From an uncultured Bacilli bacterium (GTDB taxonomy: Bacteria; Bacillota_I; Bacilli_A; RF39; UBA660), in the NCBI GenBank assembly GCA_947624565.1, contig CANQKX010000002.1, positions 2,059-66,058 on the forward strand: a stretch of DNA of 64,000 nucleotides, read 5' to 3'. The notes under the pieces are model-generated. The model saw only the letters and a program-made list of their open reading frames with translations, had not been told where the DNA came from and did no database searches. Below are positions 1 to 64,000 of the stretch, one piece after another. Positions within the stretch are counted from its first letter, which is position 1, and the number at the start of each line of letters is the position of its first letter. The translations under genes were made by a program, and so were the position numbers.

Positions 1-1262
1 CTGGATATTTAGAAGATTTAATAAGTAATGACTTAGTTTCTAAAGATAAAAACGGGAAAAGTTTATTATATTACTTAATTAATATAGATAAAGATTTAAC
101 TTTAAAGGAAATTTTATCTTTCAAAGAAAAAATAAAACCTGAAGTATTCACTGAACTTAAATTACTAGGTATTTCTGATTCGCTTATAAATATTAACTAT
201 ACTAAATTTCAGTGTAGTGATATTTATAGAAAACAAAAAAATAGCATTTATGACGAAAACATGGTTTCACCAGTTGATGATTTACTAAATGAACTTGAAA
301 GTTTATTTGAAAATGATGGGCATAGTGATAAGGAAATAATAAGTGCTCTTATTACTTCATATAAATATTCAACAAGTGTAAACCCTATTATGATAGAAGA
401 AGTAAAACAGTTAATAGAAATTAAAAAAAATAATCCTGACTTTTACTATCTTAAAAAAATAGATGGTGGATATTTTTCTTGTTTTGATAAAGCAGTTATT
501 GTAGAAAATAGCACAATTAGTACACTCAACCATGAAACAGGACATGCTATTCATTATTTTTTAGCAGATTTTCAAATACCAGAAAATTATGACAGTCTTA
601 TTCATTCAATTGCTAATAGTCCAGATTGGTTAGGCAAAGTAGAACAATATTCAAACAAATTTAAAGAAATTTATAATTATGTTAAAAGTGTATCTGAAAA
701 TATTATAGATAGTTATATATCTGAAGAAACTGTTAGTATTAATCAAAAGGAAATACATGCACTGTTAAATGAAACAAAAGAAAAACAAAAACAAATGTAT
801 TTAGAAAAAGGATATTCTGATGAAACGATAAGTATAATTTTAGATGGTACATTTACTGCAGAAGAATTCATGAGACAAAAAAAAGATATCGAAATTCATG
901 AAATGAATAATACTCTTATGGAATATAATTATGATGCTTTTATAGCTATAGGGGATATTGTAGATGCCATTACAGTTGGGAAATTTCGCAGTGATTTGTT
1001 AAAAAATGAAAAGAATGAAACGATTAAATCAGGTTATGGTCATGGAATTAGGTATTATTCTGCAAGAAAAGAAGTTGGATTTCATGAAATGATAGCCAAT
1101 TACTCATCTATTATCAAATCAAAAAAATGCAATGAAAATATTGAACTTTTAAGATATATTGTTGGTGATGAATTAGTTGATTTACTAGAAAATTTTTATA
1201 ATAACAATATACTTAAAATTGATTATGAAAAAGATGAAAGTTTAAATGGCTACACTATATAG
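1..1262 (+). CDS. 5'-partial hypothetical protein with an HExxH motif (LNHETGHAIHYF), a possible metallopeptidase-like domain. The frame is open from window position 3, so the protein is longer than the 333-aa ORF listed
   Basis: I traced the frame of ORF 261..1262 back to the window edge without finding a stop. The upstream translation (GYLEDLISNDLVSKDKNGKSLLYYLINIDKDL...) reads like real protein. The HExxH motif is visible. Confidence 0.45.
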   Translation, partial: GYLEDLISNDLVSKDKNGKSLLYYLINIDKDLTLKEILSFKEKIKPEVFTELKLLGISDSLININYTKFQCSDIYRKQKNSIYDENMVSPVDDLLNELESLFENDGHSDKEIISALITSYKYSTSVNPIMIEEVKQLIEIKKNNPDFYYLKKIDGGYFSCFDKAVIVENSTISTLNHETGHAIHYFLADFQIPENYDSLIHSIANSPDWLGKVEQYSNKFKEIYNYVKSVSENIIDSYISEETVSINQKEIHALLNETKEKQKQMYLEKGYSDETISIILDGTFTAEEFMRQKKDIEIHEMNNTLMEYNYDAFIAIGDIVDAITVGKFRSDLLKNEKNETIKSGYGHGIRYYSARKEVGFHEMIANYSSIIKSKKCNENIELLRYIVGDELVDLLENFYNNNILKIDYEKDESLNGYTI

Positions 1263-1271
1263 GAGGAAATT

Positions 1272-1493
1272 ATGGATGATATGGACTTAAATTTATATGT
1301 AATTGCTGAAATAAGATACCAAAAGGAACATGAAAACGAAGATAATATTTTTCCTATCGATTGGTATTCTAGTCAAAACTATAAATTAAAAACTGAAATT
1401 ATTGCTGAAGCAATCAAAAATCATACTACTATAGAACAAACGAATTTATATAATGAAAAATTTAAAGAAAAAATTAAATTTTATGAAAATTAA
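1272..1493 (+). CDS. small hypothetical protein (73 aa), likely translationally coupled to the upstream gene
   Basis: RBS aggagg 6 nt upstream of the ATG, and only a 9-nt gap after the upstream stop. Confidence 0.35.
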   Translation: MDDMDLNLYVIAEIRYQKEHENEDNIFPIDWYSSQNYKLKTEIIAEAIKNHTTIEQTNLYNEKFKEKIKFYEN

Positions 1494-1700
1494 CAAATAA
1501 GTAATTATCTTATTTGTTTTTTATTTATTTAATTTATCACAAATAAATCCATTTAATATAGTTAGTATTTTTTTTATCTGAAATACTTGTAATATCAGAA
1601 AAAGTATAATTATTCATATACATTTTAAATGTTCTTTTAGCAACTTTAGTTTTTATCTCATTTATTGTTTGTTCTCTTTAAAGTTATACAACAATATCAT

Positions 1701-1853
1701 TTATTTTTTGACTACATATATATCAAAAATTGTCCATTCTTGAACCTTAAAAAAATTTATTAAATTTATTTGAACAGAAACAGAATATGCTTCTTGAATT
1801 TGTCTTTCGGTTGAAACTCTTATATATATTCTTGTGCTTTTATTTTTCATCAT
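1701..1853 (-). pseudogene. truncated serine recombinase/resolvase fragment (N-terminal ~50 aa only)
   Basis: Minus-strand translation MMKNKSTRIYIRVSTERQIQEAYSVSVQINLINFFKVQEWTIFDIYVVKK* matches the resolvase N-terminal catalytic motif (Y-x-R-V-S-T-x-x-Q ... GYSL..Q ... GW.I.DIY.D) and then terminates prematurely. An aaggaa RBS lies upstream. Confidence 0.45.
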
Positions 1854-1985
1854 GAGTTCCTTGTAATATTTTCTGTATTTTTTTAGATAAAATTATTTTT
1901 TTACTCATATTAAGCATTTGCTAAATAATAATTTTTTTTATTTGAATTAGTCATATTAATTTAAACTATAGCCGAAGCAATAAGT

Positions 1986-2150
1986 ATGTGTAATAAGATA
2001 TTAGTTTTAACAAAAAGACCATCTACAATAAAGAAAACATACAATATTGATTATAATTTTGATAGAGATAATCCTGTAAAAAGTAGAAGTAGTAAAGAAT
2101 TTATGGAATATTATGAAAAAATTTGGGAAGATCTTAATAATGAAAAGTGA
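1986..2150 (+). pseudogene. C-terminal remnant of an ABC transporter ATP-binding protein (NitT/TauT-type)
   Basis: The 54-aa ORF MCNKILVLTKRPSTIKKTYNIDYNF...EFMEYYEKIWEDLNNEK* resembles the C-terminus of SsuB/TauB-like ATPases (ILVL..RP..I). It overlaps the start of the downstream permease in the usual operon arrangement, and no intact N-terminal Walker A region lies upstream. Confidence 0.4.
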
Positions 2151-2925
2151 AGGCTATAAAAAGTATTTAAAAAGAATAAAAAGGAATAATATTCTAGTAT
2201 TTACTACACAGATAATTTTAGTTGTTTCATTTATTGTTATATGGCAGATATTAGCAAATAAAAAAATAGTTAATACATTTTTGGTATCTAGTCCTAGTAA
2301 GGTTTATTCAACGATTATTGATTTATTTAAATCCAATAATTTATGGAATCATATATTTACTACAGTATATGAAATTATTATAAGCTTTTTATTAGGTAAT
2401 TTTATAGGAGTTTTTGTAGCAAGTATATTATGGTTTAATAAATTTTTAGCAAGAGTGTTTGAACCATTTTTAACTATTTTAAATAGTTTGCCTAAAGTAG
2501 CACTTGGTCCTCTTATTATAATATGGGCGGGGGCAAATGTTAAATCTATAATAATTATGGCACTTTTGATATCATCTATTATAAGTATAATAAATATATA
2601 TAATAGTTTTAAAAGTACTGATGTCAATAAAATAAAAATAATAAAATCAATGGGTGGAAGTAAGTTTCAAATATATAAAAATGTAATTTTAAGAGATAAC
2701 TATACAAAAATAATAGAATCTTTTAAACTAAATGTTAGTATGTGTTTTGTTGGAGTTATTATGGGAGAATTATTAGTATCAAAAGAAGGAGTAGGTTATT
2801 TAATAATGTATGGATCACAAGTATTTAATATGAATTTTGTAATAACAGGAGTAGTGCTTTTAGTAATACTTACAATTATACTTTATTATGTTATTAATTA
2901 TATAGAAAAAGTTTCTAGAAAATAG
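2140..2925 (+). CDS. ABC transporter permease, binding-protein-dependent inner-membrane component (NitT/TauT family). The listed ORF starts at 2113; 2140 is the likelier start
   Basis: Multiple TM segments and a permease signature region (LNSLPKVALGPLIIIWAG). It overlaps the ATPase remnant stop. Confidence 0.7.
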   Translation: MKSEGYKKYLKRIKRNNILVFTTQIILVVSFIVIWQILANKKIVNTFLVSSPSKVYSTIIDLFKSNNLWNHIFTTVYEIIISFLLGNFIGVFVASILWFNKFLARVFEPFLTILNSLPKVALGPLIIIWAGANVKSIIIMALLISSIISIINIYNSFKSTDVNKIKIIKSMGGSKFQIYKNVILRDNYTKIIESFKLNVSMCFVGVIMGELLVSKEGVGYLIMYGSQVFNMNFVITGVVLLVILTIILYYVINYIEKVSRK

Positions 2926-2989
2926 AGACTTTTTTGTTTTACAAAATTAGTCTATATATGTTAAAATATTTAGTAGGAAGGCAGTAAAT

Positions 2990-5083
2990 ATGAATATTGA
3001 CAGTTTAAATGAAAAGCAAAAAGAAGCAGTAATAAATTATACTGGTCCTATGCTCATACTAGCAGGGGCAGGTTCAGGTAAAACAAAAGTATTAACAACT
3101 AAGGTTGCTTATTTGATTAATGAAAAAAATATTTATCCAGAAAATATTTTAGCAATTACATTTACTAATAAAGCTGCTAAAGAAATGAAGTCAAGGATAT
3201 ATTCAATTGTTGGTTCAAAGGCTTTTAAAATTCAAATATCTACATTTCATTCTTTTGGGCTTAAAATAATTAAAGAAAATGCAAGATTACTTGGTTATGA
3301 TAGTAATTTTACAATACTTGATTCAGATGATTCATTATCAGTTGTAAAAAAAATATTAAAAGAATTTAATATAGATTCAAATAAATATAATCCAAAAGCA
3401 ATAAGAAATGTTATCAGTAATAATAAAAATGAAATGATAGATGCGATTAGTTTTTCAAAATATGCTCATACCGATTTTGATGAAATTGTAAATAAGGTAT
3501 ATGAAAAATATGAAAGAAATTTAAAACTAAATAATGCTATTGACTTTGACGATTTACTTATTCTTCCTTTAAAATTATTTAAAGAATATCCAAGAATATT
3601 ACAAGAATATCAAGAAAAATACAAATATGTATTTATAGATGAATATCAAGATACCAATGAACCACAATATATATTATCTAAAATGATAAGTGCAAAATAT
3701 AAAAATATAACGGTAGTTGGTGATGCAGATCAGGCAATATTTACTTGGAGAGGGGCTAATTATAAGAATATATTAAATTTTGAAAAAGATTATCCAAATT
3801 GTAAAGTTGTTTTATTAGAGGAAAATTATAGATCTACTAAAATAATATTGAAAGCAGCAAATAATGTTATAAAAAATAATAAAATTAGAAAAGAGAAAAA
3901 TCTTTGGACACAAAATGATGAAGGATGTAAAATTGTATATTACAAAGCATTTGATGAAAAAGATGAATCAAGTTATGTTGTTCATGAAATAAAAAGATTA
4001 CTTGAAGAAAATGTAAGTCCAAATGATATATGTGTCTTATATAGAGCAAATGCACAATCAAGAACAGTAGAAGAGGCTTTTTTAACAAGTAATATATCTT
4101 ATAATATTGTAGGATCATATGCATTCTATAATAGAAAAGAAATAAAAGATTTAATTGCATATTTAAAACTTATCTATAATAATAAAGATGATATATCATT
4201 ACTTAGAGTAATAAATTATCCTAAAAGAGGAATAGGAAATAAATCAATAGAAAATTTAAGTATAAAAGCGGATATAGAAAATAAATCGTTATATGAAGTT
4301 ATATCATCCGGAAAAGAATTGCAATTTAAAAATATTATTGAAGATATAAAACAAGAGGTAGATAAAATCTCATTAACAGAACTTATAGATTTGATTTTAG
4401 ATAAAGCAGGAATAAAAAGTGATTTGGAAAGTGAAAAAACAATAGAAGCAGATATTAGACTTGAAAATTTAGAGGAATTTAAATCTATAACAAAAACATT
4501 TGAAGATAGTGAAGGAATTATATCACTTGGTGATTTTTTAGATGAATTATCACTAGTTAGTGATGTAAGCGAACAAAAAGATGATAATAGTGAAAAAGTA
4601 ACTTTAATGACAATGCATTCAGTTAAAGGACTTGAATTTGATTACGTTTTTGTAGTAGGATTCGAAGAAGGTCTTTTTCCACATGTAAATAGTATGGAAT
4701 CTAATGATGAATTAGAAGAAGAAAGAAGATTATGTTATGTTGCTATAACAAGAGCAAAGAAAAAACTATATTTAATAAATGCAAGAAGTAGAATTTTATA
4801 TGGAAAAGTATCATCAAATATACCAAGTAGATTCGTAAAAGAAATTGGTGATGATTTACTGGAAACAGTAGGTAAAAAAGAAGAAGTTATATTTAAAAAT
4901 AAAATAGATAAAACTAATATGTATAACGATGATAATGATTTACATCCAGGAGATATAATTACGCATGATAAATATGGTACAGGTGTAGTAGTATCTATAG
5001 ATGGAGTAATTGCTAGTATTGCATTTAAAAAAGATGGATTAAAAAAATTAATGAAAAATCATAAAAGTATAAAGAAGGTATAA
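2990..5083 (+). CDS. pcrA: ATP-dependent DNA helicase PcrA/UvrD family
   Basis: Walker A AGAGSGKT, motifs DEYQDTN and VVGDADQAIF, the TMHSVKGLEF motif, and a C-terminal tudor-like tail. Length is 697 aa. Confidence 0.9.
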   Translation: MNIDSLNEKQKEAVINYTGPMLILAGAGSGKTKVLTTKVAYLINEKNIYPENILAITFTNKAAKEMKSRIYSIVGSKAFKIQISTFHSFGLKIIKENARLLGYDSNFTILDSDDSLSVVKKILKEFNIDSNKYNPKAIRNVISNNKNEMIDAISFSKYAHTDFDEIVNKVYEKYERNLKLNNAIDFDDLLILPLKLFKEYPRILQEYQEKYKYVFIDEYQDTNEPQYILSKMISAKYKNITVVGDADQAIFTWRGANYKNILNFEKDYPNCKVVLLEENYRSTKIILKAANNVIKNNKIRKEKNLWTQNDEGCKIVYYKAFDEKDESSYVVHEIKRLLEENVSPNDICVLYRANAQSRTVEEAFLTSNISYNIVGSYAFYNRKEIKDLIAYLKLIYNNKDDISLLRVINYPKRGIGNKSIENLSIKADIENKSLYEVISSGKELQFKNIIEDIKQEVDKISLTELIDLILDKAGIKSDLESEKTIEADIRLENLEEFKSITKTFEDSEGIISLGDFLDELSLVSDVSEQKDDNSEKVTLMTMHSVKGLEFDYVFVVGFEEGLFPHVNSMESNDELEEERRLCYVAITRAKKKLYLINARSRILYGKVSSNIPSRFVKEIGDDLLETVGKKEEVIFKNKIDKTNMYNDDNDLHPGDIITHDKYGTGVVVSIDGVIASIAFKKDGLKKLMKNHKSIKKV

Positions 5084-5086
5084 AGT

Positions 5087-5950
5087 ATGAAAAAAATAAG
5101 AAAATGTGTAATTCCAGTCGCAGGTATGGGGACAAGATTTTTACCTGCAACAAAAGCAACTCCAAAGGAAATGCTTCCAATAATTGATAAACCAACTTTA
5201 CAATATATAGTTGAAGAAGCAGTAAATAGTGGGATTGAGGAAATTTTATTTATAACAAGTCCATATAAAAATTCTGTATTGGATCATTTTGACAAAAGTT
5301 ATGAACTTGAAAATAGACTTAGACAATCTGGAAAATTAGATAAACTTGAGATGATAGAAAATATATCATCACTTGCTAAATTTTATTATATAAGACAAGG
5401 TGAACCAAATGGTAGTGGACATGCTATTAATCTTGCTAGATTTTTTGTTGGTGATGAACCATTTGCAGTTATGTATGGTGATGATTTAATGAAGTCAGAT
5501 GTACCAGTATTAAAACAGTTAATAGATATCTATGAACAAAGAGATTGTAATGTAATTGGTGTTCAAGAAGTTGATCCTAGAATTGTTTATAAATATGGAA
5601 TAATTGAGTATGATAATGTAGAAGGGAAAATTAAAGATATTATTGAAAAACCAAGTATACAGGAAGCTCCAAGTAATCATGCTGGATTAGGTAGATATAT
5701 AGTAAAACCTGAAATATTTGATGAATTAGAAAATCTGAATAGAGGAGCAGGTAATGAATATCAATTTACTGATGGTATGAGAGCACTAATGAAAAAACAA
5801 GATTTTTATGCTTGTAAATTTGAAGGTAAATACTTTGATATAGGTAATCAGTTTGGATATATAAAAGCAAATATTGAATATGCATTAGATAGAACTGATA
5901 TAAAAGATGATTTACAAGATTATTTATCTAAAAAATTAGTATTAAAATAA
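5087..5950 (+). CDS. galU: UTP--glucose-1-phosphate uridylyltransferase
   Basis: N-terminal VIPVAGMGTRFLPATKATPKEMLPI signature of GalU-type nucleotidyltransferases. Confidence 0.85.
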   Translation: MKKIRKCVIPVAGMGTRFLPATKATPKEMLPIIDKPTLQYIVEEAVNSGIEEILFITSPYKNSVLDHFDKSYELENRLRQSGKLDKLEMIENISSLAKFYYIRQGEPNGSGHAINLARFFVGDEPFAVMYGDDLMKSDVPVLKQLIDIYEQRDCNVIGVQEVDPRIVYKYGIIEYDNVEGKIKDIIEKPSIQEAPSNHAGLGRYIVKPEIFDELENLNRGAGNEYQFTDGMRALMKKQDFYACKFEGKYFDIGNQFGYIKANIEYALDRTDIKDDLQDYLSKKLVLK

Positions 5951-5993
5951 TAAAAATAAATATAATAAAAATAATTATTATAAAGGAAGATGA

Positions 5994-7988
<1,995 letters not shown>

Positions 7989-8037
7989 AAATTTGATAAA
8001 CTTATAAAAATATGATAATATTTAATTAGGTGATAGT

Positions 8038-9087
8038 ATGAAAGTATCAGTAATTATACCTGCGTATAATGCAGAAAATTATATTAAAAGATGTCTTGAT
8101 AGTGTAATTAATCAAGTATATAAAAATTTAGAAATCATTGTTGTAGATGATTCGTCAACAGATAATACAAAACAAATTATTAAAGAATATAGTGAAAAAG
8201 ATAGTAGAATAATTCCGTTTTATTCAAGTTTAAATAAAGGTGTTAGTGCATCAAGAAATATTGGTTTAAAATCAGCAACAGGAGACTATATAATGTTTGT
8301 AGATTCTGATGATGAAATTACTAAAGATGCAATAAGAAGAATGGTTGATATTTCAAATAAGTATAATTCTGATTATGTGGATAGTTATCATTTATTAAAT
8401 TATACGAAAGATAATAATAAAAAAGTAACATTTACTGAACATAAAGTTCCTAAAAATGTATTAGTTCTTGGTTCATTAAAAGAAAATAATAAAGTTTTGG
8501 ATACATATACATATGTAACTGGTAAATTATTTAAAAAAGAATTAATTGGTGAATTACAGTTCGATGAAAATTTATCTAGATATGAAGATTTAGTATTTGA
8601 ACATCAATTAAAAAGTAGAGTTAAAAATTATGTACTTTTAAATAAAGTTATATACATATATTATCAAAGAGAAGATTCTTTGGTAAATACATTTGGTAAG
8701 AAACATTTATGTTATTTAGATGCTGCTAAAAGTGTAAGAGAAATATATAAAAAATATGATTTAGAAATAAAGAATAAAATAGATTCAATATTATTTTCAA
8801 ATATGGTATTAACATTATTTACAAAAGTAATAAAAAATGATGATAGTATAGAAGAAAATATAAAAATTGTAAAAGATTGTTTAAATGAATTAATAGATAC
8901 ATTTAAAAACTATAAAGAAAATAAGTATATAAATCCATTTATGAAAAAATTTATTGATAAATATATTAATAATGAAACAAAATTAAAAAAATTAATTATT
9001 AGATTACAAAAGAAAAATTTAATAAAATTATATTTTAATTATCTATCATTAACAAATAAATATGAAATAAAAAATCCATTAGCATAA
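8038..9087 (+). CDS. family 2 glycosyltransferase
   Basis: N-terminal VSVIIPAYNAENYIKRCLDSVINQ...VVDDSSTD GT2 motif and a DSDD motif. Confidence 0.75.
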   Translation: MKVSVIIPAYNAENYIKRCLDSVINQVYKNLEIIVVDDSSTDNTKQIIKEYSEKDSRIIPFYSSLNKGVSASRNIGLKSATGDYIMFVDSDDEITKDAIRRMVDISNKYNSDYVDSYHLLNYTKDNNKKVTFTEHKVPKNVLVLGSLKENNKVLDTYTYVTGKLFKKELIGELQFDENLSRYEDLVFEHQLKSRVKNYVLLNKVIYIYYQREDSLVNTFGKKHLCYLDAAKSVREIYKKYDLEIKNKIDSILFSNMVLTLFTKVIKNDDSIEENIKIVKDCLNELIDTFKNYKENKYINPFMKKFIDKYINNETKLKKLIIRLQKKNLIKLYFNYLSLTNKYEIKNPLA

Positions 9088-9097
9088 GTCATTAAAG

Positions 9098-9137
9098 AGC
9101 AATAAAATAAACTTTGTTAAAAGTATTGCTTTTTTTA
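9098..9137 (+). terminator. rho-independent terminator-like hairpin after the GT2 gene
   Basis: agcaata...tattgct stem followed by a T-run. Confidence 0.45.
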
Positions 9138-9225
9138 TTTTGTTATGTTAAAATTGTTATTGCGTGAAAGCAATCCGATGTTTTGTTTTTAATATGATTG
9201 CTGGGTAGAAAAGGAGTGAAATCGA

Positions 9226-9567
9226 ATGAGTAATATTATTGATAAAATTACTGAAAAACAAATTAATCCTAATATTCCAGAATTCAGAGTTGGAGATACA
9301 CTAAGAGTAGATGTTAGAATTATTGAAGGAAAAAGAGAACGTATACAAGCATTTGAAGGTGTTTGCGTAGCCAAAAGAAGTGGTGGAATATCTGAAACTT
9401 TTACTGTTAGAAAAATGTCATCAGGTATTGGTGTTGAAAGAATATTTCCTGTTAACTCACCAAAAATTGATAAAATAACAGTAGTAAGAAGAGGAAAAGT
9501 AAGAAGAGCTAAACTAACTTTCTTAAGGGGATTAGTTGGTACATACAGAATAAAAGAAAGAAAATAA
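9226..9567 (+). CDS. rplS: 50S ribosomal protein L19
   Basis: 113 aa. The sequence [12 protein letters not shown]...[35 protein letters not shown] is typical L19. Confidence 0.9.
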
Positions 9568-9589
9568 GGCTTTATTCGCCTTATTTTTG
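9565..9589 (+). terminator. rho-independent terminator after rplS
   Basis: taaggc/gcctta stem with a 7-nt loop followed by TTTTT. Confidence 0.6.
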
Positions 9590-9603
9590 TTATGGAGGAA
9601 TTT

Positions 9604-10128
9604 ATGACAAATAAAAGAAAAGAAATATTAAAGAATGTTGCAACATATATAATTATAATATTAATTGTAATATTAATAAGGATATTTTTTATTGATCCAG
9701 TAAGAGTAGATGGAGGATCTATGAATACCACATTAGCAGATGGAGAAATAATGATATTAAATAAAATAATATATAAAAAACAAGATATAAAAAGATTTGA
9801 TATTGTTGTAATTGATGAGGAAGATAAATATATTATAAAAAGAGTAATAGGTTTACCAGGAGAAACTATTGAGTATAAAGATAATGTTCTTTATATTAAT
9901 GGTAAAGTACTTAATGATCCATATCCATCAACTAAAACAGATGATTTTAGTATTACAGATGTGGGACATACAAAAATACCAGGTGATACATATTTTGTAA
10001 TGGGTGATAATAGAAGTGATTCACTTGATAGTAGATATCCATCAGTTGGCGTTATTAAAAAAGATCAAATAGTAGGTAGAGCAAAACTTGTAATATGGCC
10101 TTTAAACAAATTTGGTAATGTTAAATAA
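9604..10128 (+). CDS. lepB: signal peptidase I
   Basis: N-terminal TM segment, S26 catalytic Ser box (VDGGSMNTTL) and Lys box (YIIKRVIGLPGE), and GDNRSDSLDSR. The ORF starts at 9592; I prefer the ATG at 9604 because of the ggagg RBS. Confidence 0.85.
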   Translation: MTNKRKEILKNVATYIIIILIVILIRIFFIDPVRVDGGSMNTTLADGEIMILNKIIYKKQDIKRFDIVVIDEEDKYIIKRVIGLPGETIEYKDNVLYINGKVLNDPYPSTKTDDFSITDVGHTKIPGDTYFVMGDNRSDSLDSRYPSVGVIKKDQIVGRAKLVIWPLNKFGNVK

Positions 10129-10141
10129 GGGATAACTTATA

Positions 10142-11083
10142 ATGAATAAAGATATATATAATTATTATTTAAAAACATTAAATTATGATAAAATTCCATA
10201 TTTTTTAAAGAAATATTTAAATGTCCCTAGTCTAATTAGATTAAAAAATATTGGATATTTTTGTGGTATGGATTATGCATCAAAAAATATATATGACTTT
10301 AAAGAGAAAATTTCTAGGTATGATCATTCACTTACAGTAGCATTATTAACATGGAAATTTACTAATGATAAAGTAGCAACACTTGCTGGTTTATTTCATG
10401 ATATTGCAACTCCATGTTTTTCACATGTAATTGATTATATGAATAAAGATTATGAAAATCAAGAAAGTACTGAAGAATATACTAAAGAAATTATTATGTC
10501 CGATAAAAAATTACAAGAATATTTAAAAGAAGATAATATTTCTTGCAATGATATTATAAATTTTAAAAAATATAGTATTGTTGATAATGATAGACCAAAA
10601 TTGTGTGCAGATAGACTTGATGGTATAATATTAACTGGTATTGCATGGACAAAAGCAATTGATAATGATGATATAAATAATATTATAAGTGATTTATATA
10701 TTTATAATAATGAAGATAATGAAAAAGAACTTGGATTTAAGTCAAAAGATATTGCTTTAAAAGTATTAGAAATAAGTGATGAAATTAATGAATATTGTCA
10801 TTCAAATTCAGATAATTATATGATGGAATTACTTGCTCATATAACAAAAATGGCAATACAAAATAGAATAATAGATTATAAAGAATTGTATTTTTTAGAT
10901 GAATTAACTTTATTAAACAAAATTGAAAGTAGTAATATAAAAAAATTAAATCAATTAGTTAATAAGTTTAAAACAATAAAATTGAAAGACATCCCTATTA
11001 TTGAATTAAAAAATATAAAAATAAGAAATATAGATCCTTTAGTTAATGGGGTTAGATTAAAAAATTACTTACAAAAAAATTAA
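10142..11083 (+). CDS. HD-domain phosphohydrolase family protein
   Basis: H...HD motif (SLTVALLTWKF...LFHDIATPCFSH). Confidence 0.55.
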   Translation: MNKDIYNYYLKTLNYDKIPYFLKKYLNVPSLIRLKNIGYFCGMDYASKNIYDFKEKISRYDHSLTVALLTWKFTNDKVATLAGLFHDIATPCFSHVIDYMNKDYENQESTEEYTKEIIMSDKKLQEYLKEDNISCNDIINFKKYSIVDNDRPKLCADRLDGIILTGIAWTKAIDNDDINNIISDLYIYNNEDNEKELGFKSKDIALKVLEISDEINEYCHSNSDNYMMELLAHITKMAIQNRIIDYKELYFLDELTLLNKIESSNIKKLNQLVNKFKTIKLKDIPIIELKNIKIRNIDPLVNGVRLKNYLQKN

Positions 11084-11150
11084 AATTGTGTTATAATTAA
11101 TGCGTTGAGAAAATATACTAAGTCAAATTATAATCAATGAGCAGCGAAAA

Positions 11151-11188
11151 TGCGTAAGTCCAATTGTATAAGGACTTGCGTATTTTTA
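11151..11188 (+). terminator. terminator-like hairpin plus T-run between the HD gene and the MATE gene. It may be the HD-gene terminator or a leader attenuator
   Basis: tgcgtaagtcc / ggacttgcgta stem (11 bp with G-U pairs) followed by TTTTT. Confidence 0.5.
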
Positions 11189-11219
11189 TGCTCAAAAATA
11201 AATTGATGGAGGTATAATC

Positions 11220-12614
11220 ATGGAAAAAGTTGATTTGGAAAATGAAAAAATTTCTAAATTAATTAAAAAATTTGCAATACCATGTGTTATTAGTATGATA
11301 GTTGCAGCCTTATATAATATTGTTGATCAAATATTTATAGGTTGGAGTGATGCAGGTGCATATGGTAATGCAGCAACAAATATTGTTTATCCATTTACAG
11401 TAATTGCTCTTGCATTTGCACTTTTAGTAGGTGATGGATCTGCAGCATTATTTAATTTATCATTAGGAGCAAAGAATAAAGAAACAGCAAATAAATCGAT
11501 AGGTAATGGAGTAATATTATTAATTATTGTATCCATAGCATTAACAATTATAGGCATTATTTTTAATAATCAAATATTAAATATATTTGGGGGTAATCCA
11601 AAAGAAATAAAGTGTTATAATTATGCAAAAGATTATTTAAAAATAATATGTTATGGATTACCTTTTTATATAATTGGTCAAGGATTAAATGCTTCTATTA
11701 GAAGTGATGGCAGTCCTAAATATGCGATGTTTGCAACTTTAATAGGTGCAATATCAAATATAATTTTAGATTCAATATTTATATTTGCATTTAAAATGAG
11801 TGTTAAAGGAGCAGCAATTGCAACTATAATTGGTCAAATTTTAACTTTTGTAGTAAGTATTTTATATTTAAAAAAATCTAAATTATTTATAATTAATAAA
11901 GAATCAATAAAATTAAATAATAAAATATGTAAAAAATTAATATTATTAGGCTTGTCATCTTTAATTACGCAACTTGCTATAGTAATTATAATATCAGTTA
12001 CAAATAATTTAGTAAGTAAATATGGATATTCTACAATATCTTCAACAGGTAAGCCTTATGGAGTAGTTACGCCACTTGCAGTTATTGGAATATGTATGAA
12101 AGTTTTTGGTATAGTAGTTTCTATAATAATTGGTGTATCATTAGGTGGTATGCCAATTATTGGCTATAATATGGGAGCACATAATATTAAAAGAGTTAAG
12201 GAAGTAATAAAATATATATTAATTATTAATTTAATTATTGGATCAATAGCATTTATACTATTTGAATTTTTTCCAACATTTATTATAAATATTTTTGGTA
12301 ACCAAAATTCAATTGAATACACAGAATATGCTAAATATTGTTTAAATATATTTTTAGGTGGAATTATATTAACTTGTTTGATTAAATCTATATCTATAAT
12401 ATTACAATCAATGGGATCAAGTTTAAAATCTACTTTACTAGCACTATCAAGAGATGTATTTTTCTTTGTTCCATCAATTATAATAATTGCAATTATATCA
12501 AATAGTGTAGTAACAATGTTATTTAGTGCAATAATATCTGATGTTCTAGCATTTATTATAGGAATAGTATTGTTAAAAAGCGAAATTAAAAAAATAGGAG
12601 GAGAAAATGTATAA
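11220..12614 (+). CDS. MATE family efflux transporter
   Basis: 464 aa with about 12 TM segments and a typical MATE N-terminus (IPCVISMIVAALYNIVDQIFIG). Confidence 0.75.
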   Translation: MEKVDLENEKISKLIKKFAIPCVISMIVAALYNIVDQIFIGWSDAGAYGNAATNIVYPFTVIALAFALLVGDGSAALFNLSLGAKNKETANKSIGNGVILLIIVSIALTIIGIIFNNQILNIFGGNPKEIKCYNYAKDYLKIICYGLPFYIIGQGLNASIRSDGSPKYAMFATLIGAISNIILDSIFIFAFKMSVKGAAIATIIGQILTFVVSILYLKKSKLFIINKESIKLNNKICKKLILLGLSSLITQLAIVIIISVTNNLVSKYGYSTISSTGKPYGVVTPLAVIGICMKVFGIVVSIIIGVSLGGMPIIGYNMGAHNIKRVKEVIKYILIINLIIGSIAFILFEFFPTFIINIFGNQNSIEYTEYAKYCLNIFLGGIILTCLIKSISIILQSMGSSLKSTLLALSRDVFFFVPSIIIIAIISNSVVTMLFSAIISDVLAFIIGIVLLKSEIKKIGGENV

Positions 12615-13101
12615 AGTAAATGATTATGTTGTATATAAAAAAGATGTTTGCAAAATAAGAGAAATAAAGAAAAATCAAATGAATGGTAAAGATTATTATA
12701 TTTTATCTCCAATTGATGATCAATCATTAATTATTGGAATTCCAATTGATAATAAAATAGATTATTTAAAAAGTGTAATGACTAAAAAAGAAGCATATGA
12801 TTTGATAAATAAAATTCCTAATATAGAACCATTAAAGAATATTGATGATAGATATATTGAAAAATCATATAAAGAATTATTATTAAGTGGAACTCATGAA
12901 GATTTAATAAAAATTATAAAAACTACTTATTTAAGAAATAATGATAGATTAAAAAATAATAGAAAAATTAGTGAAAAAGATAGTAACTATTTTAAACAAG
13001 CAGAAAAATATTTATATAATGAAATTTCAGTTTCATTAAATATGACTTTTGATGAAACAAAAGCCTATATAATTAAAAAGGTACAAGAATTAATAAAATA
13101 A
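12607..13101 (+). CDS. CarD/CdnL/TRCF-family RNA-polymerase-interacting domain protein
   Basis: N-terminal YKVNDYVVYKKDVCKIREIK...YYIL resembles the CarD-like Tudor domain, with a helical C-terminus. Overlaps the MATE gene stop. Confidence 0.45.
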   Translation: MYKVNDYVVYKKDVCKIREIKKNQMNGKDYYILSPIDDQSLIIGIPIDNKIDYLKSVMTKKEAYDLINKIPNIEPLKNIDDRYIEKSYKELLLSGTHEDLIKIIKTTYLRNNDRLKNNRKISEKDSNYFKQAEKYLYNEISVSLNMTFDETKAYIIKKVQELIK

Positions 13102-13119
13102 GTTAAGATAAATTATAAA

Positions 13120-13142
13120 GCAGGAACAAATTCCTGTTTTTC
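13120..13142 (+). terminator. rho-independent terminator
   Basis: caggaa-caaa-ttcctg hairpin followed by TTTTT. Confidence 0.6.
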
Positions 13143-13301
13143 TATGATATAATAAATTAGTAGTAAGAAGTTGATAAAGATAAAACAAATATTAACTTGT
13201 ATATATCAATTTATGAAAAAAATACTAGAAAACCATTGTAAGTAAAAATTTGATATAATTACGGAATATGGTAAATTTTGGTAGAATTGAAGGTGGATTT
13301 T

Positions 13302-13952
13302 TTGAAAATAGAAGATTTAAAAAAAGAATATGATAAAATGCAAGTCAAATATGGTGCTAAAGAATTAGATTCTATTTATAATGGTGGATGTGAGAAAAAT
13401 CCTGATATTTGTTTTGTTTTTATGAATCCTACTGGTAAAAATATTGCAAGTAATAAATCATGGAAAGGTAGAAAATCTCCATGGCTTGGAACTAAAAATA
13501 TATGGAAGTTATTTTATAAAGTTAATTTATTAAGCGAAGATATATTTAACAAAATTCAAGAAAAGAAACCAAAAGATTGGAATTATGAATTTTGTGATAA
13601 TGTTTATGAAGAAATCACAAATAATAAAATATTTATTACTAATTTAGGAAAATGTACACAAATAGATGCAAGACCTTTATCAGATGATGTATTAAAAAAA
13701 TATCTTGATTTATTATTTAAAGAAATTGATATAATAAAACCAAAGGTGATTATTACTTTTGGAAATCAAGTTAGTTCTATTATTTTAAATAAAAAGATTT
13801 CAGTATCTGAAAATAGAAAAATATGTCACAAAATAAAAATTAATGAAAATATATATAATGTTTATCCTGTTTATTATCCAGTAGGTAATGGTATATTCAA
13901 TATGGATAAATCAATAGAAGATATTAACTGGATAATTAATGCATTAAAATAA
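13302..13952 (+). CDS. uracil-DNA glycosylase superfamily (family 4/5-like) protein
   Basis: FVFMNPTGKN (a variant of the GEAPG motif)...WLGTKNIW...ITNLGKCTQ...ITFGNQVSS layout. The ORF is listed from 13278 (TTG); the TTG at 13302 has an aggtgg RBS. Confidence 0.4.
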   Translation: MKIEDLKKEYDKMQVKYGAKELDSIYNGGCEKNPDICFVFMNPTGKNIASNKSWKGRKSPWLGTKNIWKLFYKVNLLSEDIFNKIQEKKPKDWNYEFCDNVYEEITNNKIFITNLGKCTQIDARPLSDDVLKKYLDLLFKEIDIIKPKVIITFGNQVSSIILNKKISVSENRKICHKIKINENIYNVYPVYYPVGNGIFNMDKSIEDINWIINALK

Positions 13953-14023
13953 AAGAATACAAAAATTAAATTAAAGTTTTTCAAATAAGTTAGATTAAAA
14001 TGTTTATAGAATGTGAGGTAAAA

Positions 14024-14614
14024 ATGAATATAATAGAGTTTAATAAAAAAAATATAGTTAATTATTTGAATGAAAAAAATATTGATATTGGAAATATAGA
14101 AGAAATATTTAGTAAAATGAAAATAGAAGTTGGTAAAAGAAGAAGTAGTCCATATGCTTGTATTGATCAAGAAGATTCATATAAAATGATAATAAGTGAA
14201 GATATACCTGAAGAAGAAAGATATAAATGGCTAAATCATGAAATGATACATGTAATATCCAATAATCAACCAACGGTTAATGAAACTAATGTAGGTGGAA
14301 TTATTGTTGAAGATAAAGAAAAAGATATTTGGATAGGACAATATTTAAATGAAGCTATTACAGAATATATTAATCAACAAATAATAAAAGATAAATATAG
14401 TAATTACTATGATAGGTATTTAGAGGCATTGGATTATATTTTAAAAATTGTTGGTGAAGATGTAGTCATAAAATCATATTTTACTAATAATTTAAACATG
14501 TTAGTAAATAGCTTGTTAGAAAAAACAGGTAAAACTAAAACAGAAATATTAAAATATATAAATTCTATTGATTATCTATACGACAATGATGAATATAATG
14601 CTAAATTATTATAA
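14024..14614 (+). CDS. hypothetical protein with an HExxH motif (WLNHEMIHVI)
   Basis: ORF with a gaggt RBS before the ATG at 14024. The motif resembles the one in the first CDS of the window. Confidence 0.4.
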   Translation: MNIIEFNKKNIVNYLNEKNIDIGNIEEIFSKMKIEVGKRRSSPYACIDQEDSYKMIISEDIPEEERYKWLNHEMIHVISNNQPTVNETNVGGIIVEDKEKDIWIGQYLNEAITEYINQQIIKDKYSNYYDRYLEALDYILKIVGEDVVIKSYFTNNLNMLVNSLLEKTGKTKTEILKYINSIDYLYDNDEYNAKLL

Positions 14615-14916
14615 ATATGAAAAAATTTCAAATGAAGTATAAATATAATTTTGAAAAAATTCAAAAAAAATTAAATAGATGTAAAAATATGCAACTAGAA
14701 GATGTAACTTTAGATGATGTAGATGAAATAAGTTATATAAAAATAGATAGAAGAAAATAAGTAATGAAAGAATATTAGATTTTATTATGAAATTAAAGAA
14801 TACTTATATATTTAAGGTAAATGGGAGATTAGTTAGAATATATAGATAAAACTTATGATGATTACCTAACTAATGTTTTAAAGAATTTGTATAAGTATTT
14901 TGGGGAGAATGAAATT

Positions 14917-16083
14917 ATGATAGATATAAAATATAAAAATATATATGATAAATTTGTTGAGCACTATAAAAATACACATGTTAATCCATGGCATGAAATA
15001 AGTAAATATCAATTAGAACAGTTGTATAATAATTTAATTGATTCTATGGATGTCGATAATGAATACAATTTTAAATATTTCATGGATTATATTATAAAAA
15101 GATTGAGTGGGGAAACAGATGCGCATACCAAATATGATGCAGTATCTTTAATTCCTATGAATTTTAGGATGTTTGATAATGAAATATTAGTTAATTATCC
15201 AGATAATTTAAGAAATAGTAGATTATTATCTATCAATGGTATAAATATAAATATAATAATCAGTGAGTTAGAAGAAGTTATTACTTATGGTACTATTGGA
15301 AAAAGAAGATATGAACTAGAAAAATCACTATTTAATAGATATATATTATTTGGTCTTCCACATTTTAGAAATACGGATGAATTAATTTTTGAAATAGAAA
15401 AAGTTGATGGTCAAAAAATAATAAAAAAATTCAATAAAAGTGAAAACTATTCTGAAGAAGAATTGTTCGATTACAATAATTATCGCTATGGAGATAATGC
15501 AACATACAAAATTATCGATAATTGTCTAATTTATAATCATAGTTCTGTTAAAGAAAGATTTAAAGAAAAAATAGAGGATGCTATTGATAACTTAAAACAA
15601 GAGGATTTATCTCATATAGATACAATTATTATAGATATTAGAGGCAATACAGGTGGTAACTCTACTTTAAATAAAATATTAATGGACTTTGTTGAAGAGC
15701 ATAAAGATAAAAAACTAATATGTTTAACTGATTATAGAGTTTTTTCTGGTGGAAGATATGCGTTAAGAGATTTAATTAATTTAGGAGCAACTACGATTGG
15801 TGAAGAAATAGGTACGCCAATAAACTGTTATGGTAATAGTAATTGGATTAACATAGATGGACGTTATTTTTCAGTATCAGAATGTTATTTTCATCCATTT
15901 TTAGGATGGAGTGCTTCTTCGAAAGAAGAATTTCAAAAAGAAGCAAATGATGAAGTGCTTTTGCCATATATATTTAAACCTGATATTTTAATTGAAACCA
16001 AAAAAGAGGATTATATACAAAATATAGATACAATTTTAAATTATTCAATAGATTATAGTAAAAATAAAATAAAAAGGAAGTGA
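14917..16083 (+). CDS. S41-family peptidase (C-terminal processing peptidase-like) without a signal peptide
   Basis: The IIIDIRGNTGGNS motif is characteristic of S41 peptidases. Start placed at the ATG after a ggggag RBS (the ORF is listed from a TTG at 14887). Confidence 0.55.
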   Translation: MIDIKYKNIYDKFVEHYKNTHVNPWHEISKYQLEQLYNNLIDSMDVDNEYNFKYFMDYIIKRLSGETDAHTKYDAVSLIPMNFRMFDNEILVNYPDNLRNSRLLSINGININIIISELEEVITYGTIGKRRYELEKSLFNRYILFGLPHFRNTDELIFEIEKVDGQKIIKKFNKSENYSEEELFDYNNYRYGDNATYKIIDNCLIYNHSSVKERFKEKIEDAIDNLKQEDLSHIDTIIIDIRGNTGGNSTLNKILMDFVEEHKDKKLICLTDYRVFSGGRYALRDLINLGATTIGEEIGTPINCYGNSNWINIDGRYFSVSECYFHPFLGWSASSKEEFQKEANDEVLLPYIFKPDILIETKKEDYIQNIDTILNYSIDYSKNKIKRK

Positions 16084-16088
16084 TTTAA

Positions 16089-16655
16089 ATGGATATAGTA
16101 AATCAAGTTGAAAAAGAAGTAAGAAAATATATTGAAGAATATAAAAATAATTCAGAAGATAATTACGATTTTTGGAATGAACATGTAAAATATGTATATA
16201 AAGAGTCTATTGATTTAGCAAAAAAATATAATGCTGATGAAGAAGTAGTACGATTAGGAGCTTTATTACATGATATTGCTTTAATTCGTCAAGTAGGAGA
16301 TAAGAAAGACCATCATATAAATGGAAAGATAATTGCAGAAGAAATATTATCTAAATATTTATATCCAGTGGATAAAATGAATAGAGTATTGAACTGTATT
16401 TATAATCATAGAAGCAGTAAAAATGGAACTACTTTAGAAGAGTTGTGTGTAGCAGATGCAGATATTTTAGCACATTTCGATAATATTTCAATGTTGTTTA
16501 ATTTAGCTTATAATAGATACAACATTAATTTAAATGAAGTTAGAGAGTGGATGAGAAATGCTTTTGAAAAAGACTATAATGATTTAAGTGAAAAAACAAA
16601 AGAAAGTTTTAAAGAAAAATACACTCAGATTTGTAAAATAGTACTAGGTGATTAA
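16089..16655 (+). CDS. HD-domain protein
   Basis: LGALLHDIAL...H HD motif; 188 aa. Confidence 0.55.
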   Translation: MDIVNQVEKEVRKYIEEYKNNSEDNYDFWNEHVKYVYKESIDLAKKYNADEEVVRLGALLHDIALIRQVGDKKDHHINGKIIAEEILSKYLYPVDKMNRVLNCIYNHRSSKNGTTLEELCVADADILAHFDNISMLFNLAYNRYNINLNEVREWMRNAFEKDYNDLSEKTKESFKEKYTQICKIVLGD

Positions 16656-16682
16656 TTAATAATTTATAAGGAAGTGATAATA

Positions 16683-17546
16683 ATGGAAAATCGACAAAAT
16701 CAGGCAAACATCAACTGGTATCCAGGTCATATGGCAAAGACAAGAAGAGAGATAAAAGAAAAGATAGATTTAATAGATATAGTTTATGAAGTAATAGATG
16801 CAAGAATTCCTATATCTTCAAAAATAAAAGATATAGATGATTTAGTAAAAAATAAACCTAGAATATTAATAATGACTAAAACTGATTTATGTGATATAAA
16901 TAAGACAAATAAACATGTAAAATACTATGAGAGTTTAGGATATAAAGTAGTATTAGTTGATTTAGTAAATAATAAAAATGTTGATAAGATAAAGATAGTT
17001 ACTGAAAATGTATTAAAAGAAATAAATGAAAAAAGAGAGTCAAAAGGATTAAAAGTTAGAACAGCAAGGGCTCTTATAATTGGAATACCAAATGTTGGTA
17101 AATCAACTTTAATCAATCGTTTATCAGGTAAAAAAGTTGTAAATGTAGGTGATAAACCTGGAGTTACAAAACAACTTAGTTGGATAAGAATTAGTAAAGA
17201 TGTAGATTTAATGGATACACCTGGAATATTATGGCCTAAGATAGATAATGAAATTCAGGCAATTAATTTGGCATGTTTTTCAGCAATTAAAGAAGAAATA
17301 ATTCCAACAGATGAAATTGCTTGTTATATTCTTAAATATATGTTTAAAAATTATAAAGAAAATGTAAAACAAAGATATGGTGTTACATCAATGGATTTTG
17401 ATGATTTTACAGATGTATATGAATTAATTGGAAGAAAAAGGGGTTGCATTTTAAAAGGAAATGAAGTAGACTATGATAAGGTATCAAATATTATTATTAA
17501 AGATTTAAAAGAAGGATACTTAGGTAAGGTAACATTTGATGATTAA
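16683..17546 (+). CDS. rbgA: ribosome biogenesis GTPase A (YlqF/RbgA)
   Basis: Circularly permuted GTPase: G4 (MTKTDL) lies before G1 (GIPNVGKST), and WYPGHM is at the N-terminus. Confidence 0.85.
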   Translation: MENRQNQANINWYPGHMAKTRREIKEKIDLIDIVYEVIDARIPISSKIKDIDDLVKNKPRILIMTKTDLCDINKTNKHVKYYESLGYKVVLVDLVNNKNVDKIKIVTENVLKEINEKRESKGLKVRTARALIIGIPNVGKSTLINRLSGKKVVNVGDKPGVTKQLSWIRISKDVDLMDTPGILWPKIDNEIQAINLACFSAIKEEIIPTDEIACYILKYMFKNYKENVKQRYGVTSMDFDDFTDVYELIGRKRGCILKGNEVDYDKVSNIIIKDLKEGYLGKVTFDD

Positions 17547-18177
17547 TATGACTGAATATGAAGAAAATTTAAATAAACAAGGATATAATTATATTGGTGG
17601 ATGCGATGAAGCAGGTCGTGGTCCACTAGTTGGTCCTGTTGTGGCAGGTTGTGTAGTTTTTCCAAAAGGATATAAAAATGATTTAATAAATGATTCAAAG
17701 AAATTATCTGAAAAGAAAAGAGAAAAACTATATGATATAATTATAAAAGATGCACTAAGTTATGGAATTGGAATTGTATCTGCTAAAGAAATAGATGAAA
17801 TAAATATACTTGAAGCATCAAGAAAAGCAATGATACTTGCTTATAATGAGGCATCAAAAAAAATAAATATAGATTATTTACTTACAGATGCGATGAAAAT
17901 AAATACACTTGATATACCTGTTTTAGATATAATAAAAGGAGATTCAAAGAGTGTATCTGTTGCGGCAGCATCTATACTTGCTAAGGTAACAAGAGATAAT
18001 ATATTATATGAACTTGATAAAAAGTATCCAGAGTATGAATTTAGAAATCATAAAGGATATCCAACAAAAAGACATTTAGAACTTCTAGAAAAATATGGAG
18101 TATTTGATGAATATAGAATGACATATAAACCTGTAAAAAATATAATTGATAGGGGAATATTTAGAAAAAAGAGTTAA
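17539..18177 (+). CDS. rnhB: ribonuclease HII
   Basis: IGGCDEAGRGPLVGPVV catalytic motif. Confidence 0.85.
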   Translation: MINMTEYEENLNKQGYNYIGGCDEAGRGPLVGPVVAGCVVFPKGYKNDLINDSKKLSEKKREKLYDIIIKDALSYGIGIVSAKEIDEINILEASRKAMILAYNEASKKINIDYLLTDAMKINTLDIPVLDIIKGDSKSVSVAAASILAKVTRDNILYELDKKYPEYEFRNHKGYPTKRHLELLEKYGVFDEYRMTYKPVKNIIDRGIFRKKS

Positions 18178-18202
18178 TAATATATTAGAAAGGATTGATT
18201 AT

Positions 18203-20233
18203 ATGAGCAAAAATTTAGTTATAGTTGAATCACCAGCCAAAAGTAAAACTATAGAAAAATATTTAGGTGATGGTTATAAAGTATTATCATCTAAAGGACA
18301 TATTAGAGATTTAGCGACTTCTGGTAAATATGGGTTTGGTGTTGATATTGAAAATGGATTTAAACCTACATATGAACCAATTAAAGGTAAGAAGAAAGAT
18401 ATATCAGCATTAAAAAAAGAAGTAGAAAAAGCAGATAAAGTTTATCTAGCAACCGATCCTGATAGAGAAGGAGAAGCTATAAGTTGGCATTTAAAAGATG
18501 CACTTGATATAAAAGATGATGAATATGAGAGAATTGTATTTAATGAAATAACTAAAGATGCAGTAGTAAATTCTTTTAAAAATGCAAGAAAAATAGATGA
18601 TTTAATGGTTAGAAGTCAAGAGACAAGAAGAATACTTGATAGAATAATTGGTTTTAGATTAAGTAAACTTATGCAATCTAAAACAGGTGGTAAGAGTGCT
18701 GGTAGAGTTCAATCTGTTGCTTTAAAATTAATAGTAGATAGAGAAAAAGAAATACAAAAGTTTATACCTGAAGAATATTGGACAATAAAAGCAATATTTC
18801 CAAATTTTGATGCAACTTTGTTTGGGTATAAAGATGATAAAAAATTAGAGATAAAAAATGAACTTGAATCTCAAGAAATAGTTAATAAACTTTCTAATAG
18901 TTATAAAATAGAATCAGTAGAAAAGAAAAATAAAAATAAATCATCAAAACCTGTATTTATAACTAGTACAATGCAGCAAGAAGCAGCTAATAAACTAAAT
19001 TTTTCTTCAAAAAAAACTATGAGTGTTGCTCAAAAGTTGTATGAAGGTATTAATATAGGAAAAGAAACTGTAGGTTTAATTACTTATATGAGAACTGATT
19101 CTACGCGTTTATCTAATGAATTCATAAATAGTGCATTAAAATATATTGAAGTAAATTATGGTAAAGAATATGTAGGAACAGTAAAAAAACAAAAGAAAAC
19201 TGAAAATGTTCAAGATGCTCATGAAGGTATTAGACCAACAAGTATACTTAGAACTCCAGAAAGCATTAAAGAATATTTAACAAACGATGAATATAAATTA
19301 TATAAATTAATATATTATAGAGCACTTTCATCACTAATGAAAGAATCTAAACAACAATTAACTTCAGTAGTTCTTGATAATAATAACTATAAATTTAAAA
19401 TTACAGGAACAATTACTACATTTGATGGTTATTTAAAAGTATATAAAGAATATGAAAAACAAGAAGATAATATATTACCTGATTTTTCTAAATATAATTC
19501 AAGTGTAATAATAACTGATAATATAGAACAAAAACAACATTTTACAGAGCCACCAGCAAGATATACTGAGTCATCACTAATCAAAGAAATGGAAAAATTA
19601 GGTATAGGTAGACCATCTACATATGCAACTACAATTAGTACAATAATTGATAGAGGATATGTAAATATTACTGATAAAAAATTTTTCCCAAGTGAAATAG
19701 GTATTCAGACAACTGATAAATTACAAGAATTTTTTAGTAATTTAATCAATGTAAAATATACTGCAAAGATGGAAGAAGATTTAGATAATATTGCATCAGG
19801 TGAGGTAATATGGAATGAATTATTAGAAGAATTTTATAAGGAGTTTGAACCTATGGTTAAAGATGCATTTGATAATATGGAGAAAAAAGAACCTGAAAAA
19901 ACTGGTGAAACATGTCCAGAATGTGGTAAAGATTTAGTAAAAAGAAATGGTAGATATGGAGAATTTATCGCATGTTCTAATTATCCTGAATGTAAATATA
20001 TTAAAAAAGAAGAAAAGAAAATTATAGAAGTATGTGATTGCATTAAATGTGGAAGTAAAATAGTAGAAAGAAAGACTAAAAAAGGTAAAATTTTCTATGG
20101 ATGTTCTAATTTTCCAAAATGTAAAGAAGCATACTGGGATAAACCAACTGGTAAATTATGTCCAGAATGTAATAGTATGTTAGTTGAAAAGAAAGATGAA
20201 GTAAAATGTTCAGCATGCGATTATAAGGAATAG
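18203..20233 (+). CDS. topA: DNA topoisomerase I
   Basis: TOPRIM N-terminus (LVIVESPAKSKTIEKYLG), active-site region, and three C-terminal C4 zinc ribbons (CPECGK..., CDCIKCGS..., CPECNS...). The ORF is listed from 18146; the ATG at 18203 with an aaagga RBS is preferred. Confidence 0.9.
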   Translation: MSKNLVIVESPAKSKTIEKYLGDGYKVLSSKGHIRDLATSGKYGFGVDIENGFKPTYEPIKGKKKDISALKKEVEKADKVYLATDPDREGEAISWHLKDALDIKDDEYERIVFNEITKDAVVNSFKNARKIDDLMVRSQETRRILDRIIGFRLSKLMQSKTGGKSAGRVQSVALKLIVDREKEIQKFIPEEYWTIKAIFPNFDATLFGYKDDKKLEIKNELESQEIVNKLSNSYKIESVEKKNKNKSSKPVFITSTMQQEAANKLNFSSKKTMSVAQKLYEGINIGKETVGLITYMRTDSTRLSNEFINSALKYIEVNYGKEYVGTVKKQKKTENVQDAHEGIRPTSILRTPESIKEYLTNDEYKLYKLIYYRALSSLMKESKQQLTSVVLDNNNYKFKITGTITTFDGYLKVYKEYEKQEDNILPDFSKYNSSVIITDNIEQKQHFTEPPARYTESSLIKEMEKLGIGRPSTYATTISTIIDRGYVNITDKKFFPSEIGIQTTDKLQEFFSNLINVKYTAKMEEDLDNIASGEVIWNELLEEFYKEFEPMVKDAFDNMEKKEPEKTGETCPECGKDLVKRNGRYGEFIACSNYPECKYIKKEEKKIIEVCDCIKCGSKIVERKTKKGKIFYGCSNFPKCKEAYWDKPTGKLCPECNSMLVEKKDEVKCSACDYKE

Positions 20234-20250
20234 AAATATTCCTTATTTTA
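20224..20250 (+). terminator. rho-independent terminator overlapping the topA stop
   Basis: aaggaata-gaaa-tattcctt hairpin followed by a T-run. Confidence 0.6.
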
Positions 20251-20251
20251 T

Positions 20252-20280
20252 TTGACATATTAAAATATGATATGTATAAT
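20252..20280 (+). promoter_or_regulatory. consensus sigma-A promoter (TTGACA-17-TATAAT)
   Basis: TTGACA at 20252-20257, a 17-nt spacer, and TATAAT at 20275-20280 (TGtATAAT, extended -10-like). Confidence 0.55.
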
Positions 20281-20307
20281 ATGGTAAAAAAAGGGGGGTG
20301 TTTTATT

Positions 20308-20943
20308 TTGCTAAATAATTTTGAAGTAATTGAAGAAAGATATGATAAAGAATTTATAAATCGTTTAAGTAAAGAAAAATGTAGTAATATTAAAATTGGT
20401 AATATTTATTATGGTGGTATTCCTCTTAATATATTAGCGCTTTCTTATTATTTATGTAGGAAAAATTGTCATTTTATTGCTATACAACTATCTAGAGTAT
20501 TAGATGAATTTAACCTTGTTACAGGTAATGTTAGAGGAATGAATTATACAAAAGATGGAAATCATAGTTGGATAGAAACAAGAGATTGGGTAATAGATCA
20601 AACTTGTGGTTCTAAATATAAAATACCTTATTATTATGCAATTTTTGATCCTAAGGTAGTAAGTGTAATAAATCAAGATACATATTTTATGAATAATATT
20701 TATATGTATTATTTAACTCGTAATGATAAATATGATATAGATGAAAGAACTAATTTAGAATTAATATTTAAATTATTAGAATATTTAGAAAAATTAAAAC
20801 CTACTCCTAATGGTAAAAAATTATTTGAAGAAATAGAAAAATATAAAATTAAAAATCCATATAATGATAAATTATCAAATGAAACTATAAAAAAATATAT
20901 ATACAATGCCGCACCACAATGTTTACAAGGTATAAAATATTGA
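20308..20943 (+). CDS. transglutaminase-like cysteine peptidase superfamily protein
   Basis: Cys-His-Asp triad motifs in the canonical order and context: KNCHFIA (G-x-C-x-x-F-A), NHSWIE (H-x-W-x-E), and DWVIDQT. Start placed at the TTG at 20308 after a ggggggtg RBS; the listed ORF start at 20272 lies inside the promoter. Confidence 0.45.
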   Translation: MLNNFEVIEERYDKEFINRLSKEKCSNIKIGNIYYGGIPLNILALSYYLCRKNCHFIAIQLSRVLDEFNLVTGNVRGMNYTKDGNHSWIETRDWVIDQTCGSKYKIPYYYAIFDPKVVSVINQDTYFMNNIYMYYLTRNDKYDIDERTNLELIFKLLEYLEKLKPTPNGKKLFEEIEKYKIKNPYNDKLSNETIKKYIYNAAPQCLQGIKY

Positions 20944-20984
20944 CATAATTAAATAAAAAAAGTACAATAATAGTGTAAAAACGT

Positions 20985-21178
20985 TGATGAAAGAATAGTA
21001 ATAAGAAATATTTATTTAATAGAGAATCAGTATTTGGTGAAAACTGATAATAAATATTCTTACGAATCTACTTTCTAGTGCGACTAACAATCGCCGGATA
21101 AAACCGTTATTAAATTAAGTAAAACAAAGGATGGTACCGTCTTAAGACTCCTTATAGGTACTATCCTTTTATTTTTTA
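20985..21178 (+). promoter_or_regulatory. T-box riboswitch leader of serS
   Basis: AGAGA box at about 21022, the conserved T-box sequence AAGGATGGTACCG at 21127-21139, and an overlapping terminator (aaggatggtacc...ggtactatcctt followed by a T-run) directly upstream of serS. Confidence 0.6.
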
Positions 21179-21194
21179 GAAAGGAACTGATAAT

Positions 21195-22487
21195 ATGTTA
21201 GATATTAAATTTGTAAGAGAAAATAAAGAAATAGTAAAGGAAAATATTAAAAAGAAATTTCAAGATAAAAAATTACCACTTGTAGATAAAGTAATTTCTT
21301 TAGATGAAGAATATAGAAAAATTAAAGTAAAGGCAGATAATTTAAGAAAAGAAAGAAATGATATTAGTGATAATATAGGTTCTTTAATGAGAGAAGGTAA
21401 AAAAGAAGAAGGGCTTGCTTTAAAAGATAAAGTAATAAAGATAAACGAAGAGTTAAGTGTTTTAGAAAAAGATGAAAATAAATATGAAGAAGAAATAAAA
21501 AAAATTATGTATTTAATTCCTAATATAATTGCGGATGATGTACCTATTGGAGAAGATGATTCAAAAAATGTAGAAATAGAAAAAATAGGAGATCCTATTA
21601 TTCCAAATTATGAAATTCCATATCATGCTGATATAATGAATAGTTTTAATGGACTTGATAAAGAATCAGCAGCTAAAGTATCAGGATCAGGATTTTATTA
21701 TCTTATGGGTGATATTGCAAGACTTCATTCAGCAGTACTTTCTTATGCAAGAGATTTTATGATTGATAAAGGATTTACTTATTGTATACCACCATTTATG
21801 ATTAGAAGTGACGCTGTTAATGGAGTTATGAGTTTTGAAGAAAAAGAAGCAATGATGTATAAAATAGAAGGAGAAGATTTGTACTTAATAGGAACATCAG
21901 AACACTCTATGATTGCTAAATTTAAAAATCAAATATTGAAAGAAGATAAATTGCCAATAACTATGACATCATATTCACCATGTTTTAGAAAAGAAGTAGG
22001 TGCGCATGGCATAGAAGAAAGAGGAGTATATAGAGTTCATCAATTTGAAAAACAAGAAATGATTGTAATATGTAAACCAGAAGATAGTGAAATTTGGTAT
22101 GAGAAAATGTTAAATTATACAGTAGAATTATTTAGAAATTTAGATATACCTGTTCGTAAACTTGTGTGCTGTTCAGGCGATTTAGCAGATTTAAAATATA
22201 GATCATGTGATGTAGAAGCATTTTCACCAAGACAAAATGCATACTTTGAAGTAGGTTCATGTTCTAACTTAACTGATGCACAAGCAAGAAGACTTGGTAT
22301 AAAATACAAAACAGAAACTGGTGAAAAAGTATATGCACATACACTTAATAATACAGTATTAACTCCTCCTAGAATGTTAATTGCATTTTTAGAAAATAAT
22401 TATAATGAAGATGGAAGTGTGAATATACCAAAATCTTTACAGCCATATATGGGTGGAAAAGATAAAATATACCCAAATAATAAATAA
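21195..22487 (+). CDS. serS: seryl-tRNA synthetase
   Basis: N-terminal coiled-coil arm followed by a class II core; 430 aa. Confidence 0.9.
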   Translation: MLDIKFVRENKEIVKENIKKKFQDKKLPLVDKVISLDEEYRKIKVKADNLRKERNDISDNIGSLMREGKKEEGLALKDKVIKINEELSVLEKDENKYEEEIKKIMYLIPNIIADDVPIGEDDSKNVEIEKIGDPIIPNYEIPYHADIMNSFNGLDKESAAKVSGSGFYYLMGDIARLHSAVLSYARDFMIDKGFTYCIPPFMIRSDAVNGVMSFEEKEAMMYKIEGEDLYLIGTSEHSMIAKFKNQILKEDKLPITMTSYSPCFRKEVGAHGIEERGVYRVHQFEKQEMIVICKPEDSEIWYEKMLNYTVELFRNLDIPVRKLVCCSGDLADLKYRSCDVEAFSPRQNAYFEVGSCSNLTDAQARRLGIKYKTETGEKVYAHTLNNTVLTPPRMLIAFLENNYNEDGSVNIPKSLQPYMGGKDKIYPNNK

Positions 22488-22498
22488 AAGGATTGATA

Positions 22499-23080
22499 AT
22501 GATTATAAAAGGTAGTAATGTTATTATTTATGTAAATAATAAAAATATCAATAAATTAATTAAGAAAACTAAAAAAATATTAAAATTATGTGATGAAAAT
22601 AATTATAAATTAATGTTTAATTATTTAGAAAATATAATAGATGAAGAGAAGTTATTTTGGATTAAAAATATCCAAAAAACGATAAATATAAAAGACATCA
22701 AAAAAAGATATAGTTTTATTTATGATGTTGTATGTAGTTATATTGATGATAAATATAAAAAATATAATTATTGTGATTTCAAAGATGATGTATGCATATT
22801 TTTTAGGAATAATCCTAATATATGTCATAAAAATGGATGTTGTTATAGTGATGCAAGAGGAGGACTTTGCAAAAATTTAAAAAATAATTCTTGTCAAATT
22901 AAATCAATATCATGTAAACTATATTCATGTGAATATTTAAGAAAAAATAAAGTTAATTTTAGAATGAAATACATTCCTTTAATTAAATATTTTTTCAATA
23001 TAAAACAAAAATATTATATTAAATATAGTTTCTTTAAAGAAAAAAATTATGTTTTAAATAGATTATTAGATAAGAGGTAA
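22499..23080 (+). CDS. cysteine-rich hypothetical protein (possible CxxCxxCC-type metal-binding cluster, YkgJ/UPF0153-like)
   Basis: Nine or more Cys in about 70 aa: YCDFKDDVC...CHKNGCCYSD...C...SCQIKSISCKLYSC. It is a paralog of the next gene. Confidence 0.35.
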   Translation: MIIKGSNVIIYVNNKNINKLIKKTKKILKLCDENNYKLMFNYLENIIDEEKLFWIKNIQKTINIKDIKKRYSFIYDVVCSYIDDKYKKYNYCDFKDDVCIFFRNNPNICHKNGCCYSDARGGLCKNLKNNSCQIKSISCKLYSCEYLRKNKVNFRMKYIPLIKYFFNIKQKYYIKYSFFKEKNYVLNRLLDKR

Positions 23081-23083
23081 AAA

Positions 23084-23698
23084 ATGGATTTAAAAAAAAT
23101 GGTATTAGATAATAAATTAATATTACAAATAACTGATGATAATTTAAAGTATATAATAAAAAATACAAAATCTTTAATAAAATTTTGCGATAAACGAAAT
23201 TTAATAGTGGAGTTAATATATAATGACAAAAAAATAGATGAAAAATATTTAAAAAAAGATATATCTAATGATTTAAGAGATATTATTACTATAATGCATG
23301 CGATAAATATAAAAGATAAATATAAAAGATATGATTATATATATGATACAGTATGTGGTTATCTAGATGAAAGAATAAAAACAAATTATTGTGAGTTTAA
23401 AGATAATATATGTGTAAAATATAGAAATAAAGGATCAAATCATGAAAATGGTTGCTGTGAATGTAAAGGAAGAGGTAGATGTAAATACTTAATTGATGGA
23501 GTATGTACAATGAAATCATGTATGGCATGTAAATTATTTACTTGTCATACACTTAAAAAATTAGGTATAACTCAAAATATAAATGATTTTGTACTTACTA
23601 GATATTTCTTTGACACAAAAGAAAAAGATATATTACAATTTAGTTATTGGACCCCAAAAGAAATAGTTATGGATAAATTAATGAAAAGAGTTAGATAA
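23084..23698 (+). CDS. cysteine-rich hypothetical protein, tandem paralog of 22499..23080
   Basis: Shared pattern: RYD.IYD.VC.Y.D......YC.FKD..C...RN....NGCC...C....C..KSC..CKL..C..L.K...RYFF. There is a gaggt RBS. Confidence 0.35.
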   Translation: MDLKKMVLDNKLILQITDDNLKYIIKNTKSLIKFCDKRNLIVELIYNDKKIDEKYLKKDISNDLRDIITIMHAINIKDKYKRYDYIYDTVCGYLDERIKTNYCEFKDNICVKYRNKGSNHENGCCECKGRGRCKYLIDGVCTMKSCMACKLFTCHTLKKLGITQNINDFVLTRYFFDTKEKDILQFSYWTPKEIVMDKLMKRVR

Positions 23699-23753
23699 TA
23701 TATTTAAAATTATTATTTTGGTATGATATAATACAAATCGTGAGGTGTTAGAT

Positions 23754-25193
23754 ATGTTAAAATATGTGAATGTAAAACCATCTTATTTAGAGGCTAAAAA
23801 AAGAAGTAATTCTAAAGTTAAGATATTAACAGATGAATATATTATGAATAATGAATTAAGTAAAATAGGAATAGGTAAAAAATATTATATAATTACCTAT
23901 GGTTGTCAAGCAAATGAAAGAGATTCACAAACCATAAGTGCAATACTTGAAGATATGTCATTTACTAGTACCAATGATATGAAAGATGCTGATTTAATAC
24001 TTTTAAATACATGTGCAATTAGAGAAAATGCACACAATAAGGTTTTTGGTATGCTTGGAAGAATCAAACATTTAAAAATGCAAAAGCCAGAAATAATTAC
24101 TTGTTTATGCGGATGTATGGCTCAAGAAGAATCAGTAGTTAATGAAATAGAAGAAAAATATAAATGGATGGATGTAGTATTCGGTACTCATAATATTCAA
24201 AATTTACCTTGTTTAATTAGTAATGCAATAAATAATAATGAACTTATTATTGAAGTATTTAGTAAAGAGGGAGATGTAATTGAAAATTTACCTGTTAAAA
24301 GAGATAATAAATATAAAGCATATGTAAATATAATGTATGGATGTGATAAATTTTGTACTTATTGCATAGTTCCATATACAAGGGGTAAACAAAGAAGTAG
24401 AAGATTAGAAGATATAAAGTGTGAAGTTCAAAAATTAATTAATGATGGATATAAAGAAGTAACATTACTTGGGCAAAATGTTAATGCATATGGTAAAGAT
24501 TTAGATGATGGCATTACTATGGACAAATTACTAGAAGAAATCGCTAAGATGAACATTGAAAGAATAAGATTTATTACTTCACATCCATGGGACTTTTCAG
24601 ATGAAATGATACAAGTAATAAAAAAATATGATAATATAATGCCATATATTCATCTTCCACTTCAATCAGGTAGTGATAAAATTTTAAAATTAATGGGTAG
24701 AAGATATACTAAAGAACAATATTTAAATCTTGCAAATAAAATAAAAAAAGAAATACCTAATGTATCATTAACAACAGATATTATAGTAGGATTTCCTAAT
24801 GAAACACAAGAAGATTTTAAAGAAACTTTAGATGTAGTAGAAAAATGTAAATATGATGGTGCATTTACATTTATATATTCTCCTAGAGAAAATACACCTG
24901 CATCTAAAATGGAGGATAGTATACCTTTAGAAGAAAAACAAGAAAGATTACAAAGATTAAATGAATTAGTAAATAAATATGCATTAATTAATAATAAAAA
25001 GTTGGAAAATAAAATAGTTAAAGTTTTAATTGAGGGTAAATCTCAAAAAGGAAATAATTTATATTCTGGATATACAGATACTATGAAATTAGTTAATGTA
25101 AAGTGTGATGATAAAGATGTTGGTAATATTATTGATGTAAAAATTACTGAAGCTAAAACTTGGAGTTTAGATGGAGAAAAAATAAATGAATAA
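23754..25193 (+). CDS. miaB: tRNA-2-methylthio-N6-dimethylallyladenosine synthase (radical SAM methylthiotransferase)
   Basis: N-terminal MTTase Cys triad (YGCQANE...NTCAIRE...CGCMAQ), radical-SAM CxxxCxxC (GCDKFCTYCIVP), and a TRAM C-terminus. Confidence 0.85.
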   Translation: MLKYVNVKPSYLEAKKRSNSKVKILTDEYIMNNELSKIGIGKKYYIITYGCQANERDSQTISAILEDMSFTSTNDMKDADLILLNTCAIRENAHNKVFGMLGRIKHLKMQKPEIITCLCGCMAQEESVVNEIEEKYKWMDVVFGTHNIQNLPCLISNAINNNELIIEVFSKEGDVIENLPVKRDNKYKAYVNIMYGCDKFCTYCIVPYTRGKQRSRRLEDIKCEVQKLINDGYKEVTLLGQNVNAYGKDLDDGITMDKLLEEIAKMNIERIRFITSHPWDFSDEMIQVIKKYDNIMPYIHLPLQSGSDKILKLMGRRYTKEQYLNLANKIKKEIPNVSLTTDIIVGFPNETQEDFKETLDVVEKCKYDGAFTFIYSPRENTPASKMEDSIPLEEKQERLQRLNELVNKYALINNKKLENKIVKVLIEGKSQKGNNLYSGYTDTMKLVNVKCDDKDVGNIIDVKITEAKTWSLDGEKINE

Positions 25194-25521
25194 TATTGTA
25201 GAAGAAGTTGAAAAATTAAAAGATATGATATTATCATCTAATGAATATAAAGACTATAAAAAATATGAAAAAATACTTGATAATAATAGAGAAATAAATC
25301 TTATAATAGATAATATAAAAAATGTTCAAAAAATAATAATTAATAAAGAAGATAAAAAAGAAAATACTGATAAAGAAGAAATAGAACTGCAAAGTTTATA
25401 TAAAAAGTTAAATACTTATGATGAATATATAAATTATATTAATTCATCAAAAATTCTTAATGAAGTAATTACATATATACAAAAAGAGTTTGAAAACTAC
25501 TTTAATCAATTTATAGTTTAA
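25186..25521 (+). CDS. YlbF/YmcA (RicA-like) family protein
   Basis: 111-aa helical protein immediately downstream of miaB, the same arrangement as B. subtilis ymcB-ymcA. The N-terminus is YmcA-like. Confidence 0.5.
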   Translation: MNNIVEEVEKLKDMILSSNEYKDYKKYEKILDNNREINLIIDNIKNVQKIIINKEDKKENTDKEEIELQSLYKKLNTYDEYINYINSSKILNEVITYIQKEFENYFNQFIV

Positions 25522-25601
25522 TATATAAAGTGATTAAAGTTTTTTTTTTGACAAATTATTAATTATGTATATAATATACTATTACTTAATGGAGAAAAAT
25601 C

Positions 25602-25895
25602 ATGGAAGAAAAAAATTTAAATAAATTCTTAAAACTAGTAAATATATATTATGAAAGATTATTGTCAGGAGTTTCTGTGCATGACTTAGTTAGTCAACTT
25701 GATACAGAATGTTTTTTATATGATTATAATAAAATTGCCAAAATAGATGATTTATCTAATTATGTTGGTTTTATTGAAAAACAGGAAGATAAAGAAGAAA
25801 ATTGGTATGCATTGTCATATGCAGTATATAGATTTTTAGGTAATAATTTTTCTAATAATCAAACTATAGATAAATATATTTTACAAATGACTTAA
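25602..25895 (+). CDS. hypothetical protein (97 aa)
   Basis: ORF preceded by a TTGACA-17-TATAAT-like promoter at about 25548-25575 and a ggagaaaaa RBS. Confidence 0.35.
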   Translation: MEEKNLNKFLKLVNIYYERLLSGVSVHDLVSQLDTECFLYDYNKIAKIDDLSNYVGFIEKQEDKEENWYALSYAVYRFLGNNFSNNQTIDKYILQMT

Positions 25896-25932
25896 AGATA
25901 AAAATATGATAGAATATAATTGGTGAAGTAAT

Positions 25933-26565
25933 ATGTATTTTGAATATAATGGAAATAAATATGAAATAATTATTGAAAAAAAAAATAATAAAAATACATA
26001 CATAAGAGTTAAGGAAGATTTGAAAATATATATTTCAACATCATATTTAACTCCTAAATATGTAATTAAGTCACTAATTAAAAATAATAGAAGTCAAATT
26101 TGTAAAATGATAGATAATGTAATTAAGAAAAACGATAAAAAAAATGAATATTGGTATTTAGGAAAAAAGTTAAATATAATTAAAACTAATGTTAAAAAGG
26201 CATATTTAGATGATGATAATTTATATGTTAATAGTCAAGAAGATATTGATAAATGGTTTAATAAAATGAGTAAAAAAGTATTTAAAGAAAGATTAGATAT
26301 TATTTATAATAATTTTACTGAAATTGTTCCATATCCTAAAATTGTCATAAGAAAAATGAAAACAAGATGGGGAGTATGTAACAAAAATTTAGAAAAAGTA
26401 ACATTAAATTATAATTTAATTTATATGGATAGAAAATACTTAGATTACGTAATAGTTCATGAATTGTCACATTTTATACATTTTAATCATAGTAAAGAGT
26501 TTTGGAAATTAGTAGAAGAAAATGAACCTAATTATAAACAAATTAGAAAAGAGATGAGAAGTTAA
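25933..26565 (+). CDS. YgjP-like (DUF45/M48 family) metal-dependent hydrolase
   Basis: TRWGVC and HELSHFIHFNHS (HExxH) motifs in the layout typical of the YgjP/SprT-like family. Confidence 0.55.
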   Translation: MYFEYNGNKYEIIIEKKNNKNTYIRVKEDLKIYISTSYLTPKYVIKSLIKNNRSQICKMIDNVIKKNDKKNEYWYLGKKLNIIKTNVKKAYLDDDNLYVNSQEDIDKWFNKMSKKVFKERLDIIYNNFTEIVPYPKIVIRKMKTRWGVCNKNLEKVTLNYNLIYMDRKYLDYVIVHELSHFIHFNHSKEFWKLVEENEPNYKQIRKEMRS

Positions 26566-27290
26566 TGATTATTGAATCTATAGATAATAAGAAAATTAAA
26601 AATCTAAGAAAATTAAAGCAAAAAAAATACAGAGATATAGAAGAGAAATTTTTAATTGAAGGAATTCATCTCGTACTAGAAGCATATTCAAGTGGTGATT
26701 TATTAGAAGTATTACTTGAGAAAGATGAACATATTGATATTGATGTAAAAACTACATACGTAACAAAAGATGTAATTAAATCTTTGTCAGAACTTCAAAC
26801 ACCATATAATGTAATTGGAGTTTGTAAATATAAAAAAGAAAGCAATATTGCAGAAAAAGTATTAATATTAGATAACATTCAAGATCCAGGTAATTTAGGT
26901 ACAATAATTAGAAGTAGTGTTGCATTTGATGTAGATACAATAATTTTAAGTAATGATACAGTAGATTTATACAATTCCAAGGTGTTAAGAGCAGCTCAGG
27001 GTATGAATTTTCATATTAATATATTAAAAGGTGATATCAAAGAATATATATTAAAATTAAAAAAAGATAATTATAGAATATATACAACAGATGTAAAAGA
27101 TGGTAAATTAATAAAAAATATTAATAATAATGGAAAATATGCTATAATAATGGGTAATGAAGGAAGCGGAGTATCGGATGATATTAAATTGCTTTCTGAT
27201 GATAAAATATATATAAAAATGAATAAAAAATGTGAAAGTTTAAATGTTGCTGTTTGTACATCAATAATTTTATACGAATTAAATAAATAA
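26565..27290 (+). CDS. TrmH/SpoU-family RNA 2'-O-methyltransferase
   Basis: SpoU motifs LILDNIQDPGNLGTIIRS and IIMGNEGSGVS. Confidence 0.75.
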   Translation: MIIESIDNKKIKNLRKLKQKKYRDIEEKFLIEGIHLVLEAYSSGDLLEVLLEKDEHIDIDVKTTYVTKDVIKSLSELQTPYNVIGVCKYKKESNIAEKVLILDNIQDPGNLGTIIRSSVAFDVDTIILSNDTVDLYNSKVLRAAQGMNFHINILKGDIKEYILKLKKDNYRIYTTDVKDGKLIKNINNNGKYAIIMGNEGSGVSDDIKLLSDDKIYIKMNKKCESLNVAVCTSIILYELNK

Positions 27291-27303
27291 GTAGGTGAAT
27301 TAT

Positions 27304-27786
27304 ATGAAGTTTATAAAAATAGGTAAAATAGTAAATACACATGGAATAAAAGGTGAACTTAGAATATTATCAAATTTTAGACATAAAGATAAAGTATTTG
27401 TTAAAAATATGAAAGTTTATGTTGGTAAAAAGAAACAAGAATTTATTATAAACTCATATAGATTTCACAAAATATATGATATGGTAACATTTGAAGGTTT
27501 TAACAATATTAATGATGTAGAATATTTAAAGGGAGATTATGTATACATAAACGAAGATGATTTGATTTTGGATAATGATGAAATTTATTCAGAAAAGTTA
27601 ATTGGTTTTGATGCATATATAGGTGATAAAAAAGTAGGCATAGTAACTGAAGTTATAGATACTCCTGCAAATGAAGTAATAAGAATTAATGAAAATATAT
27701 TAGTTCCATATGTAAACGATTTTATAAATAAAATAGACATGGATAATAATAGTATTTACATTAATGATATAGGAGGTTTAATATGA
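27304..27786 (+). CDS. rimM: 16S rRNA processing protein RimM
   Basis: KIGKIVNTHGIKGELRI N-terminus and a PRC barrel C-terminus. The ORF is listed from 27295; the ATG at 27304 follows an aggtga RBS. Confidence 0.8.
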   Translation: MKFIKIGKIVNTHGIKGELRILSNFRHKDKVFVKNMKVYVGKKKQEFIINSYRFHKIYDMVTFEGFNNINDVEYLKGDYVYINEDDLILDNDEIYSEKLIGFDAYIGDKKVGIVTEVIDTPANEVIRINENILVPYVNDFINKIDMDNNSIYINDIGGLI

Positions 27787-28895
27787 AATTTAAGGTCTTA
27801 ACATTATTTCCTCATATGTATGATGGTTTTTTAACAGAATCTATTATAAAAAGAGCAATAGATGAAAAATTAGTAAAAATTAGTATACATAATATAAGAG
27901 ATTATACTGAATATAAACATCATCAAGTAGATGATACTCCATATGGTGGAGGAAGTGGAATGCTTTTAATGTGTGATCCTATATTTAAAGCAATTGAGGA
28001 TTTAAAGAAAAAAAATACAAAAGTAATAATGATGAGTCCTGATGGAATTAAATATGACCAAAATAAAGCTTATGAATTAGCAAAAGAAAAAGATTTAATC
28101 ATATTATGTGGACATTACGAAGGATTTGACGAAAGAATTAGTTCTATAGTAGATGAAAAAATAAGTATTGGTGATTATGTTTTAACTGGTGGAGAATTAC
28201 CATCAATGGTGTTAATGGATTCTATTACAAGATTAATTCCTGGTGTAATAAAAGAAGAGTCTCATATAAAAGATTCATTTAATGATAATTTGCTTGATTA
28301 TCCACAGTATACAAAACCAAGAGAATATAAGGGTATGAAAGTTCCAGACGTACTTTTAAGTGGGGATCATAAGAAGATTGATGAATGGAGAAAAGAAGAA
28401 GCATTAAAGAAAACAGAAAAAGAAAGACCAGATTTATCAGAAATAAAAAGAAAACAAATTGGTAATTACACTTTAATGCAAGATAATAGAAAGAAACAAA
28501 TAGATTCTATTAATATAAATGATGCATATAATTTTAAACCTAAAAATAAAGTAAAAAAAGAAGATTTATCATCTATTAGTAAAATAGTTTTAGTTGAACC
28601 AACATTTATTGAAACAATAGCAAAAAAGAATATTAATAAAAAATTAAATATTTTATTAAAACAAGTTGCAATTGTCATAAATGATGAAACTGATGATGAA
28701 GGTGCAAATTATGTGCTTGGGGAAATAGATAGACTTGAAAATATGATATTAAGTAATTATGAAAAATATTTAAATACTGAATATATAAAATTAATTAAAA
28801 ATAAATTATTAATGCTAAAAGAAGAAATTAAATATAAACAAATGATGAGAGTACAAACTATTGATTATGAAAAGGGGAAAGGAAGAAGTAGATAA
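27783..28895 (+). CDS. trmD: tRNA (guanine37-N1)-methyltransferase with an unusual C-terminal extension of about 120 aa
   Basis: The canonical TrmD core fills residues 1 to about 245 (FKVLTLFP...GGGSGMLLM...GHYEGFDERI...DHKKI), followed by about 125 extra residues in frame. Confidence 0.8.
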   Translation: MKFKVLTLFPHMYDGFLTESIIKRAIDEKLVKISIHNIRDYTEYKHHQVDDTPYGGGSGMLLMCDPIFKAIEDLKKKNTKVIMMSPDGIKYDQNKAYELAKEKDLIILCGHYEGFDERISSIVDEKISIGDYVLTGGELPSMVLMDSITRLIPGVIKEESHIKDSFNDNLLDYPQYTKPREYKGMKVPDVLLSGDHKKIDEWRKEEALKKTEKERPDLSEIKRKQIGNYTLMQDNRKKQIDSININDAYNFKPKNKVKKEDLSSISKIVLVEPTFIETIAKKNINKKLNILLKQVAIVINDETDDEGANYVLGEIDRLENMILSNYEKYLNTEYIKLIKNKLLMLKEEIKYKQMMRVQTIDYEKGKGRSR

Positions 28896-29932
28896 TGAAT
28901 ATAATTTTAACAGGAGATAGACCTACAGGAAAATTACATTTAGGACACTTAGTTGGTTCTTTAAATCAAAGAGTAAAACTTCAAAATGAAGGAAATTATG
29001 ATCAAATGTATATTATGATTGCGGATTCTCAAGCTTTAACAGATAATTTTGATAATCCTAAAAAAATAAAAGAAAACGTAAAAGAAGTAATACTTGATTA
29101 TTTATCAGTTGGAATTGATCCAAATAAAGTAAATATATTTCTTCAGTCACAAGTTTCACAACTTACTGAATTAACATTTTATTATTCTAATTTAGTTACA
29201 GTATCAAGGCTTCAAAGAAATCCTACTGTTAAATCTGAAATAAATCAAAAAAAATTTGAAAAAAGTATACCAGTTGGATTCTTTACTTATCCAATAAGTC
29301 AGGCTGCAGATATAACAGCATTTAAGGCAAACATTATACCTGTAGGGGAAGATCAATTACCAATGATTGAGCAAACAAATGAGATAGTACATTCCTTTAA
29401 TAGAATTTATGGTGATACATTAGTTGCTTGTAAAGCAGTACTTTCAGAAAATGAAGTAGCAAGAAGACTTCCAGGACTTGATGGAAATAGTAAAATGAGT
29501 AAATCACTTAATAATTGCATATATTTATCAGATTCTAAAGAAGAAGTATATAAAAAAGTAATGAGTATGTATACTGATCCAAATCATATAAAAGTAGAAG
29601 ATCCTGGTAAAGTAGAAGGAAATATGGTCTTTACTTATTTAGATGTATTTTCAGATGATAATAAAATAAGTAAGTATTCAGATTTTTCATCACTTAATGA
29701 AATGAAAGAAAAATATAAAAGTGGTGGACTTGGAGATGTTAAAATTAAAAAAATATTATTTGATATTTTAGAAGAAATGCTTACTCCAATTAGAGAAAAA
29801 AGGAAATATTATGAAGAAAATATTAATGAAGTATATGAAATACTAAAAAAAGGTACTGAGAATGCTAAAAAACAAGCAAATAAAACATTACAAGAAGTAA
29901 AAAAAGCAATAATGATAGATTATTTTGATTAA
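28895..29932 (+). CDS. trpS: tryptophanyl-tRNA synthetase
   Basis: HIGH-type motif TGKLHLGHL and KMSKS; 345 aa. The start overlaps the trmD stop (ATAATG). Confidence 0.85.
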   Translation: MNIILTGDRPTGKLHLGHLVGSLNQRVKLQNEGNYDQMYIMIADSQALTDNFDNPKKIKENVKEVILDYLSVGIDPNKVNIFLQSQVSQLTELTFYYSNLVTVSRLQRNPTVKSEINQKKFEKSIPVGFFTYPISQAADITAFKANIIPVGEDQLPMIEQTNEIVHSFNRIYGDTLVACKAVLSENEVARRLPGLDGNSKMSKSLNNCIYLSDSKEEVYKKVMSMYTDPNHIKVEDPGKVEGNMVFTYLDVFSDDNKISKYSDFSSLNEMKEKYKSGGLGDVKIKKILFDILEEMLTPIREKRKYYEENINEVYEILKKGTENAKKQANKTLQEVKKAIMIDYFD

Positions 29933-29967
29933 AGATATATTTATATAATTAGCATAGGTGGTTAATT

Positions 29968-30846
29968 ATGATATTAAATGTAAGTGGTAGATGTGATATA
30001 GTTGCATTTTATACAGATTGGTTTATGAATAGATATAATGAAGGATTTGTAATGGTTAGAAATCCATTTAATAATGATTTAGTAAATAAAATATATTTTG
30101 AAGATGTAGATGCAATACTCTTTTGTAGTAAAAATCCTATTCCTATTTTAGATAAATTAGAAAAAATAAATAAACCTATTATATTTCATGTAACAATTAC
30201 ACCATATAAAAAAGATATAGAACCATATGTCCCTTCAAAAGGAAAAATTATTGAAGCAATAAAAAAAATATCTTCTATTATTGGAATAGAAAATATATAT
30301 GTTAGATATGATCCAATATTTTTAAATAATGTATATGATATAAATTATCATATAAAAGAATTTGATAATTTATGCAAATTACTTGATGGATATGTAAAAC
30401 ATATAATTATTTCGTTTATAGATATTTATAAAAATGTAAAAAATAATATGAGATATTTAAAAATAAAACCATTTAGTAAAGAAGATTATAAATTAATAGG
30501 TATTAGTTTTAGTAGTAGTGCTAAAAAACATAATATGACAGTTCAAACTTGTTGTGAAGATATAAATTTAACTGAATATGGTTTTATAAAAAAAGATTGT
30601 ATGGATATTGAAACAGCATATAAATTAACAGGTAGAGTTAATTATAAAAAATGGAAAGAAAGACCATGTAATTGTATTGAAATGGTAGATATTGGTGTAT
30701 ATAATTCATGTAAACATTTTTGCAAATATTGCTATGCAAATTTTAATGAAAAAATAGTTAATAGTAATTTTGATAAACATGATCCTAATTCACCACTATT
30801 AATTGGTAATTTAAAAGATACAGATATAATTAAAATAAGAAGATAA
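29968..30846 (+). CDS. DUF1848-family protein
   Basis: The N-terminus MILNVSGRCDIVAFYTDWFMNR matches the DUF1848 start, and there are C-terminal Cys clusters (CNCIE...CKHFCKYC). Confidence 0.5.
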   Translation: MILNVSGRCDIVAFYTDWFMNRYNEGFVMVRNPFNNDLVNKIYFEDVDAILFCSKNPIPILDKLEKINKPIIFHVTITPYKKDIEPYVPSKGKIIEAIKKISSIIGIENIYVRYDPIFLNNVYDINYHIKEFDNLCKLLDGYVKHIIISFIDIYKNVKNNMRYLKIKPFSKEDYKLIGISFSSSAKKHNMTVQTCCEDINLTEYGFIKKDCMDIETAYKLTGRVNYKKWKERPCNCIEMVDIGVYNSCKHFCKYCYANFNEKIVNSNFDKHDPNSPLLIGNLKDTDIIKIRR

Positions 30847-30894
30847 TAATGAATATTTATTAATTTAATGTAAATACTATTACTGGGTGATAAA

Positions 30895-31323
30895 ATGCAA
30901 GAAAATATAAATGCACTAGATGAATTAAATAAGGGTGCAACTATGGGGATGGACGCTATTAATTTTGTATTAGATAAAGTAGAAGATGAAGAATTTAAGA
31001 AAACTTTAGAACTTGAATATAATAAATATAAAGATATATCTAGAAGAGCAAATGAATTATATTCAAAGTATAGTGATGATAAACCCCATGAAACAAATGC
31101 TATGAATAAAGCAATGACTTGGTCAGAAGTACAAATGAAAACAATTACAGATAAAAGTAATTCTAAAATAGCAGAACTTTTAATGCAAGGAACTAATATG
31201 GGAATAATAGAAGGAAGAAAATTGTTAAATAACAAGGTTATTGATAAGAAAGTATATGAATTAATAGAAGAATTTGTCAATATGCAAGAAGATAGCGTTG
31301 AAAAATTAAAGACCTATTTATAA
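30895..31323 (+). CDS. hypothetical helical protein (ferritin-like/four-helix-bundle-like)
   Basis: ORF with an RBS; all-helical composition. Confidence 0.35.
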   Translation: MQENINALDELNKGATMGMDAINFVLDKVEDEEFKKTLELEYNKYKDISRRANELYSKYSDDKPHETNAMNKAMTWSEVQMKTITDKSNSKIAELLMQGTNMGIIEGRKLLNNKVIDKKVYELIEEFVNMQEDSVEKLKTYL

Positions 31324-31376
31324 AAGATATTTAAAAAATATCTTTTTTTTGTTATAATTTTTTGTAGGAGGCATGT

Positions 31377-31622
31377 ATGAGAGAATTAAAAATTAATGGA
31401 ATTTATAAGCACTTTAAAGGAGATTATTATTTAGTTGTCGATATTGCTAATCATTCTGAAACTAAAGAAAAATATGTTGTATATAGACGCTTATACGGAG
31501 ATGGAAGCTTATGGATAAGACAAATGGAGATGTTTTTAAGTGAAGTAGATCATGAGAAATATCCTAATGTGAAGCAGAAATATAGATTTGAATTACAAGA
31601 TATAAAAAGTGTAGTAAAATAA
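31377..31622 (+). CDS. DUF1653-family protein
   Basis: [44 protein letters not shown] matches the DUF1653 pattern. RBS aggagg. Confidence 0.5.
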
Positions 31623-31951
31623 TTGATAGTTTGATTATCAAAATTTAATATATATGTTAATACAAGTAAAATTATAGGAGAAAAAATGAAAAAAGTAATA
31701 GAAATTAAGAATTTAACAAAAAAATATAAAAATTTAAATCAATAGAAATATTAAATTTTCAAACAATAAAACCTATTATAACAAATATGTTAGTAATGTT
31801 AGGATTTTCAATAATGTTTATTATATTAACTAATATAGTATCAAAAAGAAAACAAAAAATAGAATAAGATTTAAATAACTTATTCTTTTTTATTGTTTTT
31901 ATTTATGTAAAATGGTATAATTAAATGTATAAGAATACGGAGGGAATAAAA

Positions 31952-32203
31952 GTGGATAGAAAAGTGTTAATTACAAATTCACTAGGTCAACAAATGCAGG
32001 CTGATGTAGTAACTGCATTTACTCTAAAAGAAAATAATAATAGTTATATTGTTTATACATTTAATGAAAAAGACGGTAATAATGTAAAAATATATACTTC
32101 AAGAATAAGAATAGAAAATGGAGAGATATATTTTGATGCAATTACAGATCAAGAAGAGTGGAACAAGGTAAGAAATGCAATAATTGAGCAGGCAAGAGAT
32201 TAA
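31952..32203 (+). CDS. DUF1292-like small protein
   Basis: About 85-aa acidic protein. Start placed at a GTG after a ggaggg RBS (the ORF is listed from 31925). Confidence 0.35.
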   Translation: MDRKVLITNSLGQQMQADVVTAFTLKENNNSYIVYTFNEKDGNNVKIYTSRIRIENGEIYFDAITDQEEWNKVRNAIIEQARD

Positions 32204-32213
32204 GGAGGATATT

Positions 32214-32471
32214 ATGACAGTAAGAAAATTTAAAAATCCTAATTGTAGTGAACAACCTAAAAAAGAATTAAAAAATAGTAATGATAATATTGTTGGACTA
32301 GATTCAATATTGAATAATCAAAAAGATTCTAGTTATACATTTATTGAATCTCCTTTGAAAGGAGTATATACTGGATCAGCAGCATTCAGTTTAGATGAAA
32401 ATGTAATTTCAGATATTTCTGCAAAATATAATTCAAATGTTTATTCAAGTGAAAAAAGAAATATAATTTAG
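32214..32471 (+). CDS. small hypothetical protein
   Basis: aaggagg RBS before the ATG at 32214. Confidence 0.35.
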   Translation: MTVRKFKNPNCSEQPKKELKNSNDNIVGLDSILNNQKDSSYTFIESPLKGVYTGSAAFSLDENVISDISAKYNSNVYSSEKRNII

Positions 32472-32502
32472 TACAAGTTAAATATATATAAGAGGTGTAA
32501 AT

Positions 32503-32994
32503 ATGAAAAATAAAAAACTAAAAAAAATATTAAAAAATAAAAAAATTGTTATTTGTATTATTATTTTATTAGTTATAATATGTCTTTTATTAATTAAAGG
32601 TATATTTTTCTCATCATCAGGATCTAATTATGGAGATAGATTGAATGGTATAGAAAAAATAAGCTTTACTAAAAAAGATCAAGAAAAAATAATAAAATTT
32701 ATAAATGAAAATGAAAAAACTAAATCTGCTAAAATGAATATACATGGAAAAATAATAAATATATTGTATGATGTTAATAAAGATGTTTCAATAGATGATG
32801 CTAAAAATATTGCTTCATCATCATTAGAAAAAATATCTAATGAGGTAAAAGGATTTTATGATATTCAATTTATAATTACAAAAGAAGAAGAAGAAGCAAA
32901 AGAAGTTCAAAATGAAAATGGAGAAACAACTACTCAAAAAGAGTTTCCGATAATGGGATACAAAAATTCTAGTAAAGATAGTATAGTTTGGTAA
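32503..32994 (+). CDS. membrane-anchored hypothetical protein
   Basis: N-terminal TM helix; aggtg RBS. Confidence 0.4.
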   Translation: MKNKKLKKILKNKKIVICIIILLVIICLLLIKGIFFSSSGSNYGDRLNGIEKISFTKKDQEKIIKFINENEKTKSAKMNIHGKIINILYDVNKDVSIDDAKNIASSSLEKISNEVKGFYDIQFIITKEEEEAKEVQNENGETTTQKEFPIMGYKNSSKDSIVW

Positions 32995-33003
32995 GGTGAA
33001 ATA

Positions 33004-35067
33004 ATGAAAAAAAAGAGTAAAAAAACAATAAATATGAAAAAAATATTGATGATTGTATTACCAGTTGTAATAGTATCAATAATTATATTTATAGGAGTAT
33101 ATGTTAAAAATAAAAATGATGAAAATGGTGTTTTTTCAATACTTGAAAAAAGATGGATTGAAAAAAATAAATCTACAGTAGTTGATGTTTCAATAATAAA
33201 TGATTTGCCATTATTTGGAACAGAGGGCGATGGAGTGTTTTTTGATTTTTTAGATGATTTTTCTAAAGAAACATCACTTCAATTTAATATGATTCCATAT
33301 AATATGAATAAGTCAACTAATGAAAATGGATATGTTTTTCAAATTAATAATAAATCACAGATAGACGAAAATGAATTATTGTTTTATACTGATAACTATG
33401 TAATGATTAGTAAAGATAGTGAAAAAGTAAAAGACTATGTAAAATTAGATAATGTAATTATAGGTGTGCTAGAAAAAGATTTAAGTATTACAAAAGAATA
33501 TTTAAAAAATAACAATGAAATTATATATAATACATATAATAATATTAGTTCAATTGTATCTGCATTAAATTCAAATGATATAAAATATGCAATTATACCT
33601 AAAAATATATATCTTAATGAAATATTAAGTAATAATTATTATGTTGTGTACAACATATCTGATATATACACTAATTATGTATTAAAAGTAAATGGTAATG
33701 AAAAAATATTAAATAATATATTTGTTAAATTTTATACAAGATGGATGAAAGAAAAATATGATCAATCATATAACACTAGATTATTTAGTCTTTATTTAGA
33801 TAAGAAAGAATTCAATGAAATTGCAAAAGCAGATTTTTCTAGTAAAGATTATGTATATGGATATGTTAAAAATATACCTTATGAAACTGAAATTAATCAA
33901 GATTTTATAGGTTATAATAGTGAAATATTAGATGATTTTGCAAGCAAAATGGGTATAACTTTTAAAATAAAAGAGTACAATTCTATAAAAGATTTAACAA
34001 ATGCATTAAATGATGGTAAAGTAGATATTGCATTTAATTACTATAAATTTGATAATTTAACTAATAGAGTAGATTATACTTTTTCTCCATATGAAGAAAA
34101 AATAGTTGTATTAACTAATATAAATAATACTAATACAACAATGAATTCATTTGTATCTTTAAAAGGAAAAGAAGTATACATGTTAGATAATAAAATAGCA
34201 AATTATATTTCAGATAATACAAGTTTGAATGTAAAAACATTTAAAAAAATAACAAATTTATTTAATTCTATGAATGAAGATTCAATAATAGTATTAGATT
34301 ATAATACATATAATCATTACAGAAATAATGAATTGAATGAATTTAAAGTTATTTATGAAGAAAATTTAGATATTGATTTTAATTTTATAATGTTAAATTC
34401 AAATAAAAATACAACTTTTGTAAGTTTATTTAAATATTATATTTCTACTATAAATACAGATTTATATAAATCAAGGGCAATATTAAAATTTAATAATGAT
34501 AGTAAAAAAATTGATTTATCATATGCATATCTTTTAGTAGGGGTATTAATATTAACAGTATTTAGTATAGTTTATTTTAAAAATAGAAATATATCTAATA
34601 AAATTAAAAAAGAAGACAAAATGAGATATATAGATCATTTAACATCTTTAAAAAATCGTCATTATTTAAACCAAAATTATTTAAAATGGCAATCTAATAA
34701 AATATATCCTCAAGCAATAATTGTAATTAATATTAATAAGATTGGTCATATTAATGATGTTTATGGTCATGAAGAGGGGGACATGGTTATTAAAAAAGCA
34801 GCAAATATACTTATTAATAATCAATTAGAACAAAGTGATATAGTAAGAACTAATGGTGATGAATTTTTAATATATATGGTTGGATATGAGGAAGCTAAAG
34901 TAATTACATATATGAGAAGACTATATAAAGAATTTAAAAATTTACCATATAAATTTGGTGCATCATTTGGTTATAGCATGATATTAGATGATGTAAAAAC
35001 TATTGATGATGCGATTAATGAAGCAGTTTTAGAAATAAAAACAAATAAAGAATCTCTTGAAAAATAA
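33004..35067 (+). CDS. membrane sensor protein with a large extracytoplasmic domain and a C-terminal GGDEF domain carrying a degenerate signature (NGDEF)
   Basis: N-terminal TM, a region of about 470 aa outside the membrane, a second TM, then a GGDEF domain (HLTSLKNRHYL...GHEEGDMVIK...RTNGDEFLIY). Confidence 0.65.
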   Translation: MKKKSKKTINMKKILMIVLPVVIVSIIIFIGVYVKNKNDENGVFSILEKRWIEKNKSTVVDVSIINDLPLFGTEGDGVFFDFLDDFSKETSLQFNMIPYNMNKSTNENGYVFQINNKSQIDENELLFYTDNYVMISKDSEKVKDYVKLDNVIIGVLEKDLSITKEYLKNNNEIIYNTYNNISSIVSALNSNDIKYAIIPKNIYLNEILSNNYYVVYNISDIYTNYVLKVNGNEKILNNIFVKFYTRWMKEKYDQSYNTRLFSLYLDKKEFNEIAKADFSSKDYVYGYVKNIPYETEINQDFIGYNSEILDDFASKMGITFKIKEYNSIKDLTNALNDGKVDIAFNYYKFDNLTNRVDYTFSPYEEKIVVLTNINNTNTTMNSFVSLKGKEVYMLDNKIANYISDNTSLNVKTFKKITNLFNSMNEDSIIVLDYNTYNHYRNNELNEFKVIYEENLDIDFNFIMLNSNKNTTFVSLFKYYISTINTDLYKSRAILKFNNDSKKIDLSYAYLLVGVLILTVFSIVYFKNRNISNKIKKEDKMRYIDHLTSLKNRHYLNQNYLKWQSNKIYPQAIIVININKIGHINDVYGHEEGDMVIKKAANILINNQLEQSDIVRTNGDEFLIYMVGYEEAKVITYMRRLYKEFKNLPYKFGASFGYSMILDDVKTIDDAINEAVLEIKTNKESLEK

Positions 35068-35079
35068 CAAGGTGAGATA

Positions 35080-35910
35080 ATGAAGAAAACTAAAGATAAA
35101 TTAAAAGTAAAAATAAAAAATATAATTGATTTATCAAGAAAGCCAGTTATGTCAGTTTTACCTGGACAATTGTCTTTCTTTTTGCTGTTATCTTTAATAC
35201 CAGTTATGTTAATTATAGGAGTTATAACTTCATTTTTATCAATGTCGTCAAATTCAATAATTGATTTTTTTAAAAATGGTTTTCCAGCAGGAACAGGGGA
35301 TTTTTTAATTCCACTAATAAATGGAAATGGCAGAGGTTTTGATTATACAATTATATTTCTAATAGTATCAGCCTTATTACTTGTTTCAAAAGGAACTAGA
35401 TCTCTAATGAGAGTAGCATCTATAATTTATAACGTAAAAGATAATAATACAATAAAAGAAATAATAAAATCATTTATCTTAGCAATAATACTTACACTTC
35501 TAATTTCATTTATAATAATAATACCAGTGCTTGGTGGAAGATTATTATCAATATTACATAATTTTAAATTAATTTCTAATTTAACAGATCAGATAATATT
35601 AATTTATAATATATTAAAATGGCCAATATCAATATTTATTATTTTTATAAATTTAAAACTAATTTATATTATTTCACCAAATAAGAAAATATCCCCAAAA
35701 TCAGTAAATACTGGTGCTTTATTCACAACAATTTTATGGACAATATCAACTTATATATATTCGTTTTATATAACTCACTTTTCAAATTATAATTTATTTT
35801 ATGGTAGTGCATCAAATATTATAATTTTAATGCTGTGGATATATATAATTAGTTATATTTTTGTACTTGGTATGAGTATAAATGCAAATTCTACAGATTC
35901 TACATATTAA
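35080..35910 (+). CDS. YihY/BrkB family membrane protein
   Basis: Six TM segments with a YihY-like N-terminus (LSFFLLLSLIPV). Confidence 0.55.
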   Translation: MKKTKDKLKVKIKNIIDLSRKPVMSVLPGQLSFFLLLSLIPVMLIIGVITSFLSMSSNSIIDFFKNGFPAGTGDFLIPLINGNGRGFDYTIIFLIVSALLLVSKGTRSLMRVASIIYNVKDNNTIKEIIKSFILAIILTLLISFIIIIPVLGGRLLSILHNFKLISNLTDQIILIYNILKWPISIFIIFINLKLIYIISPNKKISPKSVNTGALFTTILWTISTYIYSFYITHFSNYNLFYGSASNIIILMLWIYIISYIFVLGMSINANSTDSTY

Positions 35911-35988
35911 TTTTACATATAAGATAAAAAACTATATTAAAATAATAAAAAAAATGATATAATTTATTTGTTATGGAGGTAATAAATT

Positions 35989-38019
35989 GTGAAAGAAAAA
36001 ATAAAAAAATACATAAATAAAGCAAAAGAATTTGATTATAAAGAATATGCAAAAACAAATAAGTTATTTATTACATTTGTAATAACATCTTTAATAAATG
36101 GGATGTTACTTAGATTTTTAACTGTACATAATTATTTTGCGATTAAACCTATACTTGCTGATTTAGCTTTAATATTAATTTTTGCATCTTTTGTTTATTT
36201 ATTTAAACCTAGAAATAGATTTAAATATTTGCTTATTATATCAGTTTTATTTACAGCAATATGTGTAATTAATTCTTTATATTACACATATTATATGTCA
36301 TTTGCATCATTTTCATTAATTGCGGTTTCATTAACCGTTGTTGATGTTGGAGATGCAGTTGTAAAAAATGTATTACAAATAAAAGACTTTATATTTTTAT
36401 GGCAGCCAATTGCACTAATAATCGTCCATAGTATGTTAAAGAAAAAAGATCATTATAATCTGGTTGCTAAAAAAGAAAATAAGAAGAAAAGATTTACAGG
36501 TACATTAATATCTGGTTTAGTGGTTTATGCATTGTTTTTTGCGACAGTTACATCTACAGAATATAGTAGGTTAAGTAAACAATGGAATAGAGAATTTTTA
36601 GTTACAAAATTTGGTGTATATACATACCAATTAAATGATTTATTTAAGAGTTTAGATGCTAAATTTAATACTTTATTTGGTTATGATAATGCTGCTAAAG
36701 ATTTTAGAGAATTTTATTCAGAAAAAAAACCATCTCAGGAAAATGAATATACAGGAATATTTAAAGATAAGAATGTTATAGTTATTCATGCAGAAAGCAT
36801 ACAAAATGTAGCACTTAATACATCATTTAATGGTAATGAGGTTACACCTAATCTTAATAGATTGAAAAATGAAGGAATGTACTTTAGCAATTATTATGCT
36901 CAAGCCAGCAGTGGTACAAGCAGTGATTCTGAGTTTACATTTTCTACATCTCTTTTACCAGTAACAAATGGTGCAGTTGCAATAAGTTATTGGAATAGAG
37001 AATATGAAACATTACAAAAATTGCTTAAAAATGCAGGATATAGAACTATTAGTATGCATGCAAATACAGGAAGTTTTTGGAATAGAATAAATTTTCATAA
37101 TAGTTTAGGTTATGATAAATTTTATAGTAAAGTAGATTATGAAATAGATGAAGAAATTGGATTAGGATTATCTGACAAGTCATTCTTTAGACAATCAGTT
37201 CAAAAATTAAAAAAAGAATATGAAGAAAATGGTAAATTTTATGCAACTTTAATAATGCTTTCTAATCATACTCCATTTGATGATTTAGATAAATATGGAG
37301 AATTTGATACAGACATTAAAGAAGAAGTAAAAACTATAAATGAAAATGGTGAAGAAGTAATACAAGAAGTATCTTATCCATATATGGAGGGAACGAAACT
37401 AGGCAATTATTTTAAATCTGTACATTATGCTGATAGTGCTCTTGGAGATTTAGTTAATGATTTAGATGCAAATGGTCTACTTGATAATACAGTGCTTGTA
37501 ATATATGGGGATCATGATGCAAAATTAGCAAAAAGCGAGTATGTAAGAATGTATAATTATGATAAACAGACAGATGATGTATTAGATAAAGACGATGAGA
37601 ATTATGTTAATATAGATTATTATTGGTATGAATTAAATAGATCAGTTCCATTTATTATTTGGACTAAAGATAAACAATATTCTAAAAAAATAGATACAGC
37701 TATGGGAATGTATGATGCAATGCCAACTCTTGCTAATATGTTAGGAGTAAAACCTACATATAATATTGGTAATGATATAATGAATTTAAAAGATAATATA
37801 GTTGTTTTTCCAAATGGTAACTGGCTTACTAATAACATATATTATAATAGTCAAAAAGATCAATATAAGATACTAAATACAGATTATATAGTAGATAAAG
37901 AGGAAATTTCAAAAAATAATGATTATACTTCAAAAAGACTTGATATATCAAATGATATAATTTTATATGATCTTATAAAAAATGAAAATGATAGATTACA
38001 AAGAGTAGAGGGAAATTAA
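35989..38019 (+). CDS. LtaS-family (lipoteichoic acid synthase-like) sulfatase-domain membrane protein
   Basis: Five N-terminal TM helices followed by an extracellular alkaline-phosphatase-superfamily domain (HAESIQNV...SSGTSSDSEF...GDHD). GTG start with a ggaggt RBS. Confidence 0.7.
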   Translation: MKEKIKKYINKAKEFDYKEYAKTNKLFITFVITSLINGMLLRFLTVHNYFAIKPILADLALILIFASFVYLFKPRNRFKYLLIISVLFTAICVINSLYYTYYMSFASFSLIAVSLTVVDVGDAVVKNVLQIKDFIFLWQPIALIIVHSMLKKKDHYNLVAKKENKKKRFTGTLISGLVVYALFFATVTSTEYSRLSKQWNREFLVTKFGVYTYQLNDLFKSLDAKFNTLFGYDNAAKDFREFYSEKKPSQENEYTGIFKDKNVIVIHAESIQNVALNTSFNGNEVTPNLNRLKNEGMYFSNYYAQASSGTSSDSEFTFSTSLLPVTNGAVAISYWNREYETLQKLLKNAGYRTISMHANTGSFWNRINFHNSLGYDKFYSKVDYEIDEEIGLGLSDKSFFRQSVQKLKKEYEENGKFYATLIMLSNHTPFDDLDKYGEFDTDIKEEVKTINENGEEVIQEVSYPYMEGTKLGNYFKSVHYADSALGDLVNDLDANGLLDNTVLVIYGDHDAKLAKSEYVRMYNYDKQTDDVLDKDDENYVNIDYYWYELNRSVPFIIWTKDKQYSKKIDTAMGMYDAMPTLANMLGVKPTYNIGNDIMNLKDNIVVFPNGNWLTNNIYYNSQKDQYKILNTDYIVDKEEISKNNDYTSKRLDISNDIILYDLIKNENDRLQRVEGN

Positions 38020-38020
38020 T

Positions 38021-38671
38021 ATGAAAAAAAAGAATAGTAATAATAAAAAAAGAAAATTAATATTATTTATAGTTATTGTATTAATTGCATTGGGGTTAAT
38101 ATTTATTGCATTAAATGTTACAAAAAAAGATGATGATAAAGGTGGAAAAAAAGTAGTAGATGAAATAAAAAAATTTGATTATACAGTTTCAAAAACAGAT
38201 ACAAAGTTATTTAAAGATACATTTAAAGAGTTAAAAACTGAATTAACTAAAAAAGAAGTTGATAGAAAAAAATATGCAGAACTTGTTGGTAAGTTATTTA
38301 TAATTGATTTTTATACCTTATCAAATAAATCTAATGTAAATGATGTAGGGGCAGTTCAATTTGTATATTCAAGTTTTAAAGCAGATTTTGTTGATTATGC
38401 AAGAAAAGGTATATACAAACAAGTACAAAGTAATTTAGATAACAATAGAAATCAAAGTTTACCTGAAGTATCATCAGTTACGATTGAAAGTATAGAAGAG
38501 GTAGTTCCATCTTCAATTATTGAACATGAAAATTTTAAAAATGTTACTGAAGCAAATTCGTATGAAATAAATATAAATTGGACATATAAAGATAATAACG
38601 ATTTTCAAACATCTGCAACTATGTTAGTAGTACCTGATGGAGATAAATTATCAGTTGCTAAGTTAGAATAG
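38021..38671 (+). CDS. membrane-anchored hypothetical protein coupled to the LtaS-like gene
   Basis: The ATG lies 2 nt after the upstream stop (taatatg); N-terminal TM. Confidence 0.45.
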   Translation: MKKKNSNNKKRKLILFIVIVLIALGLIFIALNVTKKDDDKGGKKVVDEIKKFDYTVSKTDTKLFKDTFKELKTELTKKEVDRKKYAELVGKLFIIDFYTLSNKSNVNDVGAVQFVYSSFKADFVDYARKGIYKQVQSNLDNNRNQSLPEVSSVTIESIEEVVPSSIIEHENFKNVTEANSYEININWTYKDNNDFQTSATMLVVPDGDKLSVAKLE

Positions 38672-38677
38672 TAGAAT

Positions 38678-38708
38678 TCACGTTTATTAATTAATAAACG
38701 TGATTTTT
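38678..38708. terminator. perfect palindrome hairpin plus T-run (terminator for 38021..38671)
   Basis: tcacgtttattaa/ttaataaacgtga followed by TTTTT. Confidence 0.55.
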
Positions 38709-38730
38709 ATATACATAAATTTATGTATAT

Positions 38731-38760
38731 AAAAAGAACTAGGAAAACCTAGTTCTTTTT
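38731..38760. terminator. bidirectional terminator, A-run/hairpin/T-run, serving the convergent LCP gene
   Basis: aaaa-agaactagg-aaaa-cctagttct-ttttt. Confidence 0.55.
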
Positions 38761-38764
38761 GTTG

Positions 38765-40894
38765 CTATTCATTAGGAAGTATATCATCTAATACATTATC
38801 ATCTTTATTATCATTATTATTACTATCTTCAGTATATTCAGTAGTACATGTTTGTTCAGAATATTTTGTAGGATTTTTATCACCATTTTTATCGTAGTAA
38901 TAATAATAATTTCCTTCTTTGACGCATTTAGGATATTCATTATTATTATCATCTTCGTTGTTATCAGAATCCTCGTCGTTTTTATTATCGTCTTTTTTAC
39001 TATCATTATTTTTGTCATTATCGTCTTTTTGTACATTAGCCACTGTAACAACTAACGCTTCAGTCATATCATCAATATTATAATTAGAAGGTAATGATTG
39101 GGATATAACTTGATCTTGAGTATATCCAGATGTACTAGATACATTTTCTTCTTTAAAGGTTACATTAATACCTCTTGATATACAATAACTACTTACATAA
39201 TCTCTAGTTTTTCCAGTAAAGTCTGGTAGTAAAGTAACAGATGCACCTGCAGTTTCATTTTTACCTATAATTTCTTCTTCGAAAGGAATATCAATTGAGA
39301 AACTAAATGATTTATCGTATTTTTCTTCACTTAATCCTAAATTTATTTTCATTGCTTTTATAATTGCATTTAATGATGATTTTGATGGAACAAAGTTATA
39401 AAGAACTAATCCAGAACGTTTGTCATAAATCATCGCAGAAGATCCGTTTAAATATGTTTTTTGTATATTTATAATATTATTTTTATCACTCAATGAACTT
39501 GAATTTAATAATATTTTCTTAAATACATTATAGAAATCTAATATTTGGTTTCTTGTAAGATTTGTATCTAAACTTATACTTATTGTATCTAAAACTTCAT
39601 ATAACTTATTTATACTTTTTATTTCTTTGGCTTTATTTATAATTGCATTTACAACTAGTTGTTGATTTTGACCTCTTACAAAATCATTTCTAGTTCCTTG
39701 ATTCCAATATGTTCCACACCAGCTAATAGTTTTTCTATTTCTTGATAATGCAAGTGCTTGTCGTCCATCTAAATGTTGCCATCCTTTATCAACATAAATT
39801 GTATCTATGAAATTTCTATTTTCACTACTTTCACAAAAAGCATATGGAACATCAACATCTATTCCACCAAGAGTATCTACAAGTTTTATTAATCCTTTGA
39901 AATTTATTTTTGCATAATAGTCAATATCTATTCCTGTAAAATTTTCAACAGTAGTAATCATACATGAATCTCCACCAGAAGCAGCATGTGTTATCTTATT
40001 TTTATAATTTCCAAAACATGATATTGGTACATAAGTATCTCTTGGAATGCTAAATACAGTTGCATTTAATGTAGTAGGGTTAAATGTTATTAACATTATT
40101 GTATCACCAAGTCCACTTGTTTTAGAAATGTCTTCTGTCTCAGAATCTACTCCTAGTAATAATATAGTAAATGGTTCAGTAACACTTTTAGAACTACTTT
40201 TAGTTGAGGAATCAACTTGTTTTTTCATTAATTTAGAATAACTATCAAGTTCTATTACATCATCTTTTATATTTGTGAATTTTTCCATTGATGAAAATTT
40301 ATCAACATAACTACCAGATACGAAAGCTCCATCTACTTTTTCATCATATAAATCGCTAAGCATCGATACATAATCATCATACTCAATCAAGTTTTCATTA
40401 TTAATTTTGTTATTTTTAATTATTTGCTGTGCTAATACATAACCTTCTGTATCATTCTTATCACTAATAATAGCAATTTGTCCTTCTTTAACTTTTTTTA
40501 TGGTATCATAATTACCACTTTTTAATGCTATTAGTGAAGAAGTATATGTAATTTTATTTTTATTCATCTTATCAATTACATTTACACCTTTACCTATTAC
40601 AGAGCTTATTAGAAATTCTACAGCGCCAAATATTATTAATAAAAGCATAAATAGTAAATATTTACTAACTTTTTTTCCTTTTTTAAACCTTATATACTTC
40701 AGTATTATATATATACATAATATAGCAAGAACACCCATTAATATATATCTAATTAGATTTTCAATACCACTTAATTTAGATATATTATATATAAGATATA
40801 TAGTAGTACAAGTAAACATACCAACTAATATACCTAATAATAGATTTAAAAATTTATTACTTTTTACACCTTTTTCTTTTTTATTCTTTTTCAT
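38765..40894 (-). CDS. LytR-CpsA-Psr (LCP) family cell-envelope phosphotransferase with an acidic low-complexity C-terminal tail
   Basis: N-terminal TM segments and an LCP core (TILLLGVDS...ITHAASGG...). The C-terminal approximately 100 aa are D/N/K-rich and include a poly-Tyr stretch (EGNYYYYYDKNGD). Confidence 0.7.
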   Translation of the reverse strand: MKKNKKEKGVKSNKFLNLLLGILVGMFTCTTIYLIYNISKLSGIENLIRYILMGVLAILCIYIILKYIRFKKGKKVSKYLLFMLLLIIFGAVEFLISSVIGKGVNVIDKMNKNKITYTSSLIALKSGNYDTIKKVKEGQIAIISDKNDTEGYVLAQQIIKNNKINNENLIEYDDYVSMLSDLYDEKVDGAFVSGSYVDKFSSMEKFTNIKDDVIELDSYSKLMKKQVDSSTKSSSKSVTEPFTILLLGVDSETEDISKTSGLGDTIMLITFNPTTLNATVFSIPRDTYVPISCFGNYKNKITHAASGGDSCMITTVENFTGIDIDYYAKINFKGLIKLVDTLGGIDVDVPYAFCESSENRNFIDTIYVDKGWQHLDGRQALALSRNRKTISWCGTYWNQGTRNDFVRGQNQQLVVNAIINKAKEIKSINKLYEVLDTISISLDTNLTRNQILDFYNVFKKILLNSSSLSDKNNIINIQKTYLNGSSAMIYDKRSGLVLYNFVPSKSSLNAIIKAMKINLGLSEEKYDKSFSFSIDIPFEEEIIGKNETAGASVTLLPDFTGKTRDYVSSYCISRGINVTFKEENVSSTSGYTQDQVISQSLPSNYNIDDMTEALVVTVANVQKDDNDKNNDSKKDDNKNDEDSDNNEDDNNNEYPKCVKEGNYYYYYDKNGDKNPTKYSEQTCTTEYTEDSNNNDNKDDNVLDDILPNE

Positions 40895-41187
40895 TTTAAT
40901 CCTCCTAATGTTACAAAAATATTATAAACCTATATAGTACTAATTACAATTTAAAAAAATATTTCAATGTAAATAAATAGTTAATAAAAGTTTATAACAT
41001 TTATTAGTTTTCTATTTATTTTATAATTTCAACTATACTAATTAATTATACCATATATTGATAAATAATTGTATAAAAAAATTCTTAACATTGATTTGAC
41101 AAAATAAAACATTTTTTTTAATATTGTATTTAATGATATAAGTTATTTTGATATAATTGTTATATGAAAATATAAGGAGGAAAAAAT

Positions 41188-43182
41188 ATGAAAAATAAGT
41201 ATTTTAATTTATCAATTTTAATTAGTATATTTTTAATTATTTTTTCTTCTTTCTTTAAAGTAAAAGATGTATATGCCAATACAACATTTACTACATGTAC
41301 TTTAACAGAAGGATCATATTTAAGATCAACTCCCGGAGGAGATAAACTTACTGATGTTGATAATAGTACATTTTTGCTATACGAACCAAAAAGATTAGAA
41401 GTAATTGAAACTAAAACTGTTAATGGAAAAGAATATAAAAAATTAAAAACTAATTATTATAGTAATAATTATGAAGGTTGGATATGGAGTGGATATTTAA
41501 AAGATTTTAGAACATATACAACTGATGATAACTATGCAAATAGTTTAAAAAATAAGGGATTTCCAGATAGTTATATATTACCTTTAACAAAACTTCATGC
41601 AGTATATCCAAATTGGAATTTTGAAGTATCAAAATATGGATCAGGTTTGAATTGGAATGATGTAATAAATGGAGAATATAATCCTGTTTATAAAAATTTG
41701 ATAAGTGGACCAAATGAATCTCTTAGATCGACAGATGGCGCAGCATATAATGCGGGAACTTATACACAATTTGAACCAGGATGGTATGCACCAAGTAAAC
41801 AAACAATAGCCTTTTATATGGATCCAAGAAATTGGCTTTATGATAATACTATATTTATGTTTGAACAATTATCATATAATTCAAAACTTCATACATCAAA
41901 TGCAGTACAACAAATATTAAATGGAACATTTATGCAAGGTTCTTATGAATATAATGGTAAACAATGGACTTATGCCGATACTTTTATTGAAGCAGGAAAA
42001 CAAAGAAATGTAAGCCCAATACAACTTGCAAGTCGTGTAATTCAAGAACAAGGAACAACAGGTAGTGCAACTATAAATATGCAAAGTGATGGTAAAACAT
42101 ACTATAATCATTTTAATATAAATGCATATGGTAGTGATACTGCAACAATTGTTTCAAATGCACTAAAAACTGCAAAAGCACAAGGATGGACGAATCCATA
42201 TTTATCAATATTAGGTGGATCTGCTACAATATCTAATGGATATATAAATATAGGACAAGATACTATATATTATCAAAAATTTAATACAATAAATAGTAGT
42301 GATGTATCATTATATTTACATCAATATATGGCAAATGTTAGAGTATTACCATCAGAAGCAAATACTACATATAATTCTTATTATAAAACTGGATTAATAA
42401 ATAGTTCGTTTACTTTTAAGATTCCAGTTTATAATAATATGCCTGATAAAACTACATTGTCAATAAATAATAATGCAGACAATACATTGAAATCATTATC
42501 AGTAAAAGAATGTTCATTAAATCCATCATTTAATTCAGCAGCAACAGATTATACATGTAATGTTTCAAATAATATTAATCAAGTAACTATTTCAGCAACT
42601 AAATCAAGTCAATATTCTTCATTAAAAGGCGATGGAGTAATAAAATTAAATAGTAGTAGTACTATTGCAAATATCGTAGTAACAGCTGCAAATGGAGAAG
42701 AAAAAATATATAAAATAACTATAAATAAGGTAGAACCAGGTAAAGAAAGTCCTGCTGATATAATTAGTTACTTAGGATATAACAATTCAAATAATGTTGT
42801 TACAGGAATATCATTAGGAACAAATAGAGCAAATATAATATCAAATGTAAAAAATAAATTTAATTTAGCATCAATTACAATAAAAGATAAAAATGGTAAT
42901 GCTAAAGAAGATGGTATAATATCAACAGCAGATCAAATAATTATTTCAATTAATGGTAAAACAACAACATTTACAGTTGCAATAAAAGGTGATGCAAATG
43001 GTGATGGAAAAATAAGTACAATAGATTATGCAAAGTCGAAAAATTATATTTTAGGTGTAAATAATAATTTATCAGGAATTTACTTTTCTTCCTTAGATAT
43101 TAATAGTGATGGAAAAATAAGTACAATAGATTATGCAAAAATAAAGAAATATATTTTAGGTGATACTTCAATAATAAAATAA
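41188..43182 (+). CDS. secreted multidomain protein: signal peptide, SH3b-like domain, putative glucosaminidase-like hydrolase region, cadherin-like beta-sandwich domain, and C-terminal type-I dockerin repeats
   Basis: Signal peptide; two dockerin Ca-binding repeats (DANGDGKISTIDYAKSKNYILG and DINSDGKISTIDYAKIKKYILG); a cadherin-like domain (NTLKSLSVKECSLNPSFNSAATDYTCNV). Confidence 0.6.
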   Translation: MKNKYFNLSILISIFLIIFSSFFKVKDVYANTTFTTCTLTEGSYLRSTPGGDKLTDVDNSTFLLYEPKRLEVIETKTVNGKEYKKLKTNYYSNNYEGWIWSGYLKDFRTYTTDDNYANSLKNKGFPDSYILPLTKLHAVYPNWNFEVSKYGSGLNWNDVINGEYNPVYKNLISGPNESLRSTDGAAYNAGTYTQFEPGWYAPSKQTIAFYMDPRNWLYDNTIFMFEQLSYNSKLHTSNAVQQILNGTFMQGSYEYNGKQWTYADTFIEAGKQRNVSPIQLASRVIQEQGTTGSATINMQSDGKTYYNHFNINAYGSDTATIVSNALKTAKAQGWTNPYLSILGGSATISNGYINIGQDTIYYQKFNTINSSDVSLYLHQYMANVRVLPSEANTTYNSYYKTGLINSSFTFKIPVYNNMPDKTTLSINNNADNTLKSLSVKECSLNPSFNSAATDYTCNVSNNINQVTISATKSSQYSSLKGDGVIKLNSSSTIANIVVTAANGEEKIYKITINKVEPGKESPADIISYLGYNNSNNVVTGISLGTNRANIISNVKNKFNLASITIKDKNGNAKEDGIISTADQIIISINGKTTTFTVAIKGDANGDGKISTIDYAKSKNYILGVNNNLSGIYFSSLDINSDGKISTIDYAKIKKYILGDTSIIK

Positions 43183-43197
43183 TAGGAGATGGTTTAT

Positions 43198-44655
43198 ATG
43201 AAAATTAAAAAATTTATACTTTTAACATTTATATTATACTTCATAATGCCAGTAAAATCTTATGCAATGACTGTTGGCAGTAGTTGCTCGGGAAGCAAGA
43301 CTGTTAATTTAGGTGATACCGTTTCAGTAACTTTTACAACTACTGCTTCATCACCTACAACTTTCACTTTAATGATTGATTATGATTCTTCAATATTAGG
43401 TATACCAACTTTGAGTGGTAATGGCGTAGAGGGGAATGCGTATAAGGCAACTAGTACTGGAAATGATTCAACAAGTAAACAATTTACATATACCTTTAAG
43501 ACTATAGCAACTGGTACAGCAAAAGTAAAAGCTAGCAGATTACAAGTTGCCGACTATGACATGGATCAAGATAAAGATGTATATAATTCATCATCTTGTA
43601 CTATTAATGTTGTAAAAGCATCAAGTTCATCCGGTGGTCAATCAAATAATGTAGTTAAAAATTCAGATAATAATTTAAAATCTTTAAGTGTTGATAAAGG
43701 AACATTAAGTCCTGAATTTAATAAAGATACTTTAGAATATTCTGTGGAACTTGCTAGTGATGTAACAAAAATAAATATTAATGCCGAAAGAAATGATTCA
43801 AAAGCATCAATAACAGGTATTGGCGAAGTACAGGTAAAAGAAGGACAAAATAAAATAGAAATAGTTGTAACTGCAGAAAATGGTAGTACTAAAACATATA
43901 TAATTAATGCATATGTTAAGGAAAAAGATCCAATAAATGTAAAAGTTGCAGGTGAAAAATATACTATAGTTAGAAATTTAAATGAATTAACAATTCCTGA
44001 TGATTTTAAAGAAGTAGATGTAAAAATAAATGATGAAATTATAAAAGGTTGTTATAATGAAGTAAGTAATATAACTTTAGTAGCATTAAAAGATTCTAAG
44101 GGTAATATAAATTTCTATATATATGATTTGAACAAATTGATATATACAAAATATAATTCAATTTCATCTTCAAATTTTAATATAGTAGTAATTGAACCAG
44201 ATAAAAATGTAAGAATACCACATAGATACTATAAGGTAGAATTTGATTATCAAGGTCAAACATTAAATGGTTATACACTTGGAGAAAATTCTGAGTTTAG
44301 AATAGTATATGGAATAAATACATCTACAGGAGAAAAAACATTTTATCAATATGATTTAGTAAATAATACTATACAAAGATTTTATAATGAACAAGTAGAA
44401 ATTTATGTAAATTTAGTAAAAAAATGTAAGTTAGCATTCATTATACTTGGATCATTTATAATAATATTAACAATTATTATAATTGTGTTATTATCAAAAA
44501 ATGTTAAATTTAAAAATAAATATTTAAGTAAAAAACTAAATGAAATTGATAGCCCAAAATATAATGAAGTAAAATATCAAGACTTAGAAGCAACAGGTAT
44601 AATTGAAACAAAAAAAACTAAAAAAAGTAAAGAAAAAACATTTTTAGATGAATAA
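43198..44655 (+). CDS. secreted, C-terminally membrane-anchored protein with a cadherin-like beta-sandwich domain
   Basis: Signal peptide, a cadherin-like domain (NNLKSLSVDKGTLSPEFNKDTLEYSVEL), and a C-terminal TM helix followed by a charged tail. Confidence 0.5.
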   Translation: MKIKKFILLTFILYFIMPVKSYAMTVGSSCSGSKTVNLGDTVSVTFTTTASSPTTFTLMIDYDSSILGIPTLSGNGVEGNAYKATSTGNDSTSKQFTYTFKTIATGTAKVKASRLQVADYDMDQDKDVYNSSSCTINVVKASSSSGGQSNNVVKNSDNNLKSLSVDKGTLSPEFNKDTLEYSVELASDVTKININAERNDSKASITGIGEVQVKEGQNKIEIVVTAENGSTKTYIINAYVKEKDPINVKVAGEKYTIVRNLNELTIPDDFKEVDVKINDEIIKGCYNEVSNITLVALKDSKGNINFYIYDLNKLIYTKYNSISSSNFNIVVIEPDKNVRIPHRYYKVEFDYQGQTLNGYTLGENSEFRIVYGINTSTGEKTFYQYDLVNNTIQRFYNEQVEIYVNLVKKCKLAFIILGSFIIILTIIIIVLLSKNVKFKNKYLSKKLNEIDSPKYNEVKYQDLEATGIIETKKTKKSKEKTFLDE

Positions 44656-44707
44656 AATGTTTTTTTTAGTCCATTATAATAATGACATGATAGTTTATAT
44701 GTTAAAA

Positions 44708-44741
44708 AAGAAAATACGCGGGATGCTATTTTCTTTTTTTA
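44708..44741 (+). terminator. rho-independent terminator
   Basis: aagaaaata...tattttctt stem followed by TTTTTTT. Confidence 0.55.
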
Positions 44742-44794
44742 TTGCAAAAATCATATAAATATTCTATAATTAATTTATGAGAGTAGGTAACTAG

Positions 44795-46177
44795 ATGAAG
44801 TATAATTTTTTAGCAAAAATCTTTATGTATTTAACAATATTTGTATTTTCAATTATTACAATTATTTTTTTATCACGAAATTATTTTATATTTGCTTTAC
44901 TAGCATATGTAATAGTTTTATTTATATCATTAAAAATGAATATAAAAAGATTCCCTTTATTTTTATTTATTATAAGTTTATTAATACGATTAGCAGTCAT
45001 TTTTATAGTAAATTTGCCTCAGCAAGCTGATATGTGGATTATGCTTGATGCTGCTAAAAAATTTGCTGTTAATGATTATTCTTTTAGCAATTTACCATAC
45101 TTTTCTACTTGGGGATATCAAACAGGATTTGTTATATATCAAGGTTTAATTTTAAAATTATTTAAAAATGAATTTGTTTTAAAAATACTTAATGCAGTAT
45201 TTACATCATTAACAACAGTTATAGTATATTTAATATCAAAAAAATTTACATCAGAGAAAAGTGCTAAAATTGTATCTTTATTATATATGATACTACCTAT
45301 GCCACTTTTATTAAATCCAATATTAAACAATCATATATTATCAGCATTACTTATGTATATTGGTATCATGTTTATAATAAAAGAAGAAAAAACTATAAAA
45401 GATTATATTTTTGCTTCTATATTAATTGCTATAGGTAATATTTTAAGACCAGAAGGTATAATAGTTGTTTTTTCATTGATTGTATTTGAAATAATAAAAA
45501 TAAATAAGAAAACAATTTTTGATATATCAAGAAAAATCTTTGTCTTTTTGGCTATATATTTATCTATTAATTCATTTTCTTCATTTTTAATTCAAAAAAC
45601 TGGTATAAATGAAGTGGGATTAAAAAATAATAATCCTTTATGGAAATTTGTACTTGGATTTAACCATGATACATGTGGATATTACAGTTATGATGATGAA
45701 AAATATTCTTATAGTGAAAAAGAAGAAATGGAAGTTATAAAAGATAGAGTATTAACATCTCCATCTAAATTAACTAAATTATTTACTTGTAAAATTGATT
45801 ATTTTTGGTTATTATCAAAACCATCTACAGGAGAATTTAATGCAAAAGAATTTAATTTTATGAATATAAAAATTAGTGCTGAAAAACTTAATGATATTGT
45901 AATAAATTTCAATACATATATTTATATAATAACACTATTCATGTGTTTTATTGGAGTTATATTTAATATAAATAAAATAATACAAAATAATTCAATATTT
46001 TTTGTTATAATGATGATAGTTACATTCTTTGTATATCTACTTATTGAACTTAGAGTTAGATACACATACTTTATTGTAATATCAATATTTATATTATCAT
46101 CATACGGATATGATTATGTTTTAAATTATATATCAAAATTAAAAAAACATAAAAATATATCTAAGAGTAAAATTTAA
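44795..46177 (+). CDS. GT-C fold polytopic membrane glycosyltransferase (ArnT/PMT-like)
   Basis: More than 10 TM segments and a periplasmic-loop acidic motif (QQADMWIMLDAAKKF) early in the protein, typical of GT39/GT83-like enzymes. Confidence 0.45.
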   Translation: MKYNFLAKIFMYLTIFVFSIITIIFLSRNYFIFALLAYVIVLFISLKMNIKRFPLFLFIISLLIRLAVIFIVNLPQQADMWIMLDAAKKFAVNDYSFSNLPYFSTWGYQTGFVIYQGLILKLFKNEFVLKILNAVFTSLTTVIVYLISKKFTSEKSAKIVSLLYMILPMPLLLNPILNNHILSALLMYIGIMFIIKEEKTIKDYIFASILIAIGNILRPEGIIVVFSLIVFEIIKINKKTIFDISRKIFVFLAIYLSINSFSSFLIQKTGINEVGLKNNNPLWKFVLGFNHDTCGYYSYDDEKYSYSEKEEMEVIKDRVLTSPSKLTKLFTCKIDYFWLLSKPSTGEFNAKEFNFMNIKISAEKLNDIVINFNTYIYIITLFMCFIGVIFNINKIIQNNSIFFVIMMIVTFFVYLLIELRVRYTYFIVISIFILSSYGYDYVLNYISKLKKHKNISKSKI

Positions 46178-46189
46178 AGGAGTGATAAA

Positions 46190-47464
46190 ATGATATCTAA
46201 ATTAAATAATATTATAGATAAAAATATAGTAAAAATATTTATGATATTTCTATTTATTCAACCATTTTTAGATGTTATCGCAGCTGTAATATTATATCAT
46301 TTTAAAATAAATTTTACTATAAGTTCTTTAATAAGATTTATATTTCTTATCTTTTGCATTTATTATTTGTTTTTTATAAAAAAACAAAAGGTGCCACTTC
46401 TAATAATACTTACTTATTCATTAATATTTATAGTGCAAAATATATATTATAAAGAAATTTCAAATATATATTTTGAAATAAAAATGTTACTTAATAACAT
46501 ATATTTACCTATTATACTATTATTTATGATTGGTATATTTAAAGATAATAAAATTAATATGAAAAATATCTATATAATATTTATAATATATATTCTATTT
46601 ATTTTCATTCCAGATATATTAAATATAGGATTTAATAGTTATGCATATTCAAAAGTAGGTAGTGCAGGATTATTTTTTTCTGCTAATGCAATAGGAAGTA
46701 TAATAAGTATGTTATTTCCAATTTTACTTGCTTATTTAGTAAGTAAAAAAAGAAAAATATTATTGCCTATATTTTTATTAATTTATTTCTTTATATTATT
46801 CAAAATGGGTACAAAAGCACCATTATTATGTTCTAGTATAGTTATAATATATTATTTTATATTATTATTTATTAATTTATTTAAAAAGAAAAAATATACA
46901 TATATATTTTTAAGTTTTATTATGATATTTGCATTTATTTTATTAATTGTAAAATTATTACCATATACTGCATTTTATAAGAATTTAGTAATTCATTTAA
47001 ATTTCTTAAATGTAAAAAAAGTATCTGATTTATTTAATTTTAAATATATAGATCACTTCTTATTTGGAAGTAGGTTATCATTTTTTAAAGATACATTTAA
47101 AATATATTTAAATTCTTCAATTTTTCAGAAACTTTTTGGAATAGGATATACATTAAATAATAATTATTTAAAGATTTCTGAAATGGATTATTTAGATACA
47201 TTTATTCATCAAGGTATAATAGGATTTATAGTGATTTATTTTACATATTTTAAATGTATTTTTCAAATATTCAAAAATTATATAAAGAACTTTACTAAGA
47301 ATTTTAAAAATATAAATATAACATCTATTATAATATCATTAGTAACATCAATATTATGTGCATTACTTACAGGCCATGTACTTTCAACACCATCTGTTTC
47401 AATTTTCGTTTCATTAATAATTATAATAATATATAATAAAAATATACAAGGAGAAATAAAATGA
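46190..47464 (+). CDS. O-antigen ligase/polymerase (Wzy-like) family membrane protein
   Basis: 424 aa with 10-12 TM segments and a larger loop toward the C-terminal third; located inside the polysaccharide locus. Confidence 0.45.
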
Positions 47465-48012
47465 GAAGATACAAAAAAGATCAATTAAAAAAAATTAGAA
47501 TATATTTAATACTAGATTCTATGAAAAGAACTAAATATATTATTAAACATGATATTTTTAAAGAAGTAGGAAAAAATTTTTTCTTTCAACCAAGAAAAAT
47601 ACCTGCTGATCCAAAACTTATTAAGTTTCATAATAATGTTGTTGTAACAAGTGGAGTATTATTTATAACACACGATGTTACTGATTTTATGCTTAATAAT
47701 AGAGAAAATATAGATCATTTTTATAAATATAATTCAGGATGCATAGAAGTTATGAATAATGTTTTTATAGGTAGTAATTCAATAATTCTTCCAAATATAA
47801 AAATAGGTAATAATGTAATAATAGGTGCTGGATCTGTAGTTACAAAAGATGTTCCTGATAATTCAGTAATCGCAGGTAATCCTGCTAAAATAATATGTTC
47901 TTTTGATGATTATATAAATAAAAGAAAACAAAAAGATGAAAATTTAGTTGAATATACAAATGAAGAAACAGAAAACAAATTATGGGAACAATTTTATAAA
48001 AATAAAGATTAG
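47461..48012 (+). CDS. hexapeptide-repeat (LbH) sugar O-acetyltransferase
   Basis: Hexapeptide repeats ([45 protein letters not shown]). Confidence 0.7.
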
Positions 48013-48021
48013 GTGATTAAA

Positions 48022-49122
48022 TTGAAAAAGAAAATAATATTTATGTCATATAGTTTATGTTTTGGTGGAATAGAAAAAGCACTTATTGAATTATTAAACA
48101 AATTAGATTATTCAAAATATGATGTAACTTTATTGCTTGAGAAAAAAGAAGGAGATTTTTTAGCAAAATTAAATAAAAATGTAAAAATATATAATTATGA
48201 TATATGTAATAGTAAAAATGTATTATATAGAAAATTTAGAAATGGTTTAAAAAGGTTAAAATATTTAATGTTTAATTATATGAAATATGACTTTGCATGT
48301 TGTTATGCTACTTATTCAAAACCATGTAGTTTACTATCTTTAAAATCATCAAAAAATACTGCATTATATGTTCATGGTGATTATGTTAATGAGTTTAATG
48401 ATAATAAAAAAACTATAGATTTTTTTCAAAATCAAGATATAGAAAAATTTAAAAAAGTTATATTTGTATCCAATGAATCAAGAGATAATTTGATAAAATT
48501 AATGCCACAAATAACTAATAAAAGTTATGTGATAAATAATATTATTAATAATAGTGATATAATTAAATTATCTAATGAAAAAATAAATGAAACAAAAAGA
48601 AAAGATACAATATTATTGTTATATGTAGGAAGATTAGATGAAAAAGTTAAAAGAATATCTAAAATGATTTTAACTACAGAATTTTTAAATAAAAATAATA
48701 TACATACTGATTTTTGGATTATAGGTGATGGAGAAGATTATCAATTATATGAAAAAATTATAAAAGAAAAAAAATTGCAGAATAATGTTAAATTATTAGG
48801 TAGTAAAATAAATCCATATCCATATATAAAATTATGTGATTATTTAGTTATTACATCTGATCATGAAGGATTTCCAGTAACTTGTTTAGAAGCAATGTGT
48901 TTAAATAAAAATATTATTTCTACTATTAGTGTTAGCGATGATGAAATTGATATAAAAGATTATGCCTATATAATTTCTAAAGATGTAGATAAAATGAAAA
49001 ATGAAGTATTAAAAATAGTAAACTCAAAAAATAAATTAAAAGAAGTAGACTTTAATACAATAAACAAAAAAAGAATAAAAAAACTTGAAGCAATGTTTGA
49101 AGGTGAATTTGATGAAGTTTAG
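48022..49122 (+). CDS. GT4-family glycosyltransferase
   Basis: C-terminal GT4 E-x7-E-like region (HEGFPVTCLEAM). TTG start after an aggtga RBS (the ORF is listed from a GTG at 48013). Confidence 0.6.
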   Translation: MKKKIIFMSYSLCFGGIEKALIELLNKLDYSKYDVTLLLEKKEGDFLAKLNKNVKIYNYDICNSKNVLYRKFRNGLKRLKYLMFNYMKYDFACCYATYSKPCSLLSLKSSKNTALYVHGDYVNEFNDNKKTIDFFQNQDIEKFKKVIFVSNESRDNLIKLMPQITNKSYVINNIINNSDIIKLSNEKINETKRKDTILLLYVGRLDEKVKRISKMILTTEFLNKNNIHTDFWIIGDGEDYQLYEKIIKEKKLQNNVKLLGSKINPYPYIKLCDYLVITSDHEGFPVTCLEAMCLNKNIISTISVSDDEIDIKDYAYIISKDVDKMKNEVLKIVNSKNKLKEVDFNTINKKRIKKLEAMFEGEFDEV

Positions 49123-50023
49123 TTTAATAATACCTGTTTATAATGTTGAAAAATATTTAGAAAAATGTTTAAAAAGTATTTTAGATAATACATATAAAAA
49201 TTATGAAGTAATTATTGTTAATGATGGATCTACTGATAATAGTGAAAAAATAATAAAAGAAAATTTAAATAAATTTGAAGATATAACTTATATAAAACAA
49301 AAAAATAAAGGACTTAGTAGTGCAAGAAATGAAGGAGTAAAAAAATCTAAAGGAGATTATATTTGCTTTATAGATTCAGATGATTATATTCAAAAAGATA
49401 TGCTTGAAGTATTAAATAATAATTTAAAAGATAATCCTGATATTTTAAGATTTCAACTAAGAGAAGTATATAATGATAAGAGTGTAGATATAAATGAAAT
49501 CTCGTTTAATACAACAAATTCAAATAATGCCTTTAGTAAAATAGTTAAATATAAATATATAGAAATGTCCCAATTATATATATATAAAGCATCTTTCTAT
49601 AAGGAAAATAATTTTTCTTTTAAAGAGGGTATTTATCATGAAGATTTTGCATTAATACCTATTATAATAGCTAGTTGTAAAAGTATAAAATCAATTGATT
49701 ATATTGGATACAACTATGTTATTAGAGATGGAAGTATAATGAGAAGTAATGATAAAAATAAAATTATAAAGAAAATGGATGATAGTTTACTAGCATTTAA
49801 TCAAGCTATACAGATATTAAATAAAATGGAAAATAAAGATGAATTTAAAAATTTTTATGCAAATAGTATATTAGATAAATATTACTCTTTGGATAAAAAT
49901 TCAAAGAAAGAGTATAAAGAAAGAATAAAAAAATTAAATGTATTTAGTTATATGTCAACTAATAATTTTAAAAGAAAAATAAAAAAAATAATATATAAAA
50001 TAAAGTTTGGAGTAGGAATATGA
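49112..50023 (+). CDS. GT2-family glycosyltransferase
   Basis: FSLIIPVYNVEKYLEKCLKSIL...VNDGSTD...DSDD. Confidence 0.75.
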   Translation: MKFSLIIPVYNVEKYLEKCLKSILDNTYKNYEVIIVNDGSTDNSEKIIKENLNKFEDITYIKQKNKGLSSARNEGVKKSKGDYICFIDSDDYIQKDMLEVLNNNLKDNPDILRFQLREVYNDKSVDINEISFNTTNSNNAFSKIVKYKYIEMSQLYIYKASFYKENNFSFKEGIYHEDFALIPIIIASCKSIKSIDYIGYNYVIRDGSIMRSNDKNKIIKKMDDSLLAFNQAIQILNKMENKDEFKNFYANSILDKYYSLDKNSKKEYKERIKKLNVFSYMSTNNFKRKIKKIIYKIKFGVGI

Positions 50024-50967
50024 AAGTAAGTATAATTGTACCTGTATATAATACAAAAAAATATTTGAAAAAGTGTATAGATTCTATAGTAAATCAAACA
50101 TATAAAAATATTGAAATTATAATAATTAATGATTGTAGCAGTGAAAATATAGATGAAATTGTAAATCAATATGAAGATAAAAGAATTATATATATAAAAA
50201 ATACTGCAAATAAAGGTATTGGTTATAATAGAAATTTAGGAATAAAAAAATCTACAGGAAGTTATATTTGTTTTATAGATTCAGATGATTATATAAAAGA
50301 AGATTTTGTTGAAAAAATGTTAAATAAATGTACTAATGAAGATTTAGATATGTGTATTTGTGATTATAATTACGTATATGAAAAGAGTAATAAAATACAA
50401 AGTGTAAATCTTGCTAGTTTTGATACTACAAATTTAGATGAAAATCCAAAACTTTTAATTGATATTCCACTTGGGCCTTGTAATAAAATGTATAAAAAAT
50501 CTATGATTTTAAATCATAAGATAAAGTTTAGTGAGATTTTAAAATATGAAGATGTATCTTTTGTAGCATCTACACTTTATTATAGTGATAAAATTGGAAA
50601 AATAGATGAAGCATTAAATTATTTTCTAGTTCATGAAAATAGTCAAACTACTACTCGTGATGAAAAAGTATTTGATATATTTAAACAACTTGATATGGTT
50701 AAAGATATTTATAAGAATGATAAAAATGATTACTTAGATGAACTTATAATATCTATATTATTTAATTATAATATCCAGCAAAGATATCAAGAAAATAGTG
50801 AGATAGCAAATAAGTTTATAGATCATTCTTTTGAATATTTAAAGAAAAATAATATATCATATAAACAAAGTATGTATTTAATAAATAGACCTATATTAAA
50901 ATCATTTATAGAAAAAAGTAAATTTAGAACAAAGTTATATTGCTTTTTATACAGAAAATTAATATAA
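50020..50967 (+). CDS. GT2-family glycosyltransferase
   Basis: VSIIVPVYNTKKYLKKCIDSIVNQ...DSDD. Confidence 0.75.
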   Translation: MKVSIIVPVYNTKKYLKKCIDSIVNQTYKNIEIIIINDCSSENIDEIVNQYEDKRIIYIKNTANKGIGYNRNLGIKKSTGSYICFIDSDDYIKEDFVEKMLNKCTNEDLDMCICDYNYVYEKSNKIQSVNLASFDTTNLDENPKLLIDIPLGPCNKMYKKSMILNHKIKFSEILKYEDVSFVASTLYYSDKIGKIDEALNYFLVHENSQTTTRDEKVFDIFKQLDMVKDIYKNDKNDYLDELIISILFNYNIQQRYQENSEIANKFIDHSFEYLKKNNISYKQSMYLINRPILKSFIEKSKFRTKLYCFLYRKLI

Positions 50968-51054
50968 TTTTAGTTATTAATTTAATATATTTTATATTGT
51001 TTGTATCTATATGATATGATATAATGATAGTAATTAAAGTAGAGGAGAAGTAAA

Positions 51055-52002
51055 ATGAAAGAATTAATTACAGTAATTGTTCCTTGCTATAACGAGGAAG
51101 AATCTTTACCACTATTTTATGAAGAAATTATTAAAGTAGCAGATAAAATGTCAAAACAAGTTGATTTTGAATTTATTTTGGTAAATGATGGTAGCAAAGA
51201 TAAAACTTTAGAAATATCTAAAAATTTATCAAAAAAAGATAAAAGAGTAAAATATGTTTCTTTTTCTAGAAATTTTGGTAAGGAAGCTGGTATGCTTGCA
51301 GGGTTAGAATATGCAAAAGGAGATTATATAGCAATAATGGATGCTGATTTACAAGATCCACCATCTATGCTTCCAGAAATGTATAATATAATTAAAAAAG
51401 AAGGTTATGATTGTGTTGGTACTAGAAGAGTAACTAGAAAAGGAGAACCACCAATTAGAAGTTTTTTTGCAAGATGTTTTTATAAAATAATAAACAAAAT
51501 GTCAAAAGTAGAAATGGTAGATGGTGCGAGAGATTATAGACTTATGACTCGCCAAATGGTTAATTCTATTATATCTATGAAAGAGTATAATAGATATTCA
51601 AAGGGTTTATTTAGTTTTGTTGGTTATGATACTAAATGGTTAGAATATGAAAATATAGAAAGAGTTGCAGGTGAAACAAAATGGTCATTTTGGAAATTAT
51701 TTAAATATGCGATTGAAGGTATTGTTGCATTTTCAACAGTTCCATTATCAATATCAGCAATATTAGGTATTATTATGTGTTTGGTTGCATTTATTGCAAT
51801 AATTGTAATAATAATAAAAACATTGATGTTTGGAGATCCTGTTGGTGGTTGGCCAAGTATGGTTTGTATCATTTTATTTGTCAGTGGTATTCAACTATTT
51901 TGTATGGGAATAATAGGTCAGTATTTAGCAAAAACATATTTAGAAACTAAAAAAAGACCAGTGTATATTGTAAAAGAAACAAATCAAGATAAAATAGAAT
52001 AA
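51055..52002 (+). CDS. GtrB-like polyprenyl-phosphate glycosyltransferase (GT2 with C-terminal TM helices)
   Basis: ITVIVPCYNEEE...VNDGSKD...DADLQDPP, plus two C-terminal TM helices, as in GtrB/CsbB/ArnC. Confidence 0.7.
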   Translation: MKELITVIVPCYNEEESLPLFYEEIIKVADKMSKQVDFEFILVNDGSKDKTLEISKNLSKKDKRVKYVSFSRNFGKEAGMLAGLEYAKGDYIAIMDADLQDPPSMLPEMYNIIKKEGYDCVGTRRVTRKGEPPIRSFFARCFYKIINKMSKVEMVDGARDYRLMTRQMVNSIISMKEYNRYSKGLFSFVGYDTKWLEYENIERVAGETKWSFWKLFKYAIEGIVAFSTVPLSISAILGIIMCLVAFIAIIVIIIKTLMFGDPVGGWPSMVCIILFVSGIQLFCMGIIGQYLAKTYLETKKRPVYIVKETNQDKIE

Positions 52003-52026
52003 TTCTCATATGAGAATTTTTTTTAT
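52002..52026 (+). terminator. rho-independent terminator
   Basis: attctcatatgagaat palindrome followed by TTTTTTTT. Confidence 0.55.
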
Positions 52027-52127
52027 TAATATAATAGTTTGTTACATTTTATAAAATGTGATATAATGTACATGTTGGTGTTACATCAATTTAAGTATTA
52101 TATTTTTTTAGGGGGAAAATACAAATA

Positions 52128-52829
52128 ATGAAAAATGGGAAAATTATATTTGTATTATGTATAATTAATTTAGTTTTAACATTGTTTATTATTTTTAATG
52201 TAAGGACTAATGAATTATCATATAATACTATTAAAATTAATAAAAAAGATAATTTAACAGAAAAACTTAAAAATGAAAATTTTGTATTCTTAGGTGATTC
52301 AATTACTGATTGGTATCCTTTTGATGAATTATATGAGGATATTATGCCAATAATAAATAGTGGAAGAGCTGGGTATCAAACAAAAGATATTTTAGAAAAA
52401 TTACCTAGTTTAGTTTATGACTATAATCCAACTAAAGTATTTATATTAATAGGTACAAATGATTTAAAAGACGAAAATTTGACAACAGATAATATAGTCA
52501 ATAATATTAAAGAAATTATAGAAAAAATAAAAGAAAATAGACCTAATGCTAAGATATATCTTCAATCTATATATCCTATTAATAATACAGATAATGAAAA
52601 AATAGATAAAAAAGATGTTGGAATAAGAAAAAACGAGAATATAAAAGAAATTAATAAGAAATTAAAATCTTATTGTGAAGAAAATCAAATAGTGTATATA
52701 GATATGTATACTAATTTAATAGATAAAGATGGTAATTTAGATATAAAATATACTGAAGATGGTCTACATTTATCATCACTTGGTTACATAAAAGTTACTA
52801 GAATATTGTTACCGTACCTAGAAAATTAA
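52128..52829 (+). CDS. SGNH/GDSL hydrolase family protein
   Basis: GDSIT block I (FLGDSITDW), block III GTND, and a DGLH block V. Confidence 0.65.
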   Translation: MKNGKIIFVLCIINLVLTLFIIFNVRTNELSYNTIKINKKDNLTEKLKNENFVFLGDSITDWYPFDELYEDIMPIINSGRAGYQTKDILEKLPSLVYDYNPTKVFILIGTNDLKDENLTTDNIVNNIKEIIEKIKENRPNAKIYLQSIYPINNTDNEKIDKKDVGIRKNENIKEINKKLKSYCEENQIVYIDMYTNLIDKDGNLDIKYTEDGLHLSSLGYIKVTRILLPYLEN

Positions 52830-52845
52830 AAGGAGAATAAGTTGT

Positions 52846-53910
52846 ATGAAATCTAGAGTAAAATATTGTGATGCATTAAGAATGTTTGCTATTTTGTGTA
52901 TTGTATTAATACATGTATTTCCGTCATTTAGAGAACAATATTTAAATGTTAATCATAAATACTATTTTATATTAACATTTCTAGATTCTTTAACAAGAAC
53001 AGGAGTACCAATATTTTTTATGATTACAGGTGCTTTTATGTTAAGTAAAAAAAATAAATATTCATATAAAAATTTTTTAAGTAAACGATTATTAAAATTA
53101 TTTATACCATTTTTAATATTATCTTTATTTTATTATTTATATGATTGTTTTATTAATAAAAGTATTAAATTCTCATTAATATTATTTATAAAATTATTTA
53201 CAACAAATGGTATAAGATATCATTTTTGGTTTATGTATGTTATATTACTTATTTATTTGTTTATTCCATATTTGAGAATCTTTGTTCAAAATCTAAAAAG
53301 AGAAAATTTAAAAAATATAATAATATTGATTTTCATATTTGGTAATGTATTAGGAACAATTAATTTATTATGTAGCAAATATGATTTTAGCATATTTTCA
53401 AGTTTTATACTTCCAGATATATTAAGATATTTGAATTATTTATTTTTAGGATATTATCTATATAATTATGAAGTAAAAGTAAATAAAAGAAAAATAATAT
53501 ATGCTTTAGGAATTATATCTATTTGTTTAATGCCATTTGCGGATTCTATATTTATAGATAATGTTAAAAATGATATTATGTTAGAAGCTCAGTCAATGTT
53601 TGCTTTTGCCCCTTCTATTGCTATATTTATTCTTTTTAAATATAATTATTATAAATTAAAAATATCTAATAAAGTCAATAAATTTATATCTGATAGTGTA
53701 CCATTAATATTTTATATTTATATGATTCACATTTTTGTTTTAGAATGCATTGAAAATATAATATTTAAATATTACTACCCAAATAGATTTATTATGGTTA
53801 TTGTTATGATATGCATTATATTTTTATTTACAATTATTATTTCGTACATATTAGCTTATGTATTATATAAATTATTTAATTTTGTTTATAGTAAAGTTAT
53901 CAAAAATTAA
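52846..53910 (+). CDS. acyltransferase family 3 (membrane O-acyltransferase)
   Basis: About 10 TM segments and an AT3 N-terminus (DALRMFAILCIVLIH). Confidence 0.6.
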   Translation: MKSRVKYCDALRMFAILCIVLIHVFPSFREQYLNVNHKYYFILTFLDSLTRTGVPIFFMITGAFMLSKKNKYSYKNFLSKRLLKLFIPFLILSLFYYLYDCFINKSIKFSLILFIKLFTTNGIRYHFWFMYVILLIYLFIPYLRIFVQNLKRENLKNIIILIFIFGNVLGTINLLCSKYDFSIFSSFILPDILRYLNYLFLGYYLYNYEVKVNKRKIIYALGIISICLMPFADSIFIDNVKNDIMLEAQSMFAFAPSIAIFILFKYNYYKLKISNKVNKFISDSVPLIFYIYMIHIFVLECIENIIFKYYYPNRFIMVIVMICIIFLFTIIISYILAYVLYKLFNFVYSKVIKN

Positions 53911-53984
53911 ACTATACTTTTATCAATAAATATTATATAATATTTATTGATATAATAAATGTAGTAACAGAAGAGAGGTATATT

Positions 53985-54722
53985 ATGGATAGAAAAGTAT
54001 CTATAAATGTAAAAAATGTTAGTAAAACTTTTAAGTTATATTATGATAAAGCAAGTACTTTAAAAGAAAAATTATTGTTTTTTAAAAAAGATAATAAACC
54101 AGAGACTTTAGAAGTTTTAAAAAATATAAATATAAAAATATATGATGGAGAAAGTGTTGCTTTAATAGGTACAAATGGTAGTGGGAAAAGTACCTTATTA
54201 AAATTGATGACTAAAATAATATATCCTAATAAGGGTAAAATTGAGATAGATGGCAAATTAACATCATTACTTGAATTAGGCGCAGGGTTTCATATGGATT
54301 TTTCGGGAAGAGAAAATATATATTTTAATGCATCTATATTTGGATTAACTAAAAAACAGATAGATGAAAGATTAGATAAAATTATAGAATTTTCTGAGCT
54401 TGGGGAATTTATTGATAATCCTGTAAGGACATATTCTTCTGGTATGTATATGCGTTTAGCATTTTCTATAGCGATTAATGTAGATGCAGATATATTATTG
54501 ATAGATGAAATTTTATCTGTAGGAGATCAACATTACCAAGATAAGTGTTTTAATAAATTAATGGAATTAAAAGACTCTGGTAAAACAATAGTTATAGTAT
54601 CTCATAGTTTAGATTCAGTAAGAAAATTTTGTGATAGAAGTATTTGGCTTTATAATGGAGAAATTCGTATGGATGGGAATACTAATGATGTATTAGATGA
54701 ATACATCAAAGTTTGTAGGTGA
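53985..54722 (+). CDS. ABC transporter ATP-binding protein, TagH/Wzt-like polysaccharide exporter component
   Basis: Walker A GTNGSGKST, signature SSGMYMRLAF, and Walker B LLIDEIL. Confidence 0.75.
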   Translation: MDRKVSINVKNVSKTFKLYYDKASTLKEKLLFFKKDNKPETLEVLKNINIKIYDGESVALIGTNGSGKSTLLKLMTKIIYPNKGKIEIDGKLTSLLELGAGFHMDFSGRENIYFNASIFGLTKKQIDERLDKIIEFSELGEFIDNPVRTYSSGMYMRLAFSIAINVDADILLIDEILSVGDQHYQDKCFNKLMELKDSGKTIVIVSHSLDSVRKFCDRSIWLYNGEIRMDGNTNDVLDEYIKVCR

Positions 54723-54726
54723 AAAA

Positions 54727-55500
54727 ATGAAAGTATTTAAGGAGTTATATAAATATAGAGAATTATTAAAAAATAATATAAAAAAGGAAATTAGAGGAAA
54801 ATATAAAGGATCATGGTTAGGTGTTGTTTGGACATTTTTAAATCCATTATTAATGCTTTTAGTTTATTCAATTGTATTTCCTTATATATTGAGAGTAAAT
54901 GTAGAACATTATACAATATTTATGATGGTTGCATTAGTACCATGGACATTTTTTACAACAGCAGTACAAACAGGAACAGGAAGTGTAGTAGAAAATGGTG
55001 CAATACTTAAAAAAGTTTATTTTCCACGAGAAATAATACCAATATCAGTTGTTACAAGTGCGCTTATTAACTTTTTAATTACATGTATTATTATGTTTTT
55101 ATTTATATTATTTAGTGGTGTAGGATTTTCAGTTCATTTATTATTATTTCCAGGTTTAGTATTGATTCAATATATTATTACGCTTGCAATTGTATTTGTT
55201 TTATCAGCAATTAATGTGTATATAAGAGATGTTGATCATTTTGTAAGTATTATAATTACACTTGCATTTTATGTAACACCAATTGTATATAAAGCAGATA
55301 TGTTACCTGCCAAATTTAGTTGGGCGTTAAAAGTAAATCCTATGGCTCAGTTAATTGAGGGTTATAGAGCAATTTTATATAGCCATGAGATGCCAGATGT
55401 TAGAATGTTAGGTATTTGGGCAATAATTTCTTTAGTAATTTTAGTAATAGGTTATGTTATATTTAAAAGAAGCGAAAGAAAATTTGTGGAAGAATTATAA
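54727..55500 (+). CDS. ABC-2 type permease, TagG/Wzm-like
   Basis: Six TM segments and an ABC-2 N-terminal motif (LIKKEIRGKYKGSWLGVVW). Confidence 0.7.
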   Translation: MKVFKELYKYRELLKNNIKKEIRGKYKGSWLGVVWTFLNPLLMLLVYSIVFPYILRVNVEHYTIFMMVALVPWTFFTTAVQTGTGSVVENGAILKKVYFPREIIPISVVTSALINFLITCIIMFLFILFSGVGFSVHLLLFPGLVLIQYIITLAIVFVLSAINVYIRDVDHFVSIIITLAFYVTPIVYKADMLPAKFSWALKVNPMAQLIEGYRAILYSHEMPDVRMLGIWAIISLVILVIGYVIFKRSERKFVEEL

Positions 55501-55551
55501 AGTTATTATTTAATAACTTTTTTTAAAATATATAATTGAAAGGGATAAGTT

Positions 55552-56970
55552 ATGATAGATTATAGTTTAACTCCAGGTAGAAAATTAAAAGAAAATGCCA
55601 AACTTATAAATATTGAAAATCCAGTGATATCAATAATTACTCCATTTTATAATGGAGGAGAAACTTTAATGGAAACTGCAAATTGTGTTTTTAGTCAAAC
55701 ATATCCATATTTTGAATGGATTATAGTTGATGATGGATCTACTGATAAAAAATCAATAAAGCAATTAGATAAAGTTAAACAATTAGATAAAAGAGTAAAG
55801 ATATTTCATAAAAATAATGAGGGTCCATCAGTAGCGAGAGATTATGGAATAAGTAAAGCATGTAAGTTTAGTAAATATGTATTCTTTTTAGATTGTGATG
55901 ATATGATTGAAAATAATATGATTGAGTGCTTATATTGGACTTTACAAACACACAGTAATGCAAGTTTTGCTTATACTGCCGCAACTGTTTTTGGAGATTC
56001 GAATCATATATGGGAAAGATATTTAACTACAAAAATTGAAAAAAAGGAAAATGTAATAAATATAAGTAGTATGGTAAATAAATTAGATTTAATAGAAGTA
56101 GGATGTTTTGATATTAAAGAAAAAGGAATGTATGAAGATTGGAATTTATGGCTTAAATTACTTTCTGTAGGAAAGATACCAATAAGAATAAATGCTCCTT
56201 TATTTTGGTATAGATCAAGTAATGCTGGTGAATTTTCAAGAGCCAATATGAATCATGATAAAGCGATGAATGTTATAAATAAGACTGCATCTAATTTAAA
56301 AAATAATGTTCAAGTAATTCAATTTCCTAGATGTAATAAAGATTTAAATTCTTCATTAAATAATGATACTATATTACCTTATTATAAAAGGGGTATAAAG
56401 AAAACAATATTATTTATAATATCATCTATGAGTAATTCAAATGAAGATTTATTTAATATAAATTTAATAAAAGATTTGAATAAAAATAAATATAATATAA
56501 TTGTATTAACTACTACTCCAAAAGATAATGATTTAAGACAAGAATTTTATGAAAATTCAGATGAATGTTATGATATGTCTACATTTTTAGATAGAAAAGA
56601 TTATATAATTTTTACTGATTACATAATTAAATCAAGAAATGTTGATTATATATATATTGGTGATGATTGTTGTGCTAAAGCTATACTTTCGCATTTAGAA
56701 TCTAAAAACATTAATATTTGTATAATAAATAATGATAAAATTAATAATGGAGAAATTATTGAAGATAGTTTAAAGACTTTAAATGTAAAATCAAGTGACA
56801 CATACGAAACATATTTAAATGATTCATATAATCAATTTAAATCATATTGTAAACATTATAATGAAAAGTATAGAGTAAGATTTAAAGATATGTTAAAACA
56901 GGTTATTTATAAAATTAAAAAATTTATAAAGTTAATCTATGAAAAATATATATGTAAAAATAATAATTAG
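55552..56970 (+). CDS. GT2-family glycosyltransferase with an additional C-terminal domain
   Basis: ISIITPFYNGGETL...VDDGSTD...DCDD at the N-terminus, followed by about 250 aa of unassigned C-terminal sequence. Confidence 0.6.
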   Translation: MIDYSLTPGRKLKENAKLINIENPVISIITPFYNGGETLMETANCVFSQTYPYFEWIIVDDGSTDKKSIKQLDKVKQLDKRVKIFHKNNEGPSVARDYGISKACKFSKYVFFLDCDDMIENNMIECLYWTLQTHSNASFAYTAATVFGDSNHIWERYLTTKIEKKENVINISSMVNKLDLIEVGCFDIKEKGMYEDWNLWLKLLSVGKIPIRINAPLFWYRSSNAGEFSRANMNHDKAMNVINKTASNLKNNVQVIQFPRCNKDLNSSLNNDTILPYYKRGIKKTILFIISSMSNSNEDLFNINLIKDLNKNKYNIIVLTTTPKDNDLRQEFYENSDECYDMSTFLDRKDYIIFTDYIIKSRNVDYIYIGDDCCAKAILSHLESKNINICIINNDKINNGEIIEDSLKTLNVKSSDTYETYLNDSYNQFKSYCKHYNEKYRVRFKDMLKQVIYKIKKFIKLIYEKYICKNNN

Positions 56971-57020
56971 ATATTTAAATATCTAATTTTTTAGTTTATA
57001 ATTATATTAGAGGTGATGTT

Positions 57021-58028
57021 ATGAGTATACTTGTTACTGGTGGTGCAGGATATATTGGCTCACATACATGTGTAGAACTTTTAAATAATGGTTATGAACT
57101 AGTAGTTATTGATAATTTTTCAAATAGTAAACCAGAAGCAATAGATTCAATTAAAAAAATAACTGGGAAAGATTTTAAATTTTACAATATTGATTATTTA
57201 GATAAAAATTTATTAGAAAAAGTATTCCAAGAGAATAATATTGATTCGGTAATTAATTTTGCTGGATATAAAGCAGTAGGAGAGTCTGTTGAAAAACCAA
57301 TTGAATATTATATAAATAATGTATCAGGTGCATTAATTTTACTTGATGTAATGAAAAAATATAATGTTAAGAAATTTGTGTTTTCATCATCTGCAACTGT
57401 ATATGGAGATCCAGAAATTATTCCAATAACAGAAGATTGTAAAATAGGAGGTACAACAAATCCATATGGTACTTCCAAATTATTTATAGAGCAAATACTT
57501 CAAGATATATATAAATCTGATAATACATGGGATATTGCAATACTTAGATATTTTAATCCAGTAGGAGCTCATTCTAGTGGACTTATTGGAGAAGATCCTA
57601 AAGGTATACCAAATAATTTGATGCCATATATTGCAAAAGTTGCTAATAAAGAATTAAAAGAATTATCAGTATTTGGTAATGATTATAATACTAAAGATGG
57701 AACAGGTGTGAGAGATTATATACATGTTGTAGATCTTGCCAAAGGTCATTTGTTAGCACTTGATAAATTAAATAAAGAGAAAAAAGGAATATTTATATAT
57801 AATTTAGGAACAGGAATAGGTTATAGTGTACTTGATATGGTTAATACTTATTCAAAAGTTAATAATGTAGATATTCCGTACAAAATTGCCCCAAGAAGAG
57901 CAGGTGATATTGCATCTTGTTATTCTGATCCAAGTAAAGCAAAAAAAGAGTTAGGATTTGAATGTACAAAGACACTTGAAGATATGTGTAAAGATTCATA
58001 TAATTTTATAAAAAATCATGAAAGGTAA
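57021..58028 (+). CDS. galE: UDP-glucose 4-epimerase
   Basis: [13 protein letters not shown] Rossmann motif and YxxxK (YGTSK); 335 aa. Confidence 0.85.
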
Positions 58029-58032
58029 AAAT

Positions 58033-58506
58033 ATGAAAAAAAGAGTATTATTTATATCATCAACAGGTGGACACCTAAAAGAATTATTACAATTAAAGAG
58101 TTTATTTAATAAATATGATTCATATATAATAACTGAAAAAACAAAATCTACGATAAGCATGAAAGATGAATATAAAGATAAAATGGGGTTTCTAATATTT
58201 GGTACAAAAGATTACCCACTTACATATCCTTTTAAATTAATTGCTAATTGTTTTATAAGTTTATATTATTTTATAAAATTTAGACCAAAATATATAGTTA
58301 CAACAGGAACTCATACTGCAGGTCCAATGTGTTGCATAGGAAAAATATTTAGATGTAAAGTTATATATATTGAAACTATGGCAAATTGTAATACAAAAAC
58401 AATAACAGGTAGATTATTATATCATATTGCAGATTTATTTATTGTTCAGTGGCAAAGTATGCTTAAACTTTATCCAAAAGCAGTATATGGTGGATTTATA
58501 TTTTAG
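58033..58506 (+). CDS. Alg14-like (PssD/Cps14F-type) glycosyltransferase membrane-association subunit
   Basis: RVLFISSTGGHLKELLQL N-terminus is typical of Alg14-like proteins. Confidence 0.55.
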   Translation: MKKRVLFISSTGGHLKELLQLKSLFNKYDSYIITEKTKSTISMKDEYKDKMGFLIFGTKDYPLTYPFKLIANCFISLYYFIKFRPKYIVTTGTHTAGPMCCIGKIFRCKVIYIETMANCNTKTITGRLLYHIADLFIVQWQSMLKLYPKAVYGGFIF

Positions 58507-58515
58507 GAGGTTTAT

Positions 58516-58995
58516 ATGATATTTGTAACATTAGGAACACAAGATAAAGGATTTCCTAGATTATTAGAGGCAATTGAAAAACAAATACAAAATGGGAATA
58601 TTAAAGAGAAGGTAATTGTTCAAGCAGGACTAACAGAGTATGAATCAAAAAATATGGAAATTTATAAACTAATGCCAATGCAGCAATTTGATAAATATGT
58701 AAAAGAATGTGATTTACTTATTACTCATGCTGGAGTAGGTTCTATTATGAGTGGGTTAAAAAATAATAAAAAAGTAATCGCAGCAGCCAGATTAAAAGAA
58801 TATGGTGAACATAATAATAATCATCAAGTTCAAATAGCAACTGAATTTTCTAATCTTGGATATATACTATATTTAGAAGATTTTGACAAATTAGGTGAAT
58901 TACTTAAAAAATCTAAAACATTTAAACCTAGAAAATATGAAAATAATAATAAAAATTTTGTAAAAATAATAGAAAATTTTATAGATAACAATTAA
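58516..58995 (+). CDS. Alg13-like (Cps14G/EpsF-type, GT28 C-terminal domain) glycosyltransferase catalytic subunit
   Basis: MIFVTLGTQDKGFPRLL...ITHAGVGSIM. Confidence 0.55.
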   Translation: MIFVTLGTQDKGFPRLLEAIEKQIQNGNIKEKVIVQAGLTEYESKNMEIYKLMPMQQFDKYVKECDLLITHAGVGSIMSGLKNNKKVIAAARLKEYGEHNNNHQVQIATEFSNLGYILYLEDFDKLGELLKKSKTFKPRKYENNNKNFVKIIENFIDNN

Positions 58996-59009
58996 AAGAG
59001 GTGTTTACC

Positions 59010-60203
59010 ATGAAAAAAATAACAATTTTATGTTTACATCTAGGATATGGAGGAATAGAAGTAGCAGTTACTAATTTAGCTAATATGCTTATAGATAAAT
59101 ATGATGTTAATATTGTATCTATTTATAATCTATATGATAAAACAATGTATAAATTAGATGAAAATGTTAATGTTAATTATTTAATAAATAGTGATATAGC
59201 ATTAAGAGTAGATTCTTATAAAAAGAATTTAATCCATTTTCATTTTATAACTTTATTTAAAGAGTTATATAATGATTATTTAAAAAAAGGTAAGATATTT
59301 AAGTTATTTTCAGATACTTTTAATAGTTTAAAAATAATAAAACTAAAGAAAAAATTAATGATAGATTATTTAAAAACATGTGATAGTGATTTAATAATAT
59401 CTACAAGAATTGAAATAACTGAAATATTAAATAAAAATTATAAAGGTAAAGCAAAACTAATATCATGGGAACATTCTCATCATCATAATGATCAAAAATA
59501 TATAAATGGAGTTATTAAATCTTTAGATAATATTGATTATTTTATGCCTGTTTCTAAAAAATTAACTGATTTTTATAAAAATAAAATTAAATCAAATACA
59601 CAAGTTATATATGCACCATTATGTGTTGATTATATACCTGAAAAAGAAGCAAAAAAAACTAAAAAGAATATTGTTGCAATTGGTAGATTATCAAAAGAAA
59701 AAGGATTTTTAGATTTAATAGATGTATTTAATATAATTATAAGTAAAGATAATGAATGTAGACTTCATATTATCGGTGATGGATTTGAGAAAAATAATAT
59801 AGAAAATAAAATAAATGAATTAAATTTAAACAATTATGTAACTTTGTATGGATATAAGGATAAAAGTTTTATAAGAGAAAAATTAAATGATATGAGTTTA
59901 TATTTATTAACATCATATGAAGAATCGTTTGGATTAGTAATATTAGAAGCAAGTTCTTTTGGTATACCAGTAATAGCATTTGATAGCGCAGAAGGTGCAA
60001 CTGAAATAATAAATAATGATATAGATGGTTATTTAATTAGTAACAGAGATAAAAATTTAATGGCAGAAAAAAGTATAGAATTATTAAATAATAAGAAAAA
60101 ACTTGCTAAATTTGGTAATGAAGCAAGATTAAAGGCAATAAAATATTCATATGATTCAGTAAAAGAACAGTGGTTAAAAATAATAGATAATATATTAAAA
60201 TAA
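59010..60203 (+). CDS. GT4-family glycosyltransferase
   Basis: EESFGLVILEASSFGIPVIAFD GT4 motif. Confidence 0.7.
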   Translation: MKKITILCLHLGYGGIEVAVTNLANMLIDKYDVNIVSIYNLYDKTMYKLDENVNVNYLINSDIALRVDSYKKNLIHFHFITLFKELYNDYLKKGKIFKLFSDTFNSLKIIKLKKKLMIDYLKTCDSDLIISTRIEITEILNKNYKGKAKLISWEHSHHHNDQKYINGVIKSLDNIDYFMPVSKKLTDFYKNKIKSNTQVIYAPLCVDYIPEKEAKKTKKNIVAIGRLSKEKGFLDLIDVFNIIISKDNECRLHIIGDGFEKNNIENKINELNLNNYVTLYGYKDKSFIREKLNDMSLYLLTSYEESFGLVILEASSFGIPVIAFDSAEGATEIINNDIDGYLISNRDKNLMAEKSIELLNNKKKLAKFGNEARLKAIKYSYDSVKEQWLKIIDNILK

Positions 60204-60213
60204 GGAGTAAAAT

Positions 60214-60612
60214 ATGAAAAAATTATTTATGCAAATAATAAAATTTGGTTTAGTAGGAGTAATAGCTACAGTTATAGATTATGTATTGTTATATGTGTTA
60301 ACAGAGTTTTTTAACATATATTATTTAATATCATCAATAATATCTTTTTCAGTTTCTGTAATATTTAATTATATTGCAAGTGTAAGATGGGTATTTGATG
60401 TAGATAAAAATAAAAATAGTAAAGTAAAGGAATTAGTTGTATTTATAATACTAAGTGTAATAGGTTTAGGAATAAATCAATTATTCATGTGGTTATTAAG
60501 TGATAAATTAAATATTTATTATATGATTTCAAAATTATTTGCAACTGTAGTTGTGATGTGTTGGAATTTTATTACAAGAAAATTATTTTTAGAAAATAAT
60601 AAAAAAGATTAA
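60214..60612 (+). CDS. GtrA-family membrane protein (polyprenyl-phosphate-sugar flippase-like)
   Basis: 132 aa with four TM segments and a GtrA-like N-terminus (IKFGLVGVIATVIDYVLLYVL). Confidence 0.65.
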   Translation: MKKLFMQIIKFGLVGVIATVIDYVLLYVLTEFFNIYYLISSIISFSVSVIFNYIASVRWVFDVDKNKNSKVKELVVFIILSVIGLGINQLFMWLLSDKLNIYYMISKLFATVVVMCWNFITRKLFLENNKKD

Positions 60613-60628
60613 TCATTAATCTTTTTTT
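60601..60628. terminator. bidirectional terminator between convergent genes
   Basis: aaaa-aagattaat-c-attaatctt-ttttt. Confidence 0.5.
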
Positions 60629-61641
60629 AATATACTAATATAAAATTCTTTCCACATTTTATAAATATTATCTTTACTATAAAAATTAGATATATATTTA
60701 GCAACTTCTATTTGTTCATTATATAGTTTATTATTATTTTTTAATTCCTTTATAATTTTAGCAAACTCATCATTATTACTTCCTTTTAAATACTTTTTAA
60801 ATAATATATCTTCGTATAATTCTAAATCTCTAAGTAATATTGGAGTTTGTGTACTAACTGCTTCAAGTATAGTCATAGGAAATAATTCATTATAAGATGG
60901 AACAAATAATAAATCAGATGCATTAAATAAATCATTCATTTCATCTCTAGGTATAATACCTAAAAATTTAACATTTTTAGGAGGATTTTCCATTAATTTT
61001 TTTAATTCATTATGTCCATCAGTAATTGCACCAAAACTAAATCCACCGGCCCATATGAAGGTTATATCAGGTAATTTTTTTGCAACTTCTGCAAAATCCA
61101 TAACACCCTTTCTATTTTGTACTTGACCTGCGCCAAGTACTACAAAATCATTTTCATTTATATTATACTTTTTTCTTATTTGTTTGATTTCTTTTTTGCT
61201 TTTTTTATAAAATTTTTCTTTTGACACAAAATTAGGTATATAAGTTATTTTATTTTTATCAAGACCAGCTTTAACTAAATCTTTTTTAAATATAGGATTT
61301 ACAACAACAAGATGATCAGCACTTTTATAAAAACTAATAACATATTTTTTAAATATTTTAAATATAGGTTTAGGAAGTTTTATTGATCCATCTAATGTAT
61401 CAGGTAAAAAATGTACATATGCAACTGTAGGATTTTTTGATAATTTTAATTTTAAGTAATTTCTAGGTTCTACAGTATGTGCATGTATAATATCATATTT
61501 AGTACCTTTATTTAAATAAATTTCAAAGTCATCTTTTCCATCTTCTTTTAATAATTTCATAAGTTCAAGATAAGCACTTCCAACACCTTGTCCGTCAACA
61601 GAATCAGCCATTGAAAGCATATTAATTTTAATTTTATTCAT
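60616..61641 (-). CDS. GT4-family glycosyltransferase
   Basis: N-terminal G-rich (SVDGQGVGSAYLEL), C-terminal GT4 core (LFPMTILEA), and an aaggag RBS on the minus strand. Confidence 0.65.
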   Translation of the reverse strand: MNKIKINMLSMADSVDGQGVGSAYLELMKLLKEDGKDDFEIYLNKGTKYDIIHAHTVEPRNYLKLKLSKNPTVAYVHFLPDTLDGSIKLPKPIFKIFKKYVISFYKSADHLVVVNPIFKKDLVKAGLDKNKITYIPNFVSKEKFYKKSKKEIKQIRKKYNINENDFVVLGAGQVQNRKGVMDFAEVAKKLPDITFIWAGGFSFGAITDGHNELKKLMENPPKNVKFLGIIPRDEMNDLFNASDLLFVPSYNELFPMTILEAVSTQTPILLRDLELYEDILFKKYLKGSNNDEFAKIIKELKNNNKLYNEQIEVAKYISNFYSKDNIYKMWKEFYISILKKD

Positions 61642-61740
61642 AAAAAACTCCTTGTTTATAAAATTATATCATATTTATTTATATATATTATATTTTTTTT
61701 ATAAATTGAATATAATATAATTGAATAATTGCCAAAAAAT

Positions 61741-61769
61741 TTGACTAAAATGGTTTTTTTTGATAGAAT
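61741..61769 (+). promoter_or_regulatory. consensus sigma-A promoter (TTGACT-17-TAGAAT)
   Basis: TTGACT, then the 17-nt spacer aaaatggttttttttga, then TAGAAT. The predicted transcription start is at about 61777. Confidence 0.55.
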
Positions 61770-61777
61770 TATTCTCG

Positions 61778-62100
61778 TATGAAGGGTGCAGTATCCTAGT
61801 TGATACATCTATTACGAAGACGAGCCTAAAAATTCGTTAAAGAGCATACCTGTGAAACTTCTTGTGCTTGCTTAAATCGCCCAGATTTGGGTGGGTGCTG
61901 GGAGGTAAGTTATTTGGGAAACTTATAATGGCATATAAGAAGAACCCAAATAGCGTGGAGACTTAATATTGTGCTAAACCCTTGATTTAGTACGAATTAA
62001 GATTAAACCTACTTTGAGGCGAAAGCTTTGGGTAGTGTAGCTTGCCTTGAGTGAATATCTTGGGATTATAGAACTAATGTAGATATTTTTGGCCAAAAAT
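61778..62100 (+). ncRNA. candidate structured non-coding RNA or long structured 5' leader (identity unknown)
   Basis: Sharp local rise in GC (roughly 40% or more, against about 25% background) over about 320 nt with no credible ORF. Multiple local stems (cccag..ctggg; atttggg...cccaaat) and gaggcgaaagc. It lies immediately downstream of a consensus promoter and ends at the palindrome tttttggccaaaaa. Confidence 0.4.
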
Positions 62101-62378
62101 GTTTATATGATATTGCTATATGAAATTGTGTTTGCAAAAAAGACTAGTAATAGATAAAATATCAGGGAGGAAATCTCCTAGGCTGTATGTCAATATAAGA
62201 TTGCAGTGCGTACTAAGTGGCAATCAAGTCATATATTTGGAAACAATATATACATTTATTAAAGGGGAACCGCCTTTTGGTAACGAAAGGTTTAAATGTG
62301 GGAAATCCTACTTGACCTATGACGCAAAGTTTATTATGTTGGTACCAATCATATTTTTTTTATTTTAAGGATGGATTT

Positions 62379-62918
62379 ATGAAAAAGAGTAAAACTAAAA
62401 AAAATGATAGATTAAGATGGTTATTTACTGTATGTATACTATCTTTTATACTTTCAATTATATTCTCATGTGCATCAGAAACTATAATTCCAAATATTAA
62501 TATATTATTTGGGATATTAGTTATAATATTATTTATTTTAATAAGTATAATATTTGATATGATAGGAGTTGCAATAACTGCAGCAGAAGAAACTCCATTT
62601 CATTCTATGGCTTCTAAAAAAGTAAAAGGAAGTAAACATTCAGTAATATTATTAAAAAATTCAGATAAATTAGCATCTATATGTAATGATGTAATTGGTG
62701 ATGTATGTGGTGTAGTTAGTGGTAGTGCAGGGATGCTTGTTGCATCATCAATTTCTACAAAATTTAATTTAAATGCATCACTTGTTGTTCTTTTAGTAAC
62801 AGCAATTATCGCATCACTTACAATAACAGGTAAAGCATTTGGTAAAACAAAAGCAATTAAAAATTCAGAAGCAATTACATTAAAAGTTGGAAAATTTTTA
62901 AATTTTTTTAAAAAATAA
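62379..62918 (+). CDS. small polytopic membrane protein, function unknown
   Basis: Four TM segments. aaggatgg RBS before the ATG at 62379 (the ORF is listed from 62319). Confidence 0.45.
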   Translation: MKKSKTKKNDRLRWLFTVCILSFILSIIFSCASETIIPNINILFGILVIILFILISIIFDMIGVAITAAEETPFHSMASKKVKGSKHSVILLKNSDKLASICNDVIGDVCGVVSGSAGMLVASSISTKFNLNASLVVLLVTAIIASLTITGKAFGKTKAIKNSEAITLKVGKFLNFFKK

Positions 62919-63082
62919 GTATAAAATAATTTTTATAGATAACAATAATAATGTCATATGAAAAATATGACGATAAGTTTGAAGAACCTAATTATTATTA
63001 GGTTCTTTTTTATTTTAATATTTACTTAAATATGTAAAAATGTTAAAATTATATTGTATATAAATGATAAAGTGAGGTAGTT

Positions 63083-64000
63083 ATGGAAAAAAAAGAGTAT
63101 GTATCATTAGAAGAATATAATAAATTGTTAGATAAATACAATGATGTAAGTGAAAAATTATGGCAACTTGAACATAGAAAAGTAGTTAGAGGAGCAAATA
63201 AACTTATAAGAATTGCTAAAAAAATGAAATTAGATAAAGTAGCAAAATTTATAAAAAGAGGATTTAATGGATTTTTTAGAATAGTAGGTATACCTAAAAT
63301 ATTTTTTAATAATCTTTTTGTAAGAAATATAAATAAGTTAACATTGCCAGAATATAAATATTTTAAATTTAAAAAAAATAGAATAGAAAATTATTATTTA
63401 GATACTTCTAAAATTAAACATTCATGTGAGAAAGATTTAGTAACTATTGTACTTCCAATATATAATGGAGATAAATTAATGAGTCAAACGATAGATAGTA
63501 TACTAAATCAAACGTATAAAAAATTTGAATTAATAATTGTAAATGATGGCTCAACAGATAAAACATTAAAAATAGCAGAGGAATATGCAAAAAAAGACTC
63601 AAGAATAAAAGTAATAAATCAAGAAAATCAGAAATTACCACAATCAATTGCAAATGGATTTAAAGTAGCAAATGGAGAGTATTCAATGTGGGTAGGAGCA
63701 GATGATATACTTCATAATAATTGTATAGAGTCTATGCTAAATGATTTAAAAAGCGACGAAAAAGTTGATTTTGTATATCCAAATGTTAGATTAATTGATG
63801 AAAATAATAAAATTATTACTAGCAATAAGTGGTATGCAAGCAATAAAGAACATCCAGAATATGTAATGCTTCCTAAAAATATGCTTGAATTTTGCGAAGT
63901 AAAGAATAATTATATTGCGCCAATATGTATGTATAAATCAATAGTTGTAAAAACATTATCTGATTTTTCAAAAAATAGATTTACTGTTGAAGATTATGAT
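63083..64000 (+). CDS. GT2-family glycosyltransferase with an N-terminal extension, 3'-partial (runs off the window)
   Basis: Manual translation from the ATG at 63083 (gaggtag RBS) has no stop up to the window end. VTIVLPIYNGDKLMSQTIDSILNQ...VNDGSTD...GADD are GT2 motifs. Confidence 0.65.
   Translation, partial: MEKKEYVSLEEYNKLLDKYNDVSEKLWQLEHRKVVRGANKLIRIAKKMKLDKVAKFIKRGFNGFFRIVGIPKIFFNNLFVRNINKLTLPEYKYFKFKKNRIENYYLDTSKIKHSCEKDLVTIVLPIYNGDKLMSQTIDSILNQTYKKFELIIVNDGSTDKTLKIAEEYAKKDSRIKVINQENQKLPQSIANGFKVANGEYSMWVGADDILHNNCIESMLNDLKSDEKVDFVYPNVRLIDENNKIITSNKWYASNKEHPEYVMLPKNMLEFCEVKNNYIAPICMYKSIVVKTLSDFSKNRFTVEDYD

What the first reader, a model, noticed from the sequence alone, without database searches (positions are those of the whole stretch)
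1500..2150. Decayed mobile-element scar: truncated serine recombinase plus an ABC ATPase remnant leaving an orphan permease
The minus strand at 1701-1853 encodes only the first 50 or so residues of a serine recombinase (IYIRVSTERQ...EAYS..Q...EWTIFDIYVVKK*) with an intact RBS and then a premature stop. At 1986-2150 the last 54 residues of a NitT/TauT-type ABC ATPase remain, still overlapping the start of an intact permease (2140-2925) that has no ATPase or binding-protein partner nearby. The 600-nt stretch is otherwise non-coding. Together this looks like an insertion and excision or a deletion that removed most of a transporter operon. It may also mark the boundary of an integrated element carrying the two unusual upstream genes.
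Basis: partly seen in the sequence, partly recalled or inferred. Interest (0 to 1): 0.5.

Follow-up and report, generated by a model that had tools for sequence, protein, structure and literature searches.

The report
Dead serine-integrase scar splitting a transporter operon
A site-specific serine integrase inserted into the ATPase gene of a three-gene nutrient importer in an uncultured gut bacterium and then decayed, leaving an integrase pseudogene, the last 58 codons of the ATPase and an intact but partnerless permease; this is ordinary genome decay, though related integrases hit exactly the same site in other species.

Summary
Window 1701-1853(-) is the N-terminus of a large serine recombinase (LSR). 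Window 1974-2150(+) is the tail of a NitT/TauT-type ABC ATPase. The permease (2140-2925) is intact and has no partner in the 64 kb. An independent assembly is 100% identical across the junction.

Three points refine the finding.
- The LSR is a multiply deleted pseudogene, with a second remnant at 1582-1707.
- The ATPase break is an LSR attachment junction. A related metagenome contig (L011) has an intact 508-aa LSR joined to the 5' half of the same ATPase gene at the same 5-nt core, GAAGC. Two further contigs (L017, L018/L019) show LSR-GAAGC-ATPase-tail junctions like the window's.
- The two upstream genes are not element cargo. Relatives carry them as a chromosomal pair with no recombinase nearby.

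Close relatives have tsaE-tsaB-rimI-tsaD, a pilin-like gene, the binding-protein gene and the ATPase 5' half directly upstream of the permease. All of this is missing from the locus. I could not tell whether it was deleted or moved.

Verdict: a new example of a known kind, an integrase scar in a disrupted gene. Interest is low to moderate. The element may have been integrase-only (about 1.8 kb), but this is unproven.

The parts
1272..1493 (+). 73-aa gene, the last gene of the left chromosomal flank. It is paired with the upstream 1063-aa HExxH gene, whose 3' part is window 1-1262.
   Evidence: The pair is conserved in L008/L009 (followed by tsaE) and in L010 (after smc-holA). It is therefore chromosomal, not element cargo.
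1492..1530 (+). AT-rich hairpin followed by a T-run. It is probably the intrinsic terminator of the 73-aa gene and marks the end of the left flank.
   Evidence: RNA fold -8.3 kcal/mol, z -4.1, 0 of 200 shuffles fold as well. The consensus scan does not call it because it requires at least 3 G-C pairs.
1531..1581 (.). Zone containing the left deletion or rearrangement junction. It has no significant similarity to anything retrieved.
   Evidence: A marginal tblastn match to LSR aa 408-422 at about 1508-1552 (E 0.024). DNA alignment to the 3' part of the L011 LSR is not above shuffles (72 of 300).
1582..1707 (-). Second remnant of the recombinase gene, corresponding to LSR aa ~125-207. It is in a different frame, has in-frame stops and carries an internal deletion.
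   Evidence: tblastn with the L011 LSR aa 176-207 gives 47% identity, E 6e-9. P0265 aa 125-143 and 174-202 also match. DNA match 1639-1704 to L011 6554-6613, 0 of 300 shuffles.
1701..1853 (-). N-terminal remnant of the large serine recombinase. It is a 50-aa ORF with the catalytic-serine motif IYIRVSTERQ, and homology ends after '...FDIY'.
   Evidence: 53% identity to the L011 LSR aa 5-49, E 7e-13. DNA is 73.5% identical to L011 6853-6969.
1854..1973 (-). Element-derived 5' flank of the recombinase gene, ending in the P half-site of the attR junction (...AAACTATAGCC). It also holds a small conserved ORF at 1840-1917(-).
   Evidence: Homologous to L011 7072-7178 (score 63 against shuffles 43.9 +/- 5.6; 3 of 300 reach it). 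The terminal TAGCC is shared with the L018 junction.
1974..1978 (.). GAAGC, the core shared by attB, attL and attR. The crossover lies within it.
   Evidence: L011 keeps ATPase sequence up to ...CAGAAGC. The window, L017 and L018 have ATPase sequence from GAAGC onward. Intact sites read CAGAAGCAAT.
1974..2150 (+). 3' remnant of the NitT/TauT-type ABC ATPase gene (58 codons plus stop, EAISMCNK...NNEK). It has no frameshift or internal stop. The first ATG gives the 54-aa ORF at 1986-2150.
2140..2925 (+). Intact permease (261 aa from the conserved MKSEGYKK start) whose start overlaps the ATPase stop. It is an orphan in this window.
   Evidence: Pfam BPD_transp_1 and NCBIfam SsuC/TauC-like. It is 90% identical to the L002 permease, with no clear excess divergence.

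Best explanation
The ancestor of this bacterium had the locus found in its relatives: (rRNA operon)-tsaE-tsaB-rimI-tsaD-pilin-like gene-binding protein-ATPase-permease-pcrA.

A mobile element moved by a large serine recombinase integrated site-specifically into the ATPase gene. The integrase is of the TP901-1/phi105 type. The attachment site has the core GAAGC and lies in the codons for '...THDISEAIS...', just after the H-loop. This split the ATPase gene. The recombinase gene lay at the right end of the insert, with its start codon about 120 nt from the right-hand junction (attR).

The recombinase gene was then destroyed by at least two internal deletions and point changes, so the insert could no longer excise. 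Everything to its left is now absent from this locus. That includes the 3' two-thirds of the recombinase gene, the left junction, the first ~190 codons of the ATPase, the binding-protein gene and, judged from relatives, the pilin-like gene and the tsa cluster. The recombinase remnant is therefore fused to the terminator of an unrelated conserved gene.

What remains is attR, a 58-codon ATPase tail and an intact permease. Without its ATPase and binding protein, the permease cannot work as an importer.

Shown: the homologies, the shared junction and the decay of the recombinase gene.
Inferred: the order of events, the ancestral gene order, and that the missing segment was deleted rather than moved.
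For: - The ancestral order is intact in L003, L005, L006, L007 and L014. L014 is collinear with the window from the permease through pcrA, galU, ligA and a GT2 gene.
- L011 reads tsaE...SBP-ATPase aa 1-193, then the break '...CATATCAGAAGC|TATGTTC', then 140 nt later the stop codon of an intact 508-aa LSR with Resolvase, Recombinase and Zn_ribbon_recom domains.
- The window resumes the ATPase at '...TATAGCC|GAAGCAATAAGTATG'.
- L017 and L018/L019 show the same LSR(-)-GAAGC-ATPase-tail junction in more distant species.
- The LSRs of L011 and L018 are 53% identical to each other, and each is about 52-53% identical to the window fragment. Diverged LSRs sharing one target gene is the signature of site-specific LSRs (PMC10083194).
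- Two or three recombinase remnants lie in different frames with stop codons.
- The junction is 100% identical in an independent assembly.
- The left neighbours are chromosomal. They are co-oriented with the permease side, so a simple deletion is sufficient to explain the arrangement.
Against: - A deletion would have removed tsaE, tsaB and tsaD. These t6A genes are essential in most bacteria (my own knowledge). The segment may instead have been moved, and I could not retrieve the rest of the genome.
- In none of the four instances are both ATPase halves next to the recombinase. A plain insertion followed by independent flank deletions in every case is not fully comfortable.
- The ATPase tail and the permease show no decay, while the recombinase gene is heavily eroded.
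- The position of the 1063-aa/73-aa pair in the immediate ancestor is inferred only from a distant relative (L008). In close relatives an rRNA operon lies upstream of tsaE and the contigs stop there.
- The crossover dinucleotide and the att half-site symmetry are not established. Palindrome tests were weak.
Confidence: 0.75

Rival explanations
1. The missing segment (tsa genes, binding protein, ATPase 5' half and the left junction) was relocated rather than deleted. The cause would be recombination between two copies of a small integrase-only element, or integrase-mediated recombination with a secondary site. The two ATPase halves would then sit at different places in the chromosome.
For: - The tsa genes are normally essential (own knowledge).
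- Both ATPase halves are adjacent in 0 of 4 instances. L011 has IS30-like and metS genes where the ATPase tail should be. The window, L017 and L018 each have a different left neighbour.
- The LSR start lies 44-117 nt from attR (window, L017, L018) and the LSR stop 140 nt from attL (L011). This fits a ~1.8-kb element that could exist in several copies.
- Separated att halves are known from tripartite ICEs (PMC5882170).
Against: - No second copy of the LSR exists in the 64-kb window.
- No complete small insertion and no multi-copy genome was found.
- The window's flanks are co-oriented, as expected for a simple deletion.
- All instances were found through the LSR N-terminus or through TsaD, so the sample is biased.
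Confidence: 0.25
2. The insert was originally a large element (prophage or ICE/IME) with the integrase at one end. The cargo was later deleted along with the left flank.
For: - The closest annotated relatives of the L011 LSR are prophage integrases at about 30% identity.
- L012, a 55%-identical N-terminal relative, sits next to a CI-like repressor.
- The DNA to the right of the L011 LSR (IS30-like gene, extra metS, unknown 221-aa gene) could be cargo.
Against: - In the window, L017 and L018 the LSR start is 44-117 nt from attR. In L011 the LSR stop is 140 nt from attL. These leave no room for cargo on either side unless the architectures differ.
- No phage or conjugation gene lies near any of the four instances.
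- A scan of viral contigs found no relative.
Confidence: 0.2
3. One reading: the scar is the right boundary of an integrated element that carries the two upstream genes (1063-aa HExxH protein and 73-aa protein).
For: Neither gene has a Pfam or NCBIfam match, and they lie next to the recombinase remnant.
Against: Homologous pairs at 44-50% identity lie in conserved chromosomal contexts without any recombinase: before tsaE-tsaB-rimI-tsaD in L008/L009 and after smc-holA in L010. The 73-aa gene has its own terminator. The recombinase 3' end, not its att site, faces these genes.
Confidence: 0.04
4. The small ORFs resemble a recombinase and an ATPase only by chance in AT-rich DNA.
For: The Pfam Resolvase score is below threshold (E 0.069). 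The word-index search found no homologue of the 50-aa ORF.
Against: E 7e-13 and 6e-9 against an intact LSR. E 1.6e-32 for the ATPase tail. The same junction occurs in four contigs.
Confidence: 0.01

Closest known systems
Large serine integrases of temperate phages of Firmicutes (TP901-1 Int, phi105 Int, SPbeta SprA, A118 Int)
   Same: The intact family members (L011, L018) have the Resolvase + Recombinase + zinc-ribbon architecture. They are about 30% identical to phi105, AP45 and Streptococcus prophage integrases, and the TP901-1 catalytic domain is the best solved-structure match (E 3.5e-23). Integration is site-specific, inside a coding sequence, and creates no target duplication.
   Different: No phage genes accompany any instance, and the insert may contain the integrase alone. 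In the window the gene is a dead relic.
Gene-interrupting 'intervening elements' excised by serine recombinases (skin/SpoIVCA in sigK, SPbeta/SprA in spsM, Anabaena XisF fdxN element); own knowledge and PMC8270828
   Same: A serine-recombinase element sits inside a host gene, which would be restored by precise excision.
   Different: Here the recombinase is destroyed and one half of the target gene is gone, so the interruption is irreversible. There is no evidence of regulated excision.
Defective ('grounded') prophages and integrase pseudogenes left after deletional decay (PMC6379469)
   Same: A mobile-element remnant is reduced by successive deletions to an integrase fragment next to an att junction, with loss of flanking host DNA.
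   Different: The remnant here is extreme, with about 270 nt of integrase sequence left. The flank loss appears to include normally essential genes.
Clostridial LSR transposons Tn4451/Tn4453 (TnpX) and Tn5397 (TndX); own knowledge
   Same: Small non-phage elements moved by a large serine recombinase through a circular intermediate.
   Different: Those elements carry resistance cargo and have relaxed target choice. This family shows one conserved target site and no recognisable cargo.
SCCmec recombinase CcrB (best NCBIfam hit to the 50-aa ORF)
   Same: The N-terminal 47 residues align to CcrB positions 4-50 (E 7.3e-8).
   Different: The score is 31.5 bits against a family cut-off of 900, so this is only generic serine-recombinase N-terminal similarity. 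It is not a CcrB.

Membership tests
Large serine recombinase (serine integrase) | N-terminal resolvase-type catalytic domain with the nucleophilic serine in a Y/I-x-R-V-S-T/S motif | tested here: inconclusive
   The motif IYIRVSTERQ and about 47 residues of the domain are present. About 100 further residues of the ~145-residue domain are deleted, so the domain cannot fold. The sequence is descended from a family member but is not a functional member.
Large serine recombinase (serine integrase) | C-terminal Recombinase domain, zinc ribbon and coiled coil | tested here: not met
   In the window only a ~40-codon piece around the linker and the start of the Recombinase domain survives, out of frame and with stops. 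The intact relatives L011 (508 aa) and L018 (412 aa) carry these domains.
Large serine recombinase (serine integrase) | Short specific attB and attP; integration gives hybrid attL/attR around a 2-nt crossover without target duplication | tested here: met
   One attL (L011) and three attR junctions (window, L017, L018) map to the same 5-nt core GAAGC of intact attB sites in L002, L003, L006 and L014. The exact dinucleotide is not resolved, and half-site symmetry is only weak.
NitT/TauT-type ABC importer (TC 3.A.1.17: binding protein + ATPase + permease) | Permease with BPD_transp_1 fold, SsuC/TauC-like | tested here: met
   Pfam E 8.5e-21. NCBIfam SsuC E 5e-23 and TauC E 4e-20, all below the equivalog cut-offs.
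NitT/TauT-type ABC importer (TC 3.A.1.17: binding protein + ATPase + permease) | Cognate ATPase with Walker A/B, signature motif and H-loop | tested here: not met
   Only the last 58 codons, downstream of the H-loop, remain. The full 234-249-aa protein is present in relatives.
NitT/TauT-type ABC importer (TC 3.A.1.17: binding protein + ATPase + permease) | NMT1-type substrate-binding protein encoded with the system | tested here: not met
   tblastn finds no match in the 64-kb window. Relatives encode a 330-343-aa NMT1/NMT1_2 protein directly upstream.
Prophage or ICE/IME | Structural, replication or conjugation genes between two att junctions | tested here: not met
   No such genes lie near the scar. 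The left neighbours are conserved chromosomal genes. The viral-contig scan was negative.
Integrase-only, IS-like serine-recombinase element (hypothetical for LSRs; IS607 uses small serine recombinases) | A complete insertion consisting of the recombinase gene alone between both target halves, and several copies per genome | not testable with these tools
   The distances from the LSR to attL (140 nt, L011) and to attR (44-117 nt) fit such an element. No complete insertion and no copy count could be obtained because the look-ups and searches were exhausted.

The most novel reading that the evidence does not exclude
This recombinase family may belong to a ~1.7-1.9-kb element that carries nothing but a large serine integrase. 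It would insert into one conserved site (core GAAGC) just after the H-loop codons of NitT/TauT-type ABC ATPase genes across distantly related gut Bacilli. Recombination between its copies or att sites would then split the target gene halves to different chromosomal places. That would explain why no instance has both halves adjacent, and why the tsa cluster is missing from this locus without being lost from the genome.
Probability: 0.2. Interest if true: 0.55.

Novelty: new member of a known kind. Interest (0 to 1): 0.3.

Why it matters
For annotation: the 50-aa and 54-aa ORFs should be marked as pseudogene fragments. The permease should be marked as a probably non-functional orphan. The two upstream genes should not be treated as island cargo.

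Biologically: this is a clear example of how a site-specific integrase disables a transporter operon and triggers local deletion in a small, AT-rich gut genome.

Wider value: the attachment site is defined to within 5 nt and is shared by integrases only ~53% identical to each other. That gives a ready attB and attP candidate pair for testing. A second, unrelated integrase element targets the binding-protein gene of the same operon in two other species.

If the integrase-only reading or the loss of the t6A genes were confirmed, the locus would become considerably more interesting.

Tried and rejected
- **Exact-protein look-ups for longer context.** I tried the permease, the 73-aa protein and the 1063-aa protein. 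Only the 5.2-kb contig L001 came back. The 98-kb source contig is not retrievable.
- **Word-index homology search with the 50-aa ORF.** It found only itself. The exhaustive search was needed.
- **Matching TsaD hits to the window's MAG by accession.** No accessions are on record for the window's proteins.
- **Searching for the L011 LSR elsewhere.** Viral contigs gave nothing. JGI metagenomes gave one 27%-identical relative.
- **Flanking direct repeats.** I found a 28-nt pair (1567-1594 and 1931-1958, 79% identical) and a 15-nt pair (1400-1414 and 1967-1981). I treat both as chance or irrelevant. Serine integrases make no target duplication, and the left copies lie inside the recombinase remnant and the intact 73-aa gene.
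- **Palindromic symmetry of the reconstructed sites.** attP scored 13 of 22 (89 of 2000 shuffles reach it). attB was not above chance. This is too weak to use.
- **Rfam scan of window 1200-3100.** No RNA family matched.
- **Consensus promoter and terminator scan.** Uninformative in this AT-rich DNA.
- **Permease relaxed-selection check.** The window shows 5 private changes at otherwise invariant sites against 2 in L002. This is inconclusive.
- **L011 as the missing other half of the window's genome.** Rejected. Its LSR is complete and only 73% identical in DNA to the window's remnant.

Full report
**Setting.** The window is about 22% G+C. Almost all genes are on the + strand and there are no tRNAs. 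Relatives retrieved with the permease are uncultured gut Bacilli/'Tenericutes' MAGs and Clostridium sp. CAG:433.

- The 50-aa ORF at 1701-1853(-) and the 54-aa ORF at 1986-2150(+) exist.
- The 50-aa ORF carries the serine-recombinase motif IYIRVSTERQ. It matches the N-terminus of CcrB (E 7.3e-8) and the Pfam Resolvase domain weakly (E 0.069).
- An exhaustive phmmer search of 1.84 billion representatives finds 18 relatives at 41-63% identity. They include full-length recombinases of 412-507 aa.
- The 54-aa ORF is the C-terminus of a 234-249-aa ABC ATPase that is intact in seven related contigs. tblastn gives E 1.6e-32.
- The permease is intact and SsuC/TauC-like.
- An independent Logan assembly (L001, reported for 4 samples) is 100% identical over window 1-2990. 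The arrangement is therefore not a MAG artefact.

**What the locus looked like before.**
- L003, L005, L006, L007 and L014 all read tsaE-tsaB-rimI-tsaD-(pilin-like)-binding protein (NMT1)-ATPase-permease-pcrA.
- L014 continues with galU-ligA-GT2 exactly as the window does, at about 80% DNA identity.
- In L003, L005, L006, L011 and L014 a 23S/5S rRNA operon lies just upstream of tsaE. This is why contigs end there.
- The window has none of tsaE, tsaB, rimI, tsaD, the pilin-like gene, the binding protein or the ATPase 5' half anywhere in its 64 kb.

**The break in the ATPase is an integrase junction.** I searched with TsaD of the closest relative and inspected contexts. This led to L011: tsaE...binding protein, then ATPase aa 1-193, then a break, then 140 nt later the stop codon of an intact 508-aa large serine recombinase on the minus strand. 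That protein has Resolvase, Recombinase and Zn_ribbon_recom domains. The junctions line up as follows.

| Site | Sequence |
|---|---|
| Intact attB (L003) | `CATGATATATCAGAAGCAATAAGTATGTG` |
| L011 attL | `CATGACATATCAGAAGC\|TATGTTCTTAATC` |
| Window attR | `TTTAAACTATAGCC\|GAAGCAATAAGTATGTG` |

- Both junctions fall in the same five bases, GAAGC (window 1974-1978).
- The L011 recombinase is 53% identical to the window's fragment (E 7e-13). The DNA is 73.5% identical.
- Two more contigs, from more distant species, repeat the window's arrangement.
  - L017 has a truncated recombinase N-terminus, 44 nt, then `...ACAAGT|GAAGCTATAAGT` and the ATPase tail.
  - L018/L019 have a 412-aa recombinase, 52 nt, then `...CTTTAGCC|GAAGCTATATC`, the ATPase tail (64 aa) and the permease.
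- The L018 and L011 recombinases are 53% identical to each other. Diverged LSRs that share one target gene are what large surveys use as the signature of site-specific LSRs (PMC10083194).
- The closest annotated relatives are prophage integrases at about 30% identity and the TP901-1 integrase catalytic domain.

**The recombinase is a multiply deleted pseudogene, not a simple truncation.**
- Besides aa 1-49 (window 1707-1853), aa ~125-207 survive at 1582-1707. They lie in another frame, carry stop codons and have an internal deletion.
- A marginal third piece may lie at about 1508-1552 (E 0.024).
- About 270 of the original ~1500 nt remain.
- The 5' flank of the gene (1854-1973) is homologous to the corresponding flank in L011. 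It ends in TAGCC, as the L018 junction does.

**The left side.**
- The remnant abuts the terminator hairpin of the 73-aa gene.
- The 73-aa gene and the 1063-aa HExxH gene before it are a conserved pair. They lie directly before tsaE in L008/L009 and after smc-holA in L010, with no recombinase nearby.
- The pair is co-oriented with the permease side. In a distant relative it lies just upstream of the tsa cluster. The simplest history is therefore a deletion running from inside the recombinase gene leftwards to the terminator of the 73-aa gene.
- That deletion would remove attL, the ATPase 5' half, the binding-protein gene, the pilin-like gene, the tsa cluster and probably an rRNA operon.

**What I cannot settle.**
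- tsaE, tsaB and tsaD are essential in most bacteria (own knowledge), so the segment may have been moved rather than lost. The rest of this genome could not be retrieved.
- In none of the four instances are both ATPase halves next to the recombinase.
  - L011 has an IS30-like gene, a metS and an unknown gene where the ATPase tail should be.
  - The window, L017 and L018 each have a different left neighbour.
- Three explanations are possible: ascertainment, repeated flank deletion once the operon is dead, or recombination between copies of a small element.
- The distances point to an element of only ~1.7-1.9 kb carrying the integrase alone. The LSR stop is 140 nt from attL, and the LSR start is 44-117 nt from attR. 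No complete insertion was seen, so I give this 20%.

**State of the survivors.**
- The ATPase tail has no frameshift or stop, and the permease shows no clear excess divergence.
- Either the disruption is fairly recent, or this stretch is constrained for another reason. Function of the permease alone is not expected for this transporter class (inference).

**Comparison and verdict.**
- This is a relic of a large serine integrase at a bona fide att junction in a disrupted host gene. That is a known kind of feature: integrase scars, grounded prophages and intervening elements.
- It is not a CcrB, because it scores 31.5 bits against a cut-off of 900.
- It is not a prophage or ICE remnant on any positive evidence.
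- It is not the edge of an island carrying the upstream genes.
- Interest is 0.3 and novelty is 'new member of a known kind'.

Noticed in passing
window 1-1262 (+) and 1272-1493 (+); full gene in L001 82-3273: A 1063-aa protein with an HExxH motif (HETGHAIHYF) and a 73-aa partner form a conserved gene pair with no Pfam or NCBIfam match. The search found 117 homologues, including a large group of ~880-aa proteins that are 35% identical over the C-terminal half.
   Followed up: partly
L002 ~3745-8850 and L004 ~2345-8850: A second, unrelated integrase element is cleanly inserted in the binding-protein gene of the same operon in two species. Its 569-aa LSR is 22% identical to the L011 LSR. No target bases are lost: attB GTAACATTATTTGAAC-CT-AGTGCTACACAAG, attL ...GAACTTAGTGTAAGAG, attR ...CTAAGAGAACCTAGTGC. 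Cargo includes a RhuM-family gene and a transglutaminase-like gene.
   Followed up: partly
L011 7180-11598: To the right of the intact LSR, where the ATPase tail is expected, lie about 500 nt of non-coding DNA, an IS30-like transposase, a 545-aa MetRS and an unknown 221-aa gene. This could be a secondary target flank, cargo or a rearrangement.
   Followed up: partly
window 1840-1917 (-) and L011 7023-7118 (-): A small ORF just upstream of, and overlapping, the recombinase start is conserved between the two elements (KKIILSKKIQKIL against NKIVLSKHIQEKM). It is absent from L017 and L018, which have only 44-52 nt there.
   Followed up: no
proteins P0254, P0255 (L017) and window 1701-1853: Several database fragments of this recombinase family end right after the '...DIY' motif, as the window's ORF does. 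This may be independent decay at the same point or an effect of short contigs.
   Followed up: partly
L003 1-560, L005 1-520, L006 ~200-650, L011 1-415, L014 1-2594: A 23S-5S rRNA operon lies immediately upstream of tsaE in the close relatives, and their contigs break there. In the more distant L008 the 1051-aa/74-aa pair occupies that position instead.
   Followed up: yes
window 53985-55500 (+): The only other ABC ATPase in the window belongs to an ABC-2 type exporter pair. It sits next to acyltransferase and GDSL-lipase genes and is not a possible partner for the orphan permease.
   Followed up: yes

What the first reader, a model, noticed from the sequence alone, without database searches (positions are those of the whole stretch)
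22493..23698. Tandem paralogous cysteine-rich proteins inserted between serS and miaB
Two adjacent genes (about 195 and 204 aa) share a conserved core with at least nine cysteines (YC.FKD..C...RN....NGCC...C....C..KSC..CKL..C) and a conserved RYFF..K.K tail. That argues for a real, duplicated gene family, not spurious ORFs. The pattern CxxxxGCC...C...CxxxxSC resembles CxxCxxCC-type metal-chelating modules (YkgJ/UPF0153-like), but I cannot place it confidently. The position directly upstream of a radical-SAM enzyme gene may be coincidental.
Basis: seen in the sequence. Interest (0 to 1): 0.55.

Follow-up and report, generated by a model that had tools for sequence, protein, structure and literature searches.

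The report
Unclassified eight-cysteine protein pair after serS
Two neighbouring genes encode diverged copies of a protein family that no database describes, found only in uncultured low-GC gut bacteria, whose eight never-changing cysteines and confidently predicted but unmatched fold suggest a new metal-binding (probably iron-sulfur) protein of unknown role.

Summary
ORF1 (22499..23080, 193 aa) and ORF2 (23084..23698, 204 aa) are paralogs (36% identity, E 4e-37). They lie between serS and miaB, each has its own ribosome-binding site, and both are under purifying selection (dN/dS 0.14-0.33).

They belong to a family of at least 618 clusters at 50% identity, all unnamed or labelled "hypothetical". 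The members come from uncultured, very AT-rich gut Firmicutes (order RF39, plus Ca. Merdicola).

Eight cysteines are kept in at least 99% of 351 representatives. In some genomes the two paralog types are fused into one protein, which suggests that they work together.

The only recurrent weak resemblance covers about 40 residues and is to the [4Fe-4S] motif of D27-like_C (PF13225). It is below threshold, and D27's reported fold relatives were not recovered.

Gene neighbourhoods vary widely. The miaB adjacency holds only in one lineage and is probably coincidental.

Best reading: a new cysteine-cluster metalloprotein family, with Fe-S favoured over Zn. Its cellular role is unknown.

The parts
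22488..22492 (+). Ribosome-binding site (AAGGA) of ORF1. It starts immediately after the serS stop codon (22485-22487) and lies 6 nt before the ATG at 22499.
   Evidence: Sequence read. The 193-aa product equals P0121.
22499..23080 (+). ORF1, 193 aa: the 'ORF1-type' paralog of the cysteine-cluster family. Universal cysteines are C92, C99, C114, C115, C124, C132, C139 and C144, plus C79, which aligns with the 94%-conserved family position. It lacks the extra cysteine between C132 and C139.
   Evidence: dN/dS 0.14-0.30.
22709..22930 (+). Conserved core of ORF1, from the Y-x-[YF]-IYD helix to CKLYSC. It holds all eight universal cysteines.
23072..23077 (+). Ribosome-binding site (AAGAGG) of ORF2. 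It lies inside the last codons of ORF1, 6 nt before the ATG at 23084.
   Evidence: Sequence read.
23084..23698 (+). ORF2, 204 aa: the 'ORF2-type' paralog. It has a small N-terminal alpha/beta unit (about residues 1-60), two long helices, and then the cysteine core. Universal cysteines are C103, C110, C124, C125, C133, C141, C149 and C154, plus C91, C146, C35 and C127.
   Evidence: dN/dS 0.17-0.33. AlphaFold2 pLDDT 94.6.
23330..23545 (+). Conserved core of ORF2 (residues 83-154). The segment C133-K-Y-L-x4-C141-x4-C146-x2-C149-K-L-F-x-C154 gives the sub-threshold PF13225 (D27-like_C) matches seen in related members.
21195..22487 (+). serS (seryl-tRNA synthetase), the upstream gene. Only a short gap (11 nt from its stop codon to the ORF1 ATG at 22499) and no terminator separate it from ORF1, so it is probably co-transcribed with ORF1 and ORF2. 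It is the most conserved neighbour within the close clade.
23754..25193 (+). miaB-type methylthiotransferase (UPF0004 + Radical_SAM + TRAM), the downstream gene. It is context only. Promoter-like sites lie at 23610-23639 and 23703-23732.

Best explanation
ORF1 and ORF2 are two diverged paralogs of a cytoplasmic cysteine-cluster protein family that no database classifies. The family occurs in uncultured, very AT-rich gut Firmicutes.

**Shown**
- The genes are real, are under purifying selection, and are probably expressed as a serS-ORF1-ORF2 unit.
- The roughly 140-residue core has eight cysteines that essentially never change, plus a ninth kept in 94% of members.
- The fold is predicted with high confidence and has no relative among solved structures.
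- The two paralog types occur as tandem genes, as one fused polypeptide, or (in CAG:433) at separate loci.

**Inferred**
- The eight cysteines hold two metal centres that organise the fold.
- I favour iron-sulfur clusters over zinc, most simply two [4Fe-4S]-type sites, for four reasons:
  1. The invariant cysteines contain no CxxC zinc knuckles.
  2. They include an adjacent CC pair.
  3. The C-terminal run is C-x-Y-L-x4-C-x3/4-C-x2-C-K-L-F-x-C. It has the CxxxCxxC spacing in about a third of members.
  4. That run is locally like the [4Fe-4S] site of D27 isomerases.
- ORF1-type and ORF2-type subunits work as a heteromer. ORF1 is the more degenerate partner, having lost one cysteine.
- The cellular role is not determined. 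My guess is a redox or electron-transfer function, or an Fe-S-dependent accessory function, in these anaerobes. I do not think it is a dedicated MiaB partner.
For: **Real and selected**
- ORFs, ribosome-binding sites and paralogy.
- Homologs: 144 and 105 in the two searches.
- dN/dS 0.14-0.33.
- No terminator between serS and miaB.

**Family size and range**
- 618 clusters at 50% identity with E <= 1e-3, and 158 with E <= 1e-30.
- All 57 genome loci are in gut MAGs labelled Bacilli, Tenericutes or Erysipelotrichaceae. They include Clostridium sp. CAG:433 and Mycoplasma sp. CAG:956.
- GTDB family CAG-433 belongs to order RF39 (PMC8035907).
- One subfamily is in Ca. Merdicola / CAG:354, class Clostridia.
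- No relatives were found in viral contigs.

**Cysteine invariance**
- C103 347/348, C110 350/351, C124 348/350, C125 348/350, C133 350/351, and C141, C149 and C154 each 351/351.
- C91 327/349.

**Unclassified**
- No significant match in Pfam, NCBIfam, PHROGs, PADLOC or PDB sequences.

**Fold**
- pLDDT 94.6, pTM 0.89.

**Partnership of the paralogs**
- Fused proteins of about 347 aa with 22 cysteines, in the same order (ORF1-type then ORF2-type), sit at the same serS-miaB position. They were seen on many contigs.
- The tree separates an ORF1-type clade from an ORF2-type clade.

**Fe-S lean**
- PF13225 (D27-like_C) is a recurrent sub-threshold hit on the Cys core in 8 of 109 members. The best is 17.4 bits, E 0.0044, with residues 115-154 aligned to profile positions 27-66 of 88.
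- Rice D27 binds a [4Fe-4S] cluster through C199, C211, C215 and C242, within C199-x7-C207-x3-C211-x3-C215-K (PMC13254051).
- The motif C-x-aromatic-L-x4/5-C-x3/4-C-x2-C-[KR] occurs in 208/351 members, and the CxxxCxxC spacing in 108/351.
- There is no signal peptide, and by general knowledge the hosts are gut anaerobes.
Against: - No metal content has been measured, and I could not inspect model coordinates. The grouping of cysteines into sites is therefore not shown.
- The D27-like_C similarity is below Pfam's threshold (17.4 against 27 bits). It covers about 40 Cys-rich residues and could be compositional.
- The extra cysteine that matches D27 ligand C211 is missing from ORF1-type proteins.
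- Two Zn(Cys)4 sites would explain the invariance equally well.
- L032 has an ORF1-type gene with no ORF2-type gene beside it, so an obligate heteromer is not proven.
- Gene neighbourhoods give no functional hint.
- The AlphaFold database could not be searched.
Confidence: 0.55

Rival explanations
1. The domain is a structural zinc domain. The eight cysteines form two Zn(Cys)4 sites that stabilise a small adaptor. The adaptor would bind nucleic acid or another protein and would have no redox chemistry.
For: - Apart from the cysteines, the invariant residues are mostly structural: Y87, F105, G123, F175 and F176.
- No obvious catalytic residues stand out.
- Both proteins are basic, with pI 9.1-9.6.
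- Two short beta-hairpins flanked by cysteine pairs (C103/C110 and C133/C141) resemble zinc knuckles in the predicted secondary structure.
Against: - None of the eight invariant cysteines forms a CxxC pair (spacings 6, 13, 0, 7, 7, 7, 4).
- There is an adjacent CC pair.
- No zinc-finger or zinc-ribbon Pfam model matches.
- No zinc-domain fold neighbour was found.
- A high pI is normal for a 23% GC genome.
Confidence: 0.25
2. The family is an accessory factor for radical-SAM enzymes. It would act as a dedicated reductant or an Fe-S cluster donor for MiaB and similar enzymes, which would explain its place just upstream of miaB.
For: - miaB lies immediately downstream across one clade.
- In a second, unrelated neighbourhood a PflA-like radical-SAM gene (PF04055) follows and overlaps the family gene in six loci.
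- By general knowledge, MiaB-type enzymes consume an auxiliary cluster and need it rebuilt.
Against: - These are only two of several dozen distinct neighbourhood types. That is about what chance gives if 1-2% of genes are radical-SAM enzymes (my rough assumption for that share).
- Within the serS clade, fhs or MazF-like genes are often inserted between the family gene and miaB. The conserved link is to serS, not miaB.
- Other members sit between obg and dinB, sigma factor and pyrG, rpe and an SLH protein, and sigA and ctsR.
Confidence: 0.1
3. The family is a very diverged member of the YkgJ/UPF0153 (PF03692, CxxCxxCC) cysteine-cluster family.
For: - Both families have about eight conserved cysteines including a CC pair.
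- Both have a C-x-[FY]-L-x4/5-C element. For YkgJ this is recalled from the family consensus and from the E. coli sequence.
Against: - PF03692 gives no hit at E <= 10 in the 111 sequences scanned at that cut-off, and none at E <= 0.01 in 78 further long members.
- CxxCxxCC occurs in 0 of 351 members.
- hhalign against a 21-sequence YkgJ alignment gives probability 0.07%, E 0.68.
Confidence: 0.05
4. The family is an exported or spore-associated protein rich in disulfides. In this reading the cysteines form cross-links and do not bind metal.
For: - Cysteine content is high.
- Some neighbourhoods include cell-envelope genes such as PBPs, FtsEX/PcsB, SpoIID and an SLH protein.
Against: - There is no signal peptide or hydrophobic N-terminus.
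- The hosts are gut anaerobes with a reducing cytoplasm (general knowledge).
- The cysteine positions are fixed across sequences that are only about 30% identical.
Confidence: 0.03

Closest known systems
D27-like_C (PF13225, formerly DUF4033), the [4Fe-4S] domain of beta-carotene isomerase DWARF27
   Same: - This is the only curated model that repeatedly touches the Cys core: 8 of 109 members, best E 0.0044.
- The local motifs are alike. D27 has C199-R-Y-L-x4-C207-x3-C211-x3-C215-K. This family has C133-K-Y-L-x4-C141-x3/4-C-x2-C149-K.
- In D27 that stretch supplies three of the four [4Fe-4S] ligands (PMC13254051).
   Different: - Scores are below the gathering threshold (17.4 against 27 bits), and only about 40 residues align.
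- The cysteine equivalent to D27 ligand C211 is absent from ORF1-type members.
- D27 is a plant, algal and cyanobacterial carotenoid enzyme. These hosts are gut anaerobes.
YkgJ / UPF0153 / COG0727 'zinc- or iron-chelating domain' (PF03692, CxxCxxCC)
   Same: - It is a small cytoplasmic protein with about eight conserved cysteines including a CC doublet.
- Its function is also unknown.
   Different: - There is no HMM match, no CxxCxxCC motif, and no profile-profile signal.
- The cysteine spacing and the protein length differ.
Ferredoxin-type 2x[4Fe-4S] domains (CxxCxxCxxxCP)
   Same: - The cysteine count (eight) would fit two cubane clusters.
- The C-terminal four cysteines lie within 14 residues, after a Y-L-I-D-like strand. 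This loosely echoes the ferredoxin motif.
   Different: - The spacing is C-x3/4-C-x2-C-x4-C, with no CP.
- The first four cysteines are spread over 23 residues.
- No Fer4 Pfam model matches, and CxxCxxCxxxC occurs in only 2 of 351 members.
- The protein is two to three times larger than a ferredoxin.
Arginase/HDAC-like alpha/beta fold (long-form members only)
   Different: - Sequence identity is 6-12%, and there is no Pfam match.
- The window proteins keep only a remnant of about 60 residues of this domain, and some members lack it entirely.

Membership tests
YkgJ / UPF0153 (PF03692, CxxCxxCC) | Match to the PF03692 profile at or near its gathering score | tested here: not met
   No PF03692 hit at E <= 10 for ORF1 and ORF2 or for 109 members. 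No hit at E <= 0.01 for 78 long members. The same model is recorded for every listed YkgJ homolog but one.
YkgJ / UPF0153 (PF03692, CxxCxxCC) | N-terminal C-x2-C-x2-C-C motif | tested here: not met
   The regex C..C..CC matches 0 of 351 family representatives. The family has H/x-x-N-G-C-C at that place.
YkgJ / UPF0153 (PF03692, CxxCxxCC) | Profile-profile similarity to YkgJ homologs | tested here: not met
   hhalign of A3 against A5 gives probability 0.07%, E 0.68, over 17 columns. Caveat: A5 contains only enterobacterial YkgJ sequences (64-81% identity).
D27-like_C (PF13225) | Match to the PF13225 profile at its gathering score (27 bits) | tested here: not met
   The best score is 17.4 bits (E 0.0044). 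Eight of 109 members give sub-threshold hits on the Cys core, and ORF1 and ORF2 themselves give none.
D27-like_C (PF13225) | Cysteine pattern C-x7-C-x3-C-x3-C-K ... C-x18-C-x4-C, with four [4Fe-4S] ligands | tested here: inconclusive
   The first part is closely mimicked: C-x7-C-x3/4-C-x2-C-K in 208 of 351 members. The spacing differs by one residue, the later cysteines do not correspond, and ORF1-type members lack the third cysteine.
D27-like_C (PF13225) | H-NOX/TRAPP-like alpha+beta fold with a hydrophobic substrate cavity (PMC13254051) | tested here: not met
   [not shown]
Ferredoxin-type 4Fe-4S dicluster domains | Two CxxCxxCxxxCP motifs, or a Fer4 Pfam match | tested here: not met
   CxxCxxCxxxC occurs in 2 of 351 members. 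No Fer4 family appears among the listed Pfam hits at E <= 10.
Iron-sulfur or zinc metalloprotein (general class) | Bound Fe-S cluster or Zn, with cysteine ligands clustered in space | not testable with these tools
   Only sequence invariance and a confident model without accessible coordinates are available. Metal analysis, or inspection of S-gamma distances in the model, is needed.
Phage or defence-system protein | Match to PHROGs or PADLOC models, or presence on viral contigs | tested here: not met
   PHROGs gives only noise (E of 0.004 or worse, different families each time). PADLOC gives nothing. No relative was found in IMG/VR.

The most novel reading that the evidence does not exclude
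The family is a previously unrecognised iron-sulfur protein fold that serves as a conserved, chromosomally encoded core component of uncultured, genome-reduced gut Firmicutes (order RF39 and a Clostridia clade that includes Ca. Merdicola). It would bind two clusters through eight invariant cysteines. In some lineages it would work as a heterodimer of diverged paralogs. It might supply a redox function, for example electron delivery to Fe-S or radical-SAM enzymes, that other bacteria obtain from ferredoxins or flavodoxins.
Probability: 0.3. Interest if true: 0.65.

Novelty: new variant of a known kind. Interest (0 to 1): 0.5.

Why it matters
If the eight-cysteine core is a new Fe-S or Zn fold, it would add a structural class to the catalogue of metal-cluster proteins. 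It would also give a handle on the physiology of RF39-type gut bacteria. These are common in humans and livestock, have never been cultured, and have strongly reduced genomes.

A well-conserved family that appears confined to a few such lineages could serve two purposes. It is a candidate lineage marker. It is also a candidate replacement for a function these genomes lack.

The natural fusion of the two paralog types gives a ready-made construct for expression and metal analysis. Even without a known function, the family deserves a database entry at domain-of-unknown-function level. It has 618 clusters at 50% identity and none carries a name.

Tried and rejected
1. **YkgJ link.** I fetched E. 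coli ykgJ and built a YkgJ alignment. hhalign was negative.
3. **Direct-coupling analysis.** I ran it on 332 aligned members to infer which cysteine-flanking residues are in contact. The top pairs were gap and indel artefacts in the N-terminal region, so I discarded the result.
4. **Retrieving D27 sequences for a profile-profile test.** I used a D27 fragment recalled from memory; its cysteine spacing agrees with PMC13254051. tblastn against plasmids found nothing. The PDB holds no D27, only a chance-level HdrA ferredoxin-motif match. The D27 link therefore rests on Pfam's own model only.
5. **Radical-SAM association.** I clustered the neighbours of 169 family genes in 150 loci. Two neighbourhood types have a radical-SAM gene downstream, which is about the chance expectation.
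6. **Metagenome scan with alignment A4** (the most diverse alignment). I used A2 for the scan.
7. **Fused protein for the second structure job.** MAFFT stacked all unfused sequences onto the C-terminal half, so I dropped this. I modelled a long-form member (P0237) with that job.
8. **Pfam scan of N-terminal extensions** of 78 long members. Nothing was found.
9. **Regulatory RNA.** Rfam finds no T-box or other regulatory RNA upstream of serS at gathering score.
Full report
**1. What is in the sequence**

The window is extremely AT-rich (22.8% GC). Two same-strand ORFs lie at 22493..23698, between a seryl-tRNA synthetase gene (21195..22487) and a MiaB-type methylthiotransferase gene.

- The mechanical TTG start of ORF1 at 22493 is probably wrong. 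An AAGGA site at 22488-22492 begins right after the serS stop and lies 6 nt before the ATG at 22499. That start gives 193 aa, identical to a protein seen on four public contigs (P0121).
- ORF2 starts at ATG 23084, 6 nt after an AAGAGG site inside the end of ORF1, and gives 204 aa (P0001).
- The region 20200-25700 has no terminator-like site. A TTGACA-17-TACAAT site precedes serS, and promoter-like sites precede miaB.
- Co-transcription of serS-ORF1-ORF2 is therefore likely, but it is an inference.
- miaB more probably starts at ATG 23754 than at the listed GTG 23745.

**2.

- The two proteins align end to end: 36% identity, 60% positives, E 4e-37.
- They are the two most cysteine-rich ORFs in the window, at 5.7% and 5.9% against a median of 1.0%.
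- Ten cysteines are at aligned positions.
- Against orthologous pairs in four related MAG loci, dN/dS is 0.14-0.30 for ORF1 and 0.17-0.33 for ORF2.
- These are real genes under purifying selection.

**3. The family**

- Word-indexed searches gave 144 relatives of ORF2 and 105 of ORF1.
- An exhaustive profile search of 1.84 billion representatives gave 618 clusters at 50% identity with E <= 1e-3, 345 with E <= 1e-10, and 158 with E <= 1e-30.
- Every name supplied by a source is "hypothetical protein".
- No member has a precomputed Pfam domain except P0184, which carries PF01368, a DHH domain that is also encoded by a gene a few kb upstream of the family gene at L005.
- In one genome per GTDB species, 57 loci were found. 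All are in uncultured gut MAGs from human, rabbit, ruminants, goat and chicken, labelled Bacilli, Tenericutes or Erysipelotrichaceae. They include Clostridium sp. CAG:433, Mycoplasma sp. CAG:956 and Ca. Scybalousia.
- GTDB family CAG-433 lies in order RF39 (PMC8035907).
- One subfamily also occurs in Clostridium sp. CAG:354 / Ca. Merdicola, which NCBI places in Clostridia.
- At least one member (P0274) comes from a less AT-rich organism that has an SLH-domain protein next door.
- No relative was found in 2.9 million viral contigs. PHROGs and PADLOC gave nothing meaningful.
- This is a cellular, chromosomal family.

**4. Anatomy and conservation**

Across 351 representatives aligned to the family profile, eight cysteines are essentially invariant (ORF2 numbering):

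| Residue | Conserved |
|---|---|
| C103 | 347/348 |
| C110 | 350/351 |
| C124 | 348/350 |
| C125 | 348/350 |
| C133 | 350/351 |
| C141 | 351/351 |
| C149 | 351/351 |
| C154 | 351/351 |

- C91 is kept in 327/349.
- Also nearly invariant are Y87 (345/346), F105 (347/348), G123 (344/349) and K150 (340/351).
- H120, which the close relatives share, is not general (200/347).
- The consensus core is Y-x-Y-I-Y-D-x-V-C-x-Y-L-D ... N-Y-C-x-F-x4-C-x13-G-C-C-x7-C-x-Y-L-x4-C-x7-C-K-L-F-x-C ... [KR]-Y-F-F-N-x-K-Q-K.
- An additional cysteine lies between C141 and C149 in 208/351 members. In 108/351 it produces a C-x3-C-x2-C spacing. ORF2 has this cysteine (C146) and ORF1 does not.
- The N-terminus is variable. 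Some natural proteins are core-only (134-148 aa). The window proteins carry a beta-alpha-beta-beta-alpha unit of about 60 residues. Long forms of 250-411 aa carry a full alpha/beta domain.

**5. Tandem pair, single copy and fusion**

- An HMM scan of all fetched loci shows the tandem pair only in the window's own clade and in L025.
- Related genomes have a single copy between serS and miaB. Others have one fused gene of about 347 aa with 22 cysteines, consisting of an ORF1-type core followed by a complete ORF2-type protein.
- The fusion is not an assembly artefact. Its 90% cluster has 32 members, and that exact protein was found on 14 contigs of up to several hundred kb.
- A neighbour-joining tree separates an ORF1-type clade from an ORF2-type clade. 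The ORF1-type clade includes the fusion N-halves. The ORF2-type clade includes the fusion C-halves and most single-copy serS-linked genes.
- So ORF1-type is the derived, faster-evolving paralog.
- In CAG:433 the two types sit on different scaffolds (L018, L031). In L032 only an ORF1-type gene is present at the locus.
- The fusion supports a functional, probably physical, partnership. An obligate heterodimer is not proven.

**6. Structure**

- With a 109-sequence alignment, AlphaFold2 gives ORF2 a mean pLDDT of 94.6 and pTM of 0.89.
- The Cys region contains two short hairpins flanked by C103/C110 and C133/C141. Short helices carry C124/C125 and C149.
- Foldseek against 350,542 chains finds nothing better than E 1.8.
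- A profile search of PDB sequences is also empty.
- The AlphaFold database libraries were not available, so "no known fold" is established only against solved structures.
- That is a weak lead for the long forms only. The window proteins retain just a remnant of that domain.

**7. Tests against known families**

- Pfam and NCBIfam give nothing for ORF1 or ORF2 even at E <= 10.
- Pfam also gives nothing at E <= 0.01 for 78 long members.

- PF03692 never appears among 189 scanned sequences.
- The motif occurs in 0 of 351 members.
- hhalign against a YkgJ alignment, built from the E. coli gene and 20 homologs, gives probability 0.07%.

*Census of weak Pfam hits over 109 members at E <= 10:*
- Two families recur. 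DUF3836 hits 11 members on the helical, lysine-rich part, which is probably compositional.
- D27-like_C (PF13225) hits 8 members.
- The D27-like_C hits fall exactly on the Cys core. For example, P0098 residues 115-154 align to profile positions 27-66 of 88, at 17.4 bits against a gathering score of 27.

*What D27 is:*
- Rice D27 is reported to carry a [4Fe-4S] cluster ligated by C199, C211, C215 and C242. The conserved string is C199-x7-C207-x3-C211-x3-C215-K (PMC13254051).
- The family's C133-K-Y-L-x4-C141-x3/4-C-x2-C149-K is strikingly similar locally.

*Why membership is not supported:*
- The score is below threshold, and only about 40 residues align.
- The remaining cysteines do not correspond.
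- D27 is described as H-NOX/TRAPP-like, and no such neighbour appears for the ORF2 model.
- I could not retrieve a D27 sequence for a profile-profile test.
- I treat this as a "works like" hint for Fe-S binding, not as homology.

**8. Genomic context**

I clustered the neighbours of 169 family genes in 150 loci. The neighbourhoods found were:

- serS upstream in one large clade of about 45 loci. The downstream gene there is miaB, or an inserted fhs or MazF-like gene.
- obg-family-dinB, in about 14 loci.
- family-SDR-unknown gene-PF06838 lyase, in about 12 loci.
- SseB-family-PflA-like radical-SAM gene, in 6 loci.
- tsaD-helicase-family, sigma factor-family-pyrG, acyltransferase-family-CmpB, rpe-family-SLH protein, and sigA-unknown gene-family-LamG-ctsR.

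Two neighbourhood types with a radical-SAM gene downstream, out of several dozen, is about what chance would give. The conserved partner in the window's clade is serS, not miaB. Context therefore says only that this is a housekeeping-embedded chromosomal gene.

**9. Most likely mechanism**

*Shown:* a conserved, selected, cytoplasmic-looking protein with eight fixed cysteines in a confidently predicted compact fold, and paralogs that can be fused.

*Inferred:*
- The cysteines ligate two metal centres.
- I favour Fe-S over Zn, roughly 55:30 within the metal hypothesis, for these reasons:
  1. There are no CxxC knuckles among the invariant cysteines.
  2. There is a CC doublet.
  3. The last four or five cysteines are closely spaced, and about a third of members have the CxxxCxxC spacing.
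  4. The core locally resembles D27's cluster motif.
  5. The hosts are anaerobes.
- ORF1 and ORF2 probably act together. ORF1 would be a partly degenerate subunit.
- The downstream role (electron carrier, sensor or enzyme cofactor domain) is not determined by any evidence here.

**10. Novelty and verdict**

- At the level of family and fold this is new. No curated model exists, no source names it, and no solved structure matches.
- At the level of mechanism it most likely belongs to a familiar kind, the cysteine-cluster metalloproteins. I therefore rate it a new variant of a known kind.
- Interest is moderate (0.5). It is a clean, large, taxonomically sharp orphan family with an unusually strong conservation signature and a ready experimental path. 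It has no functional anchor.

Noticed in passing
window 61767..62364 (+): A full-length OLE (ornate, large, extremophilic) RNA, RF01071, at 400 bits against a gathering score of 50, covering model positions 1-616. It is the only Rfam hit in the 64 kb window. An ORF (62319..62918) overlaps its 3' end. Finding OLE RNA in a 23% GC gut MAG of the RF39 type may be worth a separate look.
   Followed up: no
window 1..64000: The window has extremely low GC (22.8%), with ORF1 at 16.3% and ORF2 at 20.5%. No tRNA genes were found in 64 kb, and nearly all long ORFs are on the + strand.
   Followed up: partly
window 20272..20943 (+): A 223-aa ORF between topA and serS has no Pfam match on record (211-aa gene call in L001). 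Among the loci compared, only the closest relatives (L001, L014) have it. Other relatives carry a DUF1653 gene at that position.
   Followed up: partly
L017 7001-7483; also L019, L020, L022, L031: One or two PemK/MazF-like toxin genes (PF02452) lie between the family gene and miaB in the CAG:433-like genomes; L019 and L020 also carry a formate-tetrahydrofolate ligase-like gene there. This shows that the serS-miaB interval accepts insertions.
   Followed up: partly
L057 6357-7292 (also L041, L047, L054, L056, L069): A PflA-like radical-SAM gene (PF04055 and Fer4_12) overlaps the stop codon of the family gene, and an SseB-domain gene lies upstream. This is a second, independent adjacency to a radical-SAM gene. 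It is not statistically convincing.
   Followed up: partly
[not shown]
   Followed up: partly
window 29968..30846 (+): A DUF1848 protein (292 aa, 11 cysteines, 3.8% Cys) is the third most Cys-rich ORF in the window.
   Followed up: no
L007 6669-7946: A 425-aa gene with no Pfam hit lies immediately upstream of a single-copy family member. The neighbourhood is ftsEX-pcsB ... SpoIID-uvrB.
   Followed up: no

What the first reader, a model, noticed from the sequence alone, without database searches (positions are those of the whole stretch)
41188..44655. Dockerin-bearing secreted hydrolase-like protein followed by a cadherin-like anchored paralog
The first protein has a signal peptide, an SH3b-like N-terminal domain, a putative glucosaminidase-like region, a cadherin-like beta-sandwich domain, and two canonical type-I dockerin calcium-binding repeats at the extreme C-terminus (DANGDGKISTIDYAK..., DINSDGKISTIDYAK...). 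The next gene, 7 nt downstream, shares the cadherin-like domain but ends in a TM anchor instead. A dockerin implies a cohesin-bearing partner elsewhere in the genome. The pair sits at the head of a cell-wall glycopolymer locus, so it may be a surface-displayed cell-wall-modifying complex.
Basis: partly seen in the sequence, partly recalled or inferred. Interest (0 to 1): 0.6.

Follow-up and report, generated by a model that had tools for sequence, protein, structure and literature searches.

The report
Wall hydrolase docked to neighbouring membrane cohesin
A secreted cell-wall-cutting enzyme that ends in a dockerin is encoded right next to a membrane-anchored protein whose first domain is a hidden cohesin, so the two probably snap together to hold the enzyme at the cell surface; this minimal two-gene docking system is conserved in many uncultured gut Bacilli.

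Summary
ORF A (41188-43182) has a signal peptide, a GH73-type peptidoglycan N-acetylglucosaminidase region with an invariant catalytic-position Glu287, a cadherin-like domain and a bona fide type I dockerin (Pfam 49.5 bits). ORF B shares only the cadherin-like domain and has one C-terminal membrane helix. Its real start is 43198.

In 44 related loci, an A homologue that ends in a strong dockerin match is followed directly by a B gene that opens with this domain. The two dockerin repeats change in concert between species, which is the signature of a dual-binding dockerin. An LCP gene is a conserved neighbour.

[quoted passage not shown] Binding itself is inferred, not shown. ORF B also has a confidently modelled domain with no solved structural relative, and a conserved cytoplasmic tail ending in KTFLDE.

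The parts
41174..41180 (+). Ribosome-binding site AAGGAGG of ORF A
   Evidence: Read directly from the sequence. It lies 7 nt before the ATG at 41188.
41188..43182 (+). ORF A: secreted GH73-type peptidoglycan N-acetylglucosaminidase with a C-terminal dockerin (664 aa)
   Evidence: ORF. Domains. More than 100 full-length homologues share the same architecture.
41188..41277 (+). Signal peptide of A (aa 1-30, ending VYA)
   Evidence: Read directly: a basic N-terminus, a hydrophobic core and a small-x-small cleavage motif. This is an inference; no predictor was run.
41278..41547 (+). N-terminal SH3b-like domain of A (aa 31-120)
   Evidence: The window copy has no Pfam hit. SH3_3 hits 9 of 39 homologues. 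The domain HMM also matches the SH3b repeat region in L039 and L040.
41548..42477 (+). Catalytic region of A (aa 121-430), with the GH73 core at about aa 260-416 (41965-42435)
   Evidence: PDB sequence search: SagB 6fxp and 6u0o at 2e-11, AtlE 4pi7 at 3e-10. Family profile: AtlE 5e-20, SagB 9e-20, C. perfringens N-acetylglucosaminidase 5wqw 7e-11. NCBIfam gives a partial SagB match at 8.6e-15.
42046..42048 (+). Codon of Glu287, the putative general acid of the GH73 domain (motif RVIQEQG)
   Evidence: Invariant in 39 homologues. It aligns with the Glu of the AtlE/SagB motif 'L(V/L)ETG'. That this Glu is catalytic in AtlE and SagB is from my own knowledge of GH73.
42478..42735 (+). Cadherin-like beta-sandwich domain of A
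   Evidence: Pfam PF12733 at 31.4 bits. Present in 39 of 39 homologues.
42748..42978 (+). Small conserved domain between the cadherin-like domain and the dockerin (aa 521-597); family unknown
   Evidence: Conserved block in alignment A5. Its HMM is detected in many related loci. No Pfam hit.
42982..43179 (+). Type I dockerin of A, with two 22-residue segments at 42991-43056 and 43096-43161
   Evidence: Pfam Dockerin_1 at 49.5 bits. Solved dockerins match: 2vn5_B at 3e-07 and many more with the profile. The calcium-loop pattern D1, N3, D5, D12 is present in both segments. The two segments evolve in concert.
43184..43188 (+). Ribosome-binding site AGGAG of ORF B, inside the 15-nt gap; no terminator between A and B
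43198..44655 (+). ORF B: type I membrane protein made of cohesin, cadherin-like domain, unknown beta domain, TM helix and tail (485 aa)
   Evidence: The start is fixed by the RBS and by the database copy P0121.
43198..43266 (+). Signal peptide of B (aa 1-23, ending SYA)
   Evidence: Read directly from the sequence. Inference.
43267..43623 (+). Divergent cohesin domain of B (aa 24-142), the proposed receptor for A's dockerin
43624..43662 (+). Ser-rich linker of B
   Evidence: Read directly from the sequence. Its length varies in alignment A1.
43663..43932 (+). Cadherin-like beta-sandwich domain of B
   Evidence: Pfam PF12733 at 38.7 bits. Present in 37 of 37 homologues. 35% identical to the domain in A.
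43933..44427 (+). Membrane-proximal all-beta domain of B (aa 246-410), followed by a juxtamembrane helix; no known relative
44431..44493 (+). Single transmembrane helix of B (LAFIILGSFIIILTIIIIVLL)
   Evidence: Read directly from the sequence. Conserved in the alignment.
44494..44652 (+). Cytoplasmic Lys/Glu-rich tail of B with a YQDLE motif and the C-terminal KTFLDE (44635-44652)
   Evidence: 91 of 120 homologues end in the pattern K-[T/S]-F-[L/I]-[D/E/N] with an optional final D/E (KTFLDE in the window copy). 94 of 120 carry the Y-x-[D/E/N]-[L/I]-[D/E] motif.
38765..40894 (-). LCP-family glycopolymer transferase, a conserved neighbour of the pair (context)
   Evidence: Pfam LytR_cpsA_psr at 132.8 bits. 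An LCP homologue lies next to the pair in 36 related loci, mostly directly downstream of B.

Best explanation
ORF A and ORF B form a co-transcribed two-gene module. A is exported and cuts the glycan strands of peptidoglycan as a GH73-type N-acetylglucosaminidase. Its C-terminal type I dockerin binds, in a calcium-dependent way, to the divergent cohesin at the outer tip of B.

B is a single-pass membrane protein. Its cohesin is carried on a Ser-rich linker, a cadherin-like domain and a membrane-proximal beta domain. The result is a 1:1 non-covalent tether that holds the wall hydrolase at the outer face of the cytoplasmic membrane instead of letting it diffuse away. That is also where the neighbouring LCP, LtaS-like and glycopolymer enzymes act.

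Shown by computation:
- the domain identities;
- the cohesin fold of a predicted model;
- strict gene adjacency across lineages;
- concerted evolution of the two dockerin segments.

Inferred:
- the physical binding;
- calcium dependence;
- the enzyme's bond specificity;
- that its substrate is the cell's own wall;
- any role for B's unknown domain and its conserved cytoplasmic tail.
For: 1. The dockerin is genuine. Pfam scores 49.5 bits, both calcium loops are intact, and solved dockerins are hit.

3. Gene adjacency. An HMM scan covered the window and 66 related loci. In 44 loci a strong dockerin match on the A homologue is followed within 400 nt by a gene that opens with this domain. Seventeen Clostridia loci whose A homologue lacks a dockerin also lack B.

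4. A and B are separated by 15 nt that contain B's RBS, with no terminator between them.

5. Positions 9, 10, 11, 13, 14, 15, 18 and 20 of the dockerin segments take 4-8 different residues among orthologues. Yet they are identical in the two segments of one protein in 87-98% of 115 proteins, against 24-49% expected. This is what is expected if both faces must fit the same co-evolving cohesin.

6. After removing the phylogenetic signal of two other domains, dockerin and cohesin-domain distances remain correlated (partial Mantel r 0.28, p 2e-4). Within B, the cohesin domain carries the columns with the highest mutual information with the dockerin specificity positions.

7. GH73 assignment: profile E 5e-20 to AtlE and 9e-20 to SagB, with the catalytic-position Glu invariant.

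8. [quoted passage not shown] A Ruminococcus MAG locus (L032) has the same A architecture.
Against: - The window copy of the cohesin-like domain gets no Pfam Cohesin hit. It has only a weak BatD hit, and 8 of 37 homologues hit the unrelated Ig-like Inhibitor_I42.
- The domain has about 120 residues, against roughly 140 for classical cohesins.
- Two Lachnospiraceae loci (L039, L040) have a B-like gene with a cohesin-like N domain right after an A homologue that has no dockerin. The pairing can therefore exist without a dockerin on A.
- The co-evolution signal is modest and not unique. The two cadherin-like domains correlate equally well (r 0.30). A's own domains share as much mutual information with the dockerin as B's cohesin does.
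- No complex could be modelled, and nothing has been tested experimentally.
- The rest of the genome could not be searched for other cohesins.
Confidence: 0.7

Rival explanations
1. The dockerin of A binds a cohesin-bearing scaffold encoded elsewhere in the genome, perhaps as part of a larger multi-enzyme surface complex. B would then be only a co-located membrane protein with a shared cadherin-like domain.
For: The window copy of B has no Pfam Cohesin hit. Only 64 kb of the genome is available, so other cohesins cannot be excluded. Gut Firmicutes with many dockerins and a few cohesins do exist, such as the R. bromii amylosome (PMC4611034).
Against: B's N domain has a cohesin fold, and orthologues pass Pfam Cohesin. 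It follows the dockerin gene directly in 44 loci across divergent lineages. No second dockerin or cohesin-like domain appears in the window or in the +/-10 kb flanks of 66 loci. The published Ruminococcus precedent is likewise a single dockerin with a single cohesin.
Confidence: 0.1
2. B's N-terminal domain is a generic Ig-like sandwich that does not bind dockerins, and the dockerin is an orphan calcium-binding module. In this reading the dockerin stabilises the enzyme or binds a wall polymer. A and B co-operate in some other way, for instance through their cadherin-like domains, or B acts as a regulator or inhibitor.
For: Foldseek lists only generic Ig-like folds. Some homologues hit Inhibitor_I42 or BatD. 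In L039 and L040 the A-B pairing persists without any dockerin. The cadherin-like domains of A and B co-vary as strongly as dockerin and cohesin do.
Confidence: 0.12
3. The docking is the same but the purpose differs. The tethered GH73 enzyme is displayed outward to attack the walls of other bacteria, or to harvest GlcNAc-containing glycans in the gut, rather than to remodel the producer's own wall.
For: The closest structural relatives of the cohesin are the C. perfringens NagJ and NanJ modules, which belong to outward-acting glycosidases. The cohesin sits at the membrane-distal tip of a long stalk. The organism is a gut bacterium (locus titles).
Against: The nearest characterised enzymes are housekeeping autolysins: AtlE, SagB and Atl. 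The conserved neighbours are wall-assembly genes, namely LCP and an LtaS-like gene. The module is single-copy and widely conserved, as expected of a housekeeping function.
Confidence: 0.15

Closest known systems
GH73-associated single dockerin and single cohesin of 'Ruminococcus bicirculans' (Wegmann et al. 2014, as cited by Ze et al. 2015, PMC4611034)
   Same: This is a non-cellulolytic gut Firmicute with just one dockerin and one cohesin, tied to a GH73 enzyme. A Ruminococcus MAG locus (L032) encodes SH3b, a GH73-like region, a cadherin-like domain and a dockerin. That is the same architecture as ORF A, with 39% identity over the catalytic part.
   Different: It belongs to a different class (Clostridia, not Bacilli). 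In L032 the candidate partner is transcribed divergently, has a Thr-rich stalk and shows no detectable similarity to ORF B. I could not confirm its cohesin by Pfam or by PDB sequence search. The original paper was not available. No binding or function has been reported, as far as the text I could read says.
Non-cellulosomal cohesin-dockerin pairs of Clostridium perfringens glycosidases (NagJ/NanJ cohesins, NagH dockerin; PDB 2w1n, 2vo8, 2o4e, 2ozn)
   Different: There the cohesin sits on another secreted enzyme and builds enzyme-enzyme complexes aimed at host glycans (own knowledge). Here it sits on a non-catalytic membrane anchor and the cargo is a wall hydrolase. Sequence identity is only 10-12%.
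Cellulosome anchoring by type I/II cohesin-dockerin (for example C. thermocellum OlpA/OlpC, C. acetobutylicum and C. cellulolyticum scaffoldins; PDB 3ul4, 4dh2, 6kgc, 2vn5)
   Same: Both use a type I dockerin with two symmetric calcium-binding segments that fit a beta-sandwich cohesin. 6kgc_A is 27% identical to B's domain. 2vn5_B is the best dockerin match. In both cases an enzyme is attached to the cell surface.
   Different: There is no multi-cohesin scaffoldin, no CBM and no SLH or sortase anchor. I found one cohesin and one dockerin. The anchor is a C-terminal TM helix. The cargo is a peptidoglycan hydrolase, not a plant-polysaccharide enzyme.
Staphylococcus aureus SagB-SpdC peptidoglycan release complex (PDB 6u0o; bioRxiv 10.1101/2020.05.21.109470)
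   Same: SagB is among the closest solved relatives of A's catalytic domain. In both systems a GH73 glucosaminidase is held at the membrane by a dedicated membrane-protein partner, so the logic of 'hydrolase plus membrane partner' is shared.
   Different: SagB has its own N-terminal TM helix, and SpdC is a polytopic CAAX-protease-like protein (own knowledge). Here the enzyme is fully secreted and is tethered through cohesin-dockerin to a single-pass protein. B is not related to SpdC.
Ruminococcus bromii amylosome (PMC4611034)
   Same: It is another cohesin-dockerin assembly in a gut Firmicute that works outside cellulose degradation.
   Different: It is a multi-component system with 26 dockerin and 4 cohesin proteins that organises amylases. 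It is not a 1:1 operon-encoded pair for a wall hydrolase.

Membership tests
Type I dockerin (Pfam PF00404) | Score at or above the Pfam gathering threshold | tested here: met
   49.5 bits against 22.9, covering profile positions 1-57 of 57. 39 of 39 homologues also hit.
Type I dockerin (Pfam PF00404) | Two tandem segments of about 22 residues, each an EF-hand-like 12-residue calcium loop (D1, N/D3, D5, D12) followed by a helix | tested here: met
   DANGDGKISTID and DINSDGKISTID have D1, N3, D5 and D12 in place. D1, D5 and D12 are invariant in 115 homologues.
Type I dockerin (Pfam PF00404) | Calcium-dependent binding to a cognate cohesin | not testable with these tools
   Only indirect support is available: concerted evolution of the putative recognition positions in both segments.
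Cohesin (Pfam PF00963) | Score at or above the Pfam gathering threshold | tested here: not met
   The window copy gets no hit at E <= 0.1. Two orthologues do pass: P0226 at 28.7 bits and P0235 at 26.5 bits, against 24.1. 3 of 37 homologues hit at E < 0.01.
Cohesin (Pfam PF00963) | Nine-stranded flattened beta-sandwich of cohesin topology | tested here: met
   [not shown]
Cohesin (Pfam PF00963) | Binds a dockerin | not testable with these tools
   Genomic adjacency to a dockerin gene in 44 loci and weak co-evolution are consistent with binding but are not proof.
GH73 peptidoglycan N-acetylglucosaminidase | Significant similarity to characterised GH73 catalytic domains | tested here: met
   AtlE 4pi7 at 5e-20, SagB 6u0o and 6fxp at 1e-19, Atl 6fxo at 6e-15 and C. 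perfringens 5wqw at 7e-11, all with the family profile. The single sequence gives 2e-11. Pfam PF01832 itself misses the window copy and hits only 2 of 39 homologues weakly.
GH73 peptidoglycan N-acetylglucosaminidase | Conserved catalytic glutamate (general acid) | tested here: met
   Glu287 is invariant in 39 sequences. It aligns to the Glu of 'LVETG' in AtlE and 'LLETG' in SagB. Its catalytic role in those enzymes is taken from my own knowledge.
GH73 peptidoglycan N-acetylglucosaminidase | Conserved aromatic 'YATD'-type motif | tested here: inconclusive
   'QYMANV' aligns with 'QYASDI' and 'QYATDI'. The Tyr (Y380) is invariant, but the Asp is replaced by an invariant Asn383.
GH73 peptidoglycan N-acetylglucosaminidase | Cleaves GlcNAc-(beta-1,4)-MurNAc bonds in peptidoglycan | not testable with these tools
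   Needs a zymogram or muropeptide analysis.
Cadherin-like beta sandwich (Pfam PF12733) | Score at or above the Pfam gathering threshold | tested here: met
   A scores 31.4 bits and B 38.7 bits, against 24.2.
Bacterial SH3 (SH3b, Pfam PF08239) | Score at or above the Pfam gathering threshold in the N-terminal domain of A | tested here: inconclusive
   The window copy has no hit. 9 of 39 homologues hit at E < 0.01, best 4.3e-5. The aligned region in L039 and L032 homologues is a clear SH3_3 domain.
Cellulosome-type multi-enzyme complex | A scaffoldin with several cohesins, many dockerin-bearing enzymes and a substrate-binding module | tested here: not met
   One dockerin and one cohesin-like domain were found in the 64-kb window and in each related locus. 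The whole genome was not available.
SagB-SpdC type peptidoglycan release complex | A membrane-anchored GH73 enzyme paired with a polytopic CAAX-protease-like (Abi) partner | tested here: not met
   A has a cleavable signal peptide and no TM anchor. B is single-pass and has no CAAX/Abi domain in Pfam. The resemblance is one of function only.

The most novel reading that the evidence does not exclude
B may be more than a passive anchor. It may be a transmembrane coupler.

Its membrane-proximal domain is modelled with confidence yet has no relative among solved structures. Its juxtamembrane helix and its conserved cytoplasmic tail (a YQDLE motif and a KTFLDE C-terminus in about three quarters of homologues) might transmit a cytoplasmic signal that positions or switches the docked hydrolase. 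The signal could come from the division or wall-synthesis machinery.

This would make B an FtsEX-like control system built on a cohesin-dockerin joint, and it would be characteristic of a large group of uncultured low-GC gut Bacilli.
Probability: 0.2. Interest if true: 0.7.

Novelty: new variant of a known kind. Interest (0 to 1): 0.5.

Why it matters
Cohesin-dockerin pairs are best known as the glue of cellulosomes. Outside fibre degradation few cases are understood, and many 'orphan' dockerins have no known partner.

This locus offers a clean minimal case. One dockerin sits on a peptidoglycan hydrolase, and one cohesin, invisible to the standard Pfam model, sits on a membrane anchor. Both are in one operon and are conserved across many uncultured gut Bacilli.

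If binding is confirmed:
- It shows how bacteria without an obvious wall-anchoring signal on the enzyme keep an autolysin at the membrane.
- It gives a set of naturally diversified, probably orthogonal cohesin-dockerin pairs for protein engineering.
- It suggests that other orphan dockerins may have cryptic cohesins next door.
- It flags a new extracellular domain and a conserved cytoplasmic motif for study.

Tried and rejected
1. Modelling the complex. The second structure job was therefore spent on B's unknown domain.

3. Sequence profiles against the PDB. The full-length B profile hit antibody light chains through the signal peptide and the 'SVGDxVTITC'-like strand. The domain profile mixed antibodies with cohesins at E 0.01-0.2. 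This is suggestive only.

4. Exact look-up of ORF A in the contig index gave no record. The organism is therefore known only as a relative (71% identity for A) of 'Clostridium sp. CAG:433' and of Bacilli or 'Tenericutes' gut MAGs.

5. The promoter and terminator scan was no better than shuffled sequence in this 23% GC DNA.

6. The R. bicirculans genome paper is not held. The precedent is cited second-hand from PMC4611034.

7. The candidate cohesin protein of the Ruminococcus locus L032 looks cohesin-like by eye but has no Pfam or PDB sequence hit. It is left unconfirmed.

8. Co-evolution tests (partial Mantel and mutual information) gave positive but non-specific signals. I do not treat them as proof.

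9. I considered whether A and B are paralogues and rejected it. Only the 82-aa cadherin-like domain is shared.

10. I considered lipoprotein anchoring. Neither signal peptide has a lipobox before its Cys (read directly from the sequence).

Full report
**What is there.** The stated interval holds two co-directional genes in very AT-rich DNA (about 23% G+C).

ORF A (41188..43182, 664 aa) is preceded by AAGGAGG. It opens with a typical Sec signal peptide ending VYA.
- Pfam gives Dockerin_1 at 49.5 bits (cut-off 22.9) over aa 600-657, and Cadherin-like at 31.4 bits over aa 434-514.
Each has the calcium-loop pattern D1, N3, D5, D12.

ORF B was listed from an ATG at 43189. However, the AGGAG at 43184-43188 lies 9 nt before the ATG at 43198, and the database copy P0121 (485 aa, 100% identical) starts there. 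B is therefore 43198..44655, 15 nt after A's stop, with no terminator-like site between them.
- B has a signal peptide ending SYA and a cadherin-like domain (38.7 bits).
- It has one hydrophobic helix at aa 412-432, followed by a 53-residue Lys/Glu-rich tail.
- A and B share only the cadherin-like domain (35% over 82 residues). They are not paralogues in any wider sense.

**The enzyme.** Pfam's Glucosaminidase model does not hit the window copy. Solved GH73 enzymes do.
- With the single sequence, S. aureus SagB (6fxp, 6u0o) gives E 2e-11 and AtlE (4pi7) 3e-10.
- With a profile of 39 homologues, AtlE gives 5e-20, SagB 9e-20, Atl glucosaminidase 6e-15 and the C. perfringens N-acetylglucosaminidase 5wqw 7e-11.
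- NCBIfam's SagB model matches in part.
- In these alignments Glu287 (RVIQEQG) pairs with the Glu of the LVETG/LLETG motif. From my knowledge of GH73, that Glu is the catalytic acid. Glu287 is invariant in the family.
- The 'YATD'-like motif is QYMANV, with the Tyr invariant and an invariant Asn in place of the Asp.

The window copy gets no SH3_3 hit, but 9 of 39 homologues do. The aligned region of more distant homologues is an unmistakable SH3_3 domain.

**The hidden cohesin.** In the homologue list of B, two distant members carried Pfam Cohesin, which pointed to B's own N-terminal domain (aa 24-142).
- Scanned one by one, 3 of 37 homologues hit Cohesin, 8 hit Inhibitor_I42 and 4 hit BatD. 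The sequence alone is therefore ambiguous.
- P0226 and P0235 do pass the curated Cohesin cut-off (28.7 and 26.5 bits against 24.1) at the equivalent position. The window domain aligns to that region of P0226 with E 2e-5.
- An AlphaFold2 model built from 38 domain sequences is confident (pLDDT 89.8, pTM 0.82).
- Foldseek against the PDB found only poor Ig-like matches.
- The domain profile against PDB sequences also picks up cohesins (5g5d, 4u3s, 2y3n, 2jh2) at E 0.01-0.1, among antibody noise.
- Cys30 and Cys134, on the first and last strands, are both present or both absent in all 121 homologues (93 with both, 28 with neither, 0 with one). This suggests a disulfide.

**Are the two linked?** Related loci were fetched from one genome per species. 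They come from MAGs labelled Bacilli, 'Tenericutes', Erysipelotrichaceae or Clostridium sp. CAG:433, and from some Clostridia.

HMMs of each domain were run over all six-frame ORFs of the window and 66 loci.
- In 44 loci, a strong dockerin match on the A homologue is followed within 400 nt (usually about 80-110 nt) by a gene that opens with the cohesin-like domain. Where the contig continues, the cadherin-like domain and the unknown domain follow.
- Seventeen Clostridia loci (Emergencia, Eubacterium nodatum, Ihubacter and others) have the catalytic and cadherin-like parts but no dockerin, and they have no B.
- No second dockerin or cohesin-like domain was seen in the window or in any flank.

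There are exceptions.
- In two Lachnospiraceae MAGs (L039, L040), A stops right after its cadherin-like domain. A B-like protein with a cohesin-like N domain still follows.
- L044 has a dockerin but no recognisable B.
- L032 (a Ruminococcus MAG) has SH3b, a GH73-like region, a cadherin-like domain and a dockerin. Next to it is a divergently transcribed, secreted, TM-anchored protein that looks cohesin-like by eye. I could not confirm it.

**Signature of a working dockerin.** I compared the two 22-residue segments in 115 homologues.
- Positions 9, 10, 11, 13, 14, 15, 18 and 20 take 4-8 different residues across species. They are the same in both segments of one protein in 87-98% of cases, against 24-49% expected from column composition.
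- Positions 2, 4, 16 and 19 are free to differ.
- A protein's second segment is closer to its own first segment than to the median orthologue's first segment in 115 of 115 proteins.

This position-selective concerted change is expected of a dual-binding-mode dockerin that tracks one co-evolving cohesin surface. It is hard to reconcile with an orphan calcium-binding module.

Direct co-evolution tests were positive but weak.
- After regressing out the distances of the catalytic domain and of B's C-terminal domain, dockerin and cohesin distances still correlate (partial Mantel r 0.28, p 2e-4). However, the two cadherin-like domains do so as well (r 0.30).
- Within B, the cohesin domain has the highest mutual information with the dockerin specificity positions, including the two top columns overall. 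A's own domains score as high on average.

The cytoplasmic tail is conserved. 91 of 120 homologues end in the KTFLDE-type motif and 94 carry a YQDLE-like motif. Neither feature has a known function. Together they suggest that B does more than anchor, but that is speculation.

**Context.**
- Upstream lie an LtaS-like sulfatase-family protein and a divergent LCP transferase.
- Downstream lie a PMT_2 GT-C enzyme, an O-antigen-ligase-like protein, a hexapeptide acyltransferase, GT4 and GT2 transferases, SGNH and Acyl_transf_3 proteins, a TagGH-like ABC exporter, an epimerase/dehydratase, Alg14/Alg13-like proteins and GtrA.
- The LCP gene is the conserved neighbour. A homologue is adjacent in 36 loci, mostly directly after B, often with the LtaS-like gene next. 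This ties the pair to wall assembly rather than to nutrient foraging.

**Mechanism proposed.** A is exported and binds B's distal cohesin through its dockerin, most likely with calcium and in either of two orientations. This keeps the glucosaminidase tethered to the outer face of the membrane on a flexible stalk. From there it can trim or release glycan strands where new wall and wall polymers are attached.

The logic resembles the S. aureus SagB-SpdC pair (bioRxiv 10.1101/2020.05.21.109470), but the parts are different.
- Shown by computation: the domain identities, the fold of the model, the adjacency and the concerted evolution.
- Inferred: binding, calcium dependence, bond specificity and the choice of the cell's own wall as substrate.

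**Comparison with what is known.** Non-cellulosomal cohesin-dockerin pairs are established, for example in C. perfringens glycosidases and the R. bromii amylosome. Ze et al. [quoted passage not shown] 2014, which I could not read.

The kind is therefore known. What is new here:
- a distinct, very widespread partner family in Bacilli, with more than 1,200 sequence clusters hit by B;
- a cohesin that escapes Pfam;
- a strict operon arrangement;
- an extra domain of unknown fold and a conserved cytoplasmic motif.

I rate this a new variant of a known kind, of moderate interest (0.5). My confidence that B's N domain is the receptor of A's dockerin is about 0.7.

**What could not be done.** The rest of the genome was not available, and nothing here measures binding or activity.

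Noticed in passing
window 61767..62364 (+): A full-length OLE (Ornate Large Extremophilic) RNA, Rfam RF01071, at 400 bits over model positions 1-616. The ORF at 62319..62918, which begins within its 3' end, has a weak CNNM/DUF21-type membrane domain (27.6 bits). From memory, that fits the usual OLE-associated membrane protein. It is notable in a 23% GC gut Bacilli genome.
   Followed up: partly
[not shown]
   Followed up: partly
window 44494..44652 (ORF B aa 433-485): The cytoplasmic tail has a conserved YQDLE-like motif and a C-terminal KTFLDE-type ending, present in 94 and 91 of 120 homologues. This hints at an intracellular binding partner.
   Followed up: partly
window 43285..43287 and 43597..43599 (Cys30 and Cys134 of ORF B): Two cysteines on the first and last strands of the cohesin-like domain are present together or absent together in all 121 homologues (93 with both, 28 with neither, 0 with one). 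This is probably a disulfide. Both columns are also among those that co-vary most with the dockerin.
   Followed up: partly
L039 8425..11762 and L040 9059..12661: In two Lachnospiraceae MAGs the hydrolase carries two or three SH3b repeats and has no dockerin. A B-like membrane protein with a cohesin-like N domain still follows within 3-34 nt. This is unexplained by the docking model.
   Followed up: partly
L032 7646..9220 (-) and 9671..11443 (+): A Ruminococcus MAG has an SH3b, GH73-like, cadherin-like and dockerin protein. Beside it is a divergent gene for a secreted, Thr-rich, TM-anchored protein whose N-terminal domain looks cohesin-like by eye. That protein has no Pfam or PDB sequence hit. 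It is probably the counterpart of the published R. bicirculans case.
   Followed up: partly
window 38765..40894 (-): The LCP transferase is unusually long (709 aa). It has a weak PASTA-like stretch (20.1 bits, below the 23.2 cut-off) and an Asp/Asn/Lys-rich low-complexity C-terminal tail that contains a YYYYY run.
   Followed up: no
window 42478..42735 and 43663..43932: The cadherin-like domains of A and B co-vary across species as strongly as dockerin and cohesin do (partial Mantel r 0.30, p 6e-4). This could reflect a second contact between the two proteins, or gene conversion.
   Followed up: no
window 27783..28895 (+): The TrmD-type tRNA (m1G) methyltransferase ORF is 370 aa, but the Pfam domain covers only aa 23-216. 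The remaining roughly 150 residues are unassigned.
   Followed up: no
window 1..64000: Nearly all ORFs of 100 aa or more are on the + strand. GC skew is positive throughout, except around 38-42 kb, where the one long minus-strand gene (LCP) lies. No tRNA genes were found.
   Followed up: no

Follow-up and report, generated by a model that had tools for sequence, protein, structure and literature searches.

Gram-positive S-layer glycan clusters pair Wzm/Wzt with the Wzy_C transferase WsaB or WsfB (PMC2943079), and the wall polysaccharides of lactococci, streptococci and enterococci combine an ABC-exported backbone, side chains that depend on a GT-C enzyme and a polymerase, and Gtr-type decoration (PMC9574508). 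TacL is a WaaL-like lipoteichoic acid ligase whose precursor is shared with LCP enzymes (PMC5727136), WpaA and WpaB of Bacillus anthracis belong to family PF13425 (PMC6030368), and in streptococci GtrB/GT-C pairs add sugars to Ser/Thr-rich stretches of surface proteins (PMC12041528). In ABC-dependent O-antigen pathways, too, a Wzy_C-clan or WaaL-fold enzyme ordinarily accompanies an ABC exporter. The 'non-canonical assembly route' suggested by the first-pass annotation is not needed to account for a pairing already known.

The locus lies in a 64-kb stretch of DNA (the window) from an uncultured gut Bacilli lineage of about 23% GC, and occupies a conserved 'super-locus' of envelope genes bounded by LtaS/LCP on one side and OLE/oapA on the other (Table 1), flanks that are common to the closest relatives. 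The LtaS-like protein has 80-82% identical counterparts at the same position in L011 and L017, the LCP gene adjoins the locus in relatives too, and the two dockerin/cadherin-like genes are syntenic in L002, L004, L011 and L017. OLE RNA, the right-hand landmark of the locus rather than a glycan gene, is found at the equivalent position in L002, L011 and L013; the OapA-like protein, presumed from its place after OLE to be the partner of that RNA, directly follows it in relatives and is 74-86% identical. All the gene families named earlier for 44.8-61.6 kb were recovered as contiguous genes by ORF, Pfam and NCBIfam analysis, and the locus does bring a Wzy_C-clan membrane protein together with an ABC-2 exporter and the three components of a Gtr-type system. 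Only one gene, the GT4 next to OLE, opposes the common direction. The earlier count of at least eight GT2/GT4 enzymes is reached only if the GtrB-like enzyme is counted, or else the last GT2, which the window end truncates. The RNA element had been misplaced at 63.1 kb, where a GT2 gene begins instead; this gene does extend the glycan locus past OLE and oapA, as had been stated.

Table 1. Features of the glycan locus and its surroundings (window coordinates)
Feature	Position	Strand	Evidence or remark
MatE protein	11220-12614		
LtaS-like lipoteichoic acid synthase (left-flank context)	35989-38019	+	Pfam Sulfatase, 137 bits
LCP (LytR-CpsA-Psr) enzyme	38765-40894	-	Pfam LytR_cpsA_psr, 132.8 bits
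Secreted dockerin/cadherin-like proteins (two)	41188-43182, 43189-44655	+	Pfam Dockerin_1, Cadherin-like
GT-C fold (PMT_2/ArnT-like) extracytoplasmic GT, indel 1	44795-46177	+	PMT_2, 32 bits (cut-off 26.1)
PF13425 'O-antigen ligase-like' membrane protein	46190-47464	+	138 bits
Left-handed beta-helix (LbH, hexapeptide) acetyltransferase, cytoplasmic	47461-48012	+	Hexapep, 40 bits
GT4, core	48013-49122	+	Pfam
GT2, core	49085-50023	+	Pfam
GT2, core, paralogue of the preceding	50020-50967	+	Pfam
GtrB-like polyprenyl-phosphate sugar synthase (GT2 + two C-terminal TM helices)	51055-52002	+	Glycos_transf_2, 126 bits
Membrane-anchored SGNH esterase/transferase	52128-52829	+	Lipase_GDSL_2, 83.5 bits
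AT3 acyltransferase	52846-53910	+	Acyl_transf_3, 132.7 bits
ABC ATPase, 245 aa	53985-54722	+	ABC_tran, 76.7 bits
ABC-2 permease	54697-55500	+	ABC2_membrane, 69.9 bits; start per gene callers 54727
GT2, 472 aa, internal deletion	55552-56970	+	
GalE, UDP-glucose 4-epimerase	57021-58028	+	TIGR01179, 435.5 bits (cut-off 262.3)
Split Alg14/Alg13-type transferase, PssD/PssE (Cps14F/Cps14G family)	58018-58995	+	NF041549, 165.6 bits (cut-off 110); NF041548, 146.5 bits (cut-off 120)
GT4, last core gene	59001-60203	+	Glycos_transf_1, 126 bits
GtrA-family small membrane protein, indel 3	60214-60612	+	GtrA_DPMS_TM, 102.8 bits
GT4 akin to diacylglycerol glycosyltransferases making glycolipid anchors	60616-61641	-	
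OLE RNA	61767-62364	+	Rfam RF01071, 400.2 bits, full length 1-616
OapA-like membrane protein	62379-62918	+	weak CNNM match, 28.1 bits
GT2, runs past window end	63083-64000	+	Glycos_transf_2, 110.9 bits, residues 121-262

The core module consists of the PF13425 protein, the LbH acetyltransferase (top NCBIfam model WbbJ-like, score under the cut-off), GT4, GT2 and GT2, followed by GalE, PssD/PssE and GT4. In L011, L013 and L017 the first three core GTs (48013-50967) have orthologues of 61-70% identity that keep this order, and the last core GT4 has one of 62-66%; the two GT2 genes are linked by a 106-nt repeat of 80% identity. The PF13425 protein has the WaaL fold, WaaL being the one clan member for which a solved structure came up. 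The fold does not separate ligase from polymerase; the protein may be either, acting on an undecaprenyl-linked glycan at the outer face of the membrane. Its homologues are 33-60% identical over their full length while standing beside quite different GT sets, which fits recognition of a conserved feature better than a Wzy specific for one repeat unit.

The window is collinear with L011, L013 and L017 at 76-86% nucleotide identity (blastn) except for three clean indels, so that locus content does vary among relatives, the comparison that the first-pass annotation had proposed. Indel 1 (44740-46167) carries the GT-C gene, indel 2 (50962-57013) is a 6-kb block of GtrB-SGNH-AT3-ABC ATPase-ABC-2 permease-GT2, and indel 3 (60199-61697) carries GtrA and the glycolipid-synthase-like GT4; L011 resolves the junctions of all three, L013 those of the first and L017 those of the second. 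L100, a strain at 97.9% identity, keeps the exporter block's left junction. The locus is a mosaic of the conserved core, the 6-kb exporter block, and the GT-C and GtrA genes. The exporter block sits inside the core here and forms a separate cluster beyond oapA in a relative (scaffold_442, comprising L002 and L095), about 5 kb downstream of that gene, in the order GtrA-GtrB-DUF6056-x-AT3-SGNH-ABC-ABC2-GT2-pyruvyltransferase-GT2/GT4. GC3 is 0.07-0.13 through the window, housekeeping genes included, which indicates intragenomic reshuffling, not foreign DNA; together with the 70-81% DNA identity of the block to the relative's own module, it favours rearrangement within the lineage over acquisition. 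By these sequence criteria the exporter block appears native to the lineage, and of the accessory origin considered earlier, the reshuffled content stands but a foreign source does not, the site being conserved, the GC3 uniform and the ABC block akin to a relative's module.

Because no exporter breaks up the core in L011, L013 and L017, and the exporter of L002 is about 10 kb away, the two modules may be independent. The core, with PF13425 as a true Wzy, might then make a Wzx/Wzy-type heteropolysaccharide whose Wzx and initiator are encoded elsewhere, while the inserted ABC exporter, GT2/GT4 polymerase, AT3/SGNH and Gtr genes would make and decorate a second, ABC-exported polymer, their juxtaposition in the window being a rearrangement without functional meaning. 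Besides the separate cluster on scaffold_442 and the uninterrupted passage from the second GT2 to GalE in the three collinear relatives, the number and variability of the single-function core GTs recall repeat-unit loci; five or six of them plus an acetyltransferase look more like the machinery for the repeat unit of a Wzy-type heteropolysaccharide than for the adaptor of an ABC-type polymer. PssD/PssE also belong to the Cps14F/G family, which is known from Wzy-dependent capsules. In agreement with the first-pass annotation, the plus-strand ORFs of at least 100 aa and two long minus-strand genes of the 64-kb window yielded no domain of the Wzx (Polysacc_synt), Bac_transf, Glycos_transf_4 or Wzz/tyrosine-kinase type; the lack of Wzx and of Wzz or a tyrosine kinase speaks against two polymers. 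Neither initiator motif occurs in the six-frame translations, nor the Bac_transf motif in 1.59 Mb of window and relatives' loci. A Wzx or MurJ-like flippase and an initiator could sit elsewhere in the genome, outside the window; TagO-type initiating enzymes are often unlinked to their glycan clusters, and an external one is compatible with TagO-primed polymers.

A survey of PF13425 loci from 80 species, in which relatives were taken with 10 kb of flank so that a gene missing there may still be present elsewhere in the genome, also tells against separate polymers: a single Polysacc_synt (Wzx) protein was found among 64 unexplained multi-TM ORFs. PF13425 homologues are also kept beside unrelated GT sets, unlike Wzy. 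In 10 of the 80 species a TagH homologue (at least 40% identity) is encoded no more than 10 kb from the PF13425 gene, and WecA/TagO-type initiators also adjoin PF13425 homologues (Glycos_transf_4 genes in L087, L088 and L057). In L098 the PF13425 gene, ABC exporter, GT2/GT4 polymerase, Alg14/13, AT3 and LCP form one contiguous cluster; L087 brings together a Glycos_transf_4 initiator, PF13425 protein, GTs, ABC exporter and LCP, and L088 has the same set in a different order. With PF13425, core-type GTs and exporter interleaved in these three clusters, production of two independent polymers is considered unlikely, though it merits attention.

The exporter is the only one in the locus of the window and in those of its relatives. 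Its ATPase, which has no C-terminal carbohydrate-binding extension, and its permease share 90% and 82% identity with their L095 counterparts (TagH, TagG). An exporter is present as first annotated, but the TagH models score 222-236 bits, under the NCBIfam cut-offs (222 versus 320), and the pair is best called an ABC-2 glycan exporter. The SGNH and AT3 proteins are probably a split O-acetylation pair; in L095 an AT3-SGNH pair, in that order, adjoins the exporter. The 472-aa GT2 that ends the block derives from an exporter-linked, polymerase-type GT of about 770 aa with GT2 and GT4 domains, as nearly all of its 120 best homologues have both domains and 735-785 aa. It aligns with P0124 at 65% identity over residues 1-394 and then weakly, 418-470 against 673-727; the deletion is in frame and removes the C-terminal half of the GT4 domain. 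The identical protein was obtained in four independent runs, and a shorter homologue, P0228, tracks the full-length sequence without this deletion. With half of that domain lost, this strain's exporter module may be compromised.

The GT-C enzyme, GtrB-like enzyme and GtrA protein, the last a putative polyprenyl-phosphate sugar flippase, may constitute a three-component extracytoplasmic glycosylation system. The GT-C gene is directly upstream of the PF13425 homologue in L004, L014, L018-L021 and L023 and about 6 kb upstream in L002; it is missing in L011 and L013, where the gap measures about 11 nt, and L017 aligns only to 44429. GtrA was not found at the corresponding place in L011, where the junction is resolved, and the stretches retrieved for L013 and L017 yielded no homologue of GtrA or of the glycolipid-like GT4. 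These genes could alternatively belong to a Lactococcus-type 'dual-chain' assembly of one composite wall polysaccharide, in which the GtrB-like enzyme, like WpsA/WpsB, starts a core oligosaccharide on undecaprenyl monophosphate, cytoplasmic GTs extend it and, after flipping, PF13425 polymerises it (WpsI-like) and GT-C grafts it onto the ABC-exported backbone (WpsJ-like). The missing phosphoglycosyl transferase would be explained, in the window and at least seven relatives the PF13425 gene directly follows that of GT-C, and all roles of the published model have candidates except the Wzx-type flippase (PMC9574508). That 12-TM flippase was not found, however, nor were rhamnose genes; the core of L011, L013 and L017 stands without GT-C, GtrB and GtrA in the fetched stretch, and the backbone polymerase carries its deletion in this strain. 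GtrA-family proteins are not known to serve anything but monosaccharide carriers, a further point against a dual-chain assembly, which is accordingly thought improbable.

The top NCBIfam model of the GtrB-like enzyme is PgfS (339 bits; the next is ArnC-type, 162 bits), which raises the question of protein O-glycosylation, with PF13425 as an O-oligosaccharyltransferase (WsaB/WsfB/PglL-like), a Pgf-like GtrB/GT-C pair, or both, and with surface proteins as targets. Precedents are the S-layer clusters that join Wzm/Wzt to a Wzy_C-domain transferase (PMC2943079) and the streptococcal GtrB/GT-C pairs (PMC12041528), and secreted proteins are encoded next to the locus in relatives as well; the dockerin/cadherin-like proteins are, speculatively, possible targets. 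The PgfS score is nevertheless under the cut-off of 500 bits, and no S-layer/SLH protein or clear Ser/Thr-rich disordered tract was identified among the neighbours. The minus-strand GT4, 87% identical in L002, has as top NCBIfam models the IagA/BgsA lipoteichoic acid-anchor GT (172.8 bits, cut-off 460) and Dgs, a processive diacylglycerol glucosyltransferase (158 bits, cut-off 500). As conserved neighbours, LCP, LtaS and this glycolipid-synthase-like GT4 point to wall and lipid acceptors, and protein glycosylation looks very improbable.

The reading preferred here, to which an even chance is given, is that the cluster directs ABC-dependent synthesis of a glycopolymer of the cell wall, either a secondary wall polymer or a teichoic-like one, with the core and the exporter block serving one polymer. 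A WecA/TagO-type enzyme encoded elsewhere would prime undecaprenyl phosphate, and, judging from the enzyme families, the lipid-linked glycan would then be lengthened on the cytoplasmic side by PssD/PssE together with the GT4s and GT2s, with GalE supplying UDP-Gal or UDP-GalNAc and the LbH enzyme acetylating one sugar. The ABC-2 exporter would carry the lipid-linked glycan across the membrane, where the WaaL-fold PF13425 enzyme would transfer or polymerise it; by analogy with TacL, the acceptor may be a glycolipid made by the neighbouring diacylglycerol glycosyltransferase-like GT4. The LCP enzyme is the likely ligase joining the glycopolymer to peptidoglycan. GtrB might form a polyprenyl-phosphate sugar that GtrA flips and GT-C adds as a side branch, and AT3 with the anchored SGNH protein might O-acetylate the polymer. 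The unusual-looking mix of export and decoration genes is a reshuffling of modules already known in Gram-positive bacteria, and ordinary in kind.

The interval 44795-61641 contains 19 tightly packed genes, all on the plus strand except the last, in a window that is extremely AT-rich (GC 0.228). Scans with Pfam and NCBIfam bore out every gene family that the first-pass annotation had named at this locus (see table). The GtrB-like glycosyltransferase aligns over its full length with PgfS (339 bits) and ArnC-type (162 bits) models, and its sequence has two C-terminal hydrophobic segments; a three-component Gtr-type system is complete, with GT-A synthase, GtrA and GT-C all present. The SGNH protein has an N-terminal hydrophobic anchor. 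The transporter had been read as TagH/TagG-like: its assignment as an ABC glycan exporter stands, every best NCBIfam match of the ATPase and permease being to a glycan exporter (TagH, galactan Wzt, Wzm), but the TagH models match the ATPase below their curated cut-offs (221.8 bits against 320 and 236.1 bits against 538), and the only NCBIfam match of the permease, galactan Wzm, scores 63.9 bits (cut-off 380). An exporter pair beside glycosyltransferase genes is also found in four of the homologous loci retrieved from relatives (L083, L095, L098 and L099). In a terminator scan of the window, the first terminator-like site on the plus strand, and the sole one, comes only 3′ of oapA.

Features of the glycopolymer locus and of other parts of the window discussed in the text
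Feature	Position	Strand	Match or remark
GalU-like NTP_transferase	5087-5950
GT2 among housekeeping genes	8038-9087
MatE-family protein	11220-12614
trmD	27783-28895		370 aa
Dockerin/cadherin-like pair	41188-44655
Indel 1 (GT-C)	44740-46167		L011 gap about 11 nt
GT-C (PMT_2), polytopic	44795-46177	+	PMT_2 32 bits (cut-off 26.1)
PF13425 O-antigen-ligase-like protein	46190-47464	+	PF13425 138 bits
Hexapeptide acetyltransferase (LbH), GT4 and GT2 enzymes			Pfam and NCBIfam scans
Indel 2 (GtrB-SGNH-AT3-ABC ATPase-ABC-2 permease-GT2)	50962-57013		L011 gap 27 nt
GtrB-like GT2	51055-52002	+	Glycos_transf_2 126 bits
AT3 and SGNH, adjacent genes, unfused			Acyl_transf_3 132.7 bits; Lipase_GDSL_2 83.5 bits
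ABC ATPase and ABC-2 permease, adjacent			ABC_tran 76.7 bits; ABC2_membrane 69.9 bits
Exporter-linked GT2 (deleted GT2/GT4)	55552-56970	+	472 aa
GalE			Above curated NCBIfam cut-off
PssD/PssE (Cps14F/Cps14G; split Alg14/Alg13)	58018-58506, 58516-58995		165.6 bits (cut-off 110), 146.5 bits (cut-off 120)
Indel 3 (GtrA and minus-strand GT4)	60199-61697		L011 gap none
GtrA small membrane protein	60214-60612	+	PF04138 102.8 bits (cut-off 26.1)
GT4, last of the 19 genes		-	Best matches lipoteichoic acid (LTA)-anchor and diacylglycerol glycosyltransferases, below cut-offs
Promoter-like TTGACT-17-TAGAAT (with TG)	61741-61769		Precedes OLE RNA
OLE RNA	61767-62364		Full length, 400 bits
OLE RNA and oapA-like gene	61767-62918
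Hairpin terminator	62981-63008
Further GT2	63083 to beyond window end

No Wzx, Bac_transf, Glycos_transf_4 or Wzz domain was found by Pfam in the window ORFs scanned, and the initiator motifs DE[LI]PQ / GPRP and DGxDG do not occur in a six-frame translation of the window, so that the earlier impression of a locus lacking Wzx, initiating transferase and Wzz held within this scope. Membership among classical wall teichoic acid loci was rejected, as the window has neither a TagF/TarL-type polymerase (PF04464) nor genes of CDP-glycerol or CDP-ribitol synthesis and the TagH matches are below cut-off. Membership among rhamnan loci was rejected likewise, no RmlA-D-type match in the window being above cut-off; the only NDP-sugar genes of the window are galE and a GalU-like nucleotidyl transferase gene.

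About 36-40 kb before the locus, housekeeping genes surround the GalU-like gene and a GT2 gene, whose products may supply the glycan pathways of the locus or add steps to them. A MatE-family protein with a weak match to MurJ, the sole member of the MOP superfamily in the window, is encoded 33 kb from the locus; since the model of Bacillus anthracis wall polysaccharide assembly has a MATE-like flippase (PMC6030368), this protein is a candidate, though a weak one, for the flippase that the locus lacks. In the product of trmD, the tRNA (m1G37) methyltransferase domain spans residues 23-216 only, and the C-terminal 150 residues or so have no Pfam match.

The locus is very probably a mosaic of three modules for a wall or envelope glycopolymer. 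Its left flank encodes an LtaS-like synthase, an LCP enzyme and two secreted dockerin/cadherin-like proteins, its right flank consists of OLE RNA and oapA, and the closest relatives carry the same flanks on both sides. Between them, the DNA of three of the relatives' loci (L011, L013 and L017) aligns collinearly with that of the window (76-86% identity), except for three clean indels, the junctions of which are all resolved in L011, the first also in L013 and the second in L017 (67-nt gap). The common core that is left after the indels comprises genes for the PF13425 protein, LbH, GT4, GT2, GT2, GalE, PssD, PssE and GT4. The genes of the dockerin/cadherin-like pair, directly upstream of the glycan genes, have homologues kept beside the relatives' loci; one protein combines a type I dockerin with a cadherin-like domain and the other a cadherin-like domain with a C-terminal membrane anchor, and no cohesin partner for the dockerin is visible in this small-genome gut Bacilli host.

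GtrB, GtrA and GT-C are jointly absent at the locus in L011, L013 and L017 and jointly present in the window and in the scaffold of relative L002, and this joint gain or loss, the best evidence in the analysis, argues that the three act as one unit. A Lactococcus-type dual-chain system, in which GtrB would be the initiator and GT-C the grafting enzyme, would agree with the position of the GT-C gene next to the PF13425 gene, but the Wzx-type flippase required for such a system is missing, which leaves it quite improbable.

The exporter block appears to have changed place within the lineage. On the L002/L095 scaffold, the core is followed by a minus-strand GT4, OLE, oapA, deacetylase and BipA, and then by a separate exporter cluster in the order GtrA-GtrB-DUF6056-x-AT3-SGNH-ABC ATPase-ABC-2 permease-GT2-pyruvyl transferase-GT2/GT4. 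The retrieved parts of L011, L013 and L017 end about 2 kb past oapA, the L002/L095 block lies beyond that point, and an exporter block may be located further on in those three genomes. The exporters of L095 and the window share 90% and 82% protein identity and 70-81% DNA identity, a divergence in line with that of the rest of the locus, and GC3 is uniform at 0.07-0.13; therefore, the block is taken to be native to the lineage, moved and not imported. An accessory origin, raised in the first-pass annotation, receives no support from composition: GC3 is even across the window (0.07-0.13, also in housekeeping genes), and the GC dips at 45-50 kb, considered as a sign of foreign DNA, arise from the first and second codon positions of genes for membrane proteins. 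Flanking repeats or traces of mobile elements were not found at the indel borders, where the matches seen were AT-rich and attributable to chance, apart from a repeat shared by the two GT2 paralogues. A promoter scan of the window returned 209 sites with 218 expected by chance; consensus promoter scans are meaningless in this 23% GC DNA because of its extreme codon bias, GC3 being only 0.06-0.13 in all genes examined, those for housekeeping functions among them.

The exporter blocks of relatives L095 (1236-4294), L083 (5585-6910 and 8740-10074) and L099 (1-2461) encode polytopic membrane proteins of the DUF6056 family (labelled GT_STM0557_N in the collection), joined in L095 and L099 by a membrane protein of about 580 residues with no Pfam match. 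These proteins stand where the window has a GT-C of the PMT_2 type, which suggests that the extracytoplasmic transferases are interchangeable.

The PF13425 protein matched no NCBIfam model, and the PF13425 alignment, used as a sequence profile against the PDB, gave no meaningful match; fold comparison alone worked. Residues K209, H269, R295, E331, D333 and H396 of the protein are invariant. A confident AlphaFold model computed from 22 homologues (pLDDT 88, pTM 0.88) has the WaaL fold, its sole strong structural neighbor being the O-antigen ligase WaaL (Foldseek 7tpg_B, E=3e-3, probability 1.0, TM 0.46-0.48), and PF13425 belongs to the same clan as Wzy_C. The modeled fold and the family fit both a ligase and a polymerase; as a putative ligase, the protein would transfer a finished undecaprenyl-diphosphate glycan to a lipid acceptor. 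WpaA and WpaB of B. anthracis are members of the same Pfam family, and PMC6030368 presents it as a proposal that they polymerize or ligate the undecaprenyl-linked secondary cell wall polysaccharide before attachment by LCP enzymes. The B. anthracis model (PMC6030368) has a MATE-like flippase where the window has an ABC exporter. In contrast to B. anthracis, the window has no pyruvyl transferase or SLH proteins, although a pyruvyl transferase is part of the relatives' exporter block.

Homologues of the PF13425 protein were found only in metagenome-derived genomes of uncultured gut Bacilli (rabbit, chicken, ruminants, mouse and human), some assigned to Candidatus Onthousia or Candidatus Aphodocola (Bacilli incertae sedis) and several mislabelled as Tenericutes or Mollicutes; identity to the closest species representative reaches only 60%. 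Exact copies of the window's proteins occur in Logan contigs (1-7 kb) of runs ERR10663726-29, and a strain that is 97.9% identical across 44671-51494 has the same gene order.

In 80 species-level loci, full-length PF13425 homologues with 33-60% identity stand beside quite different sets of glycosyltransferases. A TagH-type ATPase (at least 40% identity) is encoded within 10 kb of the PF13425 gene in ten of the 80 loci. Among the 64 multi-TM ORFs of these loci that are unlike window proteins, just one is of the Wzx type (Polysacc_synt); the set spans many GT-C classes (DUF6056, YfhO, GtrII, PMT_2) and includes five Glycos_transf_4 proteins. Glycos_transf_4 genes (129-133 bits) are neighbors of the PF13425 homologue in L087, L088 and L057. 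Matches to initiator motifs also occur in L012, L015 and L016, a Glyphos_transf gene occurs in the locus of a distant relative (L045), and the Bac_transf motif is absent from the 1.59 Mb searched (window and loci). In L098, the PF13425 gene, glycosyltransferases, exporter, GT2/GT4, AT3, Alg14/13 and LCP form one cluster. To this set L087 adds a gene of the WecA/TagO family, two genes upstream of the PF13425 gene, and L088 has the same genes in another order. Judged by gene neighborhoods, which help a little, the context fits a PF13425 enzyme that would act downstream of the ABC exporter, recognizing some conserved part of the lipid-linked glycan, and fits a repeat-unit-specific, Wzx-coupled Wzy less well. 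That the core and the exporter block belong to one pathway, in which the PF13425 protein would act after the exporter, is proposed only tentatively, at a little less than even chances. Two independent polymers, one made by the core and the other by the exporter block, would be consistent with the repeat-unit-like core and with the physical separation of the modules in the L002/L095 relative, but Wzx is nearly absent from the loci of this clade and the clusters of L098, L087 and L088 are interleaved, so that two separate pathways seem somewhat unlikely.

The last glycosyltransferase of the exporter block is a deletion derivative. Nearly all of its best 120 homologues are 735-785 residues long and have GT2 at the N-terminus and GT4 at the C-terminus, and full-length homologues of about 770 residues adjoin the exporter in L095, L098 and L099; a GT2/GT4 enzyme beside the exporter is the layout of polymerizing enzymes in ABC-dependent pathways. 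The window protein aligns at 65% identity with residues 1-394 of one such homologue, after which there is a weak match to its residues 673-727: an in-frame loss of about 280 residues has removed the C-terminal, nucleotide-sugar-binding half of the GT4 domain and kept GT2. The identical protein was assembled independently in four runs and is therefore not an assembly artefact. One homologue (P0228) considered as a natural short form was rejected, as it tracks the full-length sequence, is merely truncated and lacks the deletion.

In the proposed single pathway, a TagO/WecA-type enzyme encoded elsewhere would prime undecaprenyl phosphate, on which PssD/PssE, GT4 and GT2 enzymes would build a lipid-linked glycan with GalE-derived sugars and acetylation by LbH. 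The ABC-2 exporter would then export the glycan, and the PF13425 enzyme of WaaL fold would transfer or polymerize it, maybe onto a glycolipid made by the neighboring GT4, while the LCP enzyme would join glycan to peptidoglycan, parallel to the pneumococcal split between TacL and LCP (PMC5727136). Outside the cell, GtrB, GtrA and GT-C would add a side-branch sugar according to the scheme of PMC9574508, and AT3 with the membrane-anchored SGNH protein would O-acetylate the polymer. A more general proposition, that in this lineage of uncultured gut Bacilli with small genomes PF13425 enzymes of WaaL fold are routinely paired with ABC-2 exporters and TagO-type initiators, without Wzx, and ligate ABC-exported glycan onto a membrane glycolipid from the adjacent GT4 resembling diacylglycerol glycosyltransferases, is doubtful at present; if it is true, a monoderm would have an O-antigen-like "lipoglycan" pathway alongside LCP wall attachment, at a locus with the membrane-associated OLE RNA and oapA.

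The pneumococcal parallel is that one precursor chain goes either to peptidoglycan via LCP or to glycolipid via the WaaL-like TacL (PMC5727136). The window likewise has as neighbors an LCP gene, a gene for a WaaL-fold protein and a GT4 gene resembling glycolipid synthases, but TacL belongs to Wzy_C (PF04932) and the window protein to PF13425, and the choline and ribitol-phosphate genes of pneumococcal teichoic acid are not found in the window. Pneumococcal teichoic acid depends on a Wzx-type flippase.

Rhamnose-rich polysaccharide loci of lactococci, streptococci and enterococci (cwps/rgp/gac/epa) similarly combine an ABC-exported backbone, a GT-C, a polymerase-type protein and three-component decoration; their decorating part varies by strain, LCP is invoked for wall attachment, and initiation is TagO-dependent (PMC9574508), whereas the window has no initiator. 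Unlike these loci, the window lacks rmlABCD, rhamnosyltransferases and a Wzx-type flippase, its polymerase/ligase is a PF13425 protein of WaaL fold instead of a WpsI-type GT-C, its exporter-linked enzyme is a deleted GT2/GT4 dual-domain protein, and its lineage is gut Bacilli with 23% GC. The ABC-dependent pathways of O-antigens (Escherichia coli O8/O9a) and S-layer glycans (Geobacillus stearothermophilus, Paenibacillus alvei slg) are comparable to it; they comprise adaptor glycosyltransferases, a multidomain polymerizing glycosyltransferase and a Wzm/Wzt exporter, after which a transferase of the Wzy_C clan (WaaL, WsaB) hands the completed chain over to its acceptor (PMC2943079), as the WaaL fold of the window protein would permit. 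In contrast to those pathways, lipid A-core is excluded as the acceptor here, no S-layer protein was found, the ATPase lacks a carbohydrate-binding extension, and no chain terminator was seen. Protein O-glycosylation, with PF13425 and/or GtrB/GT-C acting on surface proteins, has precedents in S-layer clusters with both an ABC exporter and a Wzy_C transferase (PMC2943079) and in Pgf or GtrB/GT-C systems (PMC12041528), but no target with the expected features was found here and the PgfS match is below cut-off, which makes it very improbable. Every component family is known, and Gram-positive loci for wall polysaccharides and S-layer glycans have been described that combine ABC export, a Wzy_C-clan protein, GT-C and Gtr decoration; the locus is best placed among the composite Gram-positive cell-wall glycopolymer loci, in a lineage without a characterized member.

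The RNA element that the first-pass annotation had placed at 63.1 kb is real but lies about 1 kb away: it is OLE RNA, situated at the core's 3′ end and with an oapA-like gene after it. The position of OLE/oapA is kept in L002 (14556-15155), L011 (17943-18541) and L013 (9140-9733) and they are absent there in L017. Published work only hints at a link between the OLE particle and the cell wall (PMC11332333).

Systems of this kind are known in lactococci, streptococci, enterococci and bacilli, and the result mainly extends them to a new lineage. It is of some interest for the recurrent pairing of a PF13425 protein with an ABC exporter without Wzx, the clean modular indels, the deleted polymerase, and OLE/oapA amid envelope-glycan genes. 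The pairing could clarify the role of the uncharacterized WpaA/WpaB family. The surface glycopolymers of uncultured gut Bacilli are unstudied and probably set phage susceptibility and host recognition, and for them the locus offers a map that divides it into core, exporter block and Gtr system and places the indel boundaries exactly.
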